A stretch of DNA of 64,000 nt from Tubulanus polymorphus (taxonomy: Eukaryota > Animalia > Nemertea): positions 22,218,210-22,282,209 of the forward strand of contig NC_134030.1 in NCBI RefSeq assembly GCF_964204645.1, read 5' to 3'. Under the pieces are notes generated by a model, which made no database searches, was not told the origin of the DNA, and was given only the letters and a program-made list of their open reading frames with translations. Positions 1 through 64,000 of this stretch are shown in pieces (positions within the stretch are counted from its first letter, which is position 1; each line of letters opens with the position of its first letter). A program made the position numbers and the translations under genes.

Positions 1-200
1 AAGATGGCGTTTTCATGTTATCGAATCTTTTTCGTGTTAATCACATTTATCATCAGTCAATCAGCGTGCTATATTTAGTTCTATTACGCGGCTAGTGTCC
101 GAGGTTTCCCAATTATCCATTATTTCCAAAGTTCATTGGTCTTATTATGCGTTAGTGACACCTGGTGGATCCTCACTTGCCACAAGTAGAAATCTTCTAT

Positions 201-2364
201 ACGGGATAACGACACAAATTCAAGTTCTTGAATTACTCGTTTGATGGCGCTAGTCAGAACCGGAAATTGGAACCTAAATCCACCGGAATTGGCTATTTCG
301 GATGACTCAAAACCAGGTTCCTATTTTTCGTTTCGTCTGTAATAGTTCGGATTTTATACCATCAACAAATGAACTTGAACTTTAATTTTATTGATCCATA
401 TAATATACAAACGGAAGATCTCATTGGATTCGAGTCCCACTTACCTCAGTGTACTCTGGATTGATTTTTTAGGTCCGATTTTAAAAGGGCTTTCCCTGGA
501 GGGAAGGGAGGCGACTTACAAATCCCAAAATTCCACACAAGCCTTTGTAAAATTAGAGAAAGAAAAAACAAGAGACAACAGAAAAGAAAAACTATATTGG
601 CATATATTTATTTTTTGCTTCAGTGAAATAGATTTGCACAACAAACAAACAACAGTCACTGGGTAGGCCCTACCGTACCAACAAGTTTGAATAAAAATAC
701 TACTTAGAATCATAATTACTACAGTCTGAATGTGAGTTAAGGCTAAACAATAATGATACCTTGTTTCTCCGCAGCGGTCGGGTCATTTTTGTAAAATATG
801 ATAAAATTTGTAAACAGTTCATTTCTATAGCGGCCGGGTCTGTTATGGTTAAATTGATCACTATTTTAAAAAATGTAATGTATAGGGTAGATAGGCGGCC
901 GGCCGGGTCAACATTTAAGCTCAGCAGAGCGGAGAAACAAGGTATCAATTTTTTTTTGCCTAAAATATACTGTTTACCGGTATCTATAATAAACAGAATT
1001 CAATAGTCACATTACTAATACAGAGTACTTTCAAGCATCAATACCAAAGACAATTAGGCCTACAACTACATGTTAAGACACATTCAGTCCTCGAAACATT
1101 TTGTTAGAGATAAGCACGGCGCTAGTATGTACGACCACATATTGCAGGTAACAAATTATTGCAACACCTAATGCTATACTCAATAATTGCATCCCGGGTG
1201 GCCTTAAAATCACTACAGTCAGTAGATGACAGCGCAGACAATGTCGAATAGTCCGCCATACATATGTCATTCAACATGCTAATGTAAAATGCTAATCCGT
1301 TATACTATCTGTAGACGAACTTGAACTTGAACTTGAACTTATATTTATTGCGCCGTATATAACATTTATACATAGGATAAGACATGCAATAAATTTACAG
1401 GACAAAACATTGAAGAATGACATTAAATAGAGAATACATAATACATAGTAGCATAAACAAAAAACAAAAAACAAGAACTTATACAAGAAATAATGAGAAA
1501 AGCGCCCTCAGTCGCAAAGCTGAGGAACGGTCTGGTTTTGAGTCATCTGAAATAGTCAGTTCCAAATCCACCATGCTCTAGTTCATTTCAATGAAAATCT
1601 CTCGCTTCAAGTTTTCAACTAGCGATATTTTACTAACTATACATCGTCACGCATAATCCTTGAAATGTGTTATCCTACCGCTACATTGGATATGATAAAA
1701 CTTCACTGCAAAGGCTAGAAATCACTATAAATGTCCTATAATTATCAAAAAACATTTTGCAACGGCTGACGATGTAAAGACTGGTTGCCAGGTATCACAT
1801 GGTGGCAGCGTATGTAAAGACTGGTTTGCCAGGTATCACATGGTGGCAGCACTTGACGGCCCAATTAAGATTGTTGGTTCGAGTCCTGGTACTTTTCATA
1901 TTTTTATTATGAATCTACGAGTTTAGTCCTTCTAAAATCAACTTTAATTTTATATCATGATTTTATTTTCATTATTTCCTATCTATCAGTGTAGCCTGCA
2001 AAAAATTTACCTTAGAGTCTTGAAATCAACAACAAAGTGATGCCACCCGGCACCAGTCATTACTTCCGTTAGCTGCTTCGAGCGTCATCGCTAAATTTGT
2101 TATTTTTGGTAGTTGTTTGACATTTCTAGTAATCTTGAGCGTTCGGAGTGAGGTTTTATCGAATTCAACACATTGTCAGGATATCATACTCAAAGGGGTA
2201 TGCGTGCCGTTGTATGGTAAGTAAAATATCGCTAACCAAAAACTTGAAGCGAGAGATTTTTATTGCAAATGAACTAGAACATGGCGGATTTAGGTTACAA
2301 TTTTTCTGACTATATAGCGCCATCAAACGAGTAATTCAAGAACTTGAATTTGTCGATATGCCGT
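201..2364. mobile_element. Non-autonomous TIR DNA transposon inserted in a 78-bp repeat unit (intron 3 of peptide gene copy 1)
   Basis: Left end ACGGGATAACGACACAAATTCAAGTTCTTGAATTACTCGTTTGATGGCGCTA is an imperfect inverted repeat of the right end TAGCGCCATCAAACGAGTAATTCAAGAACTTGAATTTGTCGATATGCCGT. AT flanks both ends (199-200, 2365-2366). Absent from the paralogous intron at ~7570-7600. Confidence 0.75.
285..1563. mobile_element. Nested Mutator-like non-autonomous element
   Basis: TIRs GGAATTGGCTATTTCGGATGACTCAAAACCAG / CTGGTTTTGAGTCATCTGAAATAGTCAGTTCC. Perfect 9-bp TSD AAATCCACC at 276-284 and 1564-1572. It interrupts the left arm of the outer element. Confidence 0.75.
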
Positions 2365-2860
2365 ATTGCCGCAGAAGTTGATGTCCTACTGCACACTAGT
2401 GACACCTGGTGGATCATCACTTGCCACAAGTGGAATCCTCTATTGCCGCAGAAGTCGATGTCCTACTGCTCACTAGTGACACCTGGTGGATCCTCACTTG
2501 CCACAAGTGGAATCCTCTATTGCCGCAGTAGTTGATGTCCTTCTGGACACTAGTGACACCTGGTGGATCCTCACTTGCCACAAGTGGAATCCTCTATTGC
2601 CGCAGTAGTTGATGTCCTACTGCACACTAACGACCCCTGGTGGATCCTCACTTGCCTCAAGTGGAATCCTCTATTGCCGCAGTAGTTGATGTCCTTCTGT
2701 ACACTAGTGACACCTGGTGGATCCTCACTTGCCACAAGTGGAATCCTCTATTGCCGCAGTAGTTGATGTCCTACTGCACACTAGCGACACTTGGTGGATC
2801 CTCACGACAAGTGGAACCCTTTTTCATTGATGTACACCTAGCGACACCTGGTGGATACTT
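2365..2860. repeat. 78-bp minisatellite (copy 1)
   Basis: Unit ...ATGTCCTACTGCACACTAGTGACACCTGGTGGATCCTCACTTGCCACAAGTGGAATCCTCTATTGCCGCAG..., about 6 copies, no spacers. Confidence 0.9.
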
Positions 2861-2901
2861 GTTGATCTAAATAATTTGATTAATGTTCCTTAATGTTGTA
2901 G

Positions 2902-2951
2902 GTACTACTTCACCTGGATGTAGATTTGGGGGATTGTTGTGTGGAAGATAG
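2902..2951 (+). CDS. Last coding exon of secreted peptide precursor, copy 1 (upstream exons lie before the window)
   Basis: Identical to 8132-8181. TTGTAG acceptor, encodes (G)TTSPGCRFGGLLCGR*, AATAAA at ~3016. Confidence 0.7.
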
Positions 2952-3326
2952 GCTACCGGCAGCTAGTTAGAACAGATTACTCGAAATTTATTGTCTCTAC
3001 AACAAAACTTGTGAAAATAAACAAAATTTACGATCCATGAAACTAACATCAATATTGTTCAGTATAAAGCGGCATGTTGCATTCACCGATGATCGAACGA
3101 AGCTACAATATGTGGGTTCGAATCCCACTAGCTGTGCTCGTACAGCCAGGGCCAAATTCGGTTTTCGGATCTAGTCACTAGTGGTCGGAACCAATAACTG
3201 AATGCGCTCAATTTCCGATTTCCGGAATATAGTTCCGACTTTAACTTACAACATTCGGTTTCACTAAGTTCGGCTGGTCGACTAACTCAGATAACCGAAG
3301 TTGGCCCAGGACGACGATACTCAGAA

Positions 3327-3748
3327 TTATCCGCCATGTTTACCAGCTTTGCCCACGCAGTTTAAAGCGCCAGCTCTGACATCGTTACGGAATGAACTGC
3401 TGCATATGAATATGAAAGCGTTGATCCAGTGATTGATGCTGGCGACGTAGAATGCAGCCAATTCTCCCAAATTTAAAAACTTCGCGTAATTCTGATAAAC
3501 ACAACTCGTCAAATAGAACATGTACGTTTCCACAAGACTTCCTTTCTCGAACATCAGGAGATAGATGAGGCGTTTTAGAAACGACAAGAAGAAAAAAGCG
3601 ACCGATGTAGAAACGGCTAAAACTGTGATCTTTTTCGCGGCTGCTTTTTTCTTATCGTCTGCGCCCTGTTGGTTTGACATATTCGCCGAGCCGCGAACCC
3701 CGTATATGATCGCCCCGTTAGCGATGGCCATCACGAATATCGGTAGAT
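3327..3748 (-). pseudogene. 5'-truncated copy of the class A GPCR (TM5-TM7 and C-tail only)
   Basis: Near-identical to 8551-8972. Similarity stops abruptly at ~3748, where a 55-bp tandem repeat begins. TM1-4 are missing. Confidence 0.85.
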
Positions 3749-3755
3749 CACGAAT

Positions 3756-4181
3756 AGCAGTCTCAACACGCTACCGAGTTCCCTGATTCTCAACTGGGTG
3801 AAATATTTACAGCAGTCTCAACACACTACCGAGTTCCCTGATTCTCAACTCGGTGAAATATTTACAGCAGTCCCAACGCTACCGAGTTCCCCGATTCTCA
3901 ACTCTGTGAAATATTTACAGCAGTCCCAACACGCTACCTAGTTCCCTGATTCTCAACTCGGTGAAATATTTACATCAGTCCCAACACGTTACCTAGTTCC
4001 CTGATTCTCAACTCGGTGAAATATTTACAGCAGTCCCAACACGCTACCGAGTTCCCTGATTCTCAACTCGGTGAAATATTTACAGCAGTCTCAACACGCT
4101 ACCTAGTTCCCTGATTCTCAACTCGGTGATGTATTTACAGCAGTCTCAACACGCTACCGAGTTCCCTGATTCTCAACTCGG
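3756..4181. repeat. 55-bp minisatellite at the GPCR truncation point
   Basis: Unit CAGCAGTCTCAACACGCTACCGAGTTCCCTGATTCTCAACTCGGTGAAATATTTA, about 8 copies. Confidence 0.9.
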
Positions 4182-4679
4182 GGCCCACCAGGGGGCGTGG
4201 AACCGTTATTTCAAATTTATCAAATTTTAAATCCTTGTTGAAAATGGTACTCGCGAATAACTTGATTAATCAGAGAGGCCGATCTTAATCTACACCTGAC
4301 TGAGGAATGAGTGTGTACCTATAAACTGTGTGCCCCCTGGTGGTTATTTTTGGAACTATGAATCATGTAAATTGTTGAATTGTTTTATACTGCAGCTAAA
4401 GCGTGTTTATATATTTAAATGTTTACATGACGTAATTCATTTTTTTGTCGTGTCGTTGTTCGACTTTTTTCATGATAATAAGAGAGATGTCAGCGGCCAT
4501 CTTGGATTGTTTTTTCACTGCAATAAAATATTGTAGAAATAGAGAACGTTTTGATTTTGTTATTTTTCGGGACAATTCGATCGTTCCCGTTCTAGTTGAT
4601 GTTAAATCGAACTAGAGCATGCCTCCTCCAGGACCACTCATAATCGCAGTATTTGACAGTCAGTCACCCAGATCCAGTC

Positions 4680-5835
4680 ATCCAAACATCCAGTCGTCCT
4701 CATCTAGTCGCCCAGACATCCAACTTCCCTCACCTAGTCGCCCAGTTATCCAGCTTCCCTCGCCTAGTCGCCCAGACATCCAGCTTCCATCGCCTAGTCG
4801 CCCAGTTATCCAGCTTCCCTCGCCTAGTCGCCCAGACATCCAGCTTCCCTCGCCTAGTCGCCCAGTTATCCAGCTTCCCTCACCTAGTCGCCCAGACATC
4901 CAGCTTCCCTCGCCTAGTGGCCCAGACATCCAGCTTCCCTCACCTAGTGGCCCAGACATCCAGCTTCCCTCACCTAGTGGCCCAGACATCCAGCTTCCCT
5001 CGCCTAGTGGCCCAGACATCCAGCTTCCCTCACCTAGTGGCCCAGACATCCAGCTTCCCTCGCCTAGTGGCCCAGACATCCAGCTTCCCTCACCTAGTCG
5101 CCCAGACATCCAGCTTCCCTCGCCTAGTGGCCCAGACATCCAGCTTCCCTCGCCTAGTGGCCCAGACATCCAGCTTCCCTCGCCTAGTGGCCCAGACATC
5201 CAGCTTCCCTCACCTAGTGGCCCAGACATCCAGCTTCCCTCGCCTAGTGGCCCAGACATCCAGCTTCCCTCACCTAGTGGCCCAGACATCCAGCTTCCCT
5301 CGCCTAGTGGCCCAGACATCCAGCTTCCCTCACCTAGTCGCCCAGACATCCAGCTTCCCTCGCCTAGTGGCCCAGACATCCAGCTTCCCTCGCCTAGTGG
5401 CCCAGACATCCAGCTTCCCTCGCCTAGTGGCCCAGACATCCAGCTTCCCTCACCTAGTCGCCCAGACATCCAGCTTCCCTCGCCTAGTGGCCCAGACATC
5501 CAGCTTCCCTCGCCTAGTGGCCCAGACATCCAGCTTCCCTCGCCTAGTGGCCCAGACATCCAGCTTCCCTCGCCTAGTGGCCCAGACATCCAGCTTCCCT
5601 CACCTAGTGGCCCAGACATCCAGCTTCCCTCGCCTAGTGGCCCAGACATCCAGCTTCCCTCACCTAGTCGCCCAGACATCCAGCTTCCCTCGCCTAGTGG
5701 CCCAGACATCCAGCTTCCCTCGCCTAGTGGCCCAGACATCCAGCTTCCCTCGCCTAGTGGCCCAGACATCCAGCTTCCCTCACCTAGTGGCCCAGACATC
5801 CAGCTTCCCTCACCTAGTCGCCCAGTTATCCAAAC
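4680..5835. repeat. 30-bp minisatellite
   Basis: CCCAGACATCCAGCTTCCCTC(A/G)CCTAGT(G/C)G, about 38 copies. It produces the stop-free ORFs seen in three frames. Confidence 0.95.
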
Positions 5836-6255
5836 ATCCAGTCATCCAGTCACAGTATACTTTTTCAGTGTGTACAGTCGGTTGGTTTTCGAATCATATC
5901 AAAATTGAGAACCGAATCACTGATGTTCTAACTCTCTCATAACCACGTATCACTTAGACCGTGATGACAATAATCGAATGGGATTTAGAGATGTTCATGA
6001 TAAAGCACAATAGTACCACATCATAAAACTGATCAGAGTTGAAAACAGCGAGAGATTTTACGAGTAAATTTATCGTCGAATTATCCGTTCAATTATAGTT
6101 TCAGAGATATCTTTCTTCAGTTCAATTACAGTTAACTGATAGTTTAGAAAGTTTGAACGTGTCTTATCAGATTTTCCGGCGTAATTCATCGATTTGTAAG
6201 CAATATGCTAATTACATACAAATTACTAAGTGATAAGTCAGACAAATGTAAAGTG

Positions 6256-6334
6256 TATATAAACACCAGTGAAATCCTAGTGAAACCGAATTGAAACATT
6301 TCAAGACAAACGACATAAAAACTCTTCTATCAAG
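6256..6334 (+). promoter_or_regulatory. TATA box and non-coding exon 1 of the peptide gene
   Basis: TATATAAA at 6256-6263. Consensus donor AAG|GTAAGT at 6334/6335. The next acceptor TTTCAG| sits immediately before the ATG at 6857. Confidence 0.6.
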
Positions 6335-6341
6335 GTAAGTG

Positions 6342-6780
6342 TCTCTATCTCTCTCTCTCTCCGTCACCTCTCTCTCCTCTCTCCATCACCATCACCTCTC
6401 TCTCCTCTCCATCAACTCTCCTCTCTCCATCACCTCTCTCTCCTCTCTCCATCACCTCTCTCTCCTCTTTCCATGACCTCTCTCTCCTCTCTTCATGACC
6501 TCTCTCTCCTCTCTCCATCACCTCTTTCCATCACCTCTCTCTCCTCTCTCCATCACCTCTTTCCATCACCTCTCTCTCCTCTTTCCATGACCTCTCTCTC
6601 CTCTCTTCATGACCTCTCTCTCCTCTCTCCATCACCTCTTTCCATCACCTCTCTCTCCTCTCCATCGCCATCAACTCTGTCTCCTCTCTCCATCAACTCT
6701 CTCTCCTCTCTCCATCACCTCTCCTCTCTCTCTCTCCTCTCCATCACCTCTCTCCCTCTCTTTCCCCCTGTCTTTCTGTC
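6342..6780. repeat. CT-rich low-complexity repeat (intron 1)
   Basis: (CCATCACCTCTCTCTCCTCTCT)n-type array. Confidence 0.9.
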
Positions 6781-6856
6781 TATAACAGGCCCATTATCTC
6801 GAAAAAAATTTGTTGTCAATGTCAATAATACATGTTTTGTTCCTAAATTATTTCAG

Positions 6857-8181
6857 ATGTTTTCCAAACAGTTTCTGGTTTTTGCTCTGTTGTTGGTGAT
6901 GATTTCTGTGACGCTCGCTTCAAAAGGTAAATGTACAGCGGTGACAAGGTTTAGATCTAAGACCAGCCCGGTATAGTCCGCACCAGTCCAGATCAGTTCA
7001 GTCCGGTCCGTTCAGGTCCGGTTCAGTCCTGTTTTGAAGAGTCCATTCGATTTATTTACACTCTGTTTCTACTTTTGTGTTTCATATAGTGAAGGAAACT
7101 CGAGCAAAACGAGGAAACGGAAACGGAAATAACGGAAACGGAAATGGAAACGGAGGTGGAAACAATGGAAACGGAGGTGGAAACAATGGAAACGGAAACG
7201 GAGGTAAGTTTAGCGGCATTGACACGATATTCCGCGTTCATTATGTACGCGTATGGTGCCGATCAATATATCAGAATACGGCGCTTACACAAGATTTGAC
7301 ACGTAGTAAGACCGCTTTAATTATGCGGATATTCAATGAATCCAAGATGGCGTTTTCATGTTATCGAATCTTTTTCGTGTTAATCACATTTATCAATCAG
7401 CCAATCAGCGTGCTATATTTAATTCTATTACGCGGCTAGTGTGTGTACGTTTTTTTATCATGAATTCTATTGCTTCTTCAACTCTAATTGTCCGAGGTTT
7501 CCCAATTATCCATTATTTCCAAAGTTCATTGGTCTTACTATGCGTTAGTGACACCTGGTGGATCCTCACTTGCCACAAGTATAGATCTTTTATTGCCGCA
7601 GTAATTAATGTCCTACTGCACACAAGTGACACCTGGTGGATCCTCACTTGCCACAAGTATAAATCCTTTATTGCCGCAGCAATTAATGTCCTACTGCACA
7701 CTAGCGACACCTGGTGGATCTTCACTTGCCACAAGTATAAATCCTTTATTGCCGCAGAAGTTAATGTCCTACTGCACACTAGTGACACCTGTTGGATCCT
7801 CACTTGCCACAAGTATAAATCCTTTATTGCCGCAGAAGTTAATGTCCTACCGCACACTAGCGACACATGGTGGATCCTCACTTGCCACAAGTGGAATTCT
7901 CTATTGCCGCAGAAATTGATGTCCTACTGCACACTAGTAACACCTGGTGAATCCTCACTTGCCACAAGTGGAATCCTCTTTTGCCGCAGTAGTTGATATC
8001 CTACTGCACACTAGCGACACCTGGTGGATCCTCACGACAAGGAGAACCCTTTTTCATTGATGTACACCTAGCGACACCTGGTGGATACTTGTTGATCTAA
8101 ATAATTTGATTAATGTTCCTTAATGTTGTAGGTACTACTTCACCTGGATGTAGATTTGGGGGATTGTTGTGTGGAAGATAG
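6857..8181 (+). CDS. Secreted Gly/Asn-rich peptide precursor, 77 aa, with a predicted disulfide loop and C-terminal amidation
   Basis: Exons 6857-6926, 7090-7203 and 8132-8181 (phase-1 GT-AG introns, 234 nt) give MFSKQFLVFALLLVMISVTLASKVKETRAKR-GNGNGNNGNGNGNGGGNNGNGGGNNGNGNGGTTSPGCRFGGLLC-GR*. It has a signal peptide, a furin-type RAKR site and a G-R amidation signal. AATAAA at 8246-8251. Confidence 0.8.
7545..8090. repeat. 78-bp minisatellite (copy 2, intron 3)
   Basis: Period 78 (TATTGCCGCA at 7591, 7669 and onward), about 6.5 copies. Confidence 0.9.
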
Positions 8182-8379
8182 GCTACCGGCAGCTAGTTAG
8201 AACAGATTACTCGAAATTTATTGTCTCTACAACAAAACTTGTGAAAATAAACAAAATTTACGATCCATGAAACTAACATCAATATTGTTCAGTATAAAGC
8301 GGCATGTTGCATTCACCGATGATCGAACGAAGCTACAATATGTGGGTTCGAATCCCACTAGCTGTGCTCGTACAGCCAG

Positions 8380-8536
8380 GGTCAAATTCGGTTTTCGGAT
8401 TTAGTGACTAGTGGTCGGAACCAATAACTGAATGCGCTCAATTTTCGATTTCCGGAATATAGTTCCGACTTCAACTTACAACATTCGGTTTCACTAAGTT
8501 CGGCTGGTCGACTAACTCAGATAACCGAAGTTGGCC
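8380..8536. mobile_element. Tourist/PIF-Harbinger-like MITE (paralogous copy at ~3150-3306)
   Basis: TIRs GG(T/C)CAAATTCGGTT / AACCGAAGTTGGCC with CAG flanking both ends. Confidence 0.55.
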
Positions 8537-8550
8537 CAGGGCGACCAGAA

Positions 8551-9543
8551 CTATCCGCCATGTTTACCAGCTGAGCCCACGCAGCTTAAAGCGCCAGCTC
8601 TGACATCGTTACGGAATGAACTGCTGCATATGAATATGAAAGCGTTGATCCAGTGATTGATGCTGGCGACGTAGAATGCAGCCCATTCTCCCAAATTTAA
8701 AAACTTCGCGTAATTCTGATAAACACAGCTCGTCAAATAGAACATGTACGTTTCCACAAGACTTCCTTTCTCGAACATCAGGAGATAGATGAGGCCTTTT
8801 AGAAACGACAAGAAGAAAAAAGCGACCGATGTAGAAACGACTAAAACTGTGATCTTTTTCGCGGCTGCCTTTTTCTTATCGTCTGCGCCCTGTTGGTTTG
8901 ACATATTCGCCGAGCCGCGAACCCCGTATATGATCGCCCCGTTAGCGATGGCCATCACGAATATCGGTAGATATATATCCATGATATTGTTGTAATGGAA
9001 ATACCACAAGTAGACAGTGTCGTAAGGTATGAGACAGTTTGTGACCGTTCCGTCCATGATGTCCCGTCCTTCGTGTAGCGCCGACCAGACGAGTTGGATT
9101 ATGATCAGTACAGCACTCGTAACGGCTATCGCTCGCTTAGCTCTACCTACAGTGCACAGAGTGGCCGCTTGAAGAGGTTTAGAAACGGCTACAGCGCGAT
9201 CAACCGTCATCAGAACCAGGATCCAAACAGCTATCTGTTTCGGGCAGATAGTATGAAACACTTTGATGATACAACCAGCGCGATTCGATTTGATATGGTA
9301 CAAGTCAATCAAATGCGTTACCGAAATACAGACCATCGCGTACAAGTCAGCCCCGCCCAGAAATAACATGTAGAAATGACCGGCACTGGACGACGCTTTT
9401 TTGTACGTCCCGAAAGCGATCAGAACCAAACCGATCAAACTCAATATCGGGAACGAATAATCTAAGGCGTACATCAATGGATCCAGGTAATGAGTCATCC
9501 AACTCAGGTCTAACATTGGACATCTTGCAGTACTGTTTGCCAT
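8551..9543 (-). CDS. Rhodopsin-like (class A) GPCR, 330 aa, intronless CDS, peptide-receptor/chemoreceptor-like
   Basis: Seven hydrophobic segments. TM2 GADL, TM3 MTVDRAVAVSKPL, Cys in ECL1/TM3 and ECL2, TM7 INHWINAFIF, helix 8 SSSFR, N-terminal NST sequon. Confidence 0.92.
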   Translation of the reverse strand: MANSTARCPMLDLSWMTHYLDPLMYALDYSFPILSLIGLVLIAFGTYKKASSSAGHFYMLFLGGADLYAMVCISVTHLIDLYHIKSNRAGCIIKVFHTICPKQIAVWILVLMTVDRAVAVSKPLQAATLCTVGRAKRAIAVTSAVLIIIQLVWSALHEGRDIMDGTVTNCLIPYDTVYLWYFHYNNIMDIYLPIFVMAIANGAIIYGVRGSANMSNQQGADDKKKAAAKKITVLVVSTSVAFFFLSFLKGLIYLLMFEKGSLVETYMFYLTSCVYQNYAKFLNLGEWAAFYVASINHWINAFIFICSSSFRNDVRAGALSCVGSAGKHGG

Positions 9544-9619
9544 TTCGACCTGTTTAATGAGAAAGCGAGGGATTTTAAATTCAACTGCGATTTGTCAACT
9601 TTCTACCATTACATAAATA

Positions 9620-11820
9620 CGGTAGATTCCACATAGCTGTCAAAGGTAGATTCCACATAGCTGTCAAAGGTAGATTCCACATAGCTGTCAAAAGGTGGAT
9701 TCCACATAGCTGTCAAAGGTGGATTCCACTTAGCTGTCAAAGGTGGATTCCACTTAGCTGTCAAAGGTGGATTCCACTTAGCTGTCAAAGGTGGATTCCA
9801 CTTAGCTGTCAAAGGTGGATTCCACATAGCTGTCATAGCTAATTGTTGTAATTGTTATAGATTTTGATTTTGTTTTTTTTTGTTGCTCAAAGCAATTGTA
9901 TTTTGTCGAGCAATAAAACATATTTTATATTCTATTCTATGTGATAGATGGATTCCACAGCAGTGATAGATTGATTCCACAGCAGTGATAGATTGATTCC
10001 ACAGCAGTGATAGATTGATTCCACAGCAGTCATAGATTGATTCCACATAGCTGTGATAGATTGATTCCGCATAGCTGTGATAGAGAGGTGGATTCCACAT
10101 AGCCGTGATAGAGAGGTGGATTCCACATAGCTGTGATAGAGAGGTGGATTCCACATAGCTGTGATAGAGAGGTGGATTCCACATAGCTGTGATAGAGAGG
10201 TGGATTCCACATAGCTGTGATAGAGAGGTGGATTCCACATAGCTGTGATAGAGAGGTGGATTCCACATAGCTGTGATAGAGAGGTGGATTCCACATAGCC
10301 GTGATAGAGAGGTGGATTCCACATAGCCGTGATAGAGAGGTGGATTCCATATAGCTGTGATAGAGAGGTGGATTCCACATAGCTGTGATAGAGAGGTGGA
10401 TTCCACATAGCTGTGATAGAGAGGTGGATTCCACATAGCCGTGATAGAGAGGTGGATTCCACATAGCTGTGATAGAGAGGTGGATTCCACATAGCTGTGA
10501 TAGAGAGGTGGATTCCACATAGCTGTGATAGAGAGGTGGATTCCACATAGCTGTGATAGAGAGGTGGATTCCACATAGCTGTGATAGAGAGGTGGATTCA
10601 ACATAGCTGTGATAGAGAGGTGGATTCCACATAGCTGTGATAGAGAGGTGGATTCCACATAGCTGTGATAGAGAGGTGGATTCCACATAGCTGTGATAGA
10701 GAGGTGGATTCCACATAGCTGTGATAGATTGATTCCACATAGCTGTGATAGAGAGGTGGATTCCACATAGCTGTGATAGAGAGGTGGATTCCACATAGCT
10801 GTGATAGAGAGGTGGATTCCACATAGCCGTGATAGAGAGGTGGATTCAACATAGCTGTGATAGAGAGGTGGATTCCACATAGCTGTGATAGATTGATTCC
10901 ACATAGCTGTGATAGAGAGGTGGATTCCACATAGCTGTGATAGAGAGGTGGCTTCCACATAGCTGTGATAGAGAGGTGGATTCCACATAGCTGTGATAGA
11001 GAGGTGGATTCCACATAGCTGTGATAGAGAGGTGGATTCCACATAGCTGTGATAGAGAGGTGGATTCCACATAGCTGTGATAGATTGATTCCACATAGCT
11101 GTGATAGAGAGGTGGATTCCACATAGCTGTGATAGAGAGGTGGATTCCACATAGCCGTGATAGAGAGGTGGATTCAACATAGCTGTGATAGAGAGGTGGA
11201 TTCCACATAGCTGTGATAGAGAGGTGGATTCCACATAGCTGTGATAGAGAGGTGGATTCCACATAGCTGTGATAGATTGATTCCACATAGCTGTGATAGA
11301 GAGGTGGATTCCACATAGCTGTGATAGAGAGGTGGATTCCACATAGCTGTGATAGAGAGGTGGATTCCACATAGCCGTGATAGAGAGGTGGATTCAACAT
11401 AGCTGTGATAGAGAGGTGGATTCCACATAGCTGTGATAGAGAGGTGGATTCCACATAGCTGTGATAGAGAGGTGGATTCCACATAGCTGTGATAGAGAGG
11501 TGGATTCCACATAGCCGTGATAGAGAGGTGGATTCCACATAGCTGTCAAAGGTGGATTCCACATAGCTGTCAAAGGTAGATTCCACATAGCCGTGATAGA
11601 GAGGTGGATTCCACATAGCTGTCAAAGGTGGATTCCACATAGCTGTCAAAGGTAGATTCCACATAGCCGTGATAGAGAGGTGGATTCCACATAGCTGTCA
11701 AAGGTGGATTCCACATAGCTGTCAAAGGTAGATTCCACATAGCTGTGATAGAGAGGTGGATTCCACATAGCTGTGATAGAGAGGTGGATTCCACATAGCT
11801 GTGATAGAGAGGTGGATTCC
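9620..11820. repeat. Compound 22/24/28-bp minisatellite in the GPCR 5' intron
   Basis: Units GATTCCACATAGCTGTCAAAGGTG (24), GATTCCACAGCAGTGATAGATT (22) and GATTCCACATAGCTGTGATAGAGAGGTG (28). Confidence 0.95.
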
Positions 11821-12333
11821 CTGTTCATTTTCAATCATTTCTTCAACTCATGTCTGGTCAATGAAACCAATTCTAATTAACTTACTAATTATTACTTCAA
11901 CTAAGAAATTATCACCTCTTAACTAATTCGATGACTTATTTCTAAACGATTTTAGGCACATTCTTTGTAATTCCCTGTTATAATACTATCATCGCTCCGA
12001 TCAAAGCAGTCGATTAAAGATAGAATCCGTGTAAACTGTGAGATGAATTTAGAAATGGAAATTCACTAAAACTCAAACAGTCATCGTCAGGTGGAAATGA
12101 TGATGCTTGTTTAGTCACTTTAGGCCGAAACGTTGTGGTCTCGTTTTTAAATCAGCAATGATTGATTATCTAATTACCTTAATTATAAATAATTCAACTA
12201 TCCCCGATGATTCCTTAACTGAAAAACATCTTTTCAAATTTTGAAACTGATAATAAATTTGGATTTCGTCCATAGCACAGCAGTTTACACGGAGTCATCA
12301 CTGATATTTTCTAAAAGTACAAAATCTACTCAC

Positions 12334-12468
12334 AACAACAAGTTTTCTCTTGAATTCCTATAAACACTTGCAATACGAAGATTCCTGCTGCTGTTAATAT
12401 CTCAGATATCTCGAATCTCTGTTTATCTCGATTATGAACCGTTCCTGTCTGTAAGGCGTTGTTTTATA
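12334..12468 (-). promoter_or_regulatory. Putative TATA box and non-coding exon 1 of the GPCR
   Basis: Minus-strand TATAAAA at 12468-12462 and donor |GTGAGT at 12333. Acceptor CTTTCTCATTAAACAG| at 9550 lies 6 nt before the ATG. Confidence 0.45.
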
Positions 12469-12609
12469 ATCAGTTTTTCAACCAATCGGTGAGCCGGATT
12501 ATCACAATACTAACTGAACTGGACAGATCTAAACCATTCTATCGATGAATACTCGACAAACAAAAAGGTTTCGAGTCCGAGCTTGAGAGTGTGCCGGATC
12601 ATGGCTAAG

Positions 12610-12925
12610 ACTATGCAGGCTAAGGCCGGGGCTGCAGATTCCAGGCTGAGAGGTCCTGCAAGACATAGGCCGAGTGGGGTTATAGACTCTAGGTTGAGGG
12701 GTTTTCTGGCTCCAGGCCGAGGCGGGTACAGACTCCAGGCCGAGAGCTGCAGGCTCGAGACTTAGGGGGTACACTGTCCAGGTTGAGGGGCTGTAGGCTC
12801 GAGACCCGAGAGGGGTACACTGTCCAGGTTGAGGGGCTGCAGGCTCGAGACCCGAGAGGGGTACAGACTTCAGGTTGAGGGGTTTGCCGGCTCCAGGCTA
12901 AAGGGGCTCAGGCTTCAGGTGTTGA
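12610..12925. repeat. Degenerate GC-rich ~46-bp tandem repeat
   Basis: AGGTTGAGGGGCTG(T/C)AGGCTCGAGACCCGAGAGGGGTACACTGTCC-type units. Confidence 0.7.
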
Positions 12926-13489
12926 GGTGGTTAAACACGTCTAAAGGAGTGAATAGGTTGGCTGCATGTTTCCGGTTATCTGGTCGAGTTAAGGCTGTTT
13001 ATTCAAGTTGTGTCAGGTAGATCGTAAGGGGAACTGAGCTGTGTTTAACGATGAAATCTTTGATTGAGTGTTTGTGTGTGTGACCCCACCTCGAAATAAT
13101 CAATAACTAGTCACGTCGTTTCGTCCATCAGTTAGCAATCTAACACAGGAAGTGACGAGATAATTCAAACAGTAGACCGCACACGTGAACGCAGAGACAG
13201 CTTTCAATAAAACACGCCATACACATTTTATCGACAATAAATCTCAATTAGCGATTTATTGCTGCATCGATTTCCGCTCATTTTTAGTCACGAAACAGAA
13301 AAACAGATCGATAGAGATTTTTTAAAACAACGCGCCCAGTATCCATACTTCACTTTATTTCTGCATCTTAAACAAGCACTCGATATTATCGACTTTATTT
13401 TCACCGTTAGTTAAAAGGAAAACGCCTTTATTTCATTATCAATACCAGTACATCCATCGTAGTTTGAAAAGTTCATTTTCATTTAGAAA

Positions 13490-13645
13490 ATACCCCCAAT
13501 GAAGTTCATTACTTGTTCCTTATTCCGTTACTTAATGAGAATTCATCTCCCAATAACTTGTTCCTTGTTCCTTATTGGGAGATGAATTCTAAATAATTAA
13601 CGGAATAAGGAATAAGGAACAAGTAATGAACTTCACTGGGGTTTG
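13490..13645. mobile_element. Palindromic foldback/MITE-like element (also ~20577-20750 and ~26863-27019)
   Basis: CCCCAATGAAGTTCATTACTTGTTCCTTATTCCGTTA...GAATTCATCTCCCAATAA is mirrored by TTATTGGGAGATGAATTC...TAACGGAATAAGG...AACAAGTAATGAACTTCACTGGGG. Confidence 0.7.
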
Positions 13646-15023
13646 GAAAATTACGTTTTCGACGACAAAAAATGTTGTTCCCAAAAGAAGCGGTGAAGTT
13701 TCGGGAAACACGTTTTTCTGTTCGGTGTTTTGTTTTCTGACTCCAGCAGACACGGCAAAACAAAACACATCGCAAAAGTTTTTCACCAAGAAAAAAACGT
13801 CTAATTCGTCTGTGGGCTGGCCGCACCATCCTGTGCACACCATCGGACTCTGGACACAGTATCATGTCTAACTGGTTTTAATCGATCTTCGCTCTTTAAA
13901 CTGCGGGTCTCTACTAAAAATCAATCCATTATTCACCAAAAGGAATTATTGTAATATGTTAACTTACAAAACGTCGCTAAAAAAATCTTTAATTCCGAAA
14001 TAATTCAAACAAAGCTGCAGAATATAGTTATAGAATATTCTTTTATTTAGTCTTTCACTCGGAGCGTGAAGTAAAAATACCGATCTCTTTACAAATATTG
14101 CCTATATTTAAAACGTCGGACCTTAACTAAATCCTTGGTTATTTATATATTTCTAAAATGTATTTCTATCGGTAAGGTCATTGTGCTGCTCCTGTGAACA
14201 TCATATAATTGTAGTCCAAACATTCTAAAAGGTGTTACGTGTTTGCGACAAGTTGAGAATCAATAATTCAATAATTTATCAGCTTCATCTTCGTCGTTGT
14301 GTCGATTGTGATGTTCACGGTGTTGTTCCAGCACTAGAGGTTATATTCCTTTGACAAATCTATTCACAAACTGTCCTAAAATTACGAATCCTATCTGATC
14401 TCTTCAAAACAATCCTTATCTCATAACTCCCTTTTCTCTAAAAATCTCACGAGTACTTACAAAAAAGAATCTAGTTATTTGCTATAAATGACTTAAGCTT
14501 GTACAAAAAAATCTAATTAACCTACATATTACTATTTGTCTTCGCGCTTACTCATTAAAGTAAAACAATTTTAGAGGTTTAAGACCTATTAAGTTAAGAA
14601 TCCTGATCAATTCAAAATAATCCTTATACATAGTTTAGTGCCGATTACGATGTTATGGGCGTTTTCCCAGCACTAGGTTTATATACCTAATACAATTAAA
14701 CCTATTTACAAACCATCCTAAAGTTGAGAATCCTATCTTATCTATTCCTAATTAACTCAATAATCATTACGAGATTTCACCCGAAAGCTCGTTATACTTA
14801 CAAAAAACAAACTTACTCATTAAACTAACAATTTAAAAGGTTAAATCTGTGCAGATTAACATTTTCTATTTACGGTTTGAATACAATTCTTCCATATCTA
14901 TTCAGGAGTTGTGTCTTTGCCCTTCGCGGCTTTCATATCCATATATGGAGTTGTATATTGCACAGAAGCATACGAATAAAGTTAATTATCATCTTCCAGA
15001 GGTTCATCGGTATCTTCCACCAA

Positions 15024-18000
15024 CTAAGGATACGTCGTCTTCTTCAAGGCTTCAGGATTCATGTATTGATCTGTGTCTGTATCTCCACCGGCGCTAGGAG
15101 TTGTCACGTCTATCGCGCCTTCAGTGCTCCTGTACGTGTCCTCTTCTATCCCAGGTCCCATATCCATATAAGGAGTTGTATCTTTGCCCTTACCGGCTTC
15201 CATAGCCATGTGAGGAGCTGTATCGTTTTCATTCTCGGCTCTCATGGCTTTATGACTTTGTTGTAATCCAGTTACAGTATTTCTCAAAAGTTTTCTTTTT
15301 GAAACATTCTCGGGATTTCTGTCGTCGTCCGGGTCTTCGTAGATGTTCAACTCGTCATCTGTTGTTTCAAGCTGTTGCGGTTGTTTTGAAGTGTCCACAT
15401 GACCTTCACCGGTTTCAAGCTGTTGCGGTTGTGTTGAAGTATCTACATGACCTTCACCGGACGAACGTCGTCTGCATCTGAAATGTGTAATTTATGCAGC
15501 ATTTTTTACAGTTAATTTCAACGTATTTCGAAAAGGTTGTGAACTGCAAAATAACAGAAATCTAGTACCGATTTTGCACTATTCCACAATTGGTGCCAAA
15601 CGTACAACCAAACATTTTAAGGACAAATGGTATTACGTTGAGTGCTCTCTTTTAAGCTCTGATTTTCATAAAAGTCTTGACACAGACACATAAGATCTCT
15701 TCGCAAAAACTGGTTGTGCACAGTAGGTTCGAGTCCCGATCTCGCGATCCCGGCATTTATTTTTAAAAGTAAACATCGTTAACTGTTTAAATTAACCCAC
15801 CGGTCGGTTTGATTTTTATCATCATCCAGACTTACTGGCAGCAAACTCACTGATCTGGCACTCTGTATTATAACATGTTTAATTTTTTTCATCTTCAACT
15901 TACAACGAATTCGATGTTGTATTTAGATAATGTCGATGGCGATAGAAGGAGATTGACTTAGATCTAGCTGAAGTTTAGTCAAAACTTCGAAACCGTCAAA
16001 ATATCAACTGTGGGTTTTCCCATCAACACCGAGTTCATACCGGGAGGGGGGGAGGGTATGTCGAGTTCATACCTGCGAATAGTGATAACAGCGATAGCAA
16101 CGATCAAAAAGGATCCAGCCGCTCCACCGACGATGTATGAGGGGTCCGATGTAGTCTGAAAGATGTAACAATGATGAAATTACTATCACGAACGACCATT
16201 TAATCGCATATTTGTTACTGCGATCATCAACAATATTCAACCCGTAATGATTTAAAACGTGGTATCCTATATGAAAATAGCTTATACTGTGTTTAATTCA
16301 CGACAGATTTAGACGTGGATCAAGAGTGTTCCAAATCGCATAAGGGCACTCAATATTACGGGCTGCTTTATCCTTCACCGAGTGTCTGATGTTAGACTAA
16401 GATCGTAGAGCGACGGGGATTTTTGTGGAGGCAACCACTGCCAGAGAACTGTATCCATGCCTCACGAGCGCGGTAGCCACTGACATGGCTTTTGGGCACC
16501 TCCTTCGGAAATGTAGGTAGGAATTAAAGACAATTTTAGGCCATGCAAAATAAAAACAAACAACTGAATAAATTGACATCCAGCTCGACTATCTATACAA
16601 TAAAACAACTAGATATTCACCTTTGGTGGATCAGTATTTGCTTTGTCTGAAACCAAAAGTGAAAAAGAAATTCAGGCTTCGATCTCTGAACCTCACGTCT
16701 AACAGTTGACAATTCTACCACTATTAGTTCGATTATAGGGACCTGAACAGAGCCGTAAAGGCTGTGACATCACTAGGACGTTCGGGCCAGTTGAAAAAAA
16801 GTTTATTATGACATGTGGTAATTGAAATAGAAATAGTCATATTAAAACAGTCCTTGTTTTATATCTGATGATGGAAAATGATGTTTGTTTTGTGTTTTAC
16901 GCTTTTATGGTTGTTCAACTACCGCAACTTTCTACTGAAGATTTATATATACATATATTTACATTACGATTTTATTTTACACTCCAACCATTTCCATTGA
17001 GGAAAACATTATACATCGACACTAGTTCCCCCTAGCGGAGAACTAGTGTCGATATTATATTCTAACTCTTACTCCTACCTGTTTCGCTATTTTCCACGAC
17101 AGTGCTGCCATCTTTACCGATTTTAAAGGTAAATTCTCTTTCCATGCTGCGGGTTTCTGCGCCATGTTTCCACGTGAATTTCACCATAACTGCCACTTCT
17201 CCCGCCATATTTGTCGGAAACGTCAAATTTAAACTCATTTGATCGTTAACAGCTTCGCTCGCGACATTTCCGTCGCTGATGAATCGATTGTTAGCTTTAA
17301 AACGATGGGCAACATTGAACACGATTCCAGGTTGTTGCGCGGTCCATTTCACCACTCGACCTTCAACTCGCCAGTTCTTGAAATATTGACCAGTATCATC
17401 TGAAAACATAAACAAATCAGCACTCCTAGCGGTCATTCGAGAACTATATATTCAGAATAATAATCATGTACAAACCTTTGTTTTCGATGTCTATATTAAA
17501 GTTATCAGTGCATTTATACGTGCAGGTTTTATCGGGGATCTGAATAGACCACGTGTTTCCGGTTAGTCTAGTAGCATGCATTGCGTCATCGTCACCACAT
17601 TTACACGTGACAGTTGTTTGTACATTGTAATTGTATATCATATGAACAGTCGTGTCGTTTACTCGACTCCAGCTCCCAGCCGCACCTAGAAACATTATAC
17701 ACTTAAACATGCTTAATCGTGTTAATGACGTCATAGGGGGATCTATAAACTGCTCTCCCGCTTTTTACACTTACCAGTAGGGTCCGCCGGTGTAGTTTTA
17801 GGTTTGGGAATAACTGTTACTCTTAAATTTTCTTTCGATTTCTTGAGGTTCGTACGAGAGACGCATCTGAACTGTGAGTTGTTGAGTGTCATATCGCCAC
17901 GGATTGTTAATTGTTTCTCGGATGAATAAAGTTTCCACTGATCATCATTTTCTAATAGATAATCCCAGTGTATTCTCCCTTTATCGTATTTACACATGTA

Positions 18001-19868
18001 AGTTTTTGATTCTCCTTCATTCAATTTCACCTCATAATTCATTAAATCATTCCCCGATGCATTAACTATCACTGGAAAACCGTCTGTAAATAAACATATT
18101 CTGATTATGTCAATCGTTCAGTTACTGGTTTTATATTTCAACCTAAGTAATGATGATAAAAATCTTTCAATTTGTATGAAAAAATTGTTCATAGTAAAAA
18201 CTGCATCATGGTTACAAAAATCACAATGTGTTTAAATTTGTTCAGATCAATTTTCCGATCGAAGAGTTCCACAAAAACGTGGAGACAATAAATCGGATGC
18301 AACGTCCGCCTTATGTTTTAATAACGATTGGGAATTTTAACCTAATTTTAACTGAATATTAATTGAGTAAGTCTCCCGGGTTTAAGTTAATACCACCCCT
18401 GGGGGTATAAACAGAGCGGTAATTCACCACACAAAGAATTTTAGTATCCACGCTATGTTTGGGCCCCAAACATTAAATGATCTGGCAGATTGTGTTTAAA
18501 CTCATCTCTCTGTCTCTCTACCTTCGCTCCGTCTAGTAATGTGTATCTCTTCTTCGATGATCTCCGGGATAACGAGGGCATTGTGGAGCCGTGACGTCAG
18601 ATATCTGGACTTCATTCGCGGTGGTTTCACAACTAAATATAAAAAACAGTTTTCCAGAAAAAAAATCGTTAAAAATCGATTATTAGAAAACGCGACGCTC
18701 TCCTTAGAATTTGAAACTAATGTTCTCTTATTTCTAGTCGATTGAGATTGGAAAATTAAACAACATTATTCTAAATTGTGGACGCCTTAGAATTACTAGA
18801 TCATCAGAAACCATCGGAATCTATCCTATTTGAGTTTAGGGAAGGGTATAAGACCCTCTAGAAGTATGAAAACCCGTCATTTTTTGAAAATATTCTTTTT
18901 GAAATTAAGTTAGCACGATCTGAAATTAAGAAAGTTAGCACGTAAAGAGTTAAAAACACTCGTTTATGAAAAGACGTCTGTAAGACAAGCTGGCCTCTGC
19001 TGTGAGAGAATAATGTTTACAGCTTAATATCGGATTGACAATATCAGCTGATATTATTCATATCTGATACGTGAGACTCGTGGAACTTCCTTTTCATATT
19101 TATTGGTTTAGTCGCATACCAGGGACGGTGTCGTCCATTAAAATGACGTGTTTGTTGGAGAGGTTAAGATATTTTTTTTATGTTTTTCTCTACGTTCGGT
19201 TGGTTTATATTTTACAGAAAGCCGTATCAACATCGTGATTTAGGGTCCCGCTATAGTACAGAACGAAATACGAAGCAAAATGTAACGAAATGGTGATATT
19301 TCAAATACGACCGCACTTCAGTCCAAAGCTAGTTATAACACCAGCCACGGGACTGCGGTGGAAGGAATGTGGCGGTTTTAACGAAACGTCGAGCGTGAGA
19401 ATTTACGGTGTAATATTCTCACTCCCTGTTGCGCGGACGTAGGCCTACTGTAGAAATATATATAGAATATGGGAAAAACCGGGACTGCCCAAGCGATGGC
19501 ACCGAACACTCCGAAAAGACTAGCAAAAAACCCGAACAATAACATCCCAAAATCCACACCAAAAAAGAGTTGAACGTTTTATCAAGATAGCAAATTAGAA
19601 AAGGCAAGATTTTAGTGACCTGTGATACTGAACTCCCCTAATCGCTTAAAGATAATATTAGCCTTTGGGAGGGTACATCGGTTGCCTGACAGGGGTGGGA
19701 AAAAGGGGACCCCTCAACGGATCGCAAATCCGATAGAAACATAATTACTAAGACGAGTAATGACAGCCGCAGTTACTTACTTATAGCTCCAGATGTTTCT
19801 GTAGTGTATAAATCCCCCAGTAGAAATAAAACCGTGCAGATTATTAAGAACAAACTTGTCCTCGTCAT
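15024..19868 (-). CDS. Ig-like type I membrane receptor, paralogue 1 (~496 aa)
   Basis: Exons 19868-19781 (signal peptide [18 protein letters not shown]), 18083-17775 (Ig, C-W-C), 17685-17476, 17399-17079, 16646-16621, 16155-16073 (TM) and 15477-15024 (tail with NIYED, PYMDM, QYMNP). Phases are consistent, 1491 nt in total. Confidence 0.85.
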
Positions 19869-19963
19869 CGTGATATCGAAAGGATTGATTCTGGTAAACA
19901 TCTAAAATAATCAATCGCTCTGATTGAGGAAGTTTTATACATATACAGATACATACATACACC

Positions 19964-20190
<227 letters not shown>

Positions 20191-20369
20191 GTCGTGTCAT
20201 TTTTCTCCTGTATTATGTGTCTTGGTAATGCAGATTTAAAAAACAAATTTGTTGGTCATGCGAATGATCAAGATTTATACTTAAAAAGTATAATAGATTT
20301 GATAATGAACGATGTCCCTATGTTGAACTTAAGAAACTTGGTAGCAAGTTTAAGATTAATCCATCAAAC

Positions 20370-20500
20370 TTGACTGTCCTACAAGTCAATATTCATAGTC
20401 TTACGTGTAAATTACAAGAATTAATAATCGATAATCTAGCGAAGCAAATAATAGTTCTAGATATCATCATGATCTGTGAAACCTTCATAAATGACAAAAT
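20370..20500 (+). mobile_element. LINE AP-endonuclease fragment
   Basis: Degenerate copy of 26650-26790. Confidence 0.6.
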
Positions 20501-22086
20501 GCTTCATTATGCCTTTATTTCATTATCAATACCAGTACATCCATCGTAGTTTGAAAAGTTCATTTCCATTTAGAAAATACCCCCAGTGAAATTCATTACT
20601 TGTTCCTTATTCCGTTACTTAATGAGAATTCATCTCCCAATAAGGAACAAGTAACAAGTAACTTGTTCCTTGTTCCTTATTGGGAGATGAATTCTAAATA
20701 ATTAACGGAATAAGGAATAAGGAACAAGTAATGAATTTCACTGGGTATTGGAAAATTACGTTTTCGACGACACAAAACGTTGTTCCCAAAAGAAGCGGTG
20801 AAGTTTCGGAAAACACGTTTTTCTGTTCGGCGTTTTGTTTTCTGACTCCAACAGACACGGCAAAACAAAACACATCACAAAAGTTTTTCACCAAGAAAAA
20901 ACGTCTAATTCGTCTGTGGGCTGGCCGCACCATCCTGTGCCCACCATCGGACTCTGGACACAGTATCATGTCTAACTGGTATTAATCGATCTTTGCTCTA
21001 TAAACTGCGGGTCTCTACTAAGAAATCAATCCATTATTCACCAAAAATAGTTATTGTAATATGTTAACTTACAAAACGTCGCTGAAAAAATCTTTAATTC
21101 TGAAATAATACCAACAAAGCTGCAGAATATAGTTATAGAATATTCTTTTATTTAGTCTTTCACTCGGAGCGTGAAGTAAAAATACCGATCTCTTTACAAA
21201 TATCGCCTATATTTAAAACGTCGGACCTTAACTAAATCCTTGGTTATTTATATATTTCTAAAATGTATTTCTATCGGTAAGGTCATTGTGCTGCTCCTGT
21301 GAACATCATATAATTGTAGTGCAAACATTCTAAAAGGTGTTACGTGTTTGCGACAAGTTGAGAATCAATAATTCAATAATTTATCAGCTTCATCTTCGTC
21401 GTTGTGTCGATTGTGATGTTCACGGTGTTGTTCCCTCACTAGAGGTTATATTCCTTTGACAAATCTATTCACAAACTGTCCTAAAATTACGAATCCTATC
21501 TGATCTTTTCAAAACAATCCTTATCTCATAACTCCCTTTTCTCTAAAAATCCCACGATTACTTACAAAAAAGAATCTAGTTATTTGCTATAAATGACTTA
21601 AGCTTGTACAAAAAAATCTAATTAACCTACATATTACTATTTGTCTTCGCGCTTACTCATTAAAGTAAAACAATTTTAGAGGTTTAAGACCTATTAAGTT
21701 AAGAATCCTGATCAATTCAAAATAATCCTTATACATAGTTTAGTGCCGATTGCGATGTTATGGGCGTTTTCCCAGCACTAGGTCTATATACCTAATACAA
21801 TTAAACCTATTTACAAACCATCCTAAAGTTGAGAATCCTATCTTATCTATTCCTAATTAACTCAATAATCATTACGAGATTTCGCCCGAAAGCTCGTTAT
21901 ACTTACAAAAAACAAACTTACTCATTAAACTAACAATTTAAAAGGTTAAATCTGTGCAGATAAACATTTTCTATTTACGGTTTGAATACAATTCTTCCAT
22001 ATCTATTAAGGATTTGTGTCTTTGCCCTTCGCGGCTTTCATATCCATATATGGAGTTGTATATTGCACAGAAGCATACGAATAAAG

Positions 22087-25000
22087 TTAATTATCATCCT
22101 CCAGAGGTTCATCGGTATCTTCCACCAACTGAAGATACGTCGTCTTCTTCAAAGCTTCAGGATTCATGTATTGATCTGTGTCTGTATCTCCACGGGCGCT
22201 AGGAGTTGTCACGTCTATCGGGCCTTCAGTGCTCATGTATGTATCCTCTTCTATCCCAGGTCCCATATCCATATAAGGAGTTGTATATTTGCCCTTACCG
22301 GCTTCCATAGCCATGTGAGGAGTTGTATCGTTTTCCTTCTCGGCTCTCATGGCTTTATGACTTTGTTGTAATCCAGTATTTCTCAAAAGTTTTCTTTTTG
22401 AAACATTCTCGGGATTTCTGTCGTCCGGGTCTTCGTAGATGTTCAACTCGTCATTTGTTGTTTCAAGCTGTTGCTGTGCTGTTGAAGTGTCCACATGACC
22501 TTCACCGGTTTCAAGCTGTTGCGGTTGTGTTGAAGTATCCACATGACCTTCACCGGACGAACGTCGTCTGCATCTGAAATGTGTAATTTATGCAGCATTT
22601 TTTACAGTTAATTTCAACGTATTTCGAAAAGGTTGTGAACTGCAAAATAACAGAAATCTAGTACCGATTTTGCACTATTCCACAATTGGTGCCAAACGTA
22701 CAACCAAACATTTTAAGGACAAATGGTATTACGTTGATTGCTCTCTTTTAAGCTCTGATTTTCATTTAAGTCTTGACACAGACACATATGACTCTCTTCG
22801 CAAAACTGGTTGTGCACAGTAGGTTCGAGTCCCGATCTCGCGATCCCGGCATTTATTTTTAAAAGTAAACATCGTTAACTGTTTAAATTAACCCACCGGT
22901 CGGTTTGATTTTTATAATCATCCAGACTTACTGGCAGCAAACTCACTGATCTGGCACTCTGTATAATAACATGTTTAATTTTTTCATCTTCAACTTACAA
23001 CGAATTCAATGTTGTATTTAAATATATATCGATGGCGATAGAAGGAGATTGACTTAGATCTAGCTGAAGTTTAGTCAAGACTTCGAAACCGTCAAAGTAT
23101 AACAACTTTGGGTGTTTCCTATTAACACGGGGGGGGGGGGTATGTCGAGTTCATACCGGGAGGTGGGGGAGGTTATGTCGAGTTCATACCTGCGAATAGT
23201 GATAACAGCGATGAGAACGATCAAAATGAATCCAGTCGCTCCATTCGTGATGTAGAGTACTGTAATGGTCCAGTGATTGGGGTCTGATGTAGTCTGAAAG
23301 ATATAATAATGATGGAATTGCCATCGCGAACGACCATTTAATCGCATATTTGTTACAGTGATCATCAACAATATTCAACCCGTAATGATTTAAAACGTGG
23401 TATCCTATATGTAAATACCAAACTGCGTTTAAAATCGCTACGGGTTCAGGCGTGGATGGAGGGTCCTATCTCGAGGGAGCTCCATGCCTCACGAGCGCGA
23501 TAGCTATTGAGGGGGTGTGGGGACCTTCCCCGCCAAATGGTAACGATTAAAGATTTGGGCCATTCTGGTCGATTTTGGAGGCTTGAAAGCTTAAAAACAC
23601 TGGACATTGTTGTAAAATTCTAACCCAAGACTGAGAAGAAAGGGACTTTTTTCCAAGTGATAGGATAATGAAGTTTTCACGGATATCTCCCAAAGTAAGA
23701 TTCTATACTAAACTTGTAATACATGTTATGCAAAATACAAAACAAATGAATTGAAATTAAATTTCAAATTGCTTTTATGGTAAATATCGCATTGTCATTG
23801 ACAAGAAAGTCTGTATACAATGCGCAGTATACAATATAAACTTGAAATGCATGTAATGCAAAATAAAGACAAACAACTGAATAAATTGACATCCAGCTCG
23901 ACTATCTATAGAATAAAACAACTAGATATTCACCTTTGGTGGATCAGTATTTGCTTTGTCTGAAAGGAAAAATGGAAAAGAAATTCAGGCTTCGATCTCT
24001 GAACCTCACGTCTAACAGTTGACAATTCTACCACTATTAGTTCGATTATAGGGACCTGAACAGAGCAGTAAAGGCTGTGACATCACAGCCTTTCAGAATA
24101 ATAATCATGTACAAACCTTTGTTTTCGATGTCTATATTAAAGTCACCAGTGCATTCATACGTGCAGGTTTTATCATCGGGGATCTGAATAGACCACGTGT
24201 TTCCGGTAAGTCTAATAGCATGTATTGCGTCATCGTCACCACATTTACACGTGACAGTTGTTTTCACATCGTAATTGTATATCATATGAACAGTCGTGTC
24301 GTTTACTCGACTCCAGCTCCCAGCCGCTCCTAGAAACATGATACACTTAAACATGCTTAATCGTGTTAATGACGTCATTGGGGGATCTATAAACTTCTCT
24401 CCCGCTTTTTACACTTACCAGTAGGGTTAGCCGGTGTAGTTTTAGGTTTGGGAATAACTGTTACTTTTAAAACATTTACTGACGTTTTCAGGGAATGTCC
24501 GATACTGGAGAAACATCTGAACTGTAAGTTGTTGAGTGTCATATGTCCACGGATTGTTAATCGTTTCCCGTATGAATAATATTTCCACTCATCATCATTT
24601 TCTAATCGCTTTTCCCACACTATTCTCCCTGTATCGTGTTTACACGTGTAAGTTTTTGATTCTCCTTCATTCAATTTCACCTCATTATTCATTAAATCAT
24701 TCCCCGCTGCATCAACTATCACTGGGAGACCGTCTGTAAATAAACATATTCTGATTATGTCAATCATTCAGTTACTGGTTTTATATTTCAACTTAAGTAA
24801 TGATGATAAAAATCTTTAAATTTGTATAAAAAACTTGTTCATAGTAAAAACTGCATCATGGTTACAAAAATCACAATGTGTTTAAATTAGTTAAATTAAG
24901 TTAGCACGATCTGAAATTAAGAAAGTTAGCACGTAAGGAGTTAAAAACACTCGTTTATGAAAAGACGTCTGTAAGACAAGCTGACCTCTGCTGTGAGAGA

Positions 25001-25851
25001 ATATTGTTTACAGCTTAATATCGGTTTGAAAATATCAGCTGATATTATTCATATCTGATACGTGAGACTCGTGGAACTTCCTTTTCACATTTATTGGTTT
25101 AGTCGCATACCAGGGACGGTGTCGTCCATTAAAATGACGTGTTTTTTGGAGAGGTTAAGATATTTTTTCATGTTTTTCTCTACGTTCGGTTGGTTCATAT
25201 TTTACAGAAATCCGTATCAACATCGTGATTTAGGGTCCCGCTAAAGTACAGAACGAAATACGAAGCAAAATGTAACGAAATGGTGATATTTCAAACACGA
25301 CCGCACTTCAGTCCAAAGCTCGTTATAACACCAGCCACGGGACTGCGGTGGAAGGAATGTGGCGGTTTTAACGAAACGTCGAGCGTGAGAATTTACGGTG
25401 TAATATTCTCACTCCCTGTTGCGCGGACGTAGGCCTACTGTAGAAATATATATAGAATATGGGAAAAACCGGGACTGCCCAAGCGATGGCACCGAACACT
25501 CCGAAAAGACAAACCCGAACAATAACATCCCAAAATCCACACAAAAAAAGAGTTGAACGTTTTATCAAGATAGCAAATTAGAAAAGGCAAGATTTTAGTG
25601 ACCTGTGATACTGAACTCCCCTAATCGCTTAAAGATAATATAAGCCTTTGGGAGGGTACATCGGTTACCTGACAGGGGTGGGAAAAAGGGGACCCCTAAA
25701 CGGATCGCAAATCCGATAGAAACATAATTACTAAGACAAGTAATGACAGCCGCAGTTACTTACTTATAGCTCCAGATGTTTCTGTAGTGTATAAATCCCC
25801 CAGTAGAAATAAAACCGTGCAGATTATTAAGAACAAACTTGTCCTCGTCAT
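22087..25851 (-). CDS. Ig-like type I membrane receptor, paralogue 2 (~410 aa, lacks domain 3)
   Basis: Exons 25851-25764, 24733-24419, 24329-24117, 23959-23934, 23293-23190 (TM) and 22573-22087, 1233 nt in frame. Tail has NIYED, PYMDM, TYMST, QYMNP and TTYLQL. Confidence 0.85.
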
Positions 25852-25934
25852 CGTGATATCGAAAGGATTGATTCACATCTAAAAAATAATCGCTCTGATT
25901 GAGGAAGTGATATACATATACAGATACATATACC

Positions 25935-26225
<291 letters not shown>

Positions 26226-26649
26226 CACTAATATTGTAACAATTCAACTTCAAATAGTCAGATATTTTATATCACACGATTTTTGCGATTTTCCTTTTTG
26301 ATATGTAAAGTGTAAAGTGCGCCATCATTTAAGGAAAGCTTTAACGGAAACAAATCTTCCGCAGAAAGGAATTAATTACTCATTATATATTGTTAGCTAA
26401 GTTTAGCTATTGTTGTCTCGGAGACACTCTGGTGCTATTATGCTGCAAGTAGTTGACACCGTGTCATTTTTCTCCTGTATTATGTGTCTCGGTAATGCAG
26501 ATTTAAAAAACAAATTTGTTGGTCATGCGAATGATCAAGATTTATACTTAATAAGTATAATAGATGATTAACAGTCATTTGATAATGAACGATGTCCCTA
26601 TGTTGAACTTAATGAACTTGGTAGCAAATTTAAGATTAATCCATCAAAC

Positions 26650-26790
26650 TTGACTGTCCTACAAGTCAATATTCATAGTCTTACGTGTAAATTACAAGAA
26701 CTGAAATTAATGATCGATAATTTAGCGAAGCAAATTATAGTTCTAGATATCATCATGATCTGTGAAACCTTCATAAATGACAAAAATGCT
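26650..26790 (+). mobile_element. LINE (CR1/L2-type) AP-endonuclease N-terminal fragment
   Basis: [11 protein letters not shown]...LDIIMICETFI matches the EEP/APE start motif (N-I-x-S-L ... D-I-I-x-I-x-E-T). Confidence 0.7.
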
Positions 26791-28410
26791 TTATTATGCC
26801 TTTATTTCATTATCAATACCAGTACATCCATCGTAGTTTGAAAAGTTCATTTTCATTTAGAAAATACCCCCAGTGAAGTTCATTACTTGTTCCTTATTCC
26901 GTTACTTAATGAGAATTCATCTCCCAATAACTTGTTCCTTGTTCCTTATTGGGAGATGAATTCTCAATAATTAACGGAATAAGGAATAAGGAACAAGTAA
27001 TGAACTTCACTGGGTATTGGAAAATTACGTTTTCGACGACACAAAACGTTGTTCCCAAAAGAAGCGGTGAAGTTTCGGAAAACACGTTTTTCTGTTCGGC
27101 GTTTTGTTTTCTGACTCCAACAGACACGGCAAAACAAAACACATCACAAAAGTTTTTCACCAAGAAAAAACGTCTAATTCGTCTGTGGGCTGGCCGCACC
27201 ATCCTGTGCCCACCATCGGACTCTGGACACAGTATCATGTCTAACTGGTATTAATCGATCTTTGCTCTATAAACTGCGGGTCTCTACTAAGAAATCAATC
27301 CATTATTCACCAAAAATAGTTATTGTAATATGTTAACTTACAAAACGTCGCTGAAAAAATCTTTAATTCTGAAATAATACCAACAAAGCTGCAGAATATA
27401 GTTATAGAATATTCTTTTATTTAGTCTTTCACTCGGAGCGTGAAGTAAAAATACCGATCTCTTTACAAATATCGCCTATATTTAAAACGTCGGACCTTAA
27501 CTAAATCCTTGGTTATTTATATATTTCTAAAATGTATTTCTATCGGTAAGGTCATTGTGCTGCTCCTGTGAACATCATATAATTGTAGTGCAAACATTCT
27601 AAAAGGTGTTACGTGTTTGCGACAAGTTGAGAATCAATAATTCAATAATTTATCAGCTTCATCTTCGTCGTTGTGTCGATTGTGATGTTCACGGTGTTGT
27701 TCCAGCACTAGAGGTTTATATTCCTATGACAAATCTATTCACAAACTGTCCTAAAATTACGAATCCTATCTGATCTTTTCAAAACAATCCTTATCTCATA
27801 ACTCCCTTTTCTCTAAAAATCTCACGAGTACTTACAAAAAAGAATCTAGTTATTTGCTATAAATGACTTAAGCTTGTACAAAAAAAATCTAATTAACCTA
27901 CATATTACTATTTGTCTTCGCGCTTACTCATTAAAGTAAAACAATTTTAGAGGTTTAAGACCTATTAAGTTAAGAATCCTGATCAATTCAAAATAATCTT
28001 TATACATAGTTTAGTGCCGATTGCGATGTTATGGGTGTTTTCCCAGCACTAGGTTTATATACCTAATACAATTAAACCTATTTACAAACCATCCTAAAGT
28101 TGAGAATCCTATCTTATCTATTCCTAATTAACTCAATAATCATTACGAGATTTCACCCGAAAGCTCGTTATATTTACAAAAAAACAAAAACAAAAAATAA
28201 AATCTATTTGAATAAAAACCCACACATTACTATTTGTCTTCGCACAATTAAATCTAACAATTTAAAAGGTTAAATCTGTGCAGATTAACATTTTCTGTTT
28301 ACGGTTTGAATACAATTCTTCCAAATCTATTAAGGATTTGTGTCTTTGCCCTTCCCGGCTTTCATATCCATATATGGAGTTGTATATTGCACAGAAGCAT
28401 ACGAATAAAG

Positions 28411-31400
28411 TTAATTATCATCTTCCACAGGTTCATCGGTATCTTCCACCAACTGAAGATACGTCGTCTTCTTCAAAGCTTCAGGATTCATGTATTGATC
28501 TGTGTCTGTGCCTCCACCGGCGCTAGGAGTTGTCACGTCTATCGGGCCTTCAGTGCTCATGTATGTATCCTCTTCTATCCCAGGTCCCATATCCATATAA
28601 GGAGTTGTATCTTTGCCCTTACCGGCTTCCATAGCCATGTGAGGAGTTGTATCGTTTTCCTTCTCGGCTCTCATGGCTTTATGACTTTGTTGTAATCCAG
28701 TATTTCTCAAAAGTTTTCTTTTTGAAACATTCTCGGGATTTCTGTCGTCGTCCGGGTCTTTGTAGATGTTCAACTCGTCATTTGTTGTTTCAAGTTGTTG
28801 CTGTGCTGTTGAAGTGTCCACATGACCTTCACCGGTTTCAAGCTGTTGCGGTTGTGTTGAAGTATCCACGTGACCTTCACCGGACGAACATCGTCTGCAT
28901 CTGAAATGTGTAATTTATGCAGCATTTTTTACAGTTAATTTCAACGTATTTCGAGAAGGTTGTGAACTGCAAAATAACAGAAATCTAGTACCGATTTTGC
29001 ACAATCCCAAAATTGATGCTAAACGTACAACCAAACATTTTAATGACAAATGGTATTACGTTGAGTGCTCTCTTTTAAGCTCTGATTTTCGTAAAAGTCT
29101 TGACACAGACACATAAGACTCTCATAGCAAAAACTGGTTTTGCACAGTAGGTTCGAGTCCCGATCTCGCGATCCCGGCATTTATTTTTAAAAGTAAACAT
29201 CGTTAACTGTTTAAATTAACCCACCGGTCGGTTTGATTTTTATCATCATCCAGACTTACTGACTTTTCATCTTCAACTTACAACGAATTCGATGTTGTAT
29301 TTAAATATATATCGATGGCGATAGAAGGAGATTGACTTAGATCTAGCTGAAGTTTAGTCAACACTTCGAAACCGTCAAAGTATAACAACTGTGGGTTTTT
29401 CCTATCAACACGGGGGGGGGGGGTATGTCGAGTTCATACCGGGAGGTGGGGGTGGGGGAGGGTATGTCGAGTTCATACCTGCAAATAGTAATAACAGCGA
29501 TAGCAACGATCAAAAAGTATCCAGCCGCTCCACCAACGATGTATGAGAATATGAGGCCGATAACAATCCAGTGATTGGGGTCTGATGTAGCCTGAAAGAT
29601 ATAACAATGATTAAATTACTATCACGAACGACCATTTAATCGCATATTTGTTACTGCGATCATCAACAATATTCAACCCGTAATGATTTAAAACGTGGTA
29701 TCCTATATGCAAATAGCTTATACTGTGTTTAAATCACGACAGGTTTAGACGTGGATCAAGAGTGTTCCAAATCGCATAAGGGCACTCAATATTACGGGCT
29801 GCTTTATCCTTCACCGAGTGTCTGATGTTAGACTAAGATCGTAGAGCGACGGGGATTTTTGTGGAGGCAACCACTGCCAGAGCTTGGTGAACTGTATCCA
29901 TGCCTCACGAGCGCGGTAGCCACTGACAGGGGTTTTGGGGACCTCCTTCGGAAAATGTAGGTAGGAATTAAAGACAATTTTAGGCCATGCAAAATAAAAA
30001 CAAACAACTGAATAAATTGACATCAAACTCGACTATCTATACAATAAAACAGCCAGATACTCACCTTTGGTGGATCAGTATTTGCTTTGTCTGAAACGAA
30101 AAATGAAAAAGAAATTCAGGCTTCGATCTCTGAACCTCACGTCTAACAGTTGACAATTCTACCACTATTAGTTCGATTATAGGGACCTGAACAGAGCCGT
30201 AAAGGCTGTGACATCACTAGGACGTTCGGGCCCCTTGAAAAAATGTTTATTATGACATGTGGTGATTGAAATAGAAATAGTCATATTAAAACAGTCCTGG
30301 TTTATACCTGATGATGGAAAATGATGCTAAAATTTGTGTTTTACGCTTTTATGGTTGTTCAACTACCGCAACTTTTAACTGTTAGTAGATAGGTACTAGT
30401 TCCCCCTAGCGGCCAGTATTCTAACTCTTACTCCTACCTGTTTCGCCATTTTCCACGACAGTGCTGCCATCTTTACCGATTTTAAAGGTAAACTCTTTTT
30501 CCATGCTGCGGGTTGTTGCGCCATGTTTCCACGTGAATTTCACAATAACTGCCACTTTTCCGGTCAAATTTGTCGGAAACGTCAAATTTAAACTCATTTG
30601 ATCGTTAACAGCTTCGCTCGCGACATTTCCGTCGCTGAGGAATCGATTGTTAGCTTTAAAACGATGGGCAACATTAAACACGATTCCAGGTTGTTGCGCG
30701 GTCCATTTCACCACTCGACCTTCAACTCGCCAGTTCTTGAAATATTGACCAGTATCATCTGAAAACATAAACAAATCAGCACTCCTAGCGGCCATTCGAG
30801 AACTATATATTCAGAATAATTATCATGTACAAACCTTTGTTTTCGATGTCTATATTAAAGTTATCAGTGCATTTATACGTGCAGGTTTTATCATCGGGGA
30901 TCTGAATAGACCACGTGTTTCCGGTTAGTCTAATAGCATGTATTGCGTCATCGTCACCACATTTACACGTGACAGTTGTTTTCACATCGTAATTGTATAT
31001 CATATGAACAGTCGTGTCGTTTACTCGCTTCCAGCTCCGAGCCTTACCTAAAAACATTATACACTTAAACATGCTTAATCGTGTTGATGACGTCATAGGG
31101 GGATCTATAAACTGCTAGCTCCCGCTTTTTACACTTACCAGTAGGGTCACCCGGTGTAGTTTTAGTTTTGGGAATAACTGTTACTTTTAAAACATTTGCT
31201 GACGTTTTCACGGAGTTTCCGTCGATACTGGAGTAACATCTGAACTGTGAGTTGTTGAGTGTCATATTTCCACGGATTGTTAATCGTTTCCCGTATGAAT
31301 AATGTTTCCACTCATCATTTTCTAATCGCTTTTCCCAGTTTATTCTCCCTTTATCGTGTTTACACGTGTAAGTTTTTGATTCTCCTTCATTCAATTTCAC

Positions 31401-33984
31401 CTCATAATTCATTAAATCATTCCCCGCTGCATCAACTATCACTGGGAGACCGTCTGTAAATAAACATATTCTGATTATGTCAATCATTCAGTTACTGGTT
31501 TTATATTTCAACTTAAGTAATGATGATAGAAATCTTTAAAATTGTATGAAAAAATTGTTCATAGTAAAAGCTGTATCATGGTTACAAAAATCACGTTAGT
31601 TCCAATCAATTTTCCGAAGAGTTCCACAAAAACGTGGAGACAATAAATTGGATGCAACGTCCGCCTTAAATGTTTTAATAACGATTGGGAATTTTAACCT
31701 AATTCTAACTGAATACTAATTGAGTAAATCTCCCGGGTTTTAGTTAATCCCACCCCTAGGGGTATAAACAGAGCGGTAATTCACCACACAAAGAATTTTA
31801 GTATCCACGCTTTATTCGGGCCCCAAAACATTAAATGATCGAGCAGGTCGTCTTTAAACTCATCTCTCTGTCTCTCTACCTTCGCTCCGTCTAGTAATGT
31901 GTATCTCTTCTTCGATGATCTCCGGGATAACGAGGGCATTGTGGAGCCGTGACGTCAGATATCTGGACTTCATTCGCGGTGGTTTCACAACTAAGAAAAT
32001 AAAAAACAGTTTTCTAGAAAAAGTCCATAAAAATCGATTATTAGAAAACGCGACGCTCTCCTTAGAATTTGAAACTAATGTTCTCTGATTTCTAGTCGAT
32101 TGAGATTGGAAAATTAAACAACATTATTCTAAATTGTGGACGCCTTAGAATTACTAGATCATCAGAAACCATCGGAATCATCCTATCTGAGTTTAGGGAA
32201 GGGTATTAGACCCTCTAGAAGTATGAAAACCCGTCATTTTTTGAAAATTCTTTAAAAAAGAATTAAGTTAGCACGATCTGAAATTAAGAAAGTTAGCACG
32301 TAAGGAGTTAAAAACACTCGTTTATGAAAAGACGTCTGTAAGACAAGCTGGCCTCTGCTGTGAGAGAATAATGTTTACATTTCATCATCCAAGCATTGTA
32401 AGACTCGATAATGAAAAGACGACTATTAGAACAGCCGGTCGCTGAACTCGAATCGTCTCTAGAAATATGTTTTAGAATTTGTAGTAAATCTGTGATTGAC
32501 GGAATGGAATATAAGAGAATCCTTTAATAAATCAGTAAATGTTACGCAACGCATGTTTCTAGGATTTCGGGTCTTTCAGGGAGTTCAAACACCAGTCTTC
32601 CGCTAACTAAACGTGTCCCGTGCTCGGTGGAAGCCACAGTAGTGAAACTATAGCAAAAGATAAGCAGTATTGGTGAGGAGAGAAGAATCTATTGCCTTAA
32701 CTAGAGGATTTTTGCACTTAATAAAGTTATAAGTCATTGGAGGAGATATGGCGATATATTTTCAGAGTTTATCACGGGCCCCCTATTTGTTTCAAATGAC
32801 AAAATAGACTTTGGATATTTCTAACAGCTAGCTAAGTGCAAGATAAATCATCACGAATAAATACAGTAATCTCCGCTAATCGCGTCATTAGTTTGCCCGC
32901 ATTCTTGACACATAATCAGCGGATAAATCGAGGAAGTATTTACTTAAAACCGTATCAATATATTTCTTGAATTATGAAAATTCCAAAATCGTTCACAATG
33001 ATTTTGCCCCATATCTACTGATGACGGAGCCCATTCACCGAATCTGTCAAATAAACACCACTTCTGGAGTTTCCCTTTGGCATGGTCCCCTTAGGGCCAA
33101 AGGAAAAAGTAAATCCATAGATTCAATCGAGATCACCCCTTACATTTGAAATATTGCGGTTTTTCAATATGACCACCATCGTCATTACTGATGATGGCTG
33201 TTTATCAACAGCCGAAACGTTGTGGTTTCAAAATGATAAATTCTATCAGTACAATTTAGAAGTTTGAGATTTCTTCAATTATCGTAATTACTGCTTCACC
33301 CAGCCCTGATACTGGTTGTTTCTAGGGATATCTCTGAAGCTCTACGATCCTGTGTAACCATCAGATTCTTGGTGAAAATTACTGCACGAATATCACATTT
33401 TCAAGCCCAATTTTGCAACCACGTAACGTAGGCTTGTAAAACCATTGTCTTTACCAACTAAATCACAGTCAAACTACCATATAAAATTGTTGTTATTCAA
33501 TATACGTTGGTTGTTTTTAATGTGACCGCCGCTGCTATTACTGTAAATCAAATTTTAGTCTCGCATGCCCTTATTGGCAACTACTGTCTGTCACACCTGC
33601 TCTTCGTGCGACGTTTTGGTCCGTTATTTCGTTAATAATTACGTTTGCGGTCAAATCAGCGAGTCAGACCTCCGAGCGATTATCTAACTTAGATTAGATA
33701 ATTGCTCGTAGGAGTCAGACAGACTCTCCGCCATAGTTTGTAAATCTTCTGATTATCTTTTGTCAGTAACATTTAATAGGGCCTGTGACAAATCTCTACG
33801 GCACTGACTCTGACGTCATCGGTTGAATTCGCAATTCCGATAGAAATATAATTACTAAGGCGAGTAACGGAGGCCGCAGTAACTTACTTATTTCATTCGT
33901 ATTAGCTCCAGATGTTTCTGCAATGTACAAGTATCCCAATAGTAAAACTGTGCAGATTATTAAGAACAAACTTGTCTTCGTCAT
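28411..33984 (-). CDS. Ig-like type I membrane receptor, paralogue 3 (~524 aa)
   Basis: Exons 33984-33888 (signal peptide), 31453-31139, 31047-30835, 30758-30438, 30090-30065, 29591-29479 (TM) and 28900-28411, 1575 nt in frame. Tail has NIYKD, PYMDM, TYMST, QYMNP and TTYLQL. Confidence 0.85.
33170..33228 (+). ncRNA. Minimal hammerhead ribozyme-like motif
   Basis: CTGATGA, stem GGCTGTT/AACAGCC, then GAAACGTT with a palindromic stem III. Stem I pairing is weak. Confidence 0.45.
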
Positions 33985-34711
33985 CGTGATATCGAAAGGA
34001 TCGATTCACATCTATTACAATAATCGCTCTGGTTGAGGAAGTTTAACAGAATACTTCGATGATGGATTGATAATGTTTAATATATCCGAGTGTTTAAGCA
34101 AACGGAGGAAGCGAAAAGTAAAAACGTTTGATGAAAAAAAGTGTCGGACCCTTCTGAGCTGATCGTAGCAGCCGATAGTTCCTTTCATGAAGTCATGAAT
34201 GATATAACCGCGATAAGGCCTGCAGTTATATTGATTTAAGTTAATTATTCTTTCATTATTATTCAAACAATATTAAAAGTTAAGTTATTCAAAACACTCA
34301 ATTTGTTTTAATAATTATTTGATTTGAATTAGTTATCATCTCAATTGATTTAGAAATAATAAAGTTTTCAAATTTAAATTCAGAAAAAAATGAGTTCGCT
34401 AAAACTACATGCTCTAAAATATTTCTTACGTTTATTGGAATTATTTATCAATTATAAATTTCGATTAATAAATAATCGATTATCTATGAGATTTTGAATT
34501 AAAATGGCTGTTAACTGTTAGTTGTTTTAGGTAGAAGAAAATAATTTACTTATCAAATCAAACTAATTGCAGGCCTTGTAATATCGCAGAAATATCTTCG
34601 ATTTAAATTAAAATCATCAATTCTTTCACTCTTCATTTTATCCTCGTTGATAACTGTGAAAAAAGCACAAAAAAGATTAATTTCTATAATACTTTAAAAA
34701 ATACATTACGT

Positions 34712-35005
34712 TATGTTGGGGAAACTGGTTGGAATATTAAGGAACATATTAAAGAACATAAACGCGATGTATTCAATGGGGTTAAATTAGAAAGTGGGAT
34801 AGTTTCTCATTCTTTGGTTACCTGACACAATTTTGATTTTTCTGGAGCCAATATTATCTTTCCCAACAGTGGTCGCACTAAACGACATATAGTTGAATCT
34901 GCTTTGATTACAACCCATTCCGATCGTTCTGCGAACCTCAATAATGGTTTCAGCCCCCATAATAAACTTCTTTCAAGTTATGTCAGTGCTCTAGTCCCCG
35001 TAACG
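34712..35005 (+). mobile_element. Penelope-like retroelement GIY-YIG endonuclease remnant
   Basis: YVGETGWNIKEHIKEHKRDV...SH...HNFDF...RHIVESALI...NLNNG, with an internal stop. Confidence 0.75.
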
Positions 35006-35074
35006 TAATGTGCAGCGATTCGTGTCCTATTTCATATTTCATGTATTAATACCGTGTGTTTATTTGGCAAGTCA

Positions 35075-35120
35075 TTTTAGACTGAAGAAGGTTGGTAGTA
35101 ACCACCCGAAATATTTCTCA
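35075..35120 (+). ncRNA. Penelope-associated hammerhead ribozyme-like motif
   Basis: CTGAAGA, hairpin GGTTGGT...ACCACC, then GAAATATT, directly after the GIY-YIG remnant. Confidence 0.5.
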
Positions 35121-35646
35121 TATGTTTTAAATAAACATTTATCATTTAATACATTTATTGTGGGATTTTACTCGTAAGGATAGTTCTATCACTTTAAAAG
35201 CTGTATTTACGGATTATTCTGAACAATGAGGTGTAAGCTGACACTTCTATGTTTTGAAGTAAGCTAGCGTTGAACGGTAATGATAACGAAAATATCTGTA
35301 TTCCTCGCATGCCACAGTAGAATAGCGGGGGCTGTGTTAAATTAGAACCGTTCAGTGCTGCCCCTATGAATAACGATAGCGGAATTTCTGTGAACTAAAA
35401 TAACAGCGCATATTAACCGCCGGAATATGAAATAACTGATGCACAGTTAAGATTCATGTATGATTTGCGACAAAGTTTTTAAGTCGAAAATTCGCCTTAG
35501 AAAAGAAAAATCTTACGGCCGCAAAAATGCTCTTCCAAAATATGTTGTCAGTAGTGGTTGCTATAATGCTGACCGTGAACTATATAATATTGTAAACGTG
35601 TCTGTATAAAATACAATCAGTTACAACCACTCCTTTGCATGGCAGT

Positions 35647-35782
35647 TAGACTGGTTGCCTGTCCCATTGAATATGGCGTTGAAGATAGAGACCGGTAACC
35701 AGTCTACATGGCAGTTCGTCTCGGGAATAGACTGGTTACCGGTCTCTATCTTCCATATTGAATGGGAAAGGCAACCAGTCTA
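35647..35782. mobile_element. Two ultra-small TIR elements (35647-35706 and 35728-35782) in opposite orientation
   Basis: Each begins TAGACTGGTT and ends AACCAGTCTA. Flanking direct repeats are CATGGCAGT (9 bp) and GTCTCGGGAA (10 bp). Confidence 0.7.
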
Positions 35783-36089
35783 GTCTCGGGAAATGTTCTC
35801 TGATCCGGCGAAATCAGGTTCGAACCCCACTTTTCTTTATTATCCGCGCACTTTGAAGATGACAAGGTTTAGATCTGATCGCATTCATCATTTTATTTAC
35901 GTATATCCTTCGAAACAAATTCATCCACAGAAAAGTAAGACAGATAACATTTAGAATCATAATTAACTTATTTTATTGAAAGTATAGCCTACTGATACAA
36001 ACTATGTATATTGTCGATTTTGATGAAAGATCGAATGGAATCGTCAGTCAAAATACTGCCTAAAACAGTCGAGACAAACACGTCTCATT

Positions 36090-36375
36090 CTGTTTGAATT
36101 CCAAAAATAACTCGTTTTTAAACTTCATTTTTCACAAAGATTACATCATAAACTTTGGAACTCCTTACCAGATGCAATTAAATCTAGTCCTTCTACTGAT
36201 GTTTTTAAATCGCAACTTAAAACTCATTTGTTCACTAAAGCTTTTATCTGATGATGTAAATTGTTTTTTCTATCTTTATGTTTAAATTGTGTCTTTATAT
36301 TGTAAAGCCAATGAGCATATTTTATATGGATTTTAGGCTCAATAAATTATTATTATTAATTATTATTATTATTAT
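36090..36375 (+). mobile_element. LINE (L2/CR1 group) 3' end
   Basis: LWNSLP...FKSQLKTHLF-like translation followed by AATAAA and a (TTA)n tail. Confidence 0.65.
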
Positions 36376-38844
36376 CGTTGCCGTGGCAACAACTGGTTGG
36401 AATTAACCTACATATCTAAAGTCAGGTTAATGGTAGTTACAGTCACTGAGAATTACCTAAACTTTTACTGAAATCGCTAATATATTATCGATTTATTACA
36501 CTTATCGGTTTATCAATGTATTACATGTACTTATGATATTTTCGGACTGCAAAATAAAAATGCTGACACAAAATAAAACTCGAATCAATGAAAAAACCAT
36601 TTTTGCTTCGTCAAATTAGTTAGATATCATTTCATTATTGGTCGTAACAGTGGCTTTTTAGTGCACAATTCAAATATCAGTAAAACATAATTATTTTCAT
36701 TCTTATTCAACATTATTTTGAAAGCTTGCAATTCTGTGATTCCTTTCTACCAAATCAATTCAAATTACTATGATAGCTCATAATTTGAAATTTAACCTCT
36801 AAACACAAGAAATAAAATATAGATTCACCTAAATTCTATTGAAAATAAACAAACTAGTTTAATACAAAACACGTTATAAAACCACCCATTCTAATATATG
36901 TCAGTGGACGCCTTGATTTGCGTTGGCTAGTGTTTAGTAAACCTTGCTCATCTTCAGGTCGGTGATATCCTGACTTTTGGCTCCCTACAAAATAAAACAT
37001 TCGAAAAGTTGAAGCCTTTCTGGAATACAAAATAACAATGGTTTTGTAAAACGTAGTTTAAATCTAGTGAAATAGTTGCGTTGTATCATTGATGAGGTGT
37101 ATCCAGATACCTTAGTTTCCTATATACAAATAACAGCTAAAATATCTGCTCACCGATTTATGTTTAGCTTTTGGATTATCTTTTCCTCACGAGGAGATTA
37201 AGACTGGAGTCATCTTTTATCGGACCGCGCATATTCAAACTGCAGTTTATACGCCCAGCATGACAGCAATCAGATCCCGAAGAAGTGAGGAAGGTGTGAA
37301 GTCAACTAATTTAGTATCCGTTGGTTTAGTCAGCACTGACAGCAATCAGGTCCTGAGGAAGAAGAGCTGGTTCTGAAATAAAAACGTAACGATCACTATT
37401 AGAACTTTTAATCTTACTTGATACATGTAACACATTATAATCTGGTCATCACCGATTTATTTCTGCACATTGTAATCTGTTATATCCAGTATTAAACGTC
37501 TATCCGGTCGGGTTGGTTTCGTCAGCTCGTATTGGCAGCATTCAGGTCCTGAGGAAAGAAGAGCTCATCTGAAAAAATTGCAACTATCACCATCAGGATT
37601 TGACTCGATACAAGAACATTGTAGTCTGTGCAATACCTACAATGTACAATGTAGTTCATTTCTAATGTGTTTAACCAATAGATGAGCGGTCTCGATCCAC
37701 AGACATTTGATATTTCATCACCGCCCTCTAATCCCGATCATGCAGAGTTTCACTTTCATGTTCAGACAGCCTTTACTTCCAAAACTGGTTTGCAACAAGT
37801 ACCTGAAATAAGACATTTTCAGAGTGTTTTTAGCAGCGCTTTCTAGAAGAGAGGAAATTACTAACACATGCAGTAGAAATTAAAACCTCAATAACTCACC
37901 TTTATTAAGCTACATCTTGTATTTAGTTGATCTTACATATTCACAAAGGGTAAGTATAGATATTTTGTCTGATTTTATGGACGATATGTTCAAACACCTC
38001 TCGATGTGAAGACATACGTACCGGTGGCAAAACAGGTCCATCGTACAATTCACCCAGTCCTGGCAGTGTGATTGTAACCACAGAGATCTGCGTCGCTCTA
38101 CAATCCCAGTGCAACCAACACTGCGGTAACTTCGTGGTGAATGGTACAGCGCCACGTTAAACAATAATGGCCGAACAACCAAGTGTCGCGTTTCACCGGG
38201 ATCAGTGAACTTACATACGTCAATCTTCCCTCTATAAACTGCGGGTTTCTACTAAAATCAATCCATTCTCCGCCATGCATAAAATTTATAACAGAGATTT
38301 CAATTTAAACATTTGAATCCATCAAATTGATTTGAGAATTGAATACTAATGCTTTATATATTAGAATATTTATCCATTTTAAACTCAGAAAAATATGGAA
38401 TCAACTCTAAAAAATATTTTTAAAAGAAATTGTAGGTTGTTTTTAATTTGTGACTTATCCTCCACCAGAAAACGCTGTTCACTTGATTTTACCCCAGCTG
38501 CAGTTAACACAAGAACATCTCTATAGATAAATTCTTTTTATTTAAGCGAATAAAATAATCACGTTACATTATTAGCAATTTCTAGCAGCACATTCTAACC
38601 AGGTTTTACCAGGAGCCCGCGATTATGATAATTATTATTATTATCATCATTATTATTATTATAGATTTAATAGATTTTTACAGTTAAGATATATTGTAAT
38701 ACATGTATAGCTAGACCGTAAACCAGTTACATTGTATCAAAATACAGTTCTACATTGTAAGATTGAGGTAAGACCGACCGCTGATATTTTGGTAAACAGT
38801 TATTACAATAGTAGATTGATCTTTGCTCGCTATAATTACAAACT

Positions 38845-39070
38845 ACATTTCAACTACGCTACAATAATTCACTTACACTGTATTTTATCTACGCTTATAA
38901 AGTTACACTGTATTTCAGCTACACTAATAGTCAGTTACACTGTATTTCAGCTACACTATAATTCAGTTACACTGTATTTATCTACACTAATACAGTTACA
39001 CTGTGTTTTATCTACACGAATGCAGTTACACTGTATTTCAGCTACACTATAATTCAGTTACACTGTATAT
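38845..39070. repeat. ~30-bp degenerate tandem repeat
   Basis: CAGTTACACTGTATTTCAGCTACACTATAATT-type units. Confidence 0.8.
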
Positions 39071-40343
39071 TTCAGCAGTCAGTTTAGCACATTTCAGTAT
39101 TTGACTGATAAAAGTCATACAATCAAATCTGAACCTCCGCCGACTGAAGGACTGCGTAAAAACAGTTTAGACGCGGAAAACTAGAGTATGTAATTCGTTT
39201 CATTTCATGAAGATGAAAGCATAAAATATAATATAAAATAACCATGTTATGTTATTACAATTAATTGATTTATCAAAAGAATAGTGATTAAATAGTGCAG
39301 AAATAACATTTTAATACAATGATTTCATTTGAAAACATATTCATCTCCTTTCAATGAATTTCTTTTTCTTTTCTTATGAAATCGCACTTGATTCAAGCAC
39401 ACAAAGATTGAAAAAGTGCAGTGCAGTGCAGTATATAGGAAAATATCATATAAATCGTATATTATTTGTCAACATCTCTGAGGTTATAGAATGATAATAT
39501 AATATATATTCAATTATCACAGAGGGTCTATTTTTCTCCGTAGTCTCACAATAAACCGCTAAGCTAAAATATCATCTTCATTAAACTAGATATACATGGT
39601 AACATACGATGAACCTCGAGTACGAGTTAAGAAGGGGAAAATACGTTAATAAGAAGTCAGAAAAGTGATTTATGTTTTTGTCGCAGTTACTCAAAAGTCT
39701 AACGAGGAAGGCAAGGTTTGCTCATACCTGTAATATCCAAGGAAGACGTAAAGAATATGATATGAATTATTGTCATGTTTTTAATGAAATGCATAGAATT
39801 AATTGTATAGAATGAATTGTTAAACTCGATGTTAATCGAACAGATAGAATTATCATAAATGGGCAGTTGAATGCGTGTAGTTTCAATTTAAACCGGTTTA
39901 ATCTCTGGCTATGTTCTGTTCTGTTCCGTTCCGTTCTAGATTCAATTCAATTCAAAGTTTATTGCTCAACAAACGACATTGCACAAAGCAGATAAATACG
40001 AAAAAAATAAAACAATACAGGAAAATGATAGGCTTAAGTGTACACAATTCGACAGTGAAAGAACATCATGATTAAGTTACTATAATGTTATTTAATACAA
40101 GGTCATGCCTTTTCTGATATAGCTAACTCGAGCAAACGCGTATTAACAGAGGAATTCAACAGTATTTGAAATCTTACTACACTAGGGTTCCTTATAGTAT
40201 TCTTTTATGTAGGTCTACCTAATATTTTCCAAAAAGGGCATACTAAGATGAAGTGGTATTCATCACAAACAACAGCCAGCTGGCATTTCGTGCACAGACT
40301 ATCCTCCCTTAGGAAGACGTTGTTTTTTATTCCTCTACAGAAA

Positions 40344-43063
40344 CTAAGATAGCAATAAATGTACACTCACTCTTTTTTTGAGTTTGTTAAGTTCTGAGTC
40401 GATGCGGTTTTTCATCATAACTCGGTTGCTGGCTTGGCAACGGAAATACAGGTGAGATAGGTGCGGAAGATTTTCGATTAATTCGACGATTGATTTGACG
40501 AATGGATCGATATCTTCCTGTGTATCAAAGCTCTCTTCGAAAACGTTGAACTCTAACAGACGAAGCAACGAGACGTTTTTAAGAAGTCGTAAGATTTCAC
40601 AATGCTGTTCGGTGCTTTTAAGTGAGCTTGTGATACCGATATTTTTCAGCTGATTTACCGCGTCTGATGATAGATACTGAACAAGTGCTTGGTAATCAGA
40701 CTCTATCTTTACATCTACCGATAAAACAGTCAGCCGCCGCAGGTGAGGCAGAATGCGGCTTTTTTCTAAACTAGATCTGTGACAAGAAAGAAGCTTTAGT
40801 TTCGACATTGAAGCGATGCAATCACTGATTTTTGTCGATTGATCTTTGGTTAGTTGAATCTGATCAAGATGAATTGTTTCGATCTTTGAAGATCTTAAGG
40901 TGCTGTTAAAATCTTCCAAATCTGTATCGGTCATTTCTTCATTGAAAATTCTCCCATAAGGCTTGGATTTCTCTCCGCCTCGAAGATGAATAGCTTTCAA
41001 GTCCGGAATTATCTCTGTCAGCCCGATATGTATAGGTTCATTCGGAGGCACACGGAGATATAGATGCTTTAGGGATGGAGAGAATTTGCGAATATTGCCA
41101 AAAATTTTCCCACTAGCCTCGGTTTTGATGTACAGAATTTCCTCTTTGTATTGTGTGGATGGATCACGAGTGATCGACTGAACGTCATCTTCAGATTCAA
41201 TCAATCGACTCGTTTTTATCCAGTCACAATCGAGTTTCTTGTAACCGATACGGAATTCTCCTTTCAATAGGTCCTCAAACCAGTACATACTGTTGCTCTT
41301 CTGACACAATGCCAAGTACGGATCACTGTCTATTGAACAACACGTCTCCCGTGCGATAATCATACCCTGAAGACGAGTGTTACTCGCTATGGCTGTTTCA
41401 AATGCGCAGTATTCGCCAGTGCCGGATTTCAGTTCGTAACTCATAACTCTTAGATAAACTACCTCGATCGGGCATCGTTTGTGTTCGAGTATTTTTGCTA
41501 GTACATTTATTTGCACGTCGCTAGTTATATTTACAATCAACATTTTTCCGATGTATTGAAATATTTCACTAATGGCGTCGTCCGGACAGTCGGCTTCATT
41601 CAGGTAGATTGACAACTGATCAGATAACCAATAGCTTTCAGATTTGAGTTCGATGTAGCGTTCGTAATCGGGAAGGGCCGCCATCTGGAAACTTTTATCA
41701 TCGTTGATTATATCATCGAAACCTTCCTCATCAATAGTGACTGCTTTTAAATGTTCATCTATTAAAGTCTTGAAAAGTTCACCGAGGCCGCGGTTATACT
41801 TGTAACGATACAGCAGCCCTGCCATGAATCTCGGGTATAATTCACCATATTTCTCAAGTTTGTCCGGTAGTTGTTCAAACGCGCATTTGTCCCAGGGTAT
41901 TTCACCACTGTTGTTGAATTGCACGACCGAGTGTACCGCCGCCAGAAATTCCTGCACAGATTTGTGTATGAACCGTAGCTGGACGGAGCTGTCTGATTTC
42001 CGTCGCGGCGACATCTCTTCGCACGTCAAAGCCGTCCTCTTCGATTCGTCGAGTTTGAGACGATTTTCGCTGAAACTGTTTTGATGCGCGATGAGCGTCT
42101 CATACGCGACTTGACAAATTTCTTCAAGCGCCTCTGAATTTGCGATGTCGCCAAAAAAACATTCCTTCGACAACTTGAAGCCCTCACGTTTACTGATTAG
42201 AAAACATGTCAAATCGATGTAGATATCGGTGAGTTTTGATGGTATCGTAATTTCTTCCTTTTCCATATACAGAAAACAAAACATATGTAGTATCAGCGGG
42301 TTGTAGTAGATACTTTCAAATAAAGGTGGCGCTGCGGTTTTAAGCATGTTGAATAGCTGTTTTGGATCGCGCTTGGGGAATTTTCTCCTCATAATATCGA
42401 TGACTTCTTCCTGTTCGAAGCCGGATATCGATACAACGGTGAATTTGGGATCAGTGACGATCTTGCTGCCCCCGGACTCACGTGTTGTTATGACGATATG
42501 CGCTTTCGGTAATTCTTTGGTCACGTGTACGATGTCTTCCTTCGCTTTATCGTTTTTCAACTCGTCGAAGCTGTCAAGCAAAAATATCGATTTTTCTGCA
42601 TTTTCCTGAACGAATTCTTTAAAACCATCAAACGGCGGCCCGTCTTTTTCGATTACTCGATTCAAAAGATGTTTGTAAATGTACGTATAAATACAAGCGT
42701 TATCAGCGGGCAGTTCATTTAACGGTATATAGAATAACATAGGAAATCTTTTAAGAAACGGTGATCGCTCCCATGACAACACTTGATTAACAATCTGTGT
42801 AGTTTTACCCATACCGGGTTCACCCACGAGGCACACGCGATTCATAGCACGCACGTCATAAGTGAAAAGCTTCTCAAAATCATCGGGTAAAATCACCGAC
42901 TGCTCCTCACTTCCTTGTTTTCGGGGTCGAATTTTTGCGTGTTCTTTGGTAAAAATGTCGTTGAAATTGATAAATTTATCGCTCCACCAAACCTCTTTGT
43001 ACTCTTCAACATCGATCATTCGTTTATAAGTTTCTTCCAGATACCTCCGAACTCGAGTAACAT
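40344..43063 (-). CDS. Terminal exon: NACHT NTPase plus LRR-like C-terminus (NLR-type)
   Basis: Walker A GEPGMGKT, Walker B IFLLDSFDE, sensor 1 IVITTR, NPLILHMFC, winged-helix FIHKSVQEFLAA. C-terminal LxxLxL repeats (LKHLYL, LKAIHL, LKLLSC, LTVLSV, LRLLEF, LSHLYF). Phase-1 acceptor TTTTTACAG| at 43064 with an open frame through to the ORF. Confidence 0.93.
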
Positions 43064-46000
43064 CTGTAAAAACAAAATCAGTTAAGGATTTTTGAAGTTT
43101 AGAGTGATATTAGACATCATGTGTACAAAGTGTAAGATATTGATCAACAGTTGCTATGCTGTTTTTCCCTGGTGATACGCGGGATTTACGCGAAGCAGTA
43201 GAACGCGACCATGGCCACATATTCATTATGTACAGGATATGGAATGAATTTCAATTATTTCAGATGTTAGTGTTTCAATGCACAATATAACTAGATGGTG
43301 TGATATGGCGAAGTAAATAAATGATAATAAAGCTGAGGGCAGTAAAGCTGATGAAGTGTACAGTAGTCAAAAACATATAAAATGGCGTAGTTAGTTACAT
43401 ATAACTATGTGCAGTGAATTGCAGACGAAACATGATGCCTTAATGGCCGTTTACAAAACAGATTATAGCAATCACAATAGATACGCTTTTAATTTGGATG
43501 AACAGTCAACAGTCGACAAGGATTCGCGCCTAGGATTTCGTCCAACCGACTGTGACGGGTACATTTTAAATGAGGGAGAATTGTAAAATAAAGTTGAGAT
43601 AGAACCTTAATCAAAATTCTGTCCATTTCTAAATTTGTTTCGACGTCCTATTTTACTAATTTGTAGTCGTTGTTTTGTAAGAACAATGAGGGGTGGCAGG
43701 TTGTCGTAATAATAAACCAAAAATAAACCTTACTGTCCGTGCCAGTCAAAAGCTATCCAGTGGCGGTTTTAGGATACATCACATGCCTCGCGCGAGGCAC
43801 TCGAAAATCCGAAATTCCCTTCTTGGACCAAGGCAGAAGAAATTCGAAATGGATTTGAAAAGTTTTCAAATGTCAGGCAAAATATCCCGAGTGTTTCGAA
43901 TATTCAATCGCAGGTTATTCGGAGTATTTTATGCCGTAGTGCGTTCGCATAAAAAACCTGCTCAAATAAACCGAATTCTTGAATAAAACTCAAACAAATC
44001 CTCTTTCGTAAAATTCTCAAAAATATGAAACCCACGGCTTTCAACTTTGCGTAACATTCAGAAAAATAGATTACGAAATAATTTTTTCAGTTTTCAATTT
44101 GCCCATTAGTAGTAAAATAACAGGCTATTGAAATTGCGTGTGAGTGCGCTAAAAATAGCTTTTAGCGTAGTGTATCAAGCATAGGAATGATTATCGATCG
44201 GCCAGACCGTTGACATGAGCTACAAATTTTCAATTGATTTCGGTTACAAAATGTCCTCTGGGGGAGTGTATGTATGTGTCCTATGACAGTGCTAATACTT
44301 AACAAATACCAAGACGATAAGTTAAAATCACTTGAAATCTTCTTCCAAAACCGCTTAAGATAAAATTATCAATGATAATAACCTAGAAGATTGACTGATC
44401 AAAAAACCCGTCTGATATGCTAGAGAACCCTTCCCAAAGAATACCCATGATCAATTTCAGCCGTTTTGATTCTGATCGGGCCAGATTTTGAGCCACAGAT
44501 GTTAAACAAAATATTAGTTTGCTCAAACACGAAGACCGTTTTAAAATCCATGGCTCGACGAAAAAATTCAAACTTCATTTTCCATCCTCATTTTCATATC
44601 ATTTATCAAAAAATGTTGATCATGCGTTTAACTGTTCAGTAGAGATAACAGATTAGAATCATAAATACCGGATTAACCTAATCAGGATAAGTTAAATCCG
44701 GGTTTTGACATTTCATTCTGTTACGACTCTTTATCAATTTGTATCTAACAGAATACGATTTTAAATCTGGATTTCTCATAAACCGGATAAATTTCACCGG
44801 TTCCCCCAGTAATCCGGATTAAACCAGTTTAATCATACTTAAAACCACAATTCAACCTTACGAAAATGAAACTTAATTTCATTGAATTGAAACCGGTAAA
44901 AAAATTAATCTTAATTTCATCTCAATCTCGTGGATTAACTTCCCAAACTGTTTAATCTTGATCTTGGATTAAATCAGAAAGTGACGACTGTATAATTTAC
45001 TTACTCGACTCCTCTACCAGGAAACCGAGCTTTTTTAATTCGCCTGAAAAATGAAATGAAATTCATTAATTAGGAATATCATGATAACACTAAATCAACT
45101 TCAAACTTCAACTAGGGGTCCAGGTACACCATGCCCACCTGCGAAGTGGTTTCAAAGCATCCACAATCAATATTCAATATTCAATGCCCCCTGCCGACCA
45201 TACACAAAAACCAATGACATTGAAACTCACCACAATCATAGAACATGTCAGCAGCTTCGATTTTGTAATTGATCGTGATAACAAAATATGCCTGGGTACC
45301 AATATAGGCCTAATAAGGAAATACTAAGTTATTCTACTATTCAACACCCCCTGATAACCATATGTAAAAACTAATGACCTTGAAACTCACCACAATCATA
45401 GAACATGTCATGCGCTACAACTTTGCAATTGATTATGGTAACAAAATATGCCTAGGTACCAATATAATATGGAAAAACATTTTTTTTACCTACGAATGAG
45501 TACTGATGACACCAATATGGCCGCCAATCGTCATAATTGCCTCATCAAATATACCTGTCTCGGGTATAAAACATACCTTTCCAAAGAATACCCATCACAA
45601 ATTGCAATGAGAAATGGCAAACCAGTAGGAAGCTACAGGACTACATTGACATTTTTGGGCACTAAAAAGGTCATAGGACGGCAATCTTGAGTCTGATCGA
45701 CCAGATTTTTCTCATGCTGATGAACCCTTGGGGAATTCAAATATATACGAAAGATCAAGGTTATTGATGAAAGCGTCTTCAAAATTTCCCTCGAAAACTT
45801 CAAACATGTGTAAAAAGTGCTGATTTTGGCGAACAACAATGGCTGCCAGTCGGCCATCTTGATTCTGACAGGGCCAGTATTTAGTGTGAAGATGTGTCTA
45901 GGGTAGATAGATGTGTAACCCAAATATCAAGACATTACCTTGAAGCTTCTTCAAAACCTCCCAAAATAACTGGATTCCGTCTACGGACGGACGACGGACG

Positions 46001-49000
46001 AAAAGTGAACGCAATAGCCCGCTGAAGTCCCAAGTGGGCTAACAAGTAAAGCTTCTACAGACATCATTGATTGTTCCTACAAGTGTTGCATGTATACTGC
46101 TTGTATACAAGGCAAAATGCCCAATCCCTCGAAGAGAGGTACTCATGAGATGTACCAATGAGATGTGCTCATGAGATGTACTCATGATATTTACTCATGA
46201 GAGGTACCCGTACTCACTAGCGCTATGACTCCTCACTATTTCAATGCAATCACCCAAACATTTGTCAACTGAAATGAAAACAAATAGATAAGTAAATAAT
46301 TTAAGTTGATACGAACTGTGACCAAAGAGTGACGACTTAAAACACTCATTAGTTTAACTCTTAAAATCTGTGTCCACGTGTATTATGTGCAAGGTGCAAT
46401 ACAATTACATACATATGTTGATCTAGGTGTACATTTATATGTCATGATTGATGAATATAATCTTCAATGAATTCAACGCCACAGTTTTCTTAATCTGAAA
46501 AATGAGTTGTTATTGTATTGATATTCACCTGTTTCTGTCAGTTCAGTTGTATTTGTTTCACTGTCAATTTCATCTCCTATTCAAACAGAACAAACAATTA
46601 TTATTCAAAACCTGAAAATCAGATCATTTAATAAAACGTTCAGTGAAACAAAAATTCACTATTTACCGAAACATTCTTGGACTTGTTTCCAATAACCTGT
46701 GTTTGTCTTTAAAGTTTTACTGGTAAATTTACTGAGTTCAGACACTATATGTAATAAACAATAGACAAGTTTTTATACAATAGAATTCTATTATAAATCA
46801 CAAACTGATTTCACTGTGGGTTAGCGGTAAAAATCCCCTTGGTAAAAATTCCCTCCTTTTGAATGCAGTCTAAGTAGATGCAATCATATTTCATATAATT
46901 GATACATAGATCGAATTTATTCATATTTTATTGTGAAACACCATTAGGATATCGTGAGCATACAAACTATTGTATATACTATTTGAATTAAAACATAAAA
47001 CGAATAAACGGTTCATTAATACTAAATTGGTACCGTACTTAAAGTTATCGCAGTTAATGAAAGGGTTCATCGCACATTTCAAACATATTACACTAGCTTG
47101 AATCTAAAATATTCCAAATTAAAAAGTTCATTTTTTCTAATAATTCATGGCATCGCGCTGCTCAAATATACCACAAGTTACCAAAAGTTCACAGTTAAAG
47201 AAAAATTTCCAGTTCGATTTTTACCTAGGGGATTTGTGAACTTACTCGCGCGAGATATATCATATTCCCACTGTTTTGATGACGAACTGCTGCGAGCCTC
47301 TTTACATTTCTCTTTTAAAATAGTCTCTAGTGAATCTGTAATTATACAATGTTTCGATGTTCGAGGAGCAAAGAAAACTTAGATCCATTGTCGACACCAT
47401 TGTTACATAGGGTACAAATAGGTTCCTCTCTAACTGTATTATCCCATCTCCCAGTTTCCACCGGAAACTTGTGGTTGCATGTTCTGAATATTATATGGTT
47501 GTCTGGTATATTAGATATTAAGTATGGTTTAGTACTAAATCCTGCTTGAATGAACTGTAGTACGAGCCTTTGGAAGAGATAGAACATAATCAACTCCTCC
47601 ATCTCAGCAAAAAATGATCTCTTAATCTCTGGCGAAGAGATACTTTTGGGAATTGGGAATAATTGGCTTAGTATTGAACCAATAGTATATAAAATGTTTT
47701 TGATATTTACAAATTTGCAATTGTTTTTGATACTTCTTTTTTTGTGTAGGCCATAAAGAGCTTGATAGATTGCCCCTGATCTCCACCCTTACTCAGTACC
47801 AGTCGACCTTCACCCTTACTCAGTACCAGTCGACCTTCACCCTTACTCAGTACCAGTCGACCTTCACCCTTACTCAGTACCAGTCGACCTTCACCCTTAC
47901 TCAGTACCAGTCGACCTTCACCCTAACTCCCGGTACTGATTTAATTTGTTAATTAAAACACCTAACAGTCAACAGTATTCACCTTTAAATCCCGGGATTC
48001 TGTTTGCAATAATTTGTTTGATATGAAACACTGAAAAAGAATAAACACAATAGATTACTGCAGGGTCAGAGAAACATGTTCTATGTCTTTTTAATAGCTT
48101 GTTCTACGGGGTAAACCTATTAAAATATCATTTCGGAGGAAATAAGAATTTAAATAAAAATTCCCTTAGTAAGATTAAAATCAGGATGAGGGAACTGTCG
48201 ATAGGGCAATATATGTTCAAACAAACGATTCTTGGAAAGTTCGAATTATTCACACTGTGATCAAAAAAGAACCTCGCGTATTTCAAATTTCATCATTCGG
48301 TGGAGGTGAACAAATTCTTTTTGCTCGTTTTTTCACTGAATTCGTCCCACAATTATTTTAATTTGACTTTTCTTCGGAGGCCATAAACCAAGCTTCAAAA
48401 AAGGCCCAAACCAGAGAATAGATATTGAATGTTTATAAAAGGCTCGCAGTATTGAAGATCAGTGAGGAATATCTGTTACTCTGACATTTCAAGCAGAAAA
48501 CTTCTATCCATCTTCAGAGATCTATATTCAGCTTCGAAGCCACTACTTTTGATTTCGAGTCACCACGAAGACAGTAATATTCCCCCAAAACTGTAAAACA
48601 AGCTGCAATTCAACCTGCAGGCTATTTGCATGAACTTAGGAAGCATTTCAGTTTTAAGCGTTCTGAACAGCTATGCTGGACTTAATAGAGCTGTGTAAGA
48701 ACCACTATGTGACGTCACATCTTAAATAGTTGAGACTACTTTCAGTCTTGAATATCATGAAGAGAAAAACCCACAATATAGATCTAAAACACCAGCTCTT
48801 GTTTTTTCTTAACGCTGTTTCATCTGGTTGTGTCCTATTAATATCCCTTCAGTAGAGGTTCCTGGTGTGACACTCCCTACTTTAAACCATACTTCAAATA
48901 AACTCTTAAGATGGGCGGAAGAATTCCACCCAAAACATTAACACTAAAAAACAAGAGCGCTTATTTTAGATCTGTATTGTGGGTTTTCTCTTCACGACAT

Positions 49001-52000
49001 ATCATATCATTCATTGATTAATTAGATAAGTCTTTAACATGTAAGTTGTTATCAGTACTTACTCGCTATTTCATCTTTAGCTGAAACACAGAAAACAACA
49101 ATGACTTACGAATAAACATTAAGTAGATCTAAACAGTTACATTCATACAGTTCACTTAAACAGTATGTAATTAATTCTACATAATTCTTTGTTATTTTGG
49201 TCTCAATTAAAAGTGTAATCAGAATTGATTTATTTGTAATATCATTGCACTTTAAACTTCAACCTTGAATTTTACTCACTACTATAGACTACAATTCCTC
49301 GTTTCTTTAATTCCACTGAAATCACAAATAGAAATTGAATATGAATTCAGCAATAAATCAATCCGCGATGAAAAGTGAAACAATACTTATCAGCTTCAAA
49401 ACGTTTTACATGGACATTTGACACGAAAATGCGACATGTGACATGTGAATAAATTACGAACATGTCGATGAAGATGTTTTATCTAACTAAATTGAGCATT
49501 TGACCCTACATGAAACGTGTAACCATGTATAATTTGGGAATATGTGTTTGTTATATGTTTGTGCACATGTGCATGTTACATATAATATATATGAGCATTT
49601 TGTATGTATATACGTTTTTACATGCATGTATAATTTGATATATAAAATTGATATTTACTTTCATTCATATCAGTGATATATTTAAACGCCTGACAAACTG
49701 AACTGTGAATTATTCTGTTCAATTCCTCCTCATTTTTTCTCTCTTCATTTTCCTCTTGTTTCAGTTTCTCTTCGAGTTCTTTCAGAAATCTTTCAGCTCG
49801 TCCAGCGTACAATTCTAAAAGTGATTCACCGTGAAAACAATGAGAAATTGAGATCCACAAAACCTTGAGATTGAAAAATGATGGAATAAACCCTGCTGAT
49901 TCTGATGCAATCCTTACATAGACCTCGTACCTTTGGTAGATTCAATAACTGCGATTTTCAATTTAATTTCTGAAAAAAAGAATATAATTCATGACTACAA
50001 CACAGCATCCACTACTGGTGACATCAACACATCTATTTTAATCTATCCAAATATTTGAAAGAAGTTCTGTTCCTGTTTCTGGTTTATCAGAAAATCATGT
50101 AAAATCATAATGACTATAAAATATCGTTTAAAGTGCATCGTTAATTGCTAGCCATTTGTTTTTAAGCGTCTGCTTTCGACCCTTGACCTCAATAGTCATA
50201 GTTTATTACTATGAGTTTCTTACCTAAAACATTTCGGCTTATTTTATAAATACCTGAAAAAACAGTTGAACAACTAGATTAACACATCAGAAACTGATTT
50301 CCAAAAATGCCACATTCTGACAGAAATCCACCCCATTAGGCTCCGAGCCCCCTGGGCCATCTTTTAATGATGTTTATTTACCGGGTATTATCAGAGCCAC
50401 TACATTGGAATCCAATATGCATGAACCAAAACATAAGTTTTTTCACGCTGTTATTAATTTTCAGAAAAAGATACAGCAGCTTTCTTGGATGCAGCAATTT
50501 AGATATTTTTGGAACCACCCACTAGAGAAAGGGACGGCTCCTAATACGTACTACGATTGATTTTGAACAGACAGTGGAACCAATGATATTGCGTGGCTTT
50601 CTCGTTTAAACGCGACTGATTTTTAATAGATGAACTCGGTCTGAAGAATATTCACATCGATACAAATTGTGATCTAGCAATATTCTTAGTTTCCGCATCG
50701 ATTGCCACCGTGCAATAACCTATACTTAATAAGTGGCTCTGAATCAAAACAGATGCCTTTAACAATCTGATGACATGATCATCAAATAAGTCAGCTCAAA
50801 GCACAAAGATTGTTTACACTTACTTTTATCTAGTTCTGTAGAATTGTTCTCTTCTAATATCTGCAAACTTGACTCCGATAAAACTGATTCTACAAATAAA
50901 TACATGAGTAAAATAATGCAATAGCCCGATGCGACTAAGTCTCAAGTTCAGGGAAACCGCGCCACTTTGGGAAGAGAGTTGAAATGCACAACAATCAGAA
51001 AATCTTAATATTCAACGCCCCCTGGCGATCATATAAAGAGATGAATGACCTAGAAACTCACCACACATTTCCATAGATCGCGTTATGAGCTACAATTTTG
51101 AAATTGACTGGTATAAGTTTTGAAATTGACTGGTATAAGCCTTTCATTTCTTTTACTTCTATTTGATTTTACGGCAGAGTCGACATACAATTATGTCCCG
51201 AGAAAAAATGTCATTTTGCTTATAATTCATTGCATCGCACAGCTCAAATACAAGTAAACAAGAGTTCACAGTTAAAAGATAAAGCTAACAAGAGTTTACA
51301 GTTCCGAATTTTAAGACATTACTAATAAAAAGTTCAATTATTATTATTAATTCTAACAATTTAAGAGTTTACTTAAGAATTTATCCCAACGAAAGATTTC
51401 ATTGCACAGTTCAAACATATTTCAGTCTCATTGCTTTGAAATGTTTTTGAAAATCACCAAGTGTAAATAAGAATATCAGGTCCAATGTTAATAAATTCTT
51501 GGCTTACTTCTCCTCATATTTCCTTCTGGCATCTTTACCTCTGGCATTTTTACCTATGGTGGAATTTTTCCTCTGGCATTTTTACTACTGGTATTAAAAC
51601 CTATGGCATTTCTACCTCTGGCATTATTATCGCGTACCACAAAAAACCAATGACCTCGAAACTCAAACACAATTATACAACGAGCTTCGACGATTGATTG
51701 TAGTTACAAACTACGCGTAGGTGCCAATTGGCAAATTGTATATTATTCAATATTTAACTCCCCCTGGTGGCAAAAACAAAACATTGACTGATTCCAAATT
51801 CCATGTAAGGAGATGAATGCCAATAATAATCAAATATAAGCACATCATTAATAAAACTTAAAACCGGTTGTTGTTTTCCTGAAAAAAAAAGTTTTCCATT
51901 TAGAAATGAGTACTGATGACGCTGAGGTTGATATTGACCAGATCAGTCAAAACAGGAATTTCATATTGCATTCGTCATGAAGTGGATTAATTTAATTGTT

Positions 52001-55000
52001 GACAATTATTGTTCCACATTACCAGGTAGCTAGTTTTATTGCACCTCAGATCTCACATTAACCAATTATATGAAGATATTAGCAAAACGAAGACATTTTA
52101 ATTCTTACCACAAACATCTTTGTTCGAAAAACGGTACTGGTCGGCCACTCCCATTTCTGTAACACAGAATATCAAGACAGTAATATTTACATTTATTTAG
52201 GAGTTTCATAAATACAATTTTATGACAATATCTGAATAAATGGTAGATACTCTTGCAACAAACCTTTCTGTGTTTCATCGCTAACCTTCTTTTTATCTAT
52301 TTGTCTGACGAGGTTTTCTGTAATTAAACAAAATGTTTAACACGTTTATAATTGTCAGCCCCCCCCCCTGATAGATGAACTGAAAACTCACCATTCTGTT
52401 GTTTAACTTCTTTATTAAGTGTTTCCTTAACAAACTTTTCTATAAAAAGATACAGTGATATATCAGTTATAATTGAACAGCCTCAGCACCAGTTTAAACA
52501 TCATAGTGAATATTATAACTTACCAGCAATTTCAACAGTTGCTGAAATATAACGTAAAAGTGTTTGAAGAATATATTTCGCACATGACTCTGAAGTACAG
52601 ACAACTCGCATGTACATGTAACTCAGTTGTACATGTATGTACAGAGAACTAACTTGCACATGTACAATAGATTATAAAGCACATGTATTTTACAAACAGT
52701 TGTGGATAAATGAGAATTAAAACCTACGTTTTATGTTGGCTATTCCTCGTTCACATAATTCAGCATCTACAGTAAAAATAAACACAATCAATTATTCAAT
52801 GATTTCACAACAAACTCCACAGTATTTTTACTGAAATGATTTATGGAACCTACCGGACATTTTAGCAAAGTAATCAACAATAGATTCAACTGCTGAACCA
52901 ACTGAAAATATAGAAATTCATTATTACCGTTTACTGGAGAGAAAGCTGATTTTTTTTCGAAGGAAATACATTTTTCAACCAGAAAGACTTTTTCGTCAAA
53001 AGTGAACAATTTTTAGTAGTAATTCCAAATTATAGTACTACGAAGACTTTTTAAAACTCGTTGGAATCCTGTGTAGAGAAGCACATATAAAAGTAGAACT
53101 CAAGATAGGCTACAATTCATAGTTTTACAGACCATTTTTGATAAACTCTTTCTCTTTGTTTGTAAGGGGTCTTTTCTCTTCATTCGATTTGTCACTCAAA
53201 CTAACATGAACTTCATCTGAAACACGTTAAAACATGAAACACTTGATACATAATGTTTCTCGTCAAGTCGTGAGTTGATTTATCCAGAAAAAAAAACTTC
53301 ATTCTTTGACGACGAAAGATTTACAAGATGAACTGCAACTATTTTTATGCTGCATGCTACTACTAGTTTGTATCAAATCTTACTTAATTTGTCTCTTTTA
53401 TTCTGGATTGTATATATGTCTCATAATTTTGCCATAACTTAAGTACTCCTCATGATTACAATTAAGATAAATCGGGATAAAATAAAAATGACAAATAACA
53501 TCTCAACTCGAAACCTGATTTCTAAACCCTCTACCAGCCACTTCTATCAGGATTATGTAATATGGTATTCTGGAATAGTTAGAGTCTATACTGGTAGAAA
53601 CGAATAATATGGAATTCTGGAATCTGTAGAATTGCAACCTGCCAAAAGACTGGCGGCAATCTTGAATAACTTCGTCACTTTTCGAACACAGCTGAACAAA
53701 CTGATCTATCGACAGTGGATGATAATCCGGTAGAGACCAATCAAAGTCTAAACGACTGCCATCTTTTCAAATCAGATTTTCCATATTTCCAGAAGGGTGC
53801 ATAGATGGGTGTATAGCTGTACAAAATGATCTATCAAACAGTGAATAATAACGATACCTTCATCTCTATTGTAAACTGCATCAGCGCCATCTATTGACCT
53901 CTTCTCGTTCAGTAATGTATCTGTAATACATTTACAAAATGAGTTGACAGTAGAATAATAATCAATAAACTCATACATCAATAACTGTATTCAATCAACT
54001 CTTACCGATCTCATTTGATAGTTTCATTTTTAAATTCTTTATTCTAAAGTATTTTCCTGTCAATAGATAATTATAAACACATTTGAATCGATGATTCGAG
54101 TTGAAGAGGAAATATTGAGTCGTTTCGTAAACTTACTTAGGATTTCTTTCACCAAATCTAACATACCTGAAAATACATTGATCAAACTCTACTTAAACTT
54201 AAACACATGTGCATGTAGACAAATCACATGTGCATACACACTTCACATGTCATGTGAACTGCTCACGTTTATTGACGTGTGCACTTACGTGCAATCATGT
54301 ACACCTATGTTAACTTACATGAACATGTTTCCGCAACTCACAACTTACTATGTATCAATCAAATGTCAATGCACACATAACTCACATGCGCATGTTTACA
54401 TACATCACATGCGCATGTGTACATGAACTTAAAACAAACTATAGGTAAACAATAACTTACTTTGATCATGTGATAACCGTTGGAACAGGTATTCTCTGAT
54501 AGCTATTGCTGAAATGAAATATAGAAAGCATTTGTTCAATATTTGAATAAACTGTGCATCAAACAGTTTGAATTACTGCTGGATGAAGATAGGAGGCAGA
54601 TGTGTCATATTTAGAGACAGACAGTATCCATGATTGGAACCAACCAACGAAAGCTGTTCCAGTTCTGTTCCTCCCTGGCATCAGAGACCCACATCACCTC
54701 AAAACTTACTCTCACTACTCTTACCTCTCACTCCTCTTACCTCTCACTCCTCTTACCACTCACAACTCTTACCACTCACTACTCTCACCTCTCAATACTC
54801 TTACCACTCACTCCTCTTACCACTCACTACTCTTACCACTCACAACTCATACCACTCACTACTCTTACCTCTCACTACTCTTACCTCTCACTCCTCTTAC
54901 CTCTCACTACTCTTACCACTCACTCCTCTTACCTCTCACTCCTCTTACCTCTCACTCCTCTTACCTCTCAATACTCTTACCACTCACTCCTCTTACCACT

Positions 55001-58000
55001 CACTACTCTTACCACTCACAACTCATACCACTCACTACTCTTACCTCTCACTACTCTTACCACTCACTGCTCTTACCACTCACTACTCATACCACTCACA
55101 ACTCATACCACTCACTACTCTTACCACTCACTCCTCTTACCACTCACTCCTATTACCTCTCACTACTCTTACCACTCACTACTCTTACCACTCACTACTC
55201 CTACCATTCACTACTCTTACCTCTCACTACTCTTACCACTCACTACTCTTACCAGTCACTACTCTTACCACTCACTACTCTTACCAGTCACTCCTCTTAC
55301 CAGTCACTCCTCTTACCACTCACTCCTATTACCTCTCACTACTCTTACCACTCACTACTCTTACCACTCACTACTCTTACCACTCACTACTCTTACCACT
55401 CACTACTCTTACCTCTCACTACTCTTACCACTCACTCCTATTACCACTCACTACTCTTAACACTCACAACTCATACCACTCACTTCTCTTACCACTCACT
55501 TCTCTTACCACTCACTACTCTTACCACTCACTACTCTTACCACTCACTACTCTTACCAGTCACTACTCTTACCAGTCACTACTCTTACCACTCACTACTC
55601 TTACCACTCACTACTCTTACCACTCACTACTCCTACCACTCACTACTCTTACATCTCACTCCTCTTACCACTCACTACTCTAACCACTTACTACTCTTAC
55701 CACTCACTACTCATACCACTCACTACTCTTACCTCTCACTACTCTTACCACTCACTACTCTTACCACTCACTACTCTTACCTTGTTTATCCTTATCTCTC
55801 GTTATCTCCCAATCATTCTCAGTTTCGTAAACATCGCCGATTATTCTAACAATTTCTATAAAACAAAAGTCTATTATATTATTTACTGTTCAAATGTTTC
55901 AAAGACCCGAAAGTTTAAACAGATCAAAGTAACAGACAACACAAATATTGCTACAGATATTTGAACAAGCTCCAATGTTGTTAAGTGGTTATCTTGGGGA
56001 ACAGAACTCTAGTCAGCCATCTTGATTCTGATTGCATCTAGCATGAATTCAAGGGTTTATGACTACGGTTGTGATAATGAAGCAATATCTGTTGCATATA
56101 ATTCAGGGCCCGGTTTTATAGACTGGTATTAACTTAAACCCGGGGTTACCTCAATTCATTTTCAATTCTGTTAACCCCTGGGTTAAAGATAATACCATGA
56201 GTCTGTAAAACCGGGCCCTGGTGTTTAGTGAATGAGTTTTGAAACTATGAACTGTATTCATGTAAGATATTCTACATGTTATAGAAATAAAGGGTTAATA
56301 ATTCTATAAATACCTGGCTGCAGTTGGTCACGTGTTTTCATCCAATTCTCATGATCTACAAAGAGAAAACAACACCTAAACATTATCAAACCGATATCTG
56401 AGAATATGTGCAGTAAATCATGTGAGAGAATCTTACCTTTTTCATACCAGGTTTCACTTGTCCAACGCAACAATTCATTCACGTCTTCAGGTTTCGGACC
56501 CAAACGCGGTACTGTTAATTAGAAAATAGAAATACTGTTTATTTACACGATGCACGTTCACCTGACAAATCAACCCAATAAAGAAACAGTGTTATTTGGA
56601 TAATGTTGGAGCCACCCACTAGAGATAGGCAATGGACCTAATGCTATGATACTGCAATACTTTCTTGGCGCAACAGATTTTATACATGTATCTACCCTGT
56701 ACATCATGATAGTAGTGCAGTATCCACAGGGTCCAGTTCCACAGTTCCGAATTAAGATTTAACTCTGATTTAACTAATTGAAAATGAACTAACTTTAACT
56801 CAGAGTCAACTCTAACTCACATCTGTGGAACTGGGACTTGGTCTTTCCAGACGAACTCGGTCTATATTCACGTCTATACAAACTGTGACCTAGGAGTGAC
56901 GACTTCCGAACACTCTTAGTTTGGACACTTAAACATGAGCAAAATATGCATGACTATAAAGCTGTCGATGACTACACAGTTTTTATGACTAGGGACACCA
57001 CGCCCACTTGGGAAGTGCTTTAAAATGCTCAAAAATCTGACCATTTCAATATTCAACGCCCTCTGGTGAACATGTAATGAAACCAATGCCCTTGAAACAC
57101 ACCACAATCATAGAACTGGGCCTTTGAAAGATACACATATATAGACCAAGATAATTGATCAAAGCGTCTTCAAAATGTCCCTGAAAACTTCAAAATGTGT
57201 AAAAAGTGCTGATTTTGGCGAACAACAACGGGTGCCAGTCGGCCATCTTGATTCAGATCGGGCCAATGTTTGGGCTGAAGATGTATTAGGTTAGATGCAA
57301 GCCAAATATCAAGAAAACTTCCCAAAATAACTGGATTCCGGACGGACCACGGAGGATGAAAATTGAATGCGATATATATATTGTTCTCTTTTTCCATTGG
57401 AATTTTCTGGAGTTTCAAAATCTATAACATTTTTTTAATGTTTTCCAAATTTTTCATGTCGTATGAAATTGGCTGATCAAAAATACCTGTCTCAGCTATA
57501 GATGATCCCTTTCCATAGAATAGCCACCACAAATCAGATCTTTATTTACAAAGAAATTATAACAAGTTATACAAAAACCCAAAGGGACCCAAAAATAACC
57601 CAAAAATAAAGAAATTAAAGGGTCTTCAAAACTTCCCAAAATACTGGATTCCGTCTACGGACTGACGGACGGACCAACGGAAGGACGACGGACGAAAAGT
57701 GAACGCAATAGCTCGCTGGTCCCAAGTGGGCTAAAAAGGCAAAAAAAAGATTAATGTTTAAAATTTGTTAATTAACGGTTTTAGTTCTGTGGCCTATCTA
57801 ACAGCTTAAGACCAGTCTAAGTTCATTTTGGTTTCTATAACCGATCTAACAATTTAAGACCAGTCTCAACTCATTTTGGTTTCTATAACCAATCTAACGA
57901 TTTAAGACCAGTCTAAGAGTTTACGACCACTTTTTGAATAAGACTCTGCAACTAGGGTCCCGAAATTTAACATTTTGACTGATAATCGAGAATCAACTGC

Positions 58001-61000
58001 GTACCACCTTGGGACCCTTGACTCCCTATAGCCTTGTAAACTATTTTTTCATTTTAAGCATTATGTATAATGAATTATTACAGGACTTACAATTTCCACA
58101 TCTACACAGTTGATCATCAGGTTTTCTGCACCGCACTGTCAATTAGAAATATTAGTATTTTATTTCAACAGTTTGTCTGTTATTGTTTTTCAGATTAAAT
58201 GATGGTTTTATGTAAAACTTACAGCAGTCATGACGCCACAGTATAAACAGTATTATCAGAATCAGTAATATCAGTAATATACCGATCACAGCACCAGCCA
58301 CACTGCCTCCACCATGATCTAAAACTAATCGATTTATTATATATCAATCAGCAATTGATTTCACAGCGTTGATATTATTTATCTATTTAGGACTAGCCTC
58401 AAATAATTGTTTCATAACCAAAATCAACCGTGATATACATCGGTGGTTTAGGATTTTTAGAGTATGTTGGTTGATTTTGACTTCAGGGACAAAATTCTAT
58501 CAGTCTGTACTCAGTATTCAGATAAAATCCGGTGATTTCTGACCAACGTGGAATCTTACCTGGTTCATCAGTTGGACCGGCGTTATGATAACCAGCGACA
58601 TCAATGACCCTTTCATTAATACCGTCAGCCAAACACCGCCCTCTATAGTCAGTTGTGGTACTATTTACGATAGGAATCGTTATATTCCACTGATAGTTTG
58701 ATAGTTTTTGAACGACAGCTGGAGGGTCACATGTAACTTGTTGAGTCAATGGGTTACTATTAACTGTTACATTATACGCCGCGTGTGTTTCATTTTCACT
58801 GGATTTCTTGTAAACTGGTGCAAAATCTGTTTGAAAAATACAAAAGGTGAAGGTTGAATCTGACAAATATCTGGCCTAGCGGAGTTCTGAACCCCTGTCA
58901 CAGGAGCCATGCTCCCTTGGCAGGGATTCGAACTTGATGGCAAATATAATACGGCGCAGCAATATTATCTATTAACGTTCGTAGGAACAACAGTTATGTT
59001 TTTTGCATAAATCGCGTAAAGTAGCAGGGAATTCTTTTTTAACTGTTATTCTTAGGTTGATTGCTTAAATTCGACAGATAAATCTGTTACTTACAATGAA
59101 CAACGATTGGATTAAATTGTCGAGGTTCTGGAAACGTAAGGTTCTCCTTTACAGCACATCGAAATGACGTTCCATTGTGCAGTTTGAAATCAGCTTTGAA
59201 CTTGTAGGTCGTGTCAAAACCTTTTAAATGCCCTTTGCGAGGTACTTTACGAGGTTGTGGATCAGGAATTGGCTGCCATTGTTCAGAACCTCTTCTCTTC
59301 TGCTGGTATATCACTGTAGGATCGGGCCTCCCGCCTTCTGTTCTACAAATATATTTTACAACTTCTCCTTCAGTTCTAATGTCAGGTTGTCCGGTGAGAT
59401 TACCTTGTGTTTGAATTTCATCGGGAAAATCTGAAAAGATAAAGATGTAAATGTATTTTTGGATGATATCATATTTTGGACGATCAAATTCATGAATAAC
59501 GGGATAAATACACTGTAGCTCAGCTCTCATGCGCGCCACGTTATTTGCTTGTTAGGCACCGTAAGATATGGCAGGGGAATTCATATGTGGACACCCGTTT
59601 GAATGTTAAAACTCAAACAAGAATTCAGACTGATATCGTATGGAAATTCTCCGATGACAATACTATACAACTTACACGTAACATCCATTTTAGTTTGATG
59701 TAGTATTTGATTTTGAAGTGGTCTCGGTAATATTAAACCATTGTATCTCCTCAACTGACATTGAATCAATGTTGCGTAAATCATGTATCTATAATCCATC
59801 TGATTCCTGTTGATAACTCCATCTTTCACCGCAGTATTTACACCTTGCTCATGGATATTTACAATATCCGTTGAACCTTCAGTAAATCCATCAGCATACC
59901 ATTTTACTTTGATGTTTTGATTACCGATCTTACTAGTGGCTTCACAAGTACAAGACAGTGATTGGAATTGAGCCACCTTACACGGGTTTTCATTTATCCC
60001 TATACCTACAACAAATTTAGATGGAAACATTTACAATTTACCAGATTCCGTGGAACTGGAAAACTAGGGGCCCAGGGACACCAAGCCCACTTGGAAGTGG
60101 TTTCAAATGCTCAACAATCTAACAATTTCAATATTCAAAATATGGTAACAAAATATGTCGAGCGACCAATATAATAAGGAAATACTAAGTTATTCTACTT
60201 TTCAACGCCCCTGGTGACCATATAGAATAACTAATGACCTTGAAACTCACCACAATCATTGAACATGTCATGAGCTACAACTTTTCAAACTACGAATGAG
60301 TACTTACGACACCAAGATGGCCGCCAATTGCGTCATAATTTGCTGATGAAAAATACCTGTCTCAGGTATAAAAGACCCCTTTCCAAAGAATACCCATCAC
60401 AAATTGCAATGAAAAATGGCAAACCATCAGGAAGTTACAGGACTGAGAATCAAGGTTAAAATTGACATTTTTGGGCACAAAAAAGGTCACAGGACGGCCA
60501 ACTCGAGTCCGAGTGACCCAATTTTTCTCATGCTGATAGACCCTTAGAGGATACAACTATATCTGAAAGATCAAGGTAATTGATAAGCGTCTTCAAAATT
60601 TCCTTCGAAAACTTCAAAGATGTGTAAAAAGTGCTTCTTGGGCTGAAGATGTGTCTAGGGTAGATACATGCATAAATGAAATATCAAGAAATTACCTTGA
60701 AGCGTCTTCAAAACTTCCAAAAATAACTGGATTCCGTCTACGGACGAAGGTCCGTACGAACGGACGGACGGACGGACGACGGATGAAAAGTGAACGCAAT
60801 AGTCTAAAGTCCCAAGTGGGCTAAAAAGGAGATTAGATCTTAGACGATTTGTTTGTTTTTCAAAAGGACTCAAAACCTAGAGGTCGATAGAGTGTATAGT
60901 CGAAATTGATTGGCACAAATGCTTATATGATTCTATCAAAATGAAGATTTCAATAGTTCTATTGTTGAATACATGAAACTCAGAAACACTTGAAACTAAA

Positions 61001-63909
61001 CACTTAAAAGAAACGGATTTTAATCATCGTGGTTTCTTCAAGCTATCGATTGTTTTTGAGCGGACATTTGAACTGATGATACAGCTCAACTTTCATGGAT
61101 ATTCTTGGAGCCACCCACTAGCCAAAAGGGACGGTGATAATTTAACTGATGATACAGTGTAACTTTCTCGCGTTTAAACGCTGATGATTTTAATCATTTA
61201 CGATGAACTCAGTCTGAAGAATATTCACATATTCAGAAACTGTGACAAAAAGAGTGACGACTTTCAAACATTCTTAGTTTCACCCTTAAAAAAACGTTGC
61301 AGAATCTGCATCCAGTTCTGGAATTGGTTGTTTCCACAGTGATATCCGTCCAAGAGTACCTTGTAGTAACACCAGACACCGAGGTTCTTGGTGAATCCAA
61401 ATCAAAACAGATGTCCCTGAAGTATTTGAAAGCACGGACTTCTAGATCTCAGAAAGAACTGACCATACTCACTAATAACATCTGATATGTAGATTTGACT
61501 TTCTTTCGTTCCTGCTGAATTAGTGGCCACACATTTATACTGTTTACCAGGCTCCAGTTTGAAAACCCACACTGTCGATATACCGAGTGGTAATGGTGTC
61601 CAGGCCCCTCCTGCTCCACTGTTCACGTGCAGCTGGAAGTGTACATCAGTCGTTGTAGAGCTGCTCTGTTTACAGGTAATACTAACAGTTTTACCTTCCT
61701 GCGACAGTAATATATTTGTGCCCGGTAATACATTCACACTGTTCAGTACAACTGCATCAGGTGCTGAAATATCAAATACACAATATACGTAATATTCTTG
61801 TACCCGGTAATACATTCACACTGTTCAGTACAACTCCATCAGGTGCTGAAATATCAAATACACAATATACGTAATATTCTTGTACCCGGTAATACATTCA
61901 CACTGTCCAGTACAACTCCATCAGGTGCTGAAATATCAAATACACAATATACGTAATATTCTTGTACCCGGTAATACATTCACACTGTCTTGTACAACTC
62001 CATCAGGTGCTGAAATATTAAATATACAATATACGTAATATTCTTGTACCCGGTAATACATTCACACTGTCCAGTACAACTCCACCAGGTGCTGAAATAT
62101 CAAATACACAATATACGTAATATTCTTGTACCCGGTAATACATTCACACTGTCCAGTACAACTCCACCAGGTGCTGAAATATCAAATACACAATATACGT
62201 AATATTCTTGTACCCGGTAATACATTCACACTGTCCAGTACAACTCCACCAGGTGCTGAAATATCAAATACACAATATACATAATATTCTTGTACCCGGT
62301 ATAAATAAAAAGGTGTTCAAATAGGTACGGGGCCAATTCAAGAGGAGGTTTGGGGTGCACACCCCTGATAATGGCAAGATTTTACTTGAAAATGTAAAAT
62401 ATCAAAATGACACCTTAAGAAATTTAAATTCATAAGCTTATTATCTGTATATCTAAAAACTGGTTAGTGTTTTCCGGTAAGCTTTTTTCCCTATCAATTA
62501 TATACGTATATGATATGCCCTTTTTGGGGGAGGGTGAATCCGTCCCTGAATCAAACCCCATGGTATAATCATTTTCTAGAAGGTTGGATTTGACAAAGCA
62601 AATAAATACATGCATAAATATTCATTGCGAGTTTCTGATGTGATCAAATATCATAACGAAAGAATTTGAAAACATTTATAAGACACGACGTTACGAAATA
62701 GTTATATTAACATGATCACACGTTGTGATAAAACTAGTTATCCAAGTAACTCCCAAATCTCTAAATGTTAACAATATAATTGCATATGTTCAAATTACAT
62801 TAGATACTGGACGAAAGATCGGTTTAAAGAATGTTAACTGCATTTCACTCTGATATCGAATGGAAATTCACTCATGAAAATATTATACAACTTACATGTA
62901 ACATCCATTCTAGTTTGATGTAGTATTTGATTTTGAAGTGGTCTCGGTAATATTAAACCATTATATCTCCACAAACTACATTGTATCGATTTTGCGTAAA
63001 TCATGAATTTAAACTGCATATGATTCCTGTTGATAACTCCATCTTTCACCGGGGTATTTACGCCTTGATCATGCATCATGTCGAAATCCGTTGAACCATT
63101 AGTAAATCCATCAGAATACCATTTTACCGCCATGTTTTGATTACCGATCTTACTAGTGGCTTCACAAGTACAAGTCAGTGATTGGAATTCAGCCACCTTA
63201 CACGGGTTTTCATTTATCTTTATACCTATAATGATATGATAGGGTATGGTATGTCATGGTATGTCATGGTACACAACAGTAAAGCACAGATAAGTTTTCC
63301 TTTTTCCCCCTCAGCATTATTTGATAAATCTTAAATCAGATGCACCAAAAGGGTTGACCAATTTATTTCTAGAGTGAATAAGTGTGGGGCCAGATTTTAG
63401 CTAACCAATTGAGTTTTTATAGAGAGCAGAACAATGACCAGTATGTCATGTATTGATCTATATGAAGGGTACTGGTATAGAAACTGTCAGCCAATCCAGT
63501 AATTTATTTCAACATATTTTCTGTTCGCAATTAGTAGGTTCAGTGTTGCATTTTGTAGAAACAAACAGATTGTCACATGACCAACTGATTTATAGAGGAC
63601 AATGGAGTTCCCGCCAATACTCACTGATTACATCTGATTTGTAGATTTGACTTTCTTTCGTTCCAGCAGAATTAGTGGCTACGCATTTATACTCTTTTCC
63701 AGCCTCCAGTTTAAAAACCCAAGCTGGTGCTGATGTTGTAGGTATTAGAGTCCAGGTCCCTCCACTTTTCACTTGTAGCTCAAAGTGTACACCAGTCGCT
63801 GTAGAGCTGCTCTGTTTACAGGTAATACTAACAGTTTTACCTTCCTGTGACAGTAATACACGTGTACCCGGTAATACATTCACACTGTTCAGTACAACTG
63901 CATCAGGTG
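40344..63909 (-). CDS. Candidate Ig-ectodomain transmembrane NLR (Ig x>=6, TM, micro-exon linker, NACHT, LRR-like); 5' end beyond window; ~2000 aa in window
   Basis: Exons 63909-63625, 63225-62896, 61763-61473, 60005-59676, 59430-59095, 58826-58560, 58318-58223 (TM), 58135-58091, 56511-56437, 56355-56314, 55855-55781, 54508-54461, 54166-54137, 54056-54006, [53419-53384 weak acceptor], 53216-53133, 52901-52854, 52766-52728, 52541-52524, 52439-52392, 52317-52264, 52156-52109, 50889-50824, 50253-50224, 49969-49931, 49814-49659, 49315-49280, 49080-49063, 48030-47983, 46744-46667, 46576-46529, 46268-46218, 45043-45005, 43063-40344. Every internal exon is a multiple of 3, phase 1-1 and stop-free. 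Confidence 0.75.
45110..46043 (-). mobile_element. HINE/DINE-1-like (Helentron-associated) interspersed repeat
   Basis: Subterminal inverted repeat GCCCAC(C/T)TG / CAAGTGGGC, (GTCC)n microsatellite and short hairpin near the 5' end. Homologous to 56988-57735 and 60062-60826. Confidence 0.6.
47385..47545 (-). mobile_element. LINE ORF2 C-terminal fragment
   Basis: FRTCNHKFPVETGRWDNTVREEPICTLCN resembles the Cys-containing C-terminus of non-LTR ORF2. Confidence 0.65.
47783..47925. repeat. 27-bp minisatellite
   Basis: CACCCTTACTCAGTACCAGTCGACCTT, about 5 copies. Confidence 0.95.
48753..49001. mobile_element. MITE with ~60-bp TIRs
   Basis: TCATGAAGAGAAAAACCCACAATATAGATCTAAAA / TTTTAGATCTGTATTGTGGGTTTTCTCTTCACGA. 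Confidence 0.65.
54705..55780. repeat. 16-bp minisatellite abutting a splice donor
   Basis: CACTCACTACTCTTAC, about 65 copies. On the minus strand it reads GTAAGAGTAGTGAGTG and starts exactly at the donor of exon 55855-55781. Confidence 0.95.
56104..56220. mobile_element. Small Harbinger-like MITE
   Basis: CAGGGCCCGGTTTTATAGACT / AGTCTGTAAAACCGGGCCCTG inverted repeats. Confidence 0.65.
56988..57735 (-). mobile_element. HINE-like repeat, rearranged copy
   Basis: Same termini and GGACG microsatellite as 45110-46043. Confidence 0.55.
58223..58318 (-). CDS. Transmembrane exon of the Ig-TM-NLR model
   Basis: DHGGGSVAGAVIGILLILLILIILFILWRHDC, followed by the basic/Cys exon LRCRKPDDQLCRCGN (58135-58091). 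Confidence 0.88.
58560..63909 (-). CDS. Six Ig-like domain exons (A1-B1-A2-B2-C-D)
   Basis: One domain per phase 1-1 exon (267-336 nt) with paired Cys. Motifs VSITC...YKCVATNSAG, CTCEATS...VKW...IQC and YICRTEGGRPDP...FRCAV (C2-set-like). Confidence 0.88.
60062..60826 (-). mobile_element. HINE-like repeat
   Basis: Colinear with 45110-46043. Confidence 0.6.
61721..62300. repeat. 82-bp tandem repeat built from an intron-exon boundary (second array starts ~63867 and runs off the window)
   Basis: CCCGGT recurs at 61721, 61803, 61885, 61967, 62049, 62131, 62213 and 62295. Each unit contains the acceptor and the first 42 nt of Ig exon A. Confidence 0.95.
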
Positions 63910-64000
63910 CTGAAATATCAAATACACAATATACGTAATATTCTTGTACCCGGTAATACATTCACACTGTTCAGTACAACTGCATCAGGTGCTGAAATAT

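Follow-up and report, generated by a model that had tools for sequence, protein, structure and literature searches.

Can one family of extracellular domains be wired to two different signalling outputs, a tail of tyrosine motifs and a NACHT-LRR module, within a single gene cluster? The question is raised by a chromosome window of 64,000 nucleotides (the whole stretch of DNA analysed here) from the nemertean Tubulanus polymorphus. A first-pass annotation had aligned, by eye, the first two ectodomain domains (d1 and d2) of a trio of small receptor genes with Ig-like domains C and D of a neighbouring NLR gene. It had proposed that phase-1 exon shuffling produced a cluster of paired receptors, decoys or co-receptors.

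Organization of the locus

Exon mapping confirmed that the window holds four neighbouring, co-oriented genes on the minus strand: trio genes A, B and C, and the NLR gene. All nine peptide motifs quoted in the first-pass annotation were found where it had placed them on that strand, those of trio d1 at 17863-18018 and d2 at 17534-17659, and those of NLR domain C at 59156-59371 and D at 58633-58794. The claimed match in intron phase also held, every exon boundary checked being a canonical AG/GT site in phase 1. The end coordinate originally given to the cluster, 59430, cuts through the NLR gene, which continues past 64000. The organism and the gene models rest on RefSeq names and proteins; multi-exon queries were database proteins, and exons of the window were used singly, never joined for search or fold.

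Structure and evolution of the trio genes

Trio gene A (15036-19868, minus strand) was delineated by tblastn of the RefSeq-type proteins P0031 and P0032 on the window and by reading of splice sites. Its exons encode a signal peptide (19779-19868), a short relic exon (18523-18636), d1 (17776-18083), d2 (17477-17685), d3 (17077-17399), a stalk (16621-16647), a transmembrane segment (TM; 16072-16158), and a tyrosine-motif tail (about 15036-15478) with a premature stop after TTYP. Trio gene B (22090-25851, minus strand) is protein P0031 (410 aa, 99-100% identity). It is without d3 and consists of a signal peptide (25762-25851), d1 (24417-24734), d2 (24118-24330), stalk (23934-23960), TM (23189-23296), and a tail (22090-22574) bearing the motifs YEDP, YMDM, YMST, YMNP, and TTYLQL. 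Trio gene C (28414-33984, minus strand), located by tblastn of P0031 and P0032 and by its tail motifs, has a signal peptide (33904-33984), relic exon (31881-31994), d1 (31137-31454), d2 (30836-31048), d3 (30436-30759), stalk (30059-30091), TM (29478-29594), and a tail (28414-28901) with a complete TTYLQL end. YEDP, YMDM, YM(S/R)T, and YMNP are kept in six to seven tail copies of the trio family, and the TTYLQL end occurs in trio genes B and C and one further copy; trio tails thus come with or without it.

An AlphaFold model of d1-d2 from P0031 (pLDDT 74.6) contained two Ig-like sandwiches, and Foldseek searches with it returned TCR, FcgRI, LILRB1, and KIR3DL1 at E 1e-5. Against generic Ig profiles d1 reached hhalign probabilities of 96.7-98.6%, and its profile matches 119 multi-Ig proteins; d2 found no sequence-level Ig match in Pfam or by hhalign against generic Ig profiles. 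With the modelled fold taken into account, both domains are predicted members of the immunoglobulin superfamily. The third domain of genes A and C, d3, is beta-rich and not recognisable as Ig.

Values of dN/dS were about 1.0-1.1 for d1 and d2, and 0.5-0.7 for the tail and d3; the ratio near 1 could reflect relaxed constraint rather than diversifying selection. In trio genes A and C, the relic exon preserves fragments of P0032, and the source of the ectodomain cassette d1-d2-d3 is a P0032-type gene.

Structure of the NLR gene

In the RefSeq-type NLR model, P0017, nine Ig-like domains are followed by a TM, a coiled-coil linker encoded by micro-exons, a NACHT domain, and an LRR-like end. The model maps to the window exon by exon and, being only 95-100% identical to it, is a cluster representative or another haplotype. 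The start of the gene lies beyond the right end of the window, as do the signal peptide and three exons (A, B, and C); the ectodomain of P0017 parses as A-B-C-A-B-A-B-C-D. Two independent paralogue models, P0002 and P0006, have the same Ig-TM-NACHT build. The ectodomain exons within the window (58561-63916, minus strand), mapped by tblastn of P0002, P0006, and P0017, are A' (63623-63916), B' (62897-63232), A (61471-61773), B (59677-60012), C (59096-59428; a C2-set-like Ig), and D (58561-58824). Pfam returned C2-set_2 for C (E 0.0033) and I-set for A (E 0.01). At 61707-62301 lies an 82-bp tandem repeat (unstranded; 7.3 copies, 97% identity), in each unit of which the acceptor of Ig exon A recurs together with its first ~20 codons.

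The transmembrane exon (58224-58322, minus strand) encodes the hydrophobic run GAVIGILLILLILIILFILW. The next intron is 86 nt long and has canonical sites; the open frame enters it, and a frameshift early after the TM was ruled out. By mapping of P0017, the cytoplasmic linker (46213-58136, minus strand; ~450 aa) is assembled from many phase-1 micro-exons, among them 58092-58136, about 56438-56511, 55782-55856, 54453-54509, 54007-54054, 53859-53921, 53134-53226, 52393-52440, 52110-52157, 50807-50890, 49660-49827, 47984-48034, and 46213-46272. The linker is coiled-coil-like and matched no known domain, searches of PDB giving weak Bicaudal-D coiled-coil hits only; its second half is the N-terminus of the NACHT protein P0001.

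Canonical spliced joints leading piecewise from C via the TM-proximal exons into the linker were present in contigs of runs X1, X2, and X5. The joint from C to D (59095/58822) was seen in contigs of X2 and X5, and those within the linker were 58091>56511, 56437>56355, 55781>54504, and 54006>53920. The joint from D to TM in the contigs (58560>58276) differs from the expected canonical one. As none of the runs is recorded as RNA, we took the GT..AG joints as the sign of RNA origin; because the contigs are short and 95-99% alike, some could stem from alleles or close paralogues.

The last coding exon (40347-43151, minus strand) is a single large exon with an open frame of 921 aa that encodes NACHT, helical domains, and the LRR-like C-terminus. 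A NACHT NTPase domain is confirmed in it by Pfam PF05729 (E 8.2e-17, residues 91-246, 62 bits versus a cut-off of 26.7) and by the Walker A (GEPGMGKTT) and Walker B (LLDSFDE) motifs read in its translation. NLRC4_HD2 was matched at E 5e-4, under the Pfam cut-off. The LRR-like end had LRR_FBXL18 as its sole Pfam LRR match (E 0.048, not significant) and, as a single sequence, no LRR match of significance in PDB. A profile of 11 paralogues placed two LRR proteins, ribonuclease inhibitor and Ras suppressor 1 (RSU1), at the top of the PDB matches with non-significant E values of 0.2-0.6. At the N-terminus Pfam found neither a death-fold nor a BIR effector domain, in exons and models alike; signal peptide, Ig array, and TM stand there instead. 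The genome holds about 25 paralogues of the NACHT exon, and at five loci a NACHT exon has C or D exons 7-16 kb upstream on the same strand. Extracellular Ig domains, TM, and intracellular NACHT would thus share one transcript, according to the models and to the piecewise joints, which end at 53859.

Kinship of trio d1/d2 with NLR domains C and D

The alignment drawn by eye does exist. BLASTP aligned d1 with C at 24% identity (E 2e-6 in one comparison, partly via intron-translated residues) and d2 with D at 26% identity over 61 aa (E 6e-4), while d1+d2 of P0031 against C+D gave one collinear HSP (about 20% identity, 25-33 bits). In shuffle tests of the collinear score, the window's own C+D reached z 8.0 (p 2e-5) and an array gene z 11, as compared to z ≤ 2.6 for A+B and other Ig pairs; a swapped-order D+C sequence was built as a control.

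The similarity is weak, however, and does not extend beyond generic Ig resemblance. With shallow paralogue profiles, hhalign of d1 against C was uninformative (E 0.0087, probability <5%), and with a deeper C-type profile it gave E 1.6e-4. Against generic Ig decoys the values were E 3.7e-10 for d1 and E 1.3e-6 for the C-type profile. These decoys were Ig domains of unrelated proteins from a library of 1.84 billion, picked with the HMM of the other family as a guard against bias. The first-pass annotation had named as its own refutation test whether the trio domains are closer to C and D than to generic Ig domains elsewhere in the genome. For d1 the claim fails, because d1 and C are each nearer to generic Ig than to each other. 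As for the second pair, d2 and D are mutual best matches and neither is generic-Ig-like, but their hhalign E of 0.013 is statistically marginal. By-eye alignments of one Ig domain with another require a generic-Ig control.

Searches at larger scale agreed. No cross-match between trio and NLR emerged when the genome and 1.84 billion proteins were searched with HMMs, and genome searches with d1 and d2, as single sequences and as profiles (profile E up to 10), recovered the eight copies of the family alone, never a C or a D exon. By the C-type HMM, trio d1 ranked 117th of 599 non-family Ig domains with a score of ≤5 bits, whereas true members of the C-type family scored E 1e-22 or better. Neither HMM searches nor hhalign placed d1 within the C family or d2 within the D family, and the AlphaFold model of C-D (pLDDT 41.7) was too poor for comparing the folds of d2 and D. 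Trio d1 and d2 are related to NLR C and D at the level of the Ig superfamily only.

Module sharing

Phase-1 exon shuffling of related ectodomains onto different outputs was nevertheless recovered, not via trio d1/d2 but via two other groups of genes. The first, the S family, comprises single-Ig receptors whose C-type domain shares 45-59% identity with NLR C (HMM E 1e-22 to 1e-34) and sits on a trio-type signal peptide, TM, and YMDM/YMNP tail; one S-family gene lies just upstream of the window's NLR. In one search, P0158 matched both the NLR C exon (49%, E 1.5e-19) and the trio tails (70-75%, E 1e-40 to 1e-43). These S-family results come from RefSeq proteins and genomic match coordinates. The second group, at least 12 array genes, has an ectodomain, TM, and linker 70-80% identical to those of the NLR (ectodomain 75-80%; linker region 70-78% in 12+ models) and is without NACHT. 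Most ectodomain genes are without NACHT, and many NACHT genes are without an ectodomain. The trio genes themselves are chimeras, an S-family frame (signal peptide, stalk, TM, tyrosine tail) combined with the P0032-type d1-d2-d3 cassette. Four of five genomic places have trio-family genes 6-24 kb downstream of a same-strand NACHT exon.

Alternative explanations

Trio d1-d2 might still be a diverged copy of the membrane-proximal C-D of the NLR, spread by phase-1 shuffling to serve as paired, decoy, or co-receptors for related ligands. Such a copy would explain why the collinear two-domain alignment stands z 8-11 above shuffles when other pairings do not, why C and D are the best hhalign partners of d1 and d2 among A-D, why the d1 signal strengthens with profile depth (E 0.0087 to 1.6e-4), why d2 and D find each other and not generic Ig, and why the two families are linked in four of five places. 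Yet both d1 and the C-type profile match generic Ig profiles 2 to 6 orders of magnitude better than they match each other, d1 stands only 117th under the C-type HMM, and the d1 and d2 profiles miss every C and D exon of the genome even at E up to 10. Moreover, d1 is no nearer to the S-family C-type domain than to NLR C, and there is therefore no intermediate; the d2-D value of E 0.013 amounts to p ~0.01, uncorrected for some 12 comparisons; the cassette has another clear source in the P0032-type gene; and phase 1 is generic to Ig exons. We consider a C-D copy unlikely.

Two further explanations, each less probable still, concern the reality of the genes. In one of them, annotation or read-through has produced the Ig-TM-linker-NACHT model as a chimera, when in fact a separate cytosolic NACHT gene, starting at an internal linker Met, would lie in tandem with an array-type gene. 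This is hinted at by P0001, which lies on another scaffold, begins exactly at that Met (MSDAELC), and has no ectodomain, as well as by the frequency of NACHT-less ectodomain genes and ectodomain-less NACHT genes and by spliced joints that stop at 53859, short of the NACHT exon. Array-gene models, however, cross the MSDAELC region in a single reading frame, the NACHT exon is entered in phase and is without its own start codon near the 5' end, P0002 and P0006 link TM to NACHT by short and different linkers, and the order of C or D exons 7-16 kb upstream of a same-strand NACHT exon recurs at five loci; a chimera is thus hard to credit. Similarly improbable is that the trio genes are decaying duplicates without receptor function. 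The dN/dS of about 1.0-1.1 in d1/d2, the loss of d3 in gene B, the shortened TM and early tail stop in gene A, and the relic exon as a sign of past deletions would all suit decay, but every exon of A, B, and C has an open frame and canonical splice sites, constraint acts on the tail and d3 (0.5-0.7), four tyrosine motifs persist in six to seven copies, and gene B is a RefSeq model. With good though not full confidence, we favor a lineage-specific, exon-shuffled receptor complex of three tyrosine-tailed Ig receptors and one Ig-TM-NACHT protein, their C/D kinship being of superfamily level.

Proposed function and comparison with known systems

For the membrane topology, signalling, and immune role of this exon-shuffled complex, we infer the following. 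The trio would be small type I membrane receptors, with signal peptide, d1, d2, d3 (in A and C), stalk, TM, and a tail carrying conserved YxxM (YMDM) and YxN (YMNP) motifs and, in B and C, a terminal TxYxxL. Ligand bound by the fast-evolving d1-d2 may lead to phosphorylation of tail tyrosines, which could then dock PI3K-p85- and Grb2-type SH2 proteins. The fourth gene would encode a type I membrane protein of ~9 Ig-like ectodomains, TM, ~450-aa coiled-coil linker, NACHT ATPase, and LRR-like C-terminus, in which extracellular ligand binding or clustering might drive oligomerisation of NACHT beneath the membrane, as for the sea-cucumber AjNLRC4. Its modules are shared through the S family (C-type Ig plus tyrosine tail) and the NACHT-less array genes.

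Textbook NLRs are cytosolic sensors, and to our knowledge a NACHT domain directly under an extracellular Ig array belongs to a family studied so far in sea cucumbers only. Canonical members (NOD1/2, NLRC3/4, NLRP) share with the nemertean protein a NACHT with Walker A/B, a helical domain (weakly NLRC4_HD2-like here), and C-terminal repeats of LRR type, although the LRR is not statistically confirmed in the nemertean; unlike them, it is without CARD, PYD, or BIR, and a secreted Ig array and TM form its N-terminus. Ig-TM-NACHT receptors are known from Apostichopus japonicus, namely AjNLRC4 (PMC8699970) and a related AjNLR (PMC13133943). AjNLRC4 is described as a pattern receptor of the plasma membrane whose Ig part binds microbes, and it includes a second TM after NACHT (PMC8699970). 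Like the nemertean NLR, it is a single protein without CARD/PYD in which a TM helix separates extracellular Ig-like domains from an intracellular NACHT. The nemertean protein differs in having ~9 Ig-like domains rather than two, a micro-exon coiled-coil linker of ~450 aa, and an LRR-like C-terminus, which AjNLRC4 lacks; no second TM was seen in it, and it belongs to an expanded family with NACHT-less twins. The nemertean design likely originated independently, and is now found in a spiralian.

Like KIR, LILR, and FcR, the trio proteins are small receptors of type I that carry Ig-like domains in tandem; their genes are tandem, fast-evolving copies, and their tails differ in whether they end in an ITIM/ITSM-like motif. 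The YxxM/YxN tails recall the costimulators CD28 (YMNM) and DAP10 (YINM). There is no sequence-level kinship with vertebrate leukocyte-receptor-type IgSF, although the fold search returns KIR3DL1, LILRB1, and FcgRI, and, unlike those receptors, the trio carries the motifs in the receptor's own tail and has an extra d3 that is not Ig-recognisable. Because their identity is only about 20%, trio and NLR cannot form a KIR-like matched pair; array genes and NLR have ectodomains that are 75-80% identical, with or without NACHT. In the invertebrate allorecognition complexes, the Hydractinia Alr cluster and the Botryllus FuHC region, fast-evolving IgSF type I receptors with tyrosine-motif tails and shuffled exons likewise form large clusters. 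Nemerteans are solitary, and we know of no NACHT coupling in those complexes.

A broader and rather doubtful possibility is that the region from 17.5 to 23 Mb is a nemertean immune-recognition complex, built of fast-evolving Ig modules by phase-1 shuffling onto at least three outputs (tyrosine tails of the PI3K/Grb2 type, a coiled-coil tail, and a coiled coil joined to NACHT-LRR), in which the NLR-then-trio order reflects functional pairing and not mere block duplication. Its receptor sets would then see related ligands and signal differently. The cluster is a clean example of module shuffling among invertebrate receptors. It also offers natural 'controls', namely NACHT-less genes with the same ectodomain and tyrosine-tailed genes with the same C-type Ig domain, and the wiring of surface recognition to a STAND ATPase is therefore testable.

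Gene layout and the NLR gene

The window occupies C6:22218210-22282209 of the 268-Mb genome (G000) of Tubulanus polymorphus, a palaeonemertean. All nine peptide motifs named in the first-pass annotation were found at their claimed positions on the minus strand, and mapping of database proteins onto the window bore out its description of four adjacent genes in one orientation. The match in intron phase was also confirmed: all exon boundaries read were AG/GT in phase 1. The trio of receptor genes, all on the minus strand, was mapped to 15.0-19.9 kb (gene A), 22.1-25.9 kb (gene B, the 410-aa database protein P0031) and 28.4-34.0 kb (gene C). The fourth gene, encoding the NLR, was delimited with P0017 (LOC141906708 X2, 2393 aa), a RefSeq-type model whose exons were each placed on the window at 95-100% identity. 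All on the minus strand, they comprise ectodomain exons A'-B'-A-B-C-D (63.9-58.6 kb), a transmembrane (TM) exon at 58322-58224, a linker built of successive phase-1 micro-exons (58136 to 46213) and a NACHT exon at 43109-40347. The NACHT exon has an open frame of 921 aa with Walker A and B motifs (Pfam NACHT, E 8e-17); its C-terminal third resembles ribonuclease-inhibitor-type LRRs, a resemblance that reached significance in no test. Because the first 350 residues of P0017 (signal peptide, A, B and C) lie past the right end of the window, in the adjoining stretch L007, the end coordinate originally assigned to the cluster falls inside the NLR gene.

Continuity of the NLR gene was examined in related models and in contigs. 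Paralogue models P0002 and P0006 combine signal peptide, domains A-D, TM and NACHT with short linkers; at least 12 models of array genes (NLR-like genes lacking NACHT) are continuous from the ectodomain via TM through the entire linker; and P0001 is continuous from the second half of the linker into NACHT. GT..AG joints were observed at C to D (59095/58822), 58091>56511, 56437>56355, 55781>54504 and 54006>53920, in contigs of read runs X1, X2 and X5 that are short, 95-99% alike and from runs not recorded as RNA. No contig joint from these three runs reaches the NACHT exon. One X1 contig gave an unexpected D to TM joint, 58560>58276, which leaves D at its end and enters the TM exon 46 nt in; its ends, AT..AC, are non-canonical, and it could stem from use of another acceptor, from a paralogue or from a slip in the alignment.

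The Ig exons are internally duplicated (window 62897-63916; L007:3075-6347), and the RefSeq-type model has nine ectodomain domains in the order A-B-C-A'-B'-A-B-C-D, compared with four in P0002 and P0006. The intron preceding Ig exon A contains an 82-bp minisatellite (61707-62301; 7.3 copies, 97% identical). Each unit copies that exon's splice acceptor together with its opening ~20 codons, so that the units form a row of potential alternative acceptors. At 56665-58000, between the TM-proximal and linker exons, contig depth exceeded that of adjacent bins hundreds-fold in every run, and odd joints were numerous; this intron probably holds a high-copy repeat or transposon.

Relationship of the trio and NLR ectodomains

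The first-pass annotation aligned the trio's Ig-like domains d1 and d2 with the NLR's domains C and D, respectively, and attributed the cluster to phase-1 exon shuffling. The underlying alignments are real. By BLASTP, d1 and C were 24% identical (a value raised by intron-translated residues) and d2 and D 26%; P0031 gave a single collinear HSP of d1+d2 against C+D (~20% identity, 25-33 bits). When the collinear match was scored against 1000 shuffles made within domains, z was 8.0 (p ~2e-5) with the C+D pair of the window and 11 with an array gene. It did not exceed 4.3 with A+B, with B+C, with the pair in swapped order (D+C) or with the N-terminal Ig domains of P0032, a related multi-Ig protein. 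Taken singly, d1-C scored z 4.6 and d2-D z 3.6; other pairings were near 0, save d3-C (3.0) and d1-A (1.9).

The likeness is above shuffled expectation but it is not specific. Profiles of d1 and d2 run against the genome recovered 8 trio-family copies and no exon of C type (60+ in the genome) or D type (30); the few weak extra matches fall outside C and D exons. Among 1.84 billion proteins, the d1 profile retrieved 119 multi-Ig proteins at E <=1e-3 (I-set/Ig_3 repeats, many of them bacterial), and NLR and array proteins scored 1-4 bits. Ranked by a C-type HMM, trio d1 was 117th of 599 non-family Ig domains. The hhalign control was the decisive one: d1 matched the C-type profile with E 1.6e-4 (probability 50%), compared with E 3.7e-10 (96.7%) for d1 against generic Ig domains picked by the C-type HMM and E 1.3e-6 (90.7%) for C-type against generic Ig domains picked by the d1 HMM. 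Domains d1 and C-type are thus each closer to generic Ig domains than to one another, the outcome that the first-pass annotation had itself named as refuting, and the proposal of a special kinship between them does not stand. Domains d2 and D were mutual best matches, but with E 0.013 and a p of ~0.01 uncorrected for about a dozen comparisons; neither of them resembled generic Ig. The AlphaFold model of C-D had a pLDDT of 41.7.

Shared modules in the cluster

That related ectodomains are wired to different outputs proved right in its logic; the family linking tyrosine-motif tails to the NLR is the S family of single-Ig receptors, not the trio. A genome search with the trio tail exon found relatives at ~30 loci (47-85% identity), many of them 2-3 kb downstream of exons ~50% identical to NLR domain C. 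S-family proteins (P0154-P0162, 332-595 aa) have a signal peptide near-identical to the trio's (30/32 residues between P0162 and gene C), a single C-type Ig domain (HMM E 1e-22 to 1e-34; compared with C of the window, Smith-Waterman z 35-55), a mucin-like stalk, a TM and juxtamembrane stretch matching the trio's, and a tail of YMDM repeats followed by the trio's YMNP and TYLQL end. One search with P0158 picked up the C exon of the window (49%, E 1.5e-19) along with the tails of the trio (70-75%). An S-type gene with signal peptide, a single C-type Ig domain, stalk, TM and YMDM tail (C6:22292965-22297232, minus strand) lies ~4 kb upstream of the NLR gene and 11-15 kb past the right end of the window; the local order is S, NLR, trio C, trio B, trio A on a single strand.

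The d1-d2-d3 cassette is common to the trio and P0032 (789 aa, C6:23.04 Mb), a protein with three further Ig domains whose tail differs from the trio's and carries the ITIM-like SVYGEV. The array genes, located at 21.68-22.10 Mb, are 70-80% like the NLR in ectodomain, TM and linker but lack NACHT; many NACHT genes lack an ectodomain. The cluster is thus a mosaic of phase-1 modules. The array is regular, with units spaced ~35-40 kb apart. Each comprises a small S-type gene, its C-like Ig exon followed ~2.2 kb downstream by a tail exon, and, ~7 kb on, a large gene that encodes ectodomain A-D, a TM and a coiled-coil tail containing 2-4 repeats of one ~130-aa module.

Divergence within the trio

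Genes A, B and C share exons for a signal peptide, Ig-like d1 and d2, a stalk micro-exon, TM and a tail (15027-15491, 22090-22587 and 28414-28914, respectively). Genes A and C, and not gene B, also have a d3 exon (106 aa, without cysteines) and an open 114-nt relic exon (18523-18636; 31881-31994) whose 38 aa fuse two fragments of P0032-type Ig exons that lie upstream of the cassette in P0032 (P0032 residues 162-186 and 347-359); this exon is coding in paralogue model P0152. The AlphaFold model of d1-d2 showed two Ig-like sandwiches (pLDDT 74.6), with Foldseek matches to TCR, FcgRI, LILRB1 and KIR3DL1. Tails end in TTYLQL...DDN in genes B and C and one paralogue. In gene A and two paralogues they end in TTYP-stop, and the terminal TxYxxL is missing; the early stop removes solely the last, ITIM/ITSM-like tyrosine.

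Among trio paralogues d1 was the most divergent domain (65-78% aa identity versus 84-92% in d2/d3). The d1 exons (17776-18083, 24417-24734, 31137-31454) had a dN/dS of ~1.1, as compared to 0.5 in the tail, and a dS 2.6-fold above that of d2, d3 and tail; between genes B and C, d1 had dN 0.063 and dS 0.020. This pattern points to a mosaic history, for instance one in which the 3' exons underwent gene conversion or d1 was exchanged; diversifying selection may or may not have acted as well. Long (TA)n-type microsatellites (19780-20370 and 25763-26298) adjoin the signal-peptide exons of genes A and B.

Linkage and possible function

C6 carries all five sites with trio-family genes. Four of these sites have a same-strand NACHT exon located 6-24 kb upstream of the trio-family genes: the window, 18.44-18.47 Mb and, with the NACHT broken, 18.17-18.20 Mb and 17.76-17.77 Mb. 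The recurrent order fits a duplicated block of NLR plus trio; a putative functional pairing of the two is possible.

The motifs YxxM and YxN are SH2 consensus motifs of p85 and Grb2. The trio would encode ligand-binding Ig receptors whose tails present YxxM and YxN docking sites, and the NLR may, like AjNLRC4 of sea cucumbers, be a STAND ATPase anchored at the cell surface. AjNLRC4 uses its Ig part to bind microbes, and the receptor drives phagocytosis (PMC8699970). In the literature searched, the Ig-TM-NACHT arrangement was found in echinoderms only. New here are the negative control on trio/NLR kinship, the S-family bridge and the NACHT-less twins of the NLR, and the trio's chimeric origin together with the recurrent NLR-trio order.

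Elsewhere in the window, an intronless open frame of 347 aa (8554-9594, minus strand) starts with MANSTARCP, has hydrophobic stretches and resembles a 7TM receptor; it is partly duplicated at 3330-3770 (minus strand). The two frames are separated and flanked by large in-frame minisatellites, at 4.6-5.9 kb and 9.6-11.8 kb.

Follow-up and report, generated by a model that had tools for sequence, protein, structure and literature searches.

NLRs are, in their canonical form, cytosolic sensors, and recognition at the cell surface is normally carried out by separate receptors. The locus described here, which lies in a 64,000-nucleotide stretch of Tubulanus polymorphus (Nemertea) DNA (the window), raises the question of whether both can be joined in one polypeptide. 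A first-pass annotation had proposed that a multi-Ig ectodomain, a transmembrane (TM) helix and a NACHT-LRR unit belong to a single gene. We conclude that the segment from 63909 to 40344 (minus strand) probably represents exons 5 to 39 of one such gene, encoding a receptor with the order Ig-TM-L-H-NACHT-LRR (L and H being the two parts of a cytoplasmic module), with the mechanism and origin proposed below.

The proposed chain matches isoform X2 of LOC141906708 (XP_074652115.1, here P0151; 2393 aa), which agrees residue for residue with the DNA of the window and of the 7 kb that follow it. RefSeq thus already contains this gene model. It consists of 39 coding exons, all GT-AG (AG...GT bounds) and all internal ones phase 1-1, which gave an uninterrupted frame of 7.2 kb when joined and checked against P0151; the joining was done by script only to test identity with P0151, and protein searches used P0151 or single exons. 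Exons 5 to 39 lie inside the window, while three additional Ig exons preceding 63909 and the signal-peptide exon (71001-70905 in window-equivalent coordinates) are found 3 to 7 kb past its end. The NACHT-LRR unit stands at the C-terminus in all three RefSeq isoforms. The phase 1-1, GT-AG, stop-free chain of the first-pass annotation is confirmed by this model, but not its count: there are 35 exons in the window, not 33, and two micro-exons of 18 nt each (52541-52524 and 49080-49063) may be the missing pair. The TM exon, previously placed at 58318-58223, spans 58324-58223 in the RefSeq model. The three long introns of the earlier chain (58091>56511, 52109>50889 and 45005>43063) are all present in that model, and the NACHT-LRR reading frame indeed opens at a phase-1 acceptor rather than in a first exon (ttttgtttttacag followed by AT at 43063).

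Run X1 has contigs from which the last intron (43064..45004, minus strand, GT...AG) has been spliced; this public run, whose kind is not on record, is taken as RNA from its exon and intron depths and its spliced joints. Depth was 356-720 over the NACHT exon, with 0 differences, and 0-11 in the flanking intron; a joint at 43063/45005 skipped 1941 nucleotides (CT..AC) with a depth of 286, compared to 7.7 for the unspliced contig. This joint is specific to the locus, as its flanks differ from those of a paralogue on C19 at 10 of 69 nt, and the proposed junction 45005>43063 is thus borne out by these contigs. In runs X1 and X2, spliced contigs at exons 35/36 differ by G>T at 46679 and were not counted for this locus; neither was a loose end at 45045 in the read contigs, which belongs to a P0155-like paralogue. 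For transcript-assembly fragments across the type D Ig exon, the TM exon and L, a protein-fragment search returned only RefSeq models. Comparative evidence supports the predicted joining of the TM exon with L-H in one transcript: for every L and H exon, homologues occur in a conserved order at 10 or more further loci of the genome, where the L exons stand behind TM exons. This conserved order of the linker and helical exons, along with the splicing of the last intron in run X1, places the chain beyond chance.

The part of the ectodomain that lies in the window is encoded by six Ig-like exons in the order A, B, A, B, C, D, all on the minus strand and mapped exactly: exon 5 (type A, 63625..63909), exon 6 (type B, 62896..63225), exon 7 (a second window copy of type A, 61473..61763), exon 8 (a second copy of type B, 59676..60005), exon 9 (type C, 59095..59430) and the membrane-proximal exon 10 (type D with N-glycosylation sequons, 58560..58826). 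An 82-bp tandem repeat at 61707-62301 lies ahead of exon 7. The earlier designation of all six as Ig-like stands firmly for type A, for which Pfam gave Ig_2 at 36.2 bits (cut-off 27) and I-set at 27.9 bits (cut-off 23.7) within residues 1-1000 of P0151, although exon 5 searched alone matched ig/I-set weakly. Type C is borderline (C2-set_2 at 18-19.6 bits, cut-off 21). Types B and D had no Pfam match and nothing meaningful in PDB profile searches, and they are assigned as Ig-like from their Cys/Trp spacing (Cys...Trp...Cys in exon 6). The type D exon is conserved at 74-99% identity across about 25 loci of the genome. In its entirety, the ectodomain comprises 9-11 Ig-like domains from alternatively used phase-1 cassette exons.

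Exon 11 (58223..58324, minus strand) encodes, by hydropathy, a single TM helix (SVAGAVIGILLILLILIILFILW) followed by RHDC, and exon 12 (58091..58135, minus strand) encodes a Cys-rich juxtamembrane segment (LRCRKPDDQLCRCGN) that is kept in the paralogues P0002, P0004 and P0152. Only two segments of P0151 are hydrophobic, residues 6-24 (signal) and 972-995 (TM; Kyte-Doolittle maximum 3.48), and the latter is followed by WRHDCLRCRK, a positive-inside flank. As two such segments with positive charges past the TM fit a type I topology, the product is predicted to be a type I membrane protein rather than a soluble cytosolic one, in agreement with the topology first proposed.

Exon 39 (40344..43063, minus strand) is a 2.7-kb reading frame of 905 codons plus stop that encodes, according to Pfam and Foldseek, NACHT, helical domains and LRRs. 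The NACHT NTPase core (42372..42839, minus strand) was recognized as PF05729 (E 8e-17, 62 bits, cut-off 26.7; residues 61-216 of the ORF counted from its ATG), and both Walker A (GEPGMGKT) and Walker B (IFLLDSFDE) are intact. A PDB profile search with NACHT-LRR gave only a weak match, to the NACHT of NLRP2 (E 3e-4). The AlphaFold2 model of the exon aligned over its full length to NLRC4 in Foldseek (E 8e-12), although its NACHT part was modelled with low confidence (pLDDT below 50). The LRRs (40347..41219, minus strand) occupy model residues of about 615-905, possibly from about 470, with a pLDDT of 65-93 and alternating strands and helices. While no Pfam LRR family matched significantly, VIA structural alignment placed the region close to the LRRs of NLRP3 (Z 17.1, rmsd 3.2, 262 aligned), NOD2 (Z 17.0) and NLRC4 (Z 18.4). 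In this model, a true RI-type LRR of about 10 predicted repeats forms the C-terminus, and the earlier claim that the LRR is kept alongside NACHT is upheld.

Between the TM helix and NACHT lie the nine micro-exons of the L part (exons 13-21, 30-84 nt each, 52854..56511) and the 17 exons of the H part (exons 22-38, 18-156 nt each, 45005..52766), all phase 1-1, on the minus strand and mapped exactly. A 1-kb repeat of a 16-mer is present at 54711-55781, within the intron past exon 15. L-H is about 475 aa long, charged and predicted to be all-helical; AlphaFold2 with a 6-sequence alignment gave helices only and no usable fold (pLDDT 39.9). No Pfam family was found at E<=0.1 in residues 996-1490 of P0151 or in the N-terminus of P0001, a paralogous protein, and an ESM Atlas feature search yielded no usable match. 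Consistent with the first-pass annotation, Pfam found no death-fold, BIR or other known effector domain between the TM and NACHT. Its description of this stretch as a long linker has to be given up: rather than a spacer, L-H is a conserved helical cytoplasmic module common to at least 12 Ig-TM paralogues. The order TM-Cys-L-H is conserved at these loci with no adjoining NACHT match, and the RefSeq proteins with TM-Cys-L-H there terminate without NACHT. Judged from this comparison, L-H is the apparent native tail of an Ig-TM receptor family in which a NACHT match was not found.

The genome contains about 25 loci for Ig-TM and at least 20 for NACHT-LRR. Their parts are mixed by way of phase-1 exons, with three kinds of N-terminus: short-tailed Ig-TM, Ig-TM followed by the helical module, and one without Ig or TM. 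In P0002, P0004 and P0152, Ig-TM is joined directly to the same phase-1 NACHT-LRR exon, and in P0003, P0005 and P0006 this exon follows N-termini without Ig and TM. By locus, LOC141906709, LOC141906641 and LOC141906642 have the order Ig-TM-short tail-NACHT-LRR, and LOC141906884, LOC141906974 and LOC141907029 have Ig-TM-L-H without NACHT. These paralogues have the Ig A/B/C/D, TM and Cys exons in common with LOC141906708, and differ from it with identities of 64-68% in the NACHT exon and about 76% in L-H. Among the RefSeq proteins retrieved, that of LOC141906708 is the sole one with both L-H and NACHT-LRR behind Ig-TM. A third locus (C9:306593-323010, known from six-frame search coordinates only) has type D, TM, L-H and NACHT in one orientation. 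Three Ig-TM-Tyr-tail genes at 13-31 kb of the window were considered as close paralogues and rejected, as blastn of 43-64 kb against 1-40 kb of the window detected no DNA similarity. The one-gene architecture (signal peptide, multiple Ig, TM, NACHT-LRR) is in accord with the RefSeq model, the intact frame, the joint 45005>43063 and the same order of exons elsewhere.

How does this architecture compare with known receptors? NLRC4, NLRP3 and NOD2 share with it a NACHT with Walker A/B, helical domains and a C-terminal RI-type LRR; however, they are cytosolic with death-fold N-termini in place of an Ig ectodomain, TM helix and helical module, and the vertebrate proteins are only 13-15% identical to it in sequence. 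Toll-like and IL-1 receptors (ectodomain-TM-TIR) are type I receptors with their own oligomerising signalling domain, and LOC141906708 would follow the same logic with a STAND NTPase plus LRR instead of TIR. The membrane-anchored anthozoan NLRs and the Ig-containing sea cucumber NLR that the first-pass annotation mentioned were both found in the literature (PMC5094078, PMC8699970). The anthozoan proteins are predicted to be membrane-bound through 3-5 N-terminal transmembrane helices (PMC5094078); as with LOC141906708, this would place a NACHT protein in the membrane, but by multi-pass bundles and without the Ig ectodomain and type I topology. Closest is AjNLRC4 of Apostichopus japonicus, which experiments report to be a membrane receptor binding microbes through its Ig part, and in which, as its authors argue, recognition has passed from LRR to Ig (PMC8699970; see also AjNLR-new, PMC13133943). 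In both AjNLRC4 and LOC141906708, a single chain carries Ig domains outside the cell, an anchor in the membrane and NACHT in the cytoplasm, and neither has a CARD, PYD or death domain. They differ in that AjNLRC4, which lacks an LRR, has two Ig domains and two predicted TM segments, whereas the LOC141906708 product starts with a signal peptide, has 9-11 Ig-like domains and a single TM, and adds the 475-aa helical module along with a full LRR. As the best NACHT matches outside Tubulanus are only about 28% identical, the nemertean Ig-TM-NACHT fusion was likely assembled independently of AjNLRC4. The Ig-TM-NACHT design is rare, but it is already known from sea cucumbers.

We infer that Ig recognition is coupled to NTPase activation in this protein. 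The product would reside in the plasma membrane, where binding of a multivalent ligand by the Ig ectodomain would cluster receptors; this would bring the cytoplasmic NACHT domains to nucleotide-dependent oligomerisation beneath the membrane, and the LRR would serve as the kind of autoinhibitory lid found in NLRC4 and NLRP3. Because a death-fold is absent, the output would pass through the L-H helical module or through proteins recruited by it. As to origin, exon shuffling would have joined one 2.7-kb NACHT-LRR exon of phase 1 to receptors built entirely of phase 1-1 exons. The most specific version of this proposal, namely that L-H is a new membrane-proximal signalling or effector domain, that a STAND NTPase-LRR cassette was shuffled onto surface receptors and that Ig binding drives NACHT oligomerisation, is offered tentatively and may well not hold in full.

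A somewhat unlikely but serious alternative is that, within an unchanged architecture, the logic runs in reverse: NACHT-LRR, tethered at the membrane, would sense a cue from the cytosol or endosomes, Ig and L-H would serve adhesion, self/non-self recognition or localisation, and the NTPase would not be triggered by Ig. This would be consistent with an LRR that is retained and well folded, unlike the situation in AjNLRC4 (PMC8699970), with the use of the same NACHT-LRR exon without Ig/TM in P0003, P0005 and P0006, and with the 12 or more paralogous loci at which Ig-TM-L-H has no adjoining NACHT match. No result obtained here counts directly against it. However, at least 4 or 5 independent Ig-TM plus NACHT combinations have been kept in the genome, which suggests selection on the pairing itself, and AjNLRC4 is reported to act from the outside in (PMC8699970).

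It is considerably less probable that the locus yields two products, an Ig-TM(-L) receptor without NACHT and a cytosolic H-NACHT-LRR protein from an internal promoter, with the full fusion being rare or an annotation join. Candidate internal starts would be, for example, M1095 or the Met of "KMS" in exon 21. RefSeq divides the C19 paralogue in exactly this manner, into P0168 (TM-L1-L3) and P0001 (H-NACHT-LRR), and P0001 starts at an internal Met homologous to that of "KMS", so that LOC141906708, too, could conceivably yield a shorter, cytosolic protein by starting internally. In addition, read-through of the exon 37 donor meets a stop after 7 codons, making NACHT-less forms possible, and the junctions from 58091>56511 through 52854>52766 rest on comparison and the gene model. 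On the other hand, L4-L9 were not found at the C19 locus, and the split there may reflect decay, whereas all 39 exons of LOC141906708 are intact and in frame, L1-L9 always stand behind TM exons in the paralogues, and each of the three RefSeq isoforms is a full fusion. Moreover, an ATG-bearing first exon is neither needed nor seen ahead of exon 22, and the ATG of exon 22 is out of frame.

That the gene is a decaying or non-functional chimera arising from tandem duplication in a fast-evolving cluster is highly improbable, for although the cluster is very dynamic, nearby NACHT copies are broken and contain stops (e.g., C6:22305140-22306120), the C19 copy is split and introns are full of repeats, the 7.2-kb frame is unbroken, the Walker motifs are conserved, run X1 shows the NACHT exon expressed with correct splicing, and paralogue comparison shows exons conserved while introns diverge.

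The favored reading, a single gene for a surface receptor carrying its own NACHT-LRR, bears on several points. The presence of NACHT-LRR genes in T. polymorphus contradicts a 2024 survey that counted Nemertea among the groups without NLRs (PMC11508797). The mixing of Ig-TM and NACHT units in this genome constitutes a natural experiment in modular receptor evolution, rather than a lone oddity, and the paralogue pairs with and without the NACHT-LRR cassette make it directly testable what a STAND module does when a surface receptor acquires it. If the proposed mechanism is true, this protein would be a transmembrane NLR, a surface-triggered "inflammasome/resistosome" with its LRR kept, and one polypeptide having both surface recognition and an NLR would link two arms of innate recognition.

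The NACHT domain (Pfam PF05729, E 8e-17) lies in a 921-codon open frame on the minus strand (43109-40347) of the window (C6:22218210-22282209), which belongs to a 268-Mb assembly. This frame starts at a strong acceptor, ttttgtttttacag followed by AT, at position 43063; the acceptor is in phase 1 because a codon is completed by the two bases after the AG, just as the first-pass annotation had it. Upstream of it are six open frames of exon size that have Ig-like features, plus one exon for a very hydrophobic helix. When a paralogue's NACHT-LRR was used as query, we recovered XP_074652115.1 ("uncharacterized protein LOC141906708 isoform X2", 2393 aa; referred to as P0151), which matches the window and the next 7 kb residue for residue. 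The LOC141906708 sequence is publicly available from RefSeq, where it stands as an uncharacterised prediction, and this entry, rather than a self-joined exon model, was the spliced protein analysed throughout.

All 39 coding exons of P0151 are bordered by AG and GT, and its internal exons are all of length divisible by three and in phase 1-1. Exons 5-39 occupy 63909-40344, exactly the span first proposed for the gene, and the three long introns proposed with it (58091>56511, 52109>50889 and 45005>43063) are all in the model. The GT-AG borders and phase 1-1 of the proposed exon chain also hold; its number does not, as the model has 35 exons in the window instead of 33, and two 18-nt micro-exons may explain the discrepancy. 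The TM exon (exon 11, 58324-58223) is real, its acceptor lying 6 nt upstream of the position first given. The gene start is outside the window, with a signal-peptide exon at window-equivalent 71001-70905 followed by three further Ig exons. In isoform X1 (2601 aa), none of the eleven Ig-type exons is left out, and they run A-B-C-A-B-A-B-A-B-C-D; one A-B pair is missing from X2 and the first A-B-C from X3. NACHT-LRR is the C-terminal end in all three.

Directly before every type-A Ig exon, there is an 82-bp tandem repeat of 7-12 copies, 97% alike (window 61707-62301 and 63936-64000; L013:1694-2655 and 6370-6839; C6:21831236-21831793), and the repeat is kept at paralogous loci. The unit copies the intron-exon border, with 25 bases of intron up to and including the acceptor and the 57 bases that open the exon, and its final bases are GT; any one copy is therefore a potential 57-nt phase-1-1 mini-exon. 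The repeat may provide alternative acceptors or serve as a substrate for recombination.

In P0151, just two stretches are hydrophobic, residues 6-24 and residues 972-995, and the second is followed by WRHDCLRCRK. This predicts a type I topology in which 11 N-glycosylation sequons are on the outer side. The Ig-like character first assigned to six exons is borne out unevenly: the ectodomain is above Pfam thresholds for Ig_2 and I-set via its A domains, the C domain is borderline C2-set, and B and D are Ig-like by Cys/Trp pattern only. In the NACHT, both Walker motifs are intact (A, GEPGMGKT; B, IFLLDSFDE). LRRs were not detected in a Pfam search of P0151; when the 905-aa product of exon 39 was modelled with AlphaFold2, its C-terminal part formed a strand-helix solenoid with good confidence (pLDDT 65-93). 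By VIA-align, this LRR superimposes on that of NLRP3 with Z 17.1 (rmsd 3.2, 262 aligned), with Z 17.0 for NOD2, 18.4 for NLRC4 and 16.6 for ribonuclease inhibitor, and the whole model aligns in Foldseek to NLRC4, NLRPs, NAIP and NOD2 (E 8e-12 to 1e-8). Confidence is low for the NACHT region of the model, as no more than six paralogues went into the alignment.

The NACHT exon is present in six public T. polymorphus sequencing runs. The analysis of contigs from these runs covered window 42600-48500, where the upstream module meets the NACHT exon; for the TM-to-tail junctions (58223 to 52766), whose stretch includes a 1-kb 16-mer repeat, the support is comparative. In run X1, NACHT-exon contigs equal the window sequence at depth 356-720, and the intron beside the exon is at depth 0-11, a pattern from which we infer that this run, whose kind is not on record, is RNA; in runs X3 and X4, the even coverage of introns suggests DNA. 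An X1 contig at depth 286 contains the predicted junction, 45005 joined to 43063 across a gap of 1941 bases bounded by CT..AC (GT..AG in the direction of the gene), and an unspliced contig crosses the same intron at depth 7.7. The 69 bases around the joint have 10 differences from the closest paralogue (contig C19), and the spliced contig therefore comes from the window locus. Other spliced contigs, at exons 35/36, were not counted, as they show either a fixed difference or ends specific to a paralogue.

Within the intron between exons 37 and 38, an interspersed repeat (44964-46145) has a summed contig depth of 4,000-350,000 in runs X1, X3 and X4, versus tens elsewhere; related pieces are found at 57.4-57.8 kb and 60.4-60.9 kb. 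The intron following exon 15 (55855-55781) opens with 67 copies, 90% alike, of a 16-bp repeat, CTCACTACTCTTACCA (54711-55781), with strong GC skew. Elsewhere on the minus strand of the window are three tandem copies (13500-31500, ~6.5 kb each) of another Ig-like-TM gene with a Tyr-rich acidic tail, with no similarity at the DNA level to the gene at 43-64 kb, and a 347-codon open frame (8554-9594; partial second copy at 3330-3770) with several hydrophobic segments and DRAVAV and NAFIF motifs, which by eye resembles a rhodopsin-type GPCR.

The 475 residues between TM and NACHT, initially described as a long linker, are encoded by exons 13-21 (L, 56511-52854) and 22-38 (H, 52766-45005). The closest NACHT paralogue, P0001 on contig C19 (81% identical), has a 307-aa helical N-terminus, all exons of which are present, in order, at window 52.8-45.0 kb. 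A genome search with both the H part and the TM-to-H stretch found them together, in the same order, at ~20 loci, including a tandem array of ~37-kb units (C6:21.69-22.12 Mb). The one array unit examined contains Ig A, B, C and D, TM, the Cys exon, L1 to L9 and H exons, with no NACHT between it and the next unit. RefSeq proteins from paralogous L-H loci (P0153-P0155, 1038-1144 aa) read signal peptide-Ig x4-TM-Cys-L-H, and their cytoplasmic part is ~76% identical to that of the window gene. As L-H is shared with NACHT-less Ig-TM receptors, it is the native cytoplasmic module of a receptor family and not a spacer. It is 20% acidic and 16% basic, with little Pro or Gly, and predicted all-helical, the fold not being confident (pLDDT 40); a Pfam search of L-H gave no family and an Atlas search no look-alike.

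The NACHT-LRR exon (43063-40344) is a mobile cassette. This single-exon unit has at least 20 genome copies, 59-81% identical, nearly all of which align from the first or second residue past the acceptor. Four kinds of N-terminus precede it in RefSeq: Ig-TM-Cys with a short tail (P0002, P0004, and P0152 from the neighbour gene LOC141906709); Ig-TM-Cys-L-H (LOC141906708); L-H alone (P0001, C19); and short N-termini without Ig or TM (P0003, P0005, P0006, loci on C8 and C12), these three proteins having VQMG-type motifs with a repeated "NPGIN…VQMGGNNTMN". Exons for IgD, TM, L, H and NACHT also share one orientation at a third locus, C9:306593-323010. A decayed NACHT exon, in fragments with several stops (G000:C6:22305140-22306120), adjoins the intact LOC141906709 ~23 kb past the window end.

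In the 55-kb C19 region (C19:27777-82780; L002, L015, L025), an Ig-C remnant is kept along with TM, L1-L3, H exons and NACHT-LRR; no L4-L9 exons were detected at this locus. RefSeq divides it into LOC141914493 (P0168, 133 aa, Ig remnant-TM-L1-L3) and LOC141914492 (P0001, 1217 aa), the latter starting at a Met whose counterpart in the window is in the "KMS" of exon 21, and this two-gene annotation is the main support for a rival that we keep alive, namely that the window gene also starts internally. However, exon 22 of the window gene is internal and in phase 1, the ATG within it is not in the reading frame, and the window frame is uninterrupted from the TM exon onward. The observation of one continuous exon chain is confirmed, and its reading as a single cell-surface NLR, with the linker recast as a conserved module, is supported.

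Its function we infer. In NLRC4 and NLRP3, the LRR keeps the NACHT closed and ADP-bound, and activation leads to nucleotide exchange and oligomerisation. By analogy, the LRR of the window gene would lock in this closed state a NACHT tethered beneath the membrane, behind the multi-Ig ectodomain. In the simplest, outside-in model, multivalent ligands would cluster the ectodomains and NACHT oligomers would nucleate, with output via the L-H module or its partners. Alternatively, the retained LRR may sense a cytosolic cue, the Ig part having other roles. For outside-in signalling, the relevant precedent is AjNLRC4 of the sea cucumber (Ig-TM-NACHT), by experiment a membrane receptor whose Ig part binds microbes and which oligomerises, leading to phagocytosis (PMC8699970).

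Both precedents named in the first-pass annotation are in the literature: anthozoan membrane NLRs, with 3-5 N-terminal TM helices (PMC5094078), and sea cucumber Ig-TM-NACHT proteins (PMC8699970, PMC13133943). Unlike AjNLRC4, which has no LRR, the window gene has an LRR, one TM plus a signal peptide, 9-11 Ig-like domains and the L-H module, and is therefore a distinct variant of the same known type. Our literature search found no paper on Ig-TM-NACHT genes in nemerteans, and a 2024 survey reported NLRs to be absent from Nemertea (PMC11508797); in contrast, the T. polymorphus genome has at least 20 NACHT-LRR loci in one subfamily alone.

Follow-up and report, generated by a model that had tools for sequence, protein, structure and literature searches.

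Why should the cytoplasmic side of a transmembrane receptor be encoded by a long run of very short exons, and is the protein segment encoded by them a mere linker or a module of its own? These questions are raised by LOC141906708 of Tubulanus polymorphus, whose RefSeq product, XP_074652115.1 (P0154), was mapped exactly on the minus strand of the window, i.e., the whole 64,000-nucleotide stretch of DNA that was analysed; the joined protein sequence used here is RefSeq's own. The protein consists of a signal peptide, many immunoglobulin (Ig) domains, one transmembrane (TM) helix, a tail of 489 aa, and the product of a NACHT exon, which ends the protein. The Ig domains give weak Pfam matches (Ig_2, I-set, C2-set), at or slightly under the curated cut-offs. 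The NACHT domain (Pfam PF05729) is found with E = 8e-17 on the open reading frame of the exon and E = 2.7e-16 on residues 1563-1718 of P0154, and is followed by a weak NLRC4_HD2 match. The terminal coding exon (40344-43063), which has more than 20 paralogous genomic copies, comprises a phase-1 acceptor, NACHT, about 650 more residues, and the stop codon. The TM exon (58223-58324, 102 nt, phase 1-1) encodes a hydrophobic stretch with basic residues after it, and it is kept in the paralogues C6a and C6b. This mapping bears out the location of the segment given in a preliminary description of this DNA, namely on the cytoplasmic side, after the TM helix and before the NACHT domain, in a protein of Ig-TM-NACHT architecture.

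The TM and NACHT exons are separated by 27 exons, which range from 18 to 156 nt (median 48) and add up to 1467 nt; their outer limits, 58135 and 45005, match those described previously. All 27 have a length that is a multiple of three, phase-1 introns on both sides, and AG..GT borders; phase 1 is kept throughout, from the Ig exons to the NACHT exon inclusive. Directly downstream of the TM exon, exon 1 (45 nt, 58091-58135) encodes a Cys/Arg-rich juxtamembrane motif, 79-93% identical at the amino acid level in the NACHT paralogues C6a and C6b. The positions of exons 2-27 come from the RefSeq mapping, supported for most of them by comparison with two other loci (locA and locB). Exons 2 (75 nt, 56437-56511) and 3 (42 nt, 56314-56355) have equal-length AG..GT counterparts with nucleotide identity of 92% and 98% in locA and 91% and 90% in locB, respectively. 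The donor of exon 4 (75 nt, 55781-55855) is the opening unit of a tandem array with about 67 units of 16 nt (54711-55781), which occupies the 5' end of intron 4 and carries the donor-like GGTAAGAGT in each unit. The same two-locus comparison supports exons 4, 5 (48 nt, 54461-54508), 6 (30 nt, 54137-54166), and 7 (51 nt, 54006-54056); exon 8 (63 nt, 53858-53920) has a locA counterpart of equal length and 100% nucleotide identity. It further supports exons 9 (84 nt, 53133-53216), 10 (48 nt, 52854-52901), 11 (39 nt, 52728-52766), near which P0001, the RefSeq model for paralogue C19, starts, 12 (18 nt, 52524-52541), 13 (48 nt, 52392-52439), 14 (54 nt, 52264-52317), and 15 (48 nt, 52109-52156). For exon 16 (66 nt, 50824-50889), homologous residues are present in the family alignment A1. 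Exons 17 (30 nt, 50224-50253), 18 (39 nt, 49931-49969), and 19 (156 nt, 49659-49814), the last being the largest and encoding a charged helical segment, are again recovered in the locA/locB comparison. Exon 20 (36 nt, 49280-49315) is followed by exons 21 (18 nt, 49063-49080), 22 (48 nt, 47983-48030), 23 (90 nt, 47246-47335), 24 (78 nt, 46667-46744; 97% nucleotide identity in locA), 25 (48 nt, 46529-46576; also supported by locA/locB), 26 (51 nt, 46218-46268), and 27 (39 nt, 45005-45043), whose donor, GTAAGT, is spliced to the NACHT exon. Exons 21, 22, and 24-27 are additionally supported by the comparison with C19.

The preliminary description held that the shared phase and the divisibility by three go beyond chance, and an unbiased scan for strong sites agrees with it: 25 multiple-of-3 AG..GT pairs are open in the phase-1 frame of the minus strand, compared with 9 and 4 in the other two minus-strand frames and 1 on the plus strand of the region, although the tandem repeat accounts for part of the donor excess. 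Two sequencing runs from two studies, X1 and X2, are RNA-like, with deep exon bins and intron bins near zero. Contigs of both contain the exact GT..AG junctions of exons 26 and 27 (45043|46218) and of exon 27 and the NACHT exon (43063|45005), and the exact junction of exons 22 and 23 (47335|47983) is present in X1 contigs. The RNA reads covered exons 22-27; the junctions of exons 1-21 and the link from TM exon to tail have the RefSeq model and homology as their basis. It is confirmed that 45005-58135 on the minus strand contains 27 real, expressed, phase-1-symmetric exons of LOC141906708. The count of about 26 exons needs correction: 25 of the 26 proposed lengths are right, but the bracketed exon of 36 nt is really exon 8, of 63 nt, since the earlier reading ended it at an internal GT, and the 90-nt exon 23 was missed. 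The length of the segment is 489 aa rather than the proposed 450 or so.

That this segment is a mere linker is not supported. BLASTP aligns the tail with those of at least 13 NACHT-less Ig-TM proteins at 61-78% identity; the alignments span linker residues of about 10-485 or 10-369, and the lowest E values reach 0. These receptors (LOC141906693, LOC141906794, LOC141907883, and others, all 'uncharacterized' in RefSeq) share with LOC141906708 not only the homologous tail but also the lengths, phases, order, and splice sites of the micro-exons, the TM/juxtamembrane exon, and exon 27 with its donor. Equal-length AG..GT exons, in order and with 78-100% nucleotide identity, were found in one NACHT-less and one second NACHT-linked locus; at a threshold of at least 70%, 24 of the 27 exons have such counterparts in locA and 21 in locB. 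Exon 19 is present in 18 copies in the genome, the other 17 showing 87-96% amino acid identity (87% in a copy located on a different chromosome and 88-96% in the others). A lineage-restricted family of approximately 15-18 Ig receptors has both the tail and the micro-exon structure in common, most members lying in tandem on the same chromosome. Homology searches with tail regions returned no homologue outside Tubulanus, so that the tail is a protein module without detectable relatives beyond T. polymorphus in the searches made; as these were bounded by word sharing and length windows, its absence elsewhere is not proven. The nearest NACHT matches outside Tubulanus are only about 29% identical.

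Within the tail, a family HMM detects a unit of about 117 aa, with 35 occurrences in 15 proteins; it emerged only with that HMM, and a BLAST of the tail against itself shows no internal repeat. Exons 2-19 form the membrane-proximal part of the tail; one such unit, which begins with exon 20 and extends to exon 26, comes next, and the conserved exon 27 of the family completes it. NACHT-less relatives have one to five units, no NACHT, and mostly a short Ser/Asp-rich C-terminus, whereas in LOC141906708 there is one unit, a group of exons downstream of the 156-nt exon is missing, and the NACHT exon is appended.

How did these parts come together? Exon 27 and its GTAAGT donor are the same in a NACHT-less relative, where they lead to a short C-terminal end. 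In LOC141906708 the same donor is joined to the NACHT exon instead of the short C-terminal exons of the family, and the NACHT exon elsewhere follows short, unrelated linkers (about 45-170 aa in other NACHT paralogues); the gene is thus an exon-shuffled fusion. Likewise, the homology of the tail to those of NACHT-less receptors, including their repeat unit, indicates a phase-1 mosaic of an Ig-TM-tail gene and a NACHT exon. Because all exons are in phase 1, any two of them can be joined in frame, and because this phase extends from Ig to NACHT, the whole 27-exon tail of a different receptor family could be inserted before NACHT without loss of frame. The arrangement of exon 27 and NACHT also exists in copies on contigs C19 and C9. 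When six NACHT paralogues were compared with the window at the DNA level, the matches were mainly dispersed repeats, and C19 alone was collinear, from 49154 downwards. Taken as a whole, the reading of this Ig-TM-helical tail-NACHT protein as an exon-shuffled fusion carrying a conserved tail module, likely a scaffold or adaptor, is one we consider probable. Either a tail gene gained NACHT or a NACHT gene gained the tail. To our knowledge, transmembrane Ig-NACHT receptors are barely known, with one studied example, from a sea cucumber; if the fusion reading is correct, then LOC141906708 is a case of such a receptor assembled purely by exon shuffling.

AF2 models of the whole tail (15-row family alignment) and of the 117-aa unit with exon 27 (35 rows) are all-helical, the former with a helix at residues 275-350, but their confidence is low (pLDDT 43.7 and 49.5, respectively) and no fold is therefore established. 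Pfam finds nothing in the tail, a profile search of PDB sequences gave one chance match (E = 0.91), and an ESM Atlas feature search gave no usable match. A complex prediction for two copies of linker residues 255-372 scored 0.00, which is no verdict and not evidence either way. The dN/dS ratio between paralogous exons, computed per exon on whole codons, suggests weak protein-level constraint or diversifying selection; alternatively, dS may be low through a splicing constraint on micro-exons. The 489 aa form a conserved, predicted all-helical cytoplasmic tail module and not an ad hoc spacer.

The preliminary description proposed that combinatorial splicing could vary the distance from the membrane to NACHT or the interaction surface, as a possible means of diversification inside the cell. 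On this view the array is a tunable spacer whose exons are skipped in frame, which is supported by the symmetry of all 27 exons, any subset of which can be skipped in frame, by the 156-nt exon, whose charged, Glu/Lys/Arg-rich helix is of the rigid-ruler type as judged from the sequence and the AF2 helix, and by the relatives: in RefSeq isoforms of 9 of 11, single tail micro-exons are dropped or shortened in frame. What is skipped is a single micro-exon (18, 36, or 45 nt) or, in one case, a block of 90 nt. Among these are the homologue of exon 1 (45 nt), which is a cassette exon of LOC141906884, and that of exon 20 (36 nt), which two relatives use in this way. That symmetric exons permit in-frame skipping is correct. 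However, there are one or two events per gene in the relatives, not combinatorial use. The three RefSeq isoforms of LOC141906708 are identical in the tail, their differences being confined to Ig ectodomain blocks, and no exact junction skipping an annotated exon is present among the best 15 of 177 joints, which concern exons 22-27. Searching the window introns with family tails (tblastn) revealed no credible hidden cassette exon (all E > 0.1, most with in-frame stops) and no relic of the 45-nt cassette exon of many relatives. Moreover, each exon is kept in length and sequence over about 18 gene copies, for which a defined domain is the better fit. Large-scale combinatorial splicing is not indicated; variation arises mostly between gene copies, by gain and loss of exon groups, and less by splicing, and we regard the tunable spacer as unlikely.

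Conservation also bears on a further proposal, that after the fusion the tail became a tolerated tether, relaxed and nearly neutral, whose sequence is drifting. A dN/dS of about 0.8 against three paralogues would fit it, as would the lack of a confident AF2 fold and the fact that other NACHT paralogues manage with their much shorter linkers. Nevertheless, all 27 frames are open with intact splice sites, and in the comparison with C19 the six exons keep their splice sites and contain no gap in 282 columns (84% identity), whereas the introns between them are riddled with 3695 gap columns (73% identity). The arrangement is preserved in at least two more NACHT-linked copies (C19 and C9), and many Trp, Cys, and hydrophobic positions are invariant in alignment A1. 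Near-neutral drift is, in our opinion, improbable. Still less credible, to a degree that leaves it hardly any weight, is the suggestion that the annotation pipeline merged a neighbouring Ig-TM-tail gene with a NACHT gene. Tandem genes can be merged by automated models and the tail family usually ends without NACHT, but the exact exon 27-NACHT junction, GT..AG, occurs in contigs from two RNA-like runs of two studies, the NACHT exon opens with a phase-1 acceptor and is not preceded by a start codon of its own, and the model of C19 has the same join.

A function for the tail can be proposed. In canonical NLRs, a CARD, PYD, DD, or TIR precedes NACHT, i.e., a separate N-terminal module common to NACHT-less proteins, following a homotypic-adaptor logic which LOC141906708 resembles, although the latter is membrane-anchored and has an Ig ectodomain. 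Pfam finds no CARD, PYD, DD, TIR, or BIR in the whole of P0154 and no LRR C-terminal to NACHT (E <= 0.1 in both cases), and the micro-exon tail holds the place of the former. The tail would occupy the position of the effector or adaptor domains of NLRs, most likely as a helical scaffold positioning the NACHT ATPase beneath the membrane, and possibly also linking NACHT to the partners through which NACHT-less receptors signal. The symmetry of the micro-exons would serve mainly to let gene copies gain, lose, or duplicate groups of exons in the course of evolution; skipping of single exons also occurs occasionally. In a bolder version, which we consider doubtful, the tail would be a new homotypic adaptor/effector module, functionally analogous to the death fold, by which at least three NACHT-bearing Ig receptors assemble with the NACHT-less ones, about 15 in number, that have the same tail. 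Which receptors are coupled to the NACHT switch would then depend on the copy number of exon groups and on the regulated skipping of individual micro-exons (e.g., the homologues of exons 1 and 20). If true, this spiralian would possess an NLR signalling system that is both transmembrane and splice-tunable.

Titin PEVK and similar arrays also have many short exons in a row that preserve the frame and encode a non-globular segment; they serve as adjustable springs, whose length can be changed by exon skipping or duplication. PEVK is of low complexity and extensively differentially spliced; the Tubulanus tail, in contrast, shows no repetition at the level of exons, each of its exons is conserved, and no differential splicing of it is annotated in LOC141906708. 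Closer in exon size are the micro-exon genes (MEGs) of schistosomes, with symmetric micro-exons of 3-81 bp (bioRxiv 10.1101/2023.06.21.545858): 24 of the 27 tail exons are of at most 81 nt and all are symmetric. Both are lineage-specific multigene families with runs of short symmetric exons in which in-frame skipping is possible. Past exon size and symmetry, kinship with MEGs in sequence or architecture is not supported, and the homology searches show no sequence similarity. MEGs encode small secreted proteins almost wholly by micro-exons, whereas in LOC141906708 the micro-exons form a cytoplasmic segment after the TM helix that makes up 489 of the 2393 aa; the Ig exons, like the 2.7-kb NACHT exon, are large. 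The Tubulanus array is a second, independent case of a long symmetric micro-exon array in a putative immune-type family, here on the cytoplasmic side. The system allows one to test whether such arrays are for splicing diversity or for modular evolution in the germline, the alternative favoured by the present evidence. With respect to architecture, a comparison can be made with AjNLRC4 of Apostichopus japonicus, reported to be a membrane pattern-recognition receptor, with Ig and NACHT, in which the TM (483-503) and NACHT (600-757) are about 100 aa apart and a second TM is present (PMC8699970). Like LOC141906708, it has extracellular Ig domains, a membrane anchor, an intracellular NACHT, and no CARD or PYD, but in LOC141906708 the gap between TM and NACHT is filled by the 489-aa module encoded by 27 exons. 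As the two phyla are far apart, an independent origin is likely. As a separate observation, the residues past NACHT in LOC141906708, approximately 650 in number, look Leu-rich and periodic by eye only.

In the window (C6:22218210-22282209 of the 268-Mb assembly searched), the NACHT domain lies in an 891-aa ORF on the minus strand (40344-43019; Pfam E = 8e-17), and Ig-like exons at 58.5-64 kb stand upstream of the tail and NACHT in the same gene. A HMMER search of the whole library with the NACHT ORF as query retrieved RefSeq models of paralogues, and a second search retrieved the window gene, LOC141906708 isoform X2 (XP_074652115.1, 2393 aa; hereafter P0154). This model is already present in RefSeq, labelled "uncharacterized", and a literature search on LOC141906708 found nothing. 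Exact spliced mapping of P0154 onto the window places the TM exon at 58324-58223 and the beginning of the terminal NACHT exon at 43063, both on the minus strand. Between them stand 27 tail exons with lengths, from TM to NACHT, of 45, 75, 42, 75, 48, 30, 51, 63, 84, 48, 39, 18, 48, 54, 48, 66, 30, 39, 156, 36, 18, 48, 90, 78, 48, 51, and 39 nt (median 48 nt; 18 of the 27 are 51 nt or shorter), separated by introns of 74 to 1941 nt. All 27 are divisible by 3, their introns are phase 1 throughout, and their total of 1467 nt encodes 489 aa, residues 999-1487 of P0154. The preliminary description, made from the sequence alone, had given 25 of these lengths correctly, but it listed exon 8 as 36 instead of 63 nt and missed exon 23 (90 nt); the micro-exon-coded linker that it proposed is real, although 489 rather than ~450 aa long. 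It listed lengths without coordinates; the first (58135-58091, 45 nt) and last (45043-45005, 39 nt) exons that follow from its outer limits, both on the minus strand, are bounded by textbook splice sites, with a pyrimidine tract, AG, exon, and GTAAGT. Most of the chain also came up in a crude scan for splice sites, every time open in the phase-1 frame. An unbiased count in the tail region of strong AG..GT pairs that are open and divisible by 3 in length gave 25 in the minus-strand phase-1 frame, 9 and 4 in the other two frames, and 1 on the plus strand, bearing out the view that such symmetric, same-phase exons exceed chance.

The exons were also traced in transcripts and paralogues. Reads of four runs were aligned to window positions 42150-48149, covering exons 22-27 and the start of the NACHT exon. 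Two of them, X1 from a 2024 study and X2 from a 2014 study, are RNA-like, with deep exon bins and intron bins at zero or near zero. The exact joints 43063|45005 (exon 27 to NACHT) and 45043|46218 (exons 26 and 27), with minus-strand GT..AG ends, were found in contigs of both runs, and 47335|47983 (exons 22 and 23) in contigs of run X1, which gives junction support at these three places. Extra letters separate the two sides of the joints near 46268|46529 and 46744|47246; those of the first resemble the C19 paralogue, and for this reason these contigs may be paralogue-derived. C19 shares 81% aa identity with the window gene in the NACHT exon, and its RefSeq model (P0001) holds homologues of exons 11-27. 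In the six 3'-most exons compared (21, 22, and 24-27), AG and GT are conserved, with no gaps in 282 columns and 84% identity; the introns between them contain 3695 gap columns and show 73% identity where aligned. Most of the 27 exons have collinear AG..GT counterparts of equal length, at 78-100% nt identity, at a NACHT-less locus (locA, C6:21.82-21.86 Mb) and a NACHT-linked one (locB, C9:0.305-0.325 Mb). The C19 homologue of the 156-nt exon is 153 nt long (53857-54009) and is separated from the next downstream exon (~36700) by ~17 kb, compared with 343 nt in the window; the C19 intron therefore contains a large insertion.

The tail is best read as a module conserved in its family and acquired through exon shuffling. 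For searches, its spliced sequence was taken from the RefSeq protein as deposited, not from our own exon joining. With the tails of P0001 and of P0157, a NACHT-less relative, as queries, 13 further "uncharacterized" Tubulanus proteins of 1038-1750 aa were found, all of which combine an Ig ectodomain and one TM with a long tail but lack NACHT; the matches included no relatives outside Tubulanus. Nearly the entire 489-aa tail of the window gene aligns with the membrane-proximal part of the NACHT-less tails, at 61-78% identity. The 156-nt exon has 18 genomic copies, the other 17 at 87-96% aa identity to that of the window; most are tandemly arrayed on the plus strand of the same chromosome (21.69-22.10 and 22.77-22.83 Mb). 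A family HMM identified a ~117-aa unit occurring 35 times in 15 proteins, with one to five per tail; linker residues 353-468 (exons 20-26) are a single copy of it. The window gene is without the exon block that follows the 156-nt exon in relatives and without a 45-nt cassette exon, and no relic of either was found in its introns. The true family is that of the micro-exon-tailed Ig receptors of Tubulanus polymorphus, a palaeonemertean ribbon worm.

The NACHT-less locus has the same exon 27 with the same GTAAGT donor, which there leads to short C-terminal exons; in the window gene and C19 it leads to the NACHT exon. The NACHT paralogues P0002, P0004, and P0155 have unrelated short linkers of roughly 45-170 aa, and the TM exon and micro-exon 1 are common to them and the window gene. 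Every exon from the Ig domains through NACHT is phase 1, so that such exon mosaics stay in frame. The most plausible reading of the window gene is that exon shuffling fused an Ig-TM-tail gene with a NACHT exon. The C-termini of 7 of the 13 NACHT-less relatives (P0157, P0158, P0161, P0162, P0164, P0165, and P0167) are conserved and Ser/Asp-rich, with a terminal T-Q-V or T-V-V resembling a class-I PDZ-binding motif; in the window gene, the NACHT exon replaces this end.

The window gene combines two known kinds of design, a membrane Ig-NACHT receptor and a micro-exon array. The sea-cucumber membrane receptor AjNLRC4 likewise has Ig outside, a TM, and NACHT inside, without CARD or PYD; however, ~100 aa lie between its TM and NACHT, compared with 489 aa here (PMC8699970). 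The exons of schistosome MEGs (3-81 bp, symmetric) are similar to the tail array in size and symmetry, but MEG products are small and secreted (bioRxiv 10.1101/2023.06.21.545858), and no sequence similarity between MEGs and the window gene was found.

The preliminary description had suggested that combinatorial splicing could vary the intracellular side. The segment does lie in the cytoplasm, and in principle its exons can be skipped; however, it is a module conserved across the family, and no combinatorial splicing is seen in LOC141906708. The three isoforms in RefSeq (X1/P0170, X2/P0154, and X3/P0169; 2601, 2393, and 2282 aa) show no variation in the tail and differ only by Ig-domain blocks, of 208 aa between X1 and X2 and 319 aa between X1 and X3; the annotated splicing variety is therefore extracellular-side. 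Substitutions at residues ~40-240 of isoform X3 are consistent with the use of another copy of the repeated Ig exons. Among relatives, the tail differs between RefSeq isoforms in 9 of 11: in most cases single micro-exons (6, 12, or 15 aa) or 30 aa are missing in frame, or alternative splice sites are slightly shifted. The skipped exons include homologues of exon 1 (LOC141906884) and exon 20 (LOC141906794 and LOC141906847). Pipeline-annotated isoforms of this kind are normally backed by transcript evidence. In-frame skipping thus occurs in the family, but each gene shows just one or two events. In RefSeq isoforms of three relatives (LOC141906946, LOC141907917, and LOC141906974; P0181, P0188, and P0173), the TM exon itself is skipped in frame (24-33 aa), so that these Ig receptors are predicted to have forms without a membrane anchor.

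Regarding structure, AF2 predicted both the tail (pLDDT 43.7) and the ~117-aa unit (pLDDT 49.5) as helical throughout with low confidence. No relatives of the tail were found in Pfam, PDB sequences, or Atlas. Exon-by-exon comparison with three paralogues gave dN/dS of ~0.8 with dS of 0.12-0.22. This ratio reflects either protein-level selection that is relaxed or diversifying, or a dS that may have been lowered by splicing signals inside the micro-exons.

Several repeats accompany the exons. Intron 4 holds a 16-nt tandem array of ~67 units (54711-55781, minus strand), the start of which coincides with the micro-exon 4 donor. On the minus strand its unit carries GGTAAGAGT, with 37 exact copies compared with 0.39 expected, and the donor-like units therefore amount to ~67 potential decoy 5' splice sites after the 75-nt exon; the matching locA intron has only ~306 nt. 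Just upstream of the Ig exon at ~61769, an 82-nt tandem repeat (61707-62301, minus strand; 7.3 copies, 97% match) combines in each unit the acceptor TTTCAG with the initial 57 nt of this exon and a GT, so the 5' end of this exon and its acceptor have been tandemly amplified; the array is also present in paralogue C6a. A dispersed repeat occupies introns at 45171-46048, ~57050-57740, 51010-51110, and 60140-60830, as well as introns of paralogues, and is likely a high-copy mobile element because its summed contig depth in the aligned runs exceeds that of its flanks by a factor of hundreds. Unconnected with the tail, an intronless 330-aa ORF at 8551-9543 on the minus strand carries a rhodopsin-family 7TM domain (Pfam 7tm_1, E = 6e-19).
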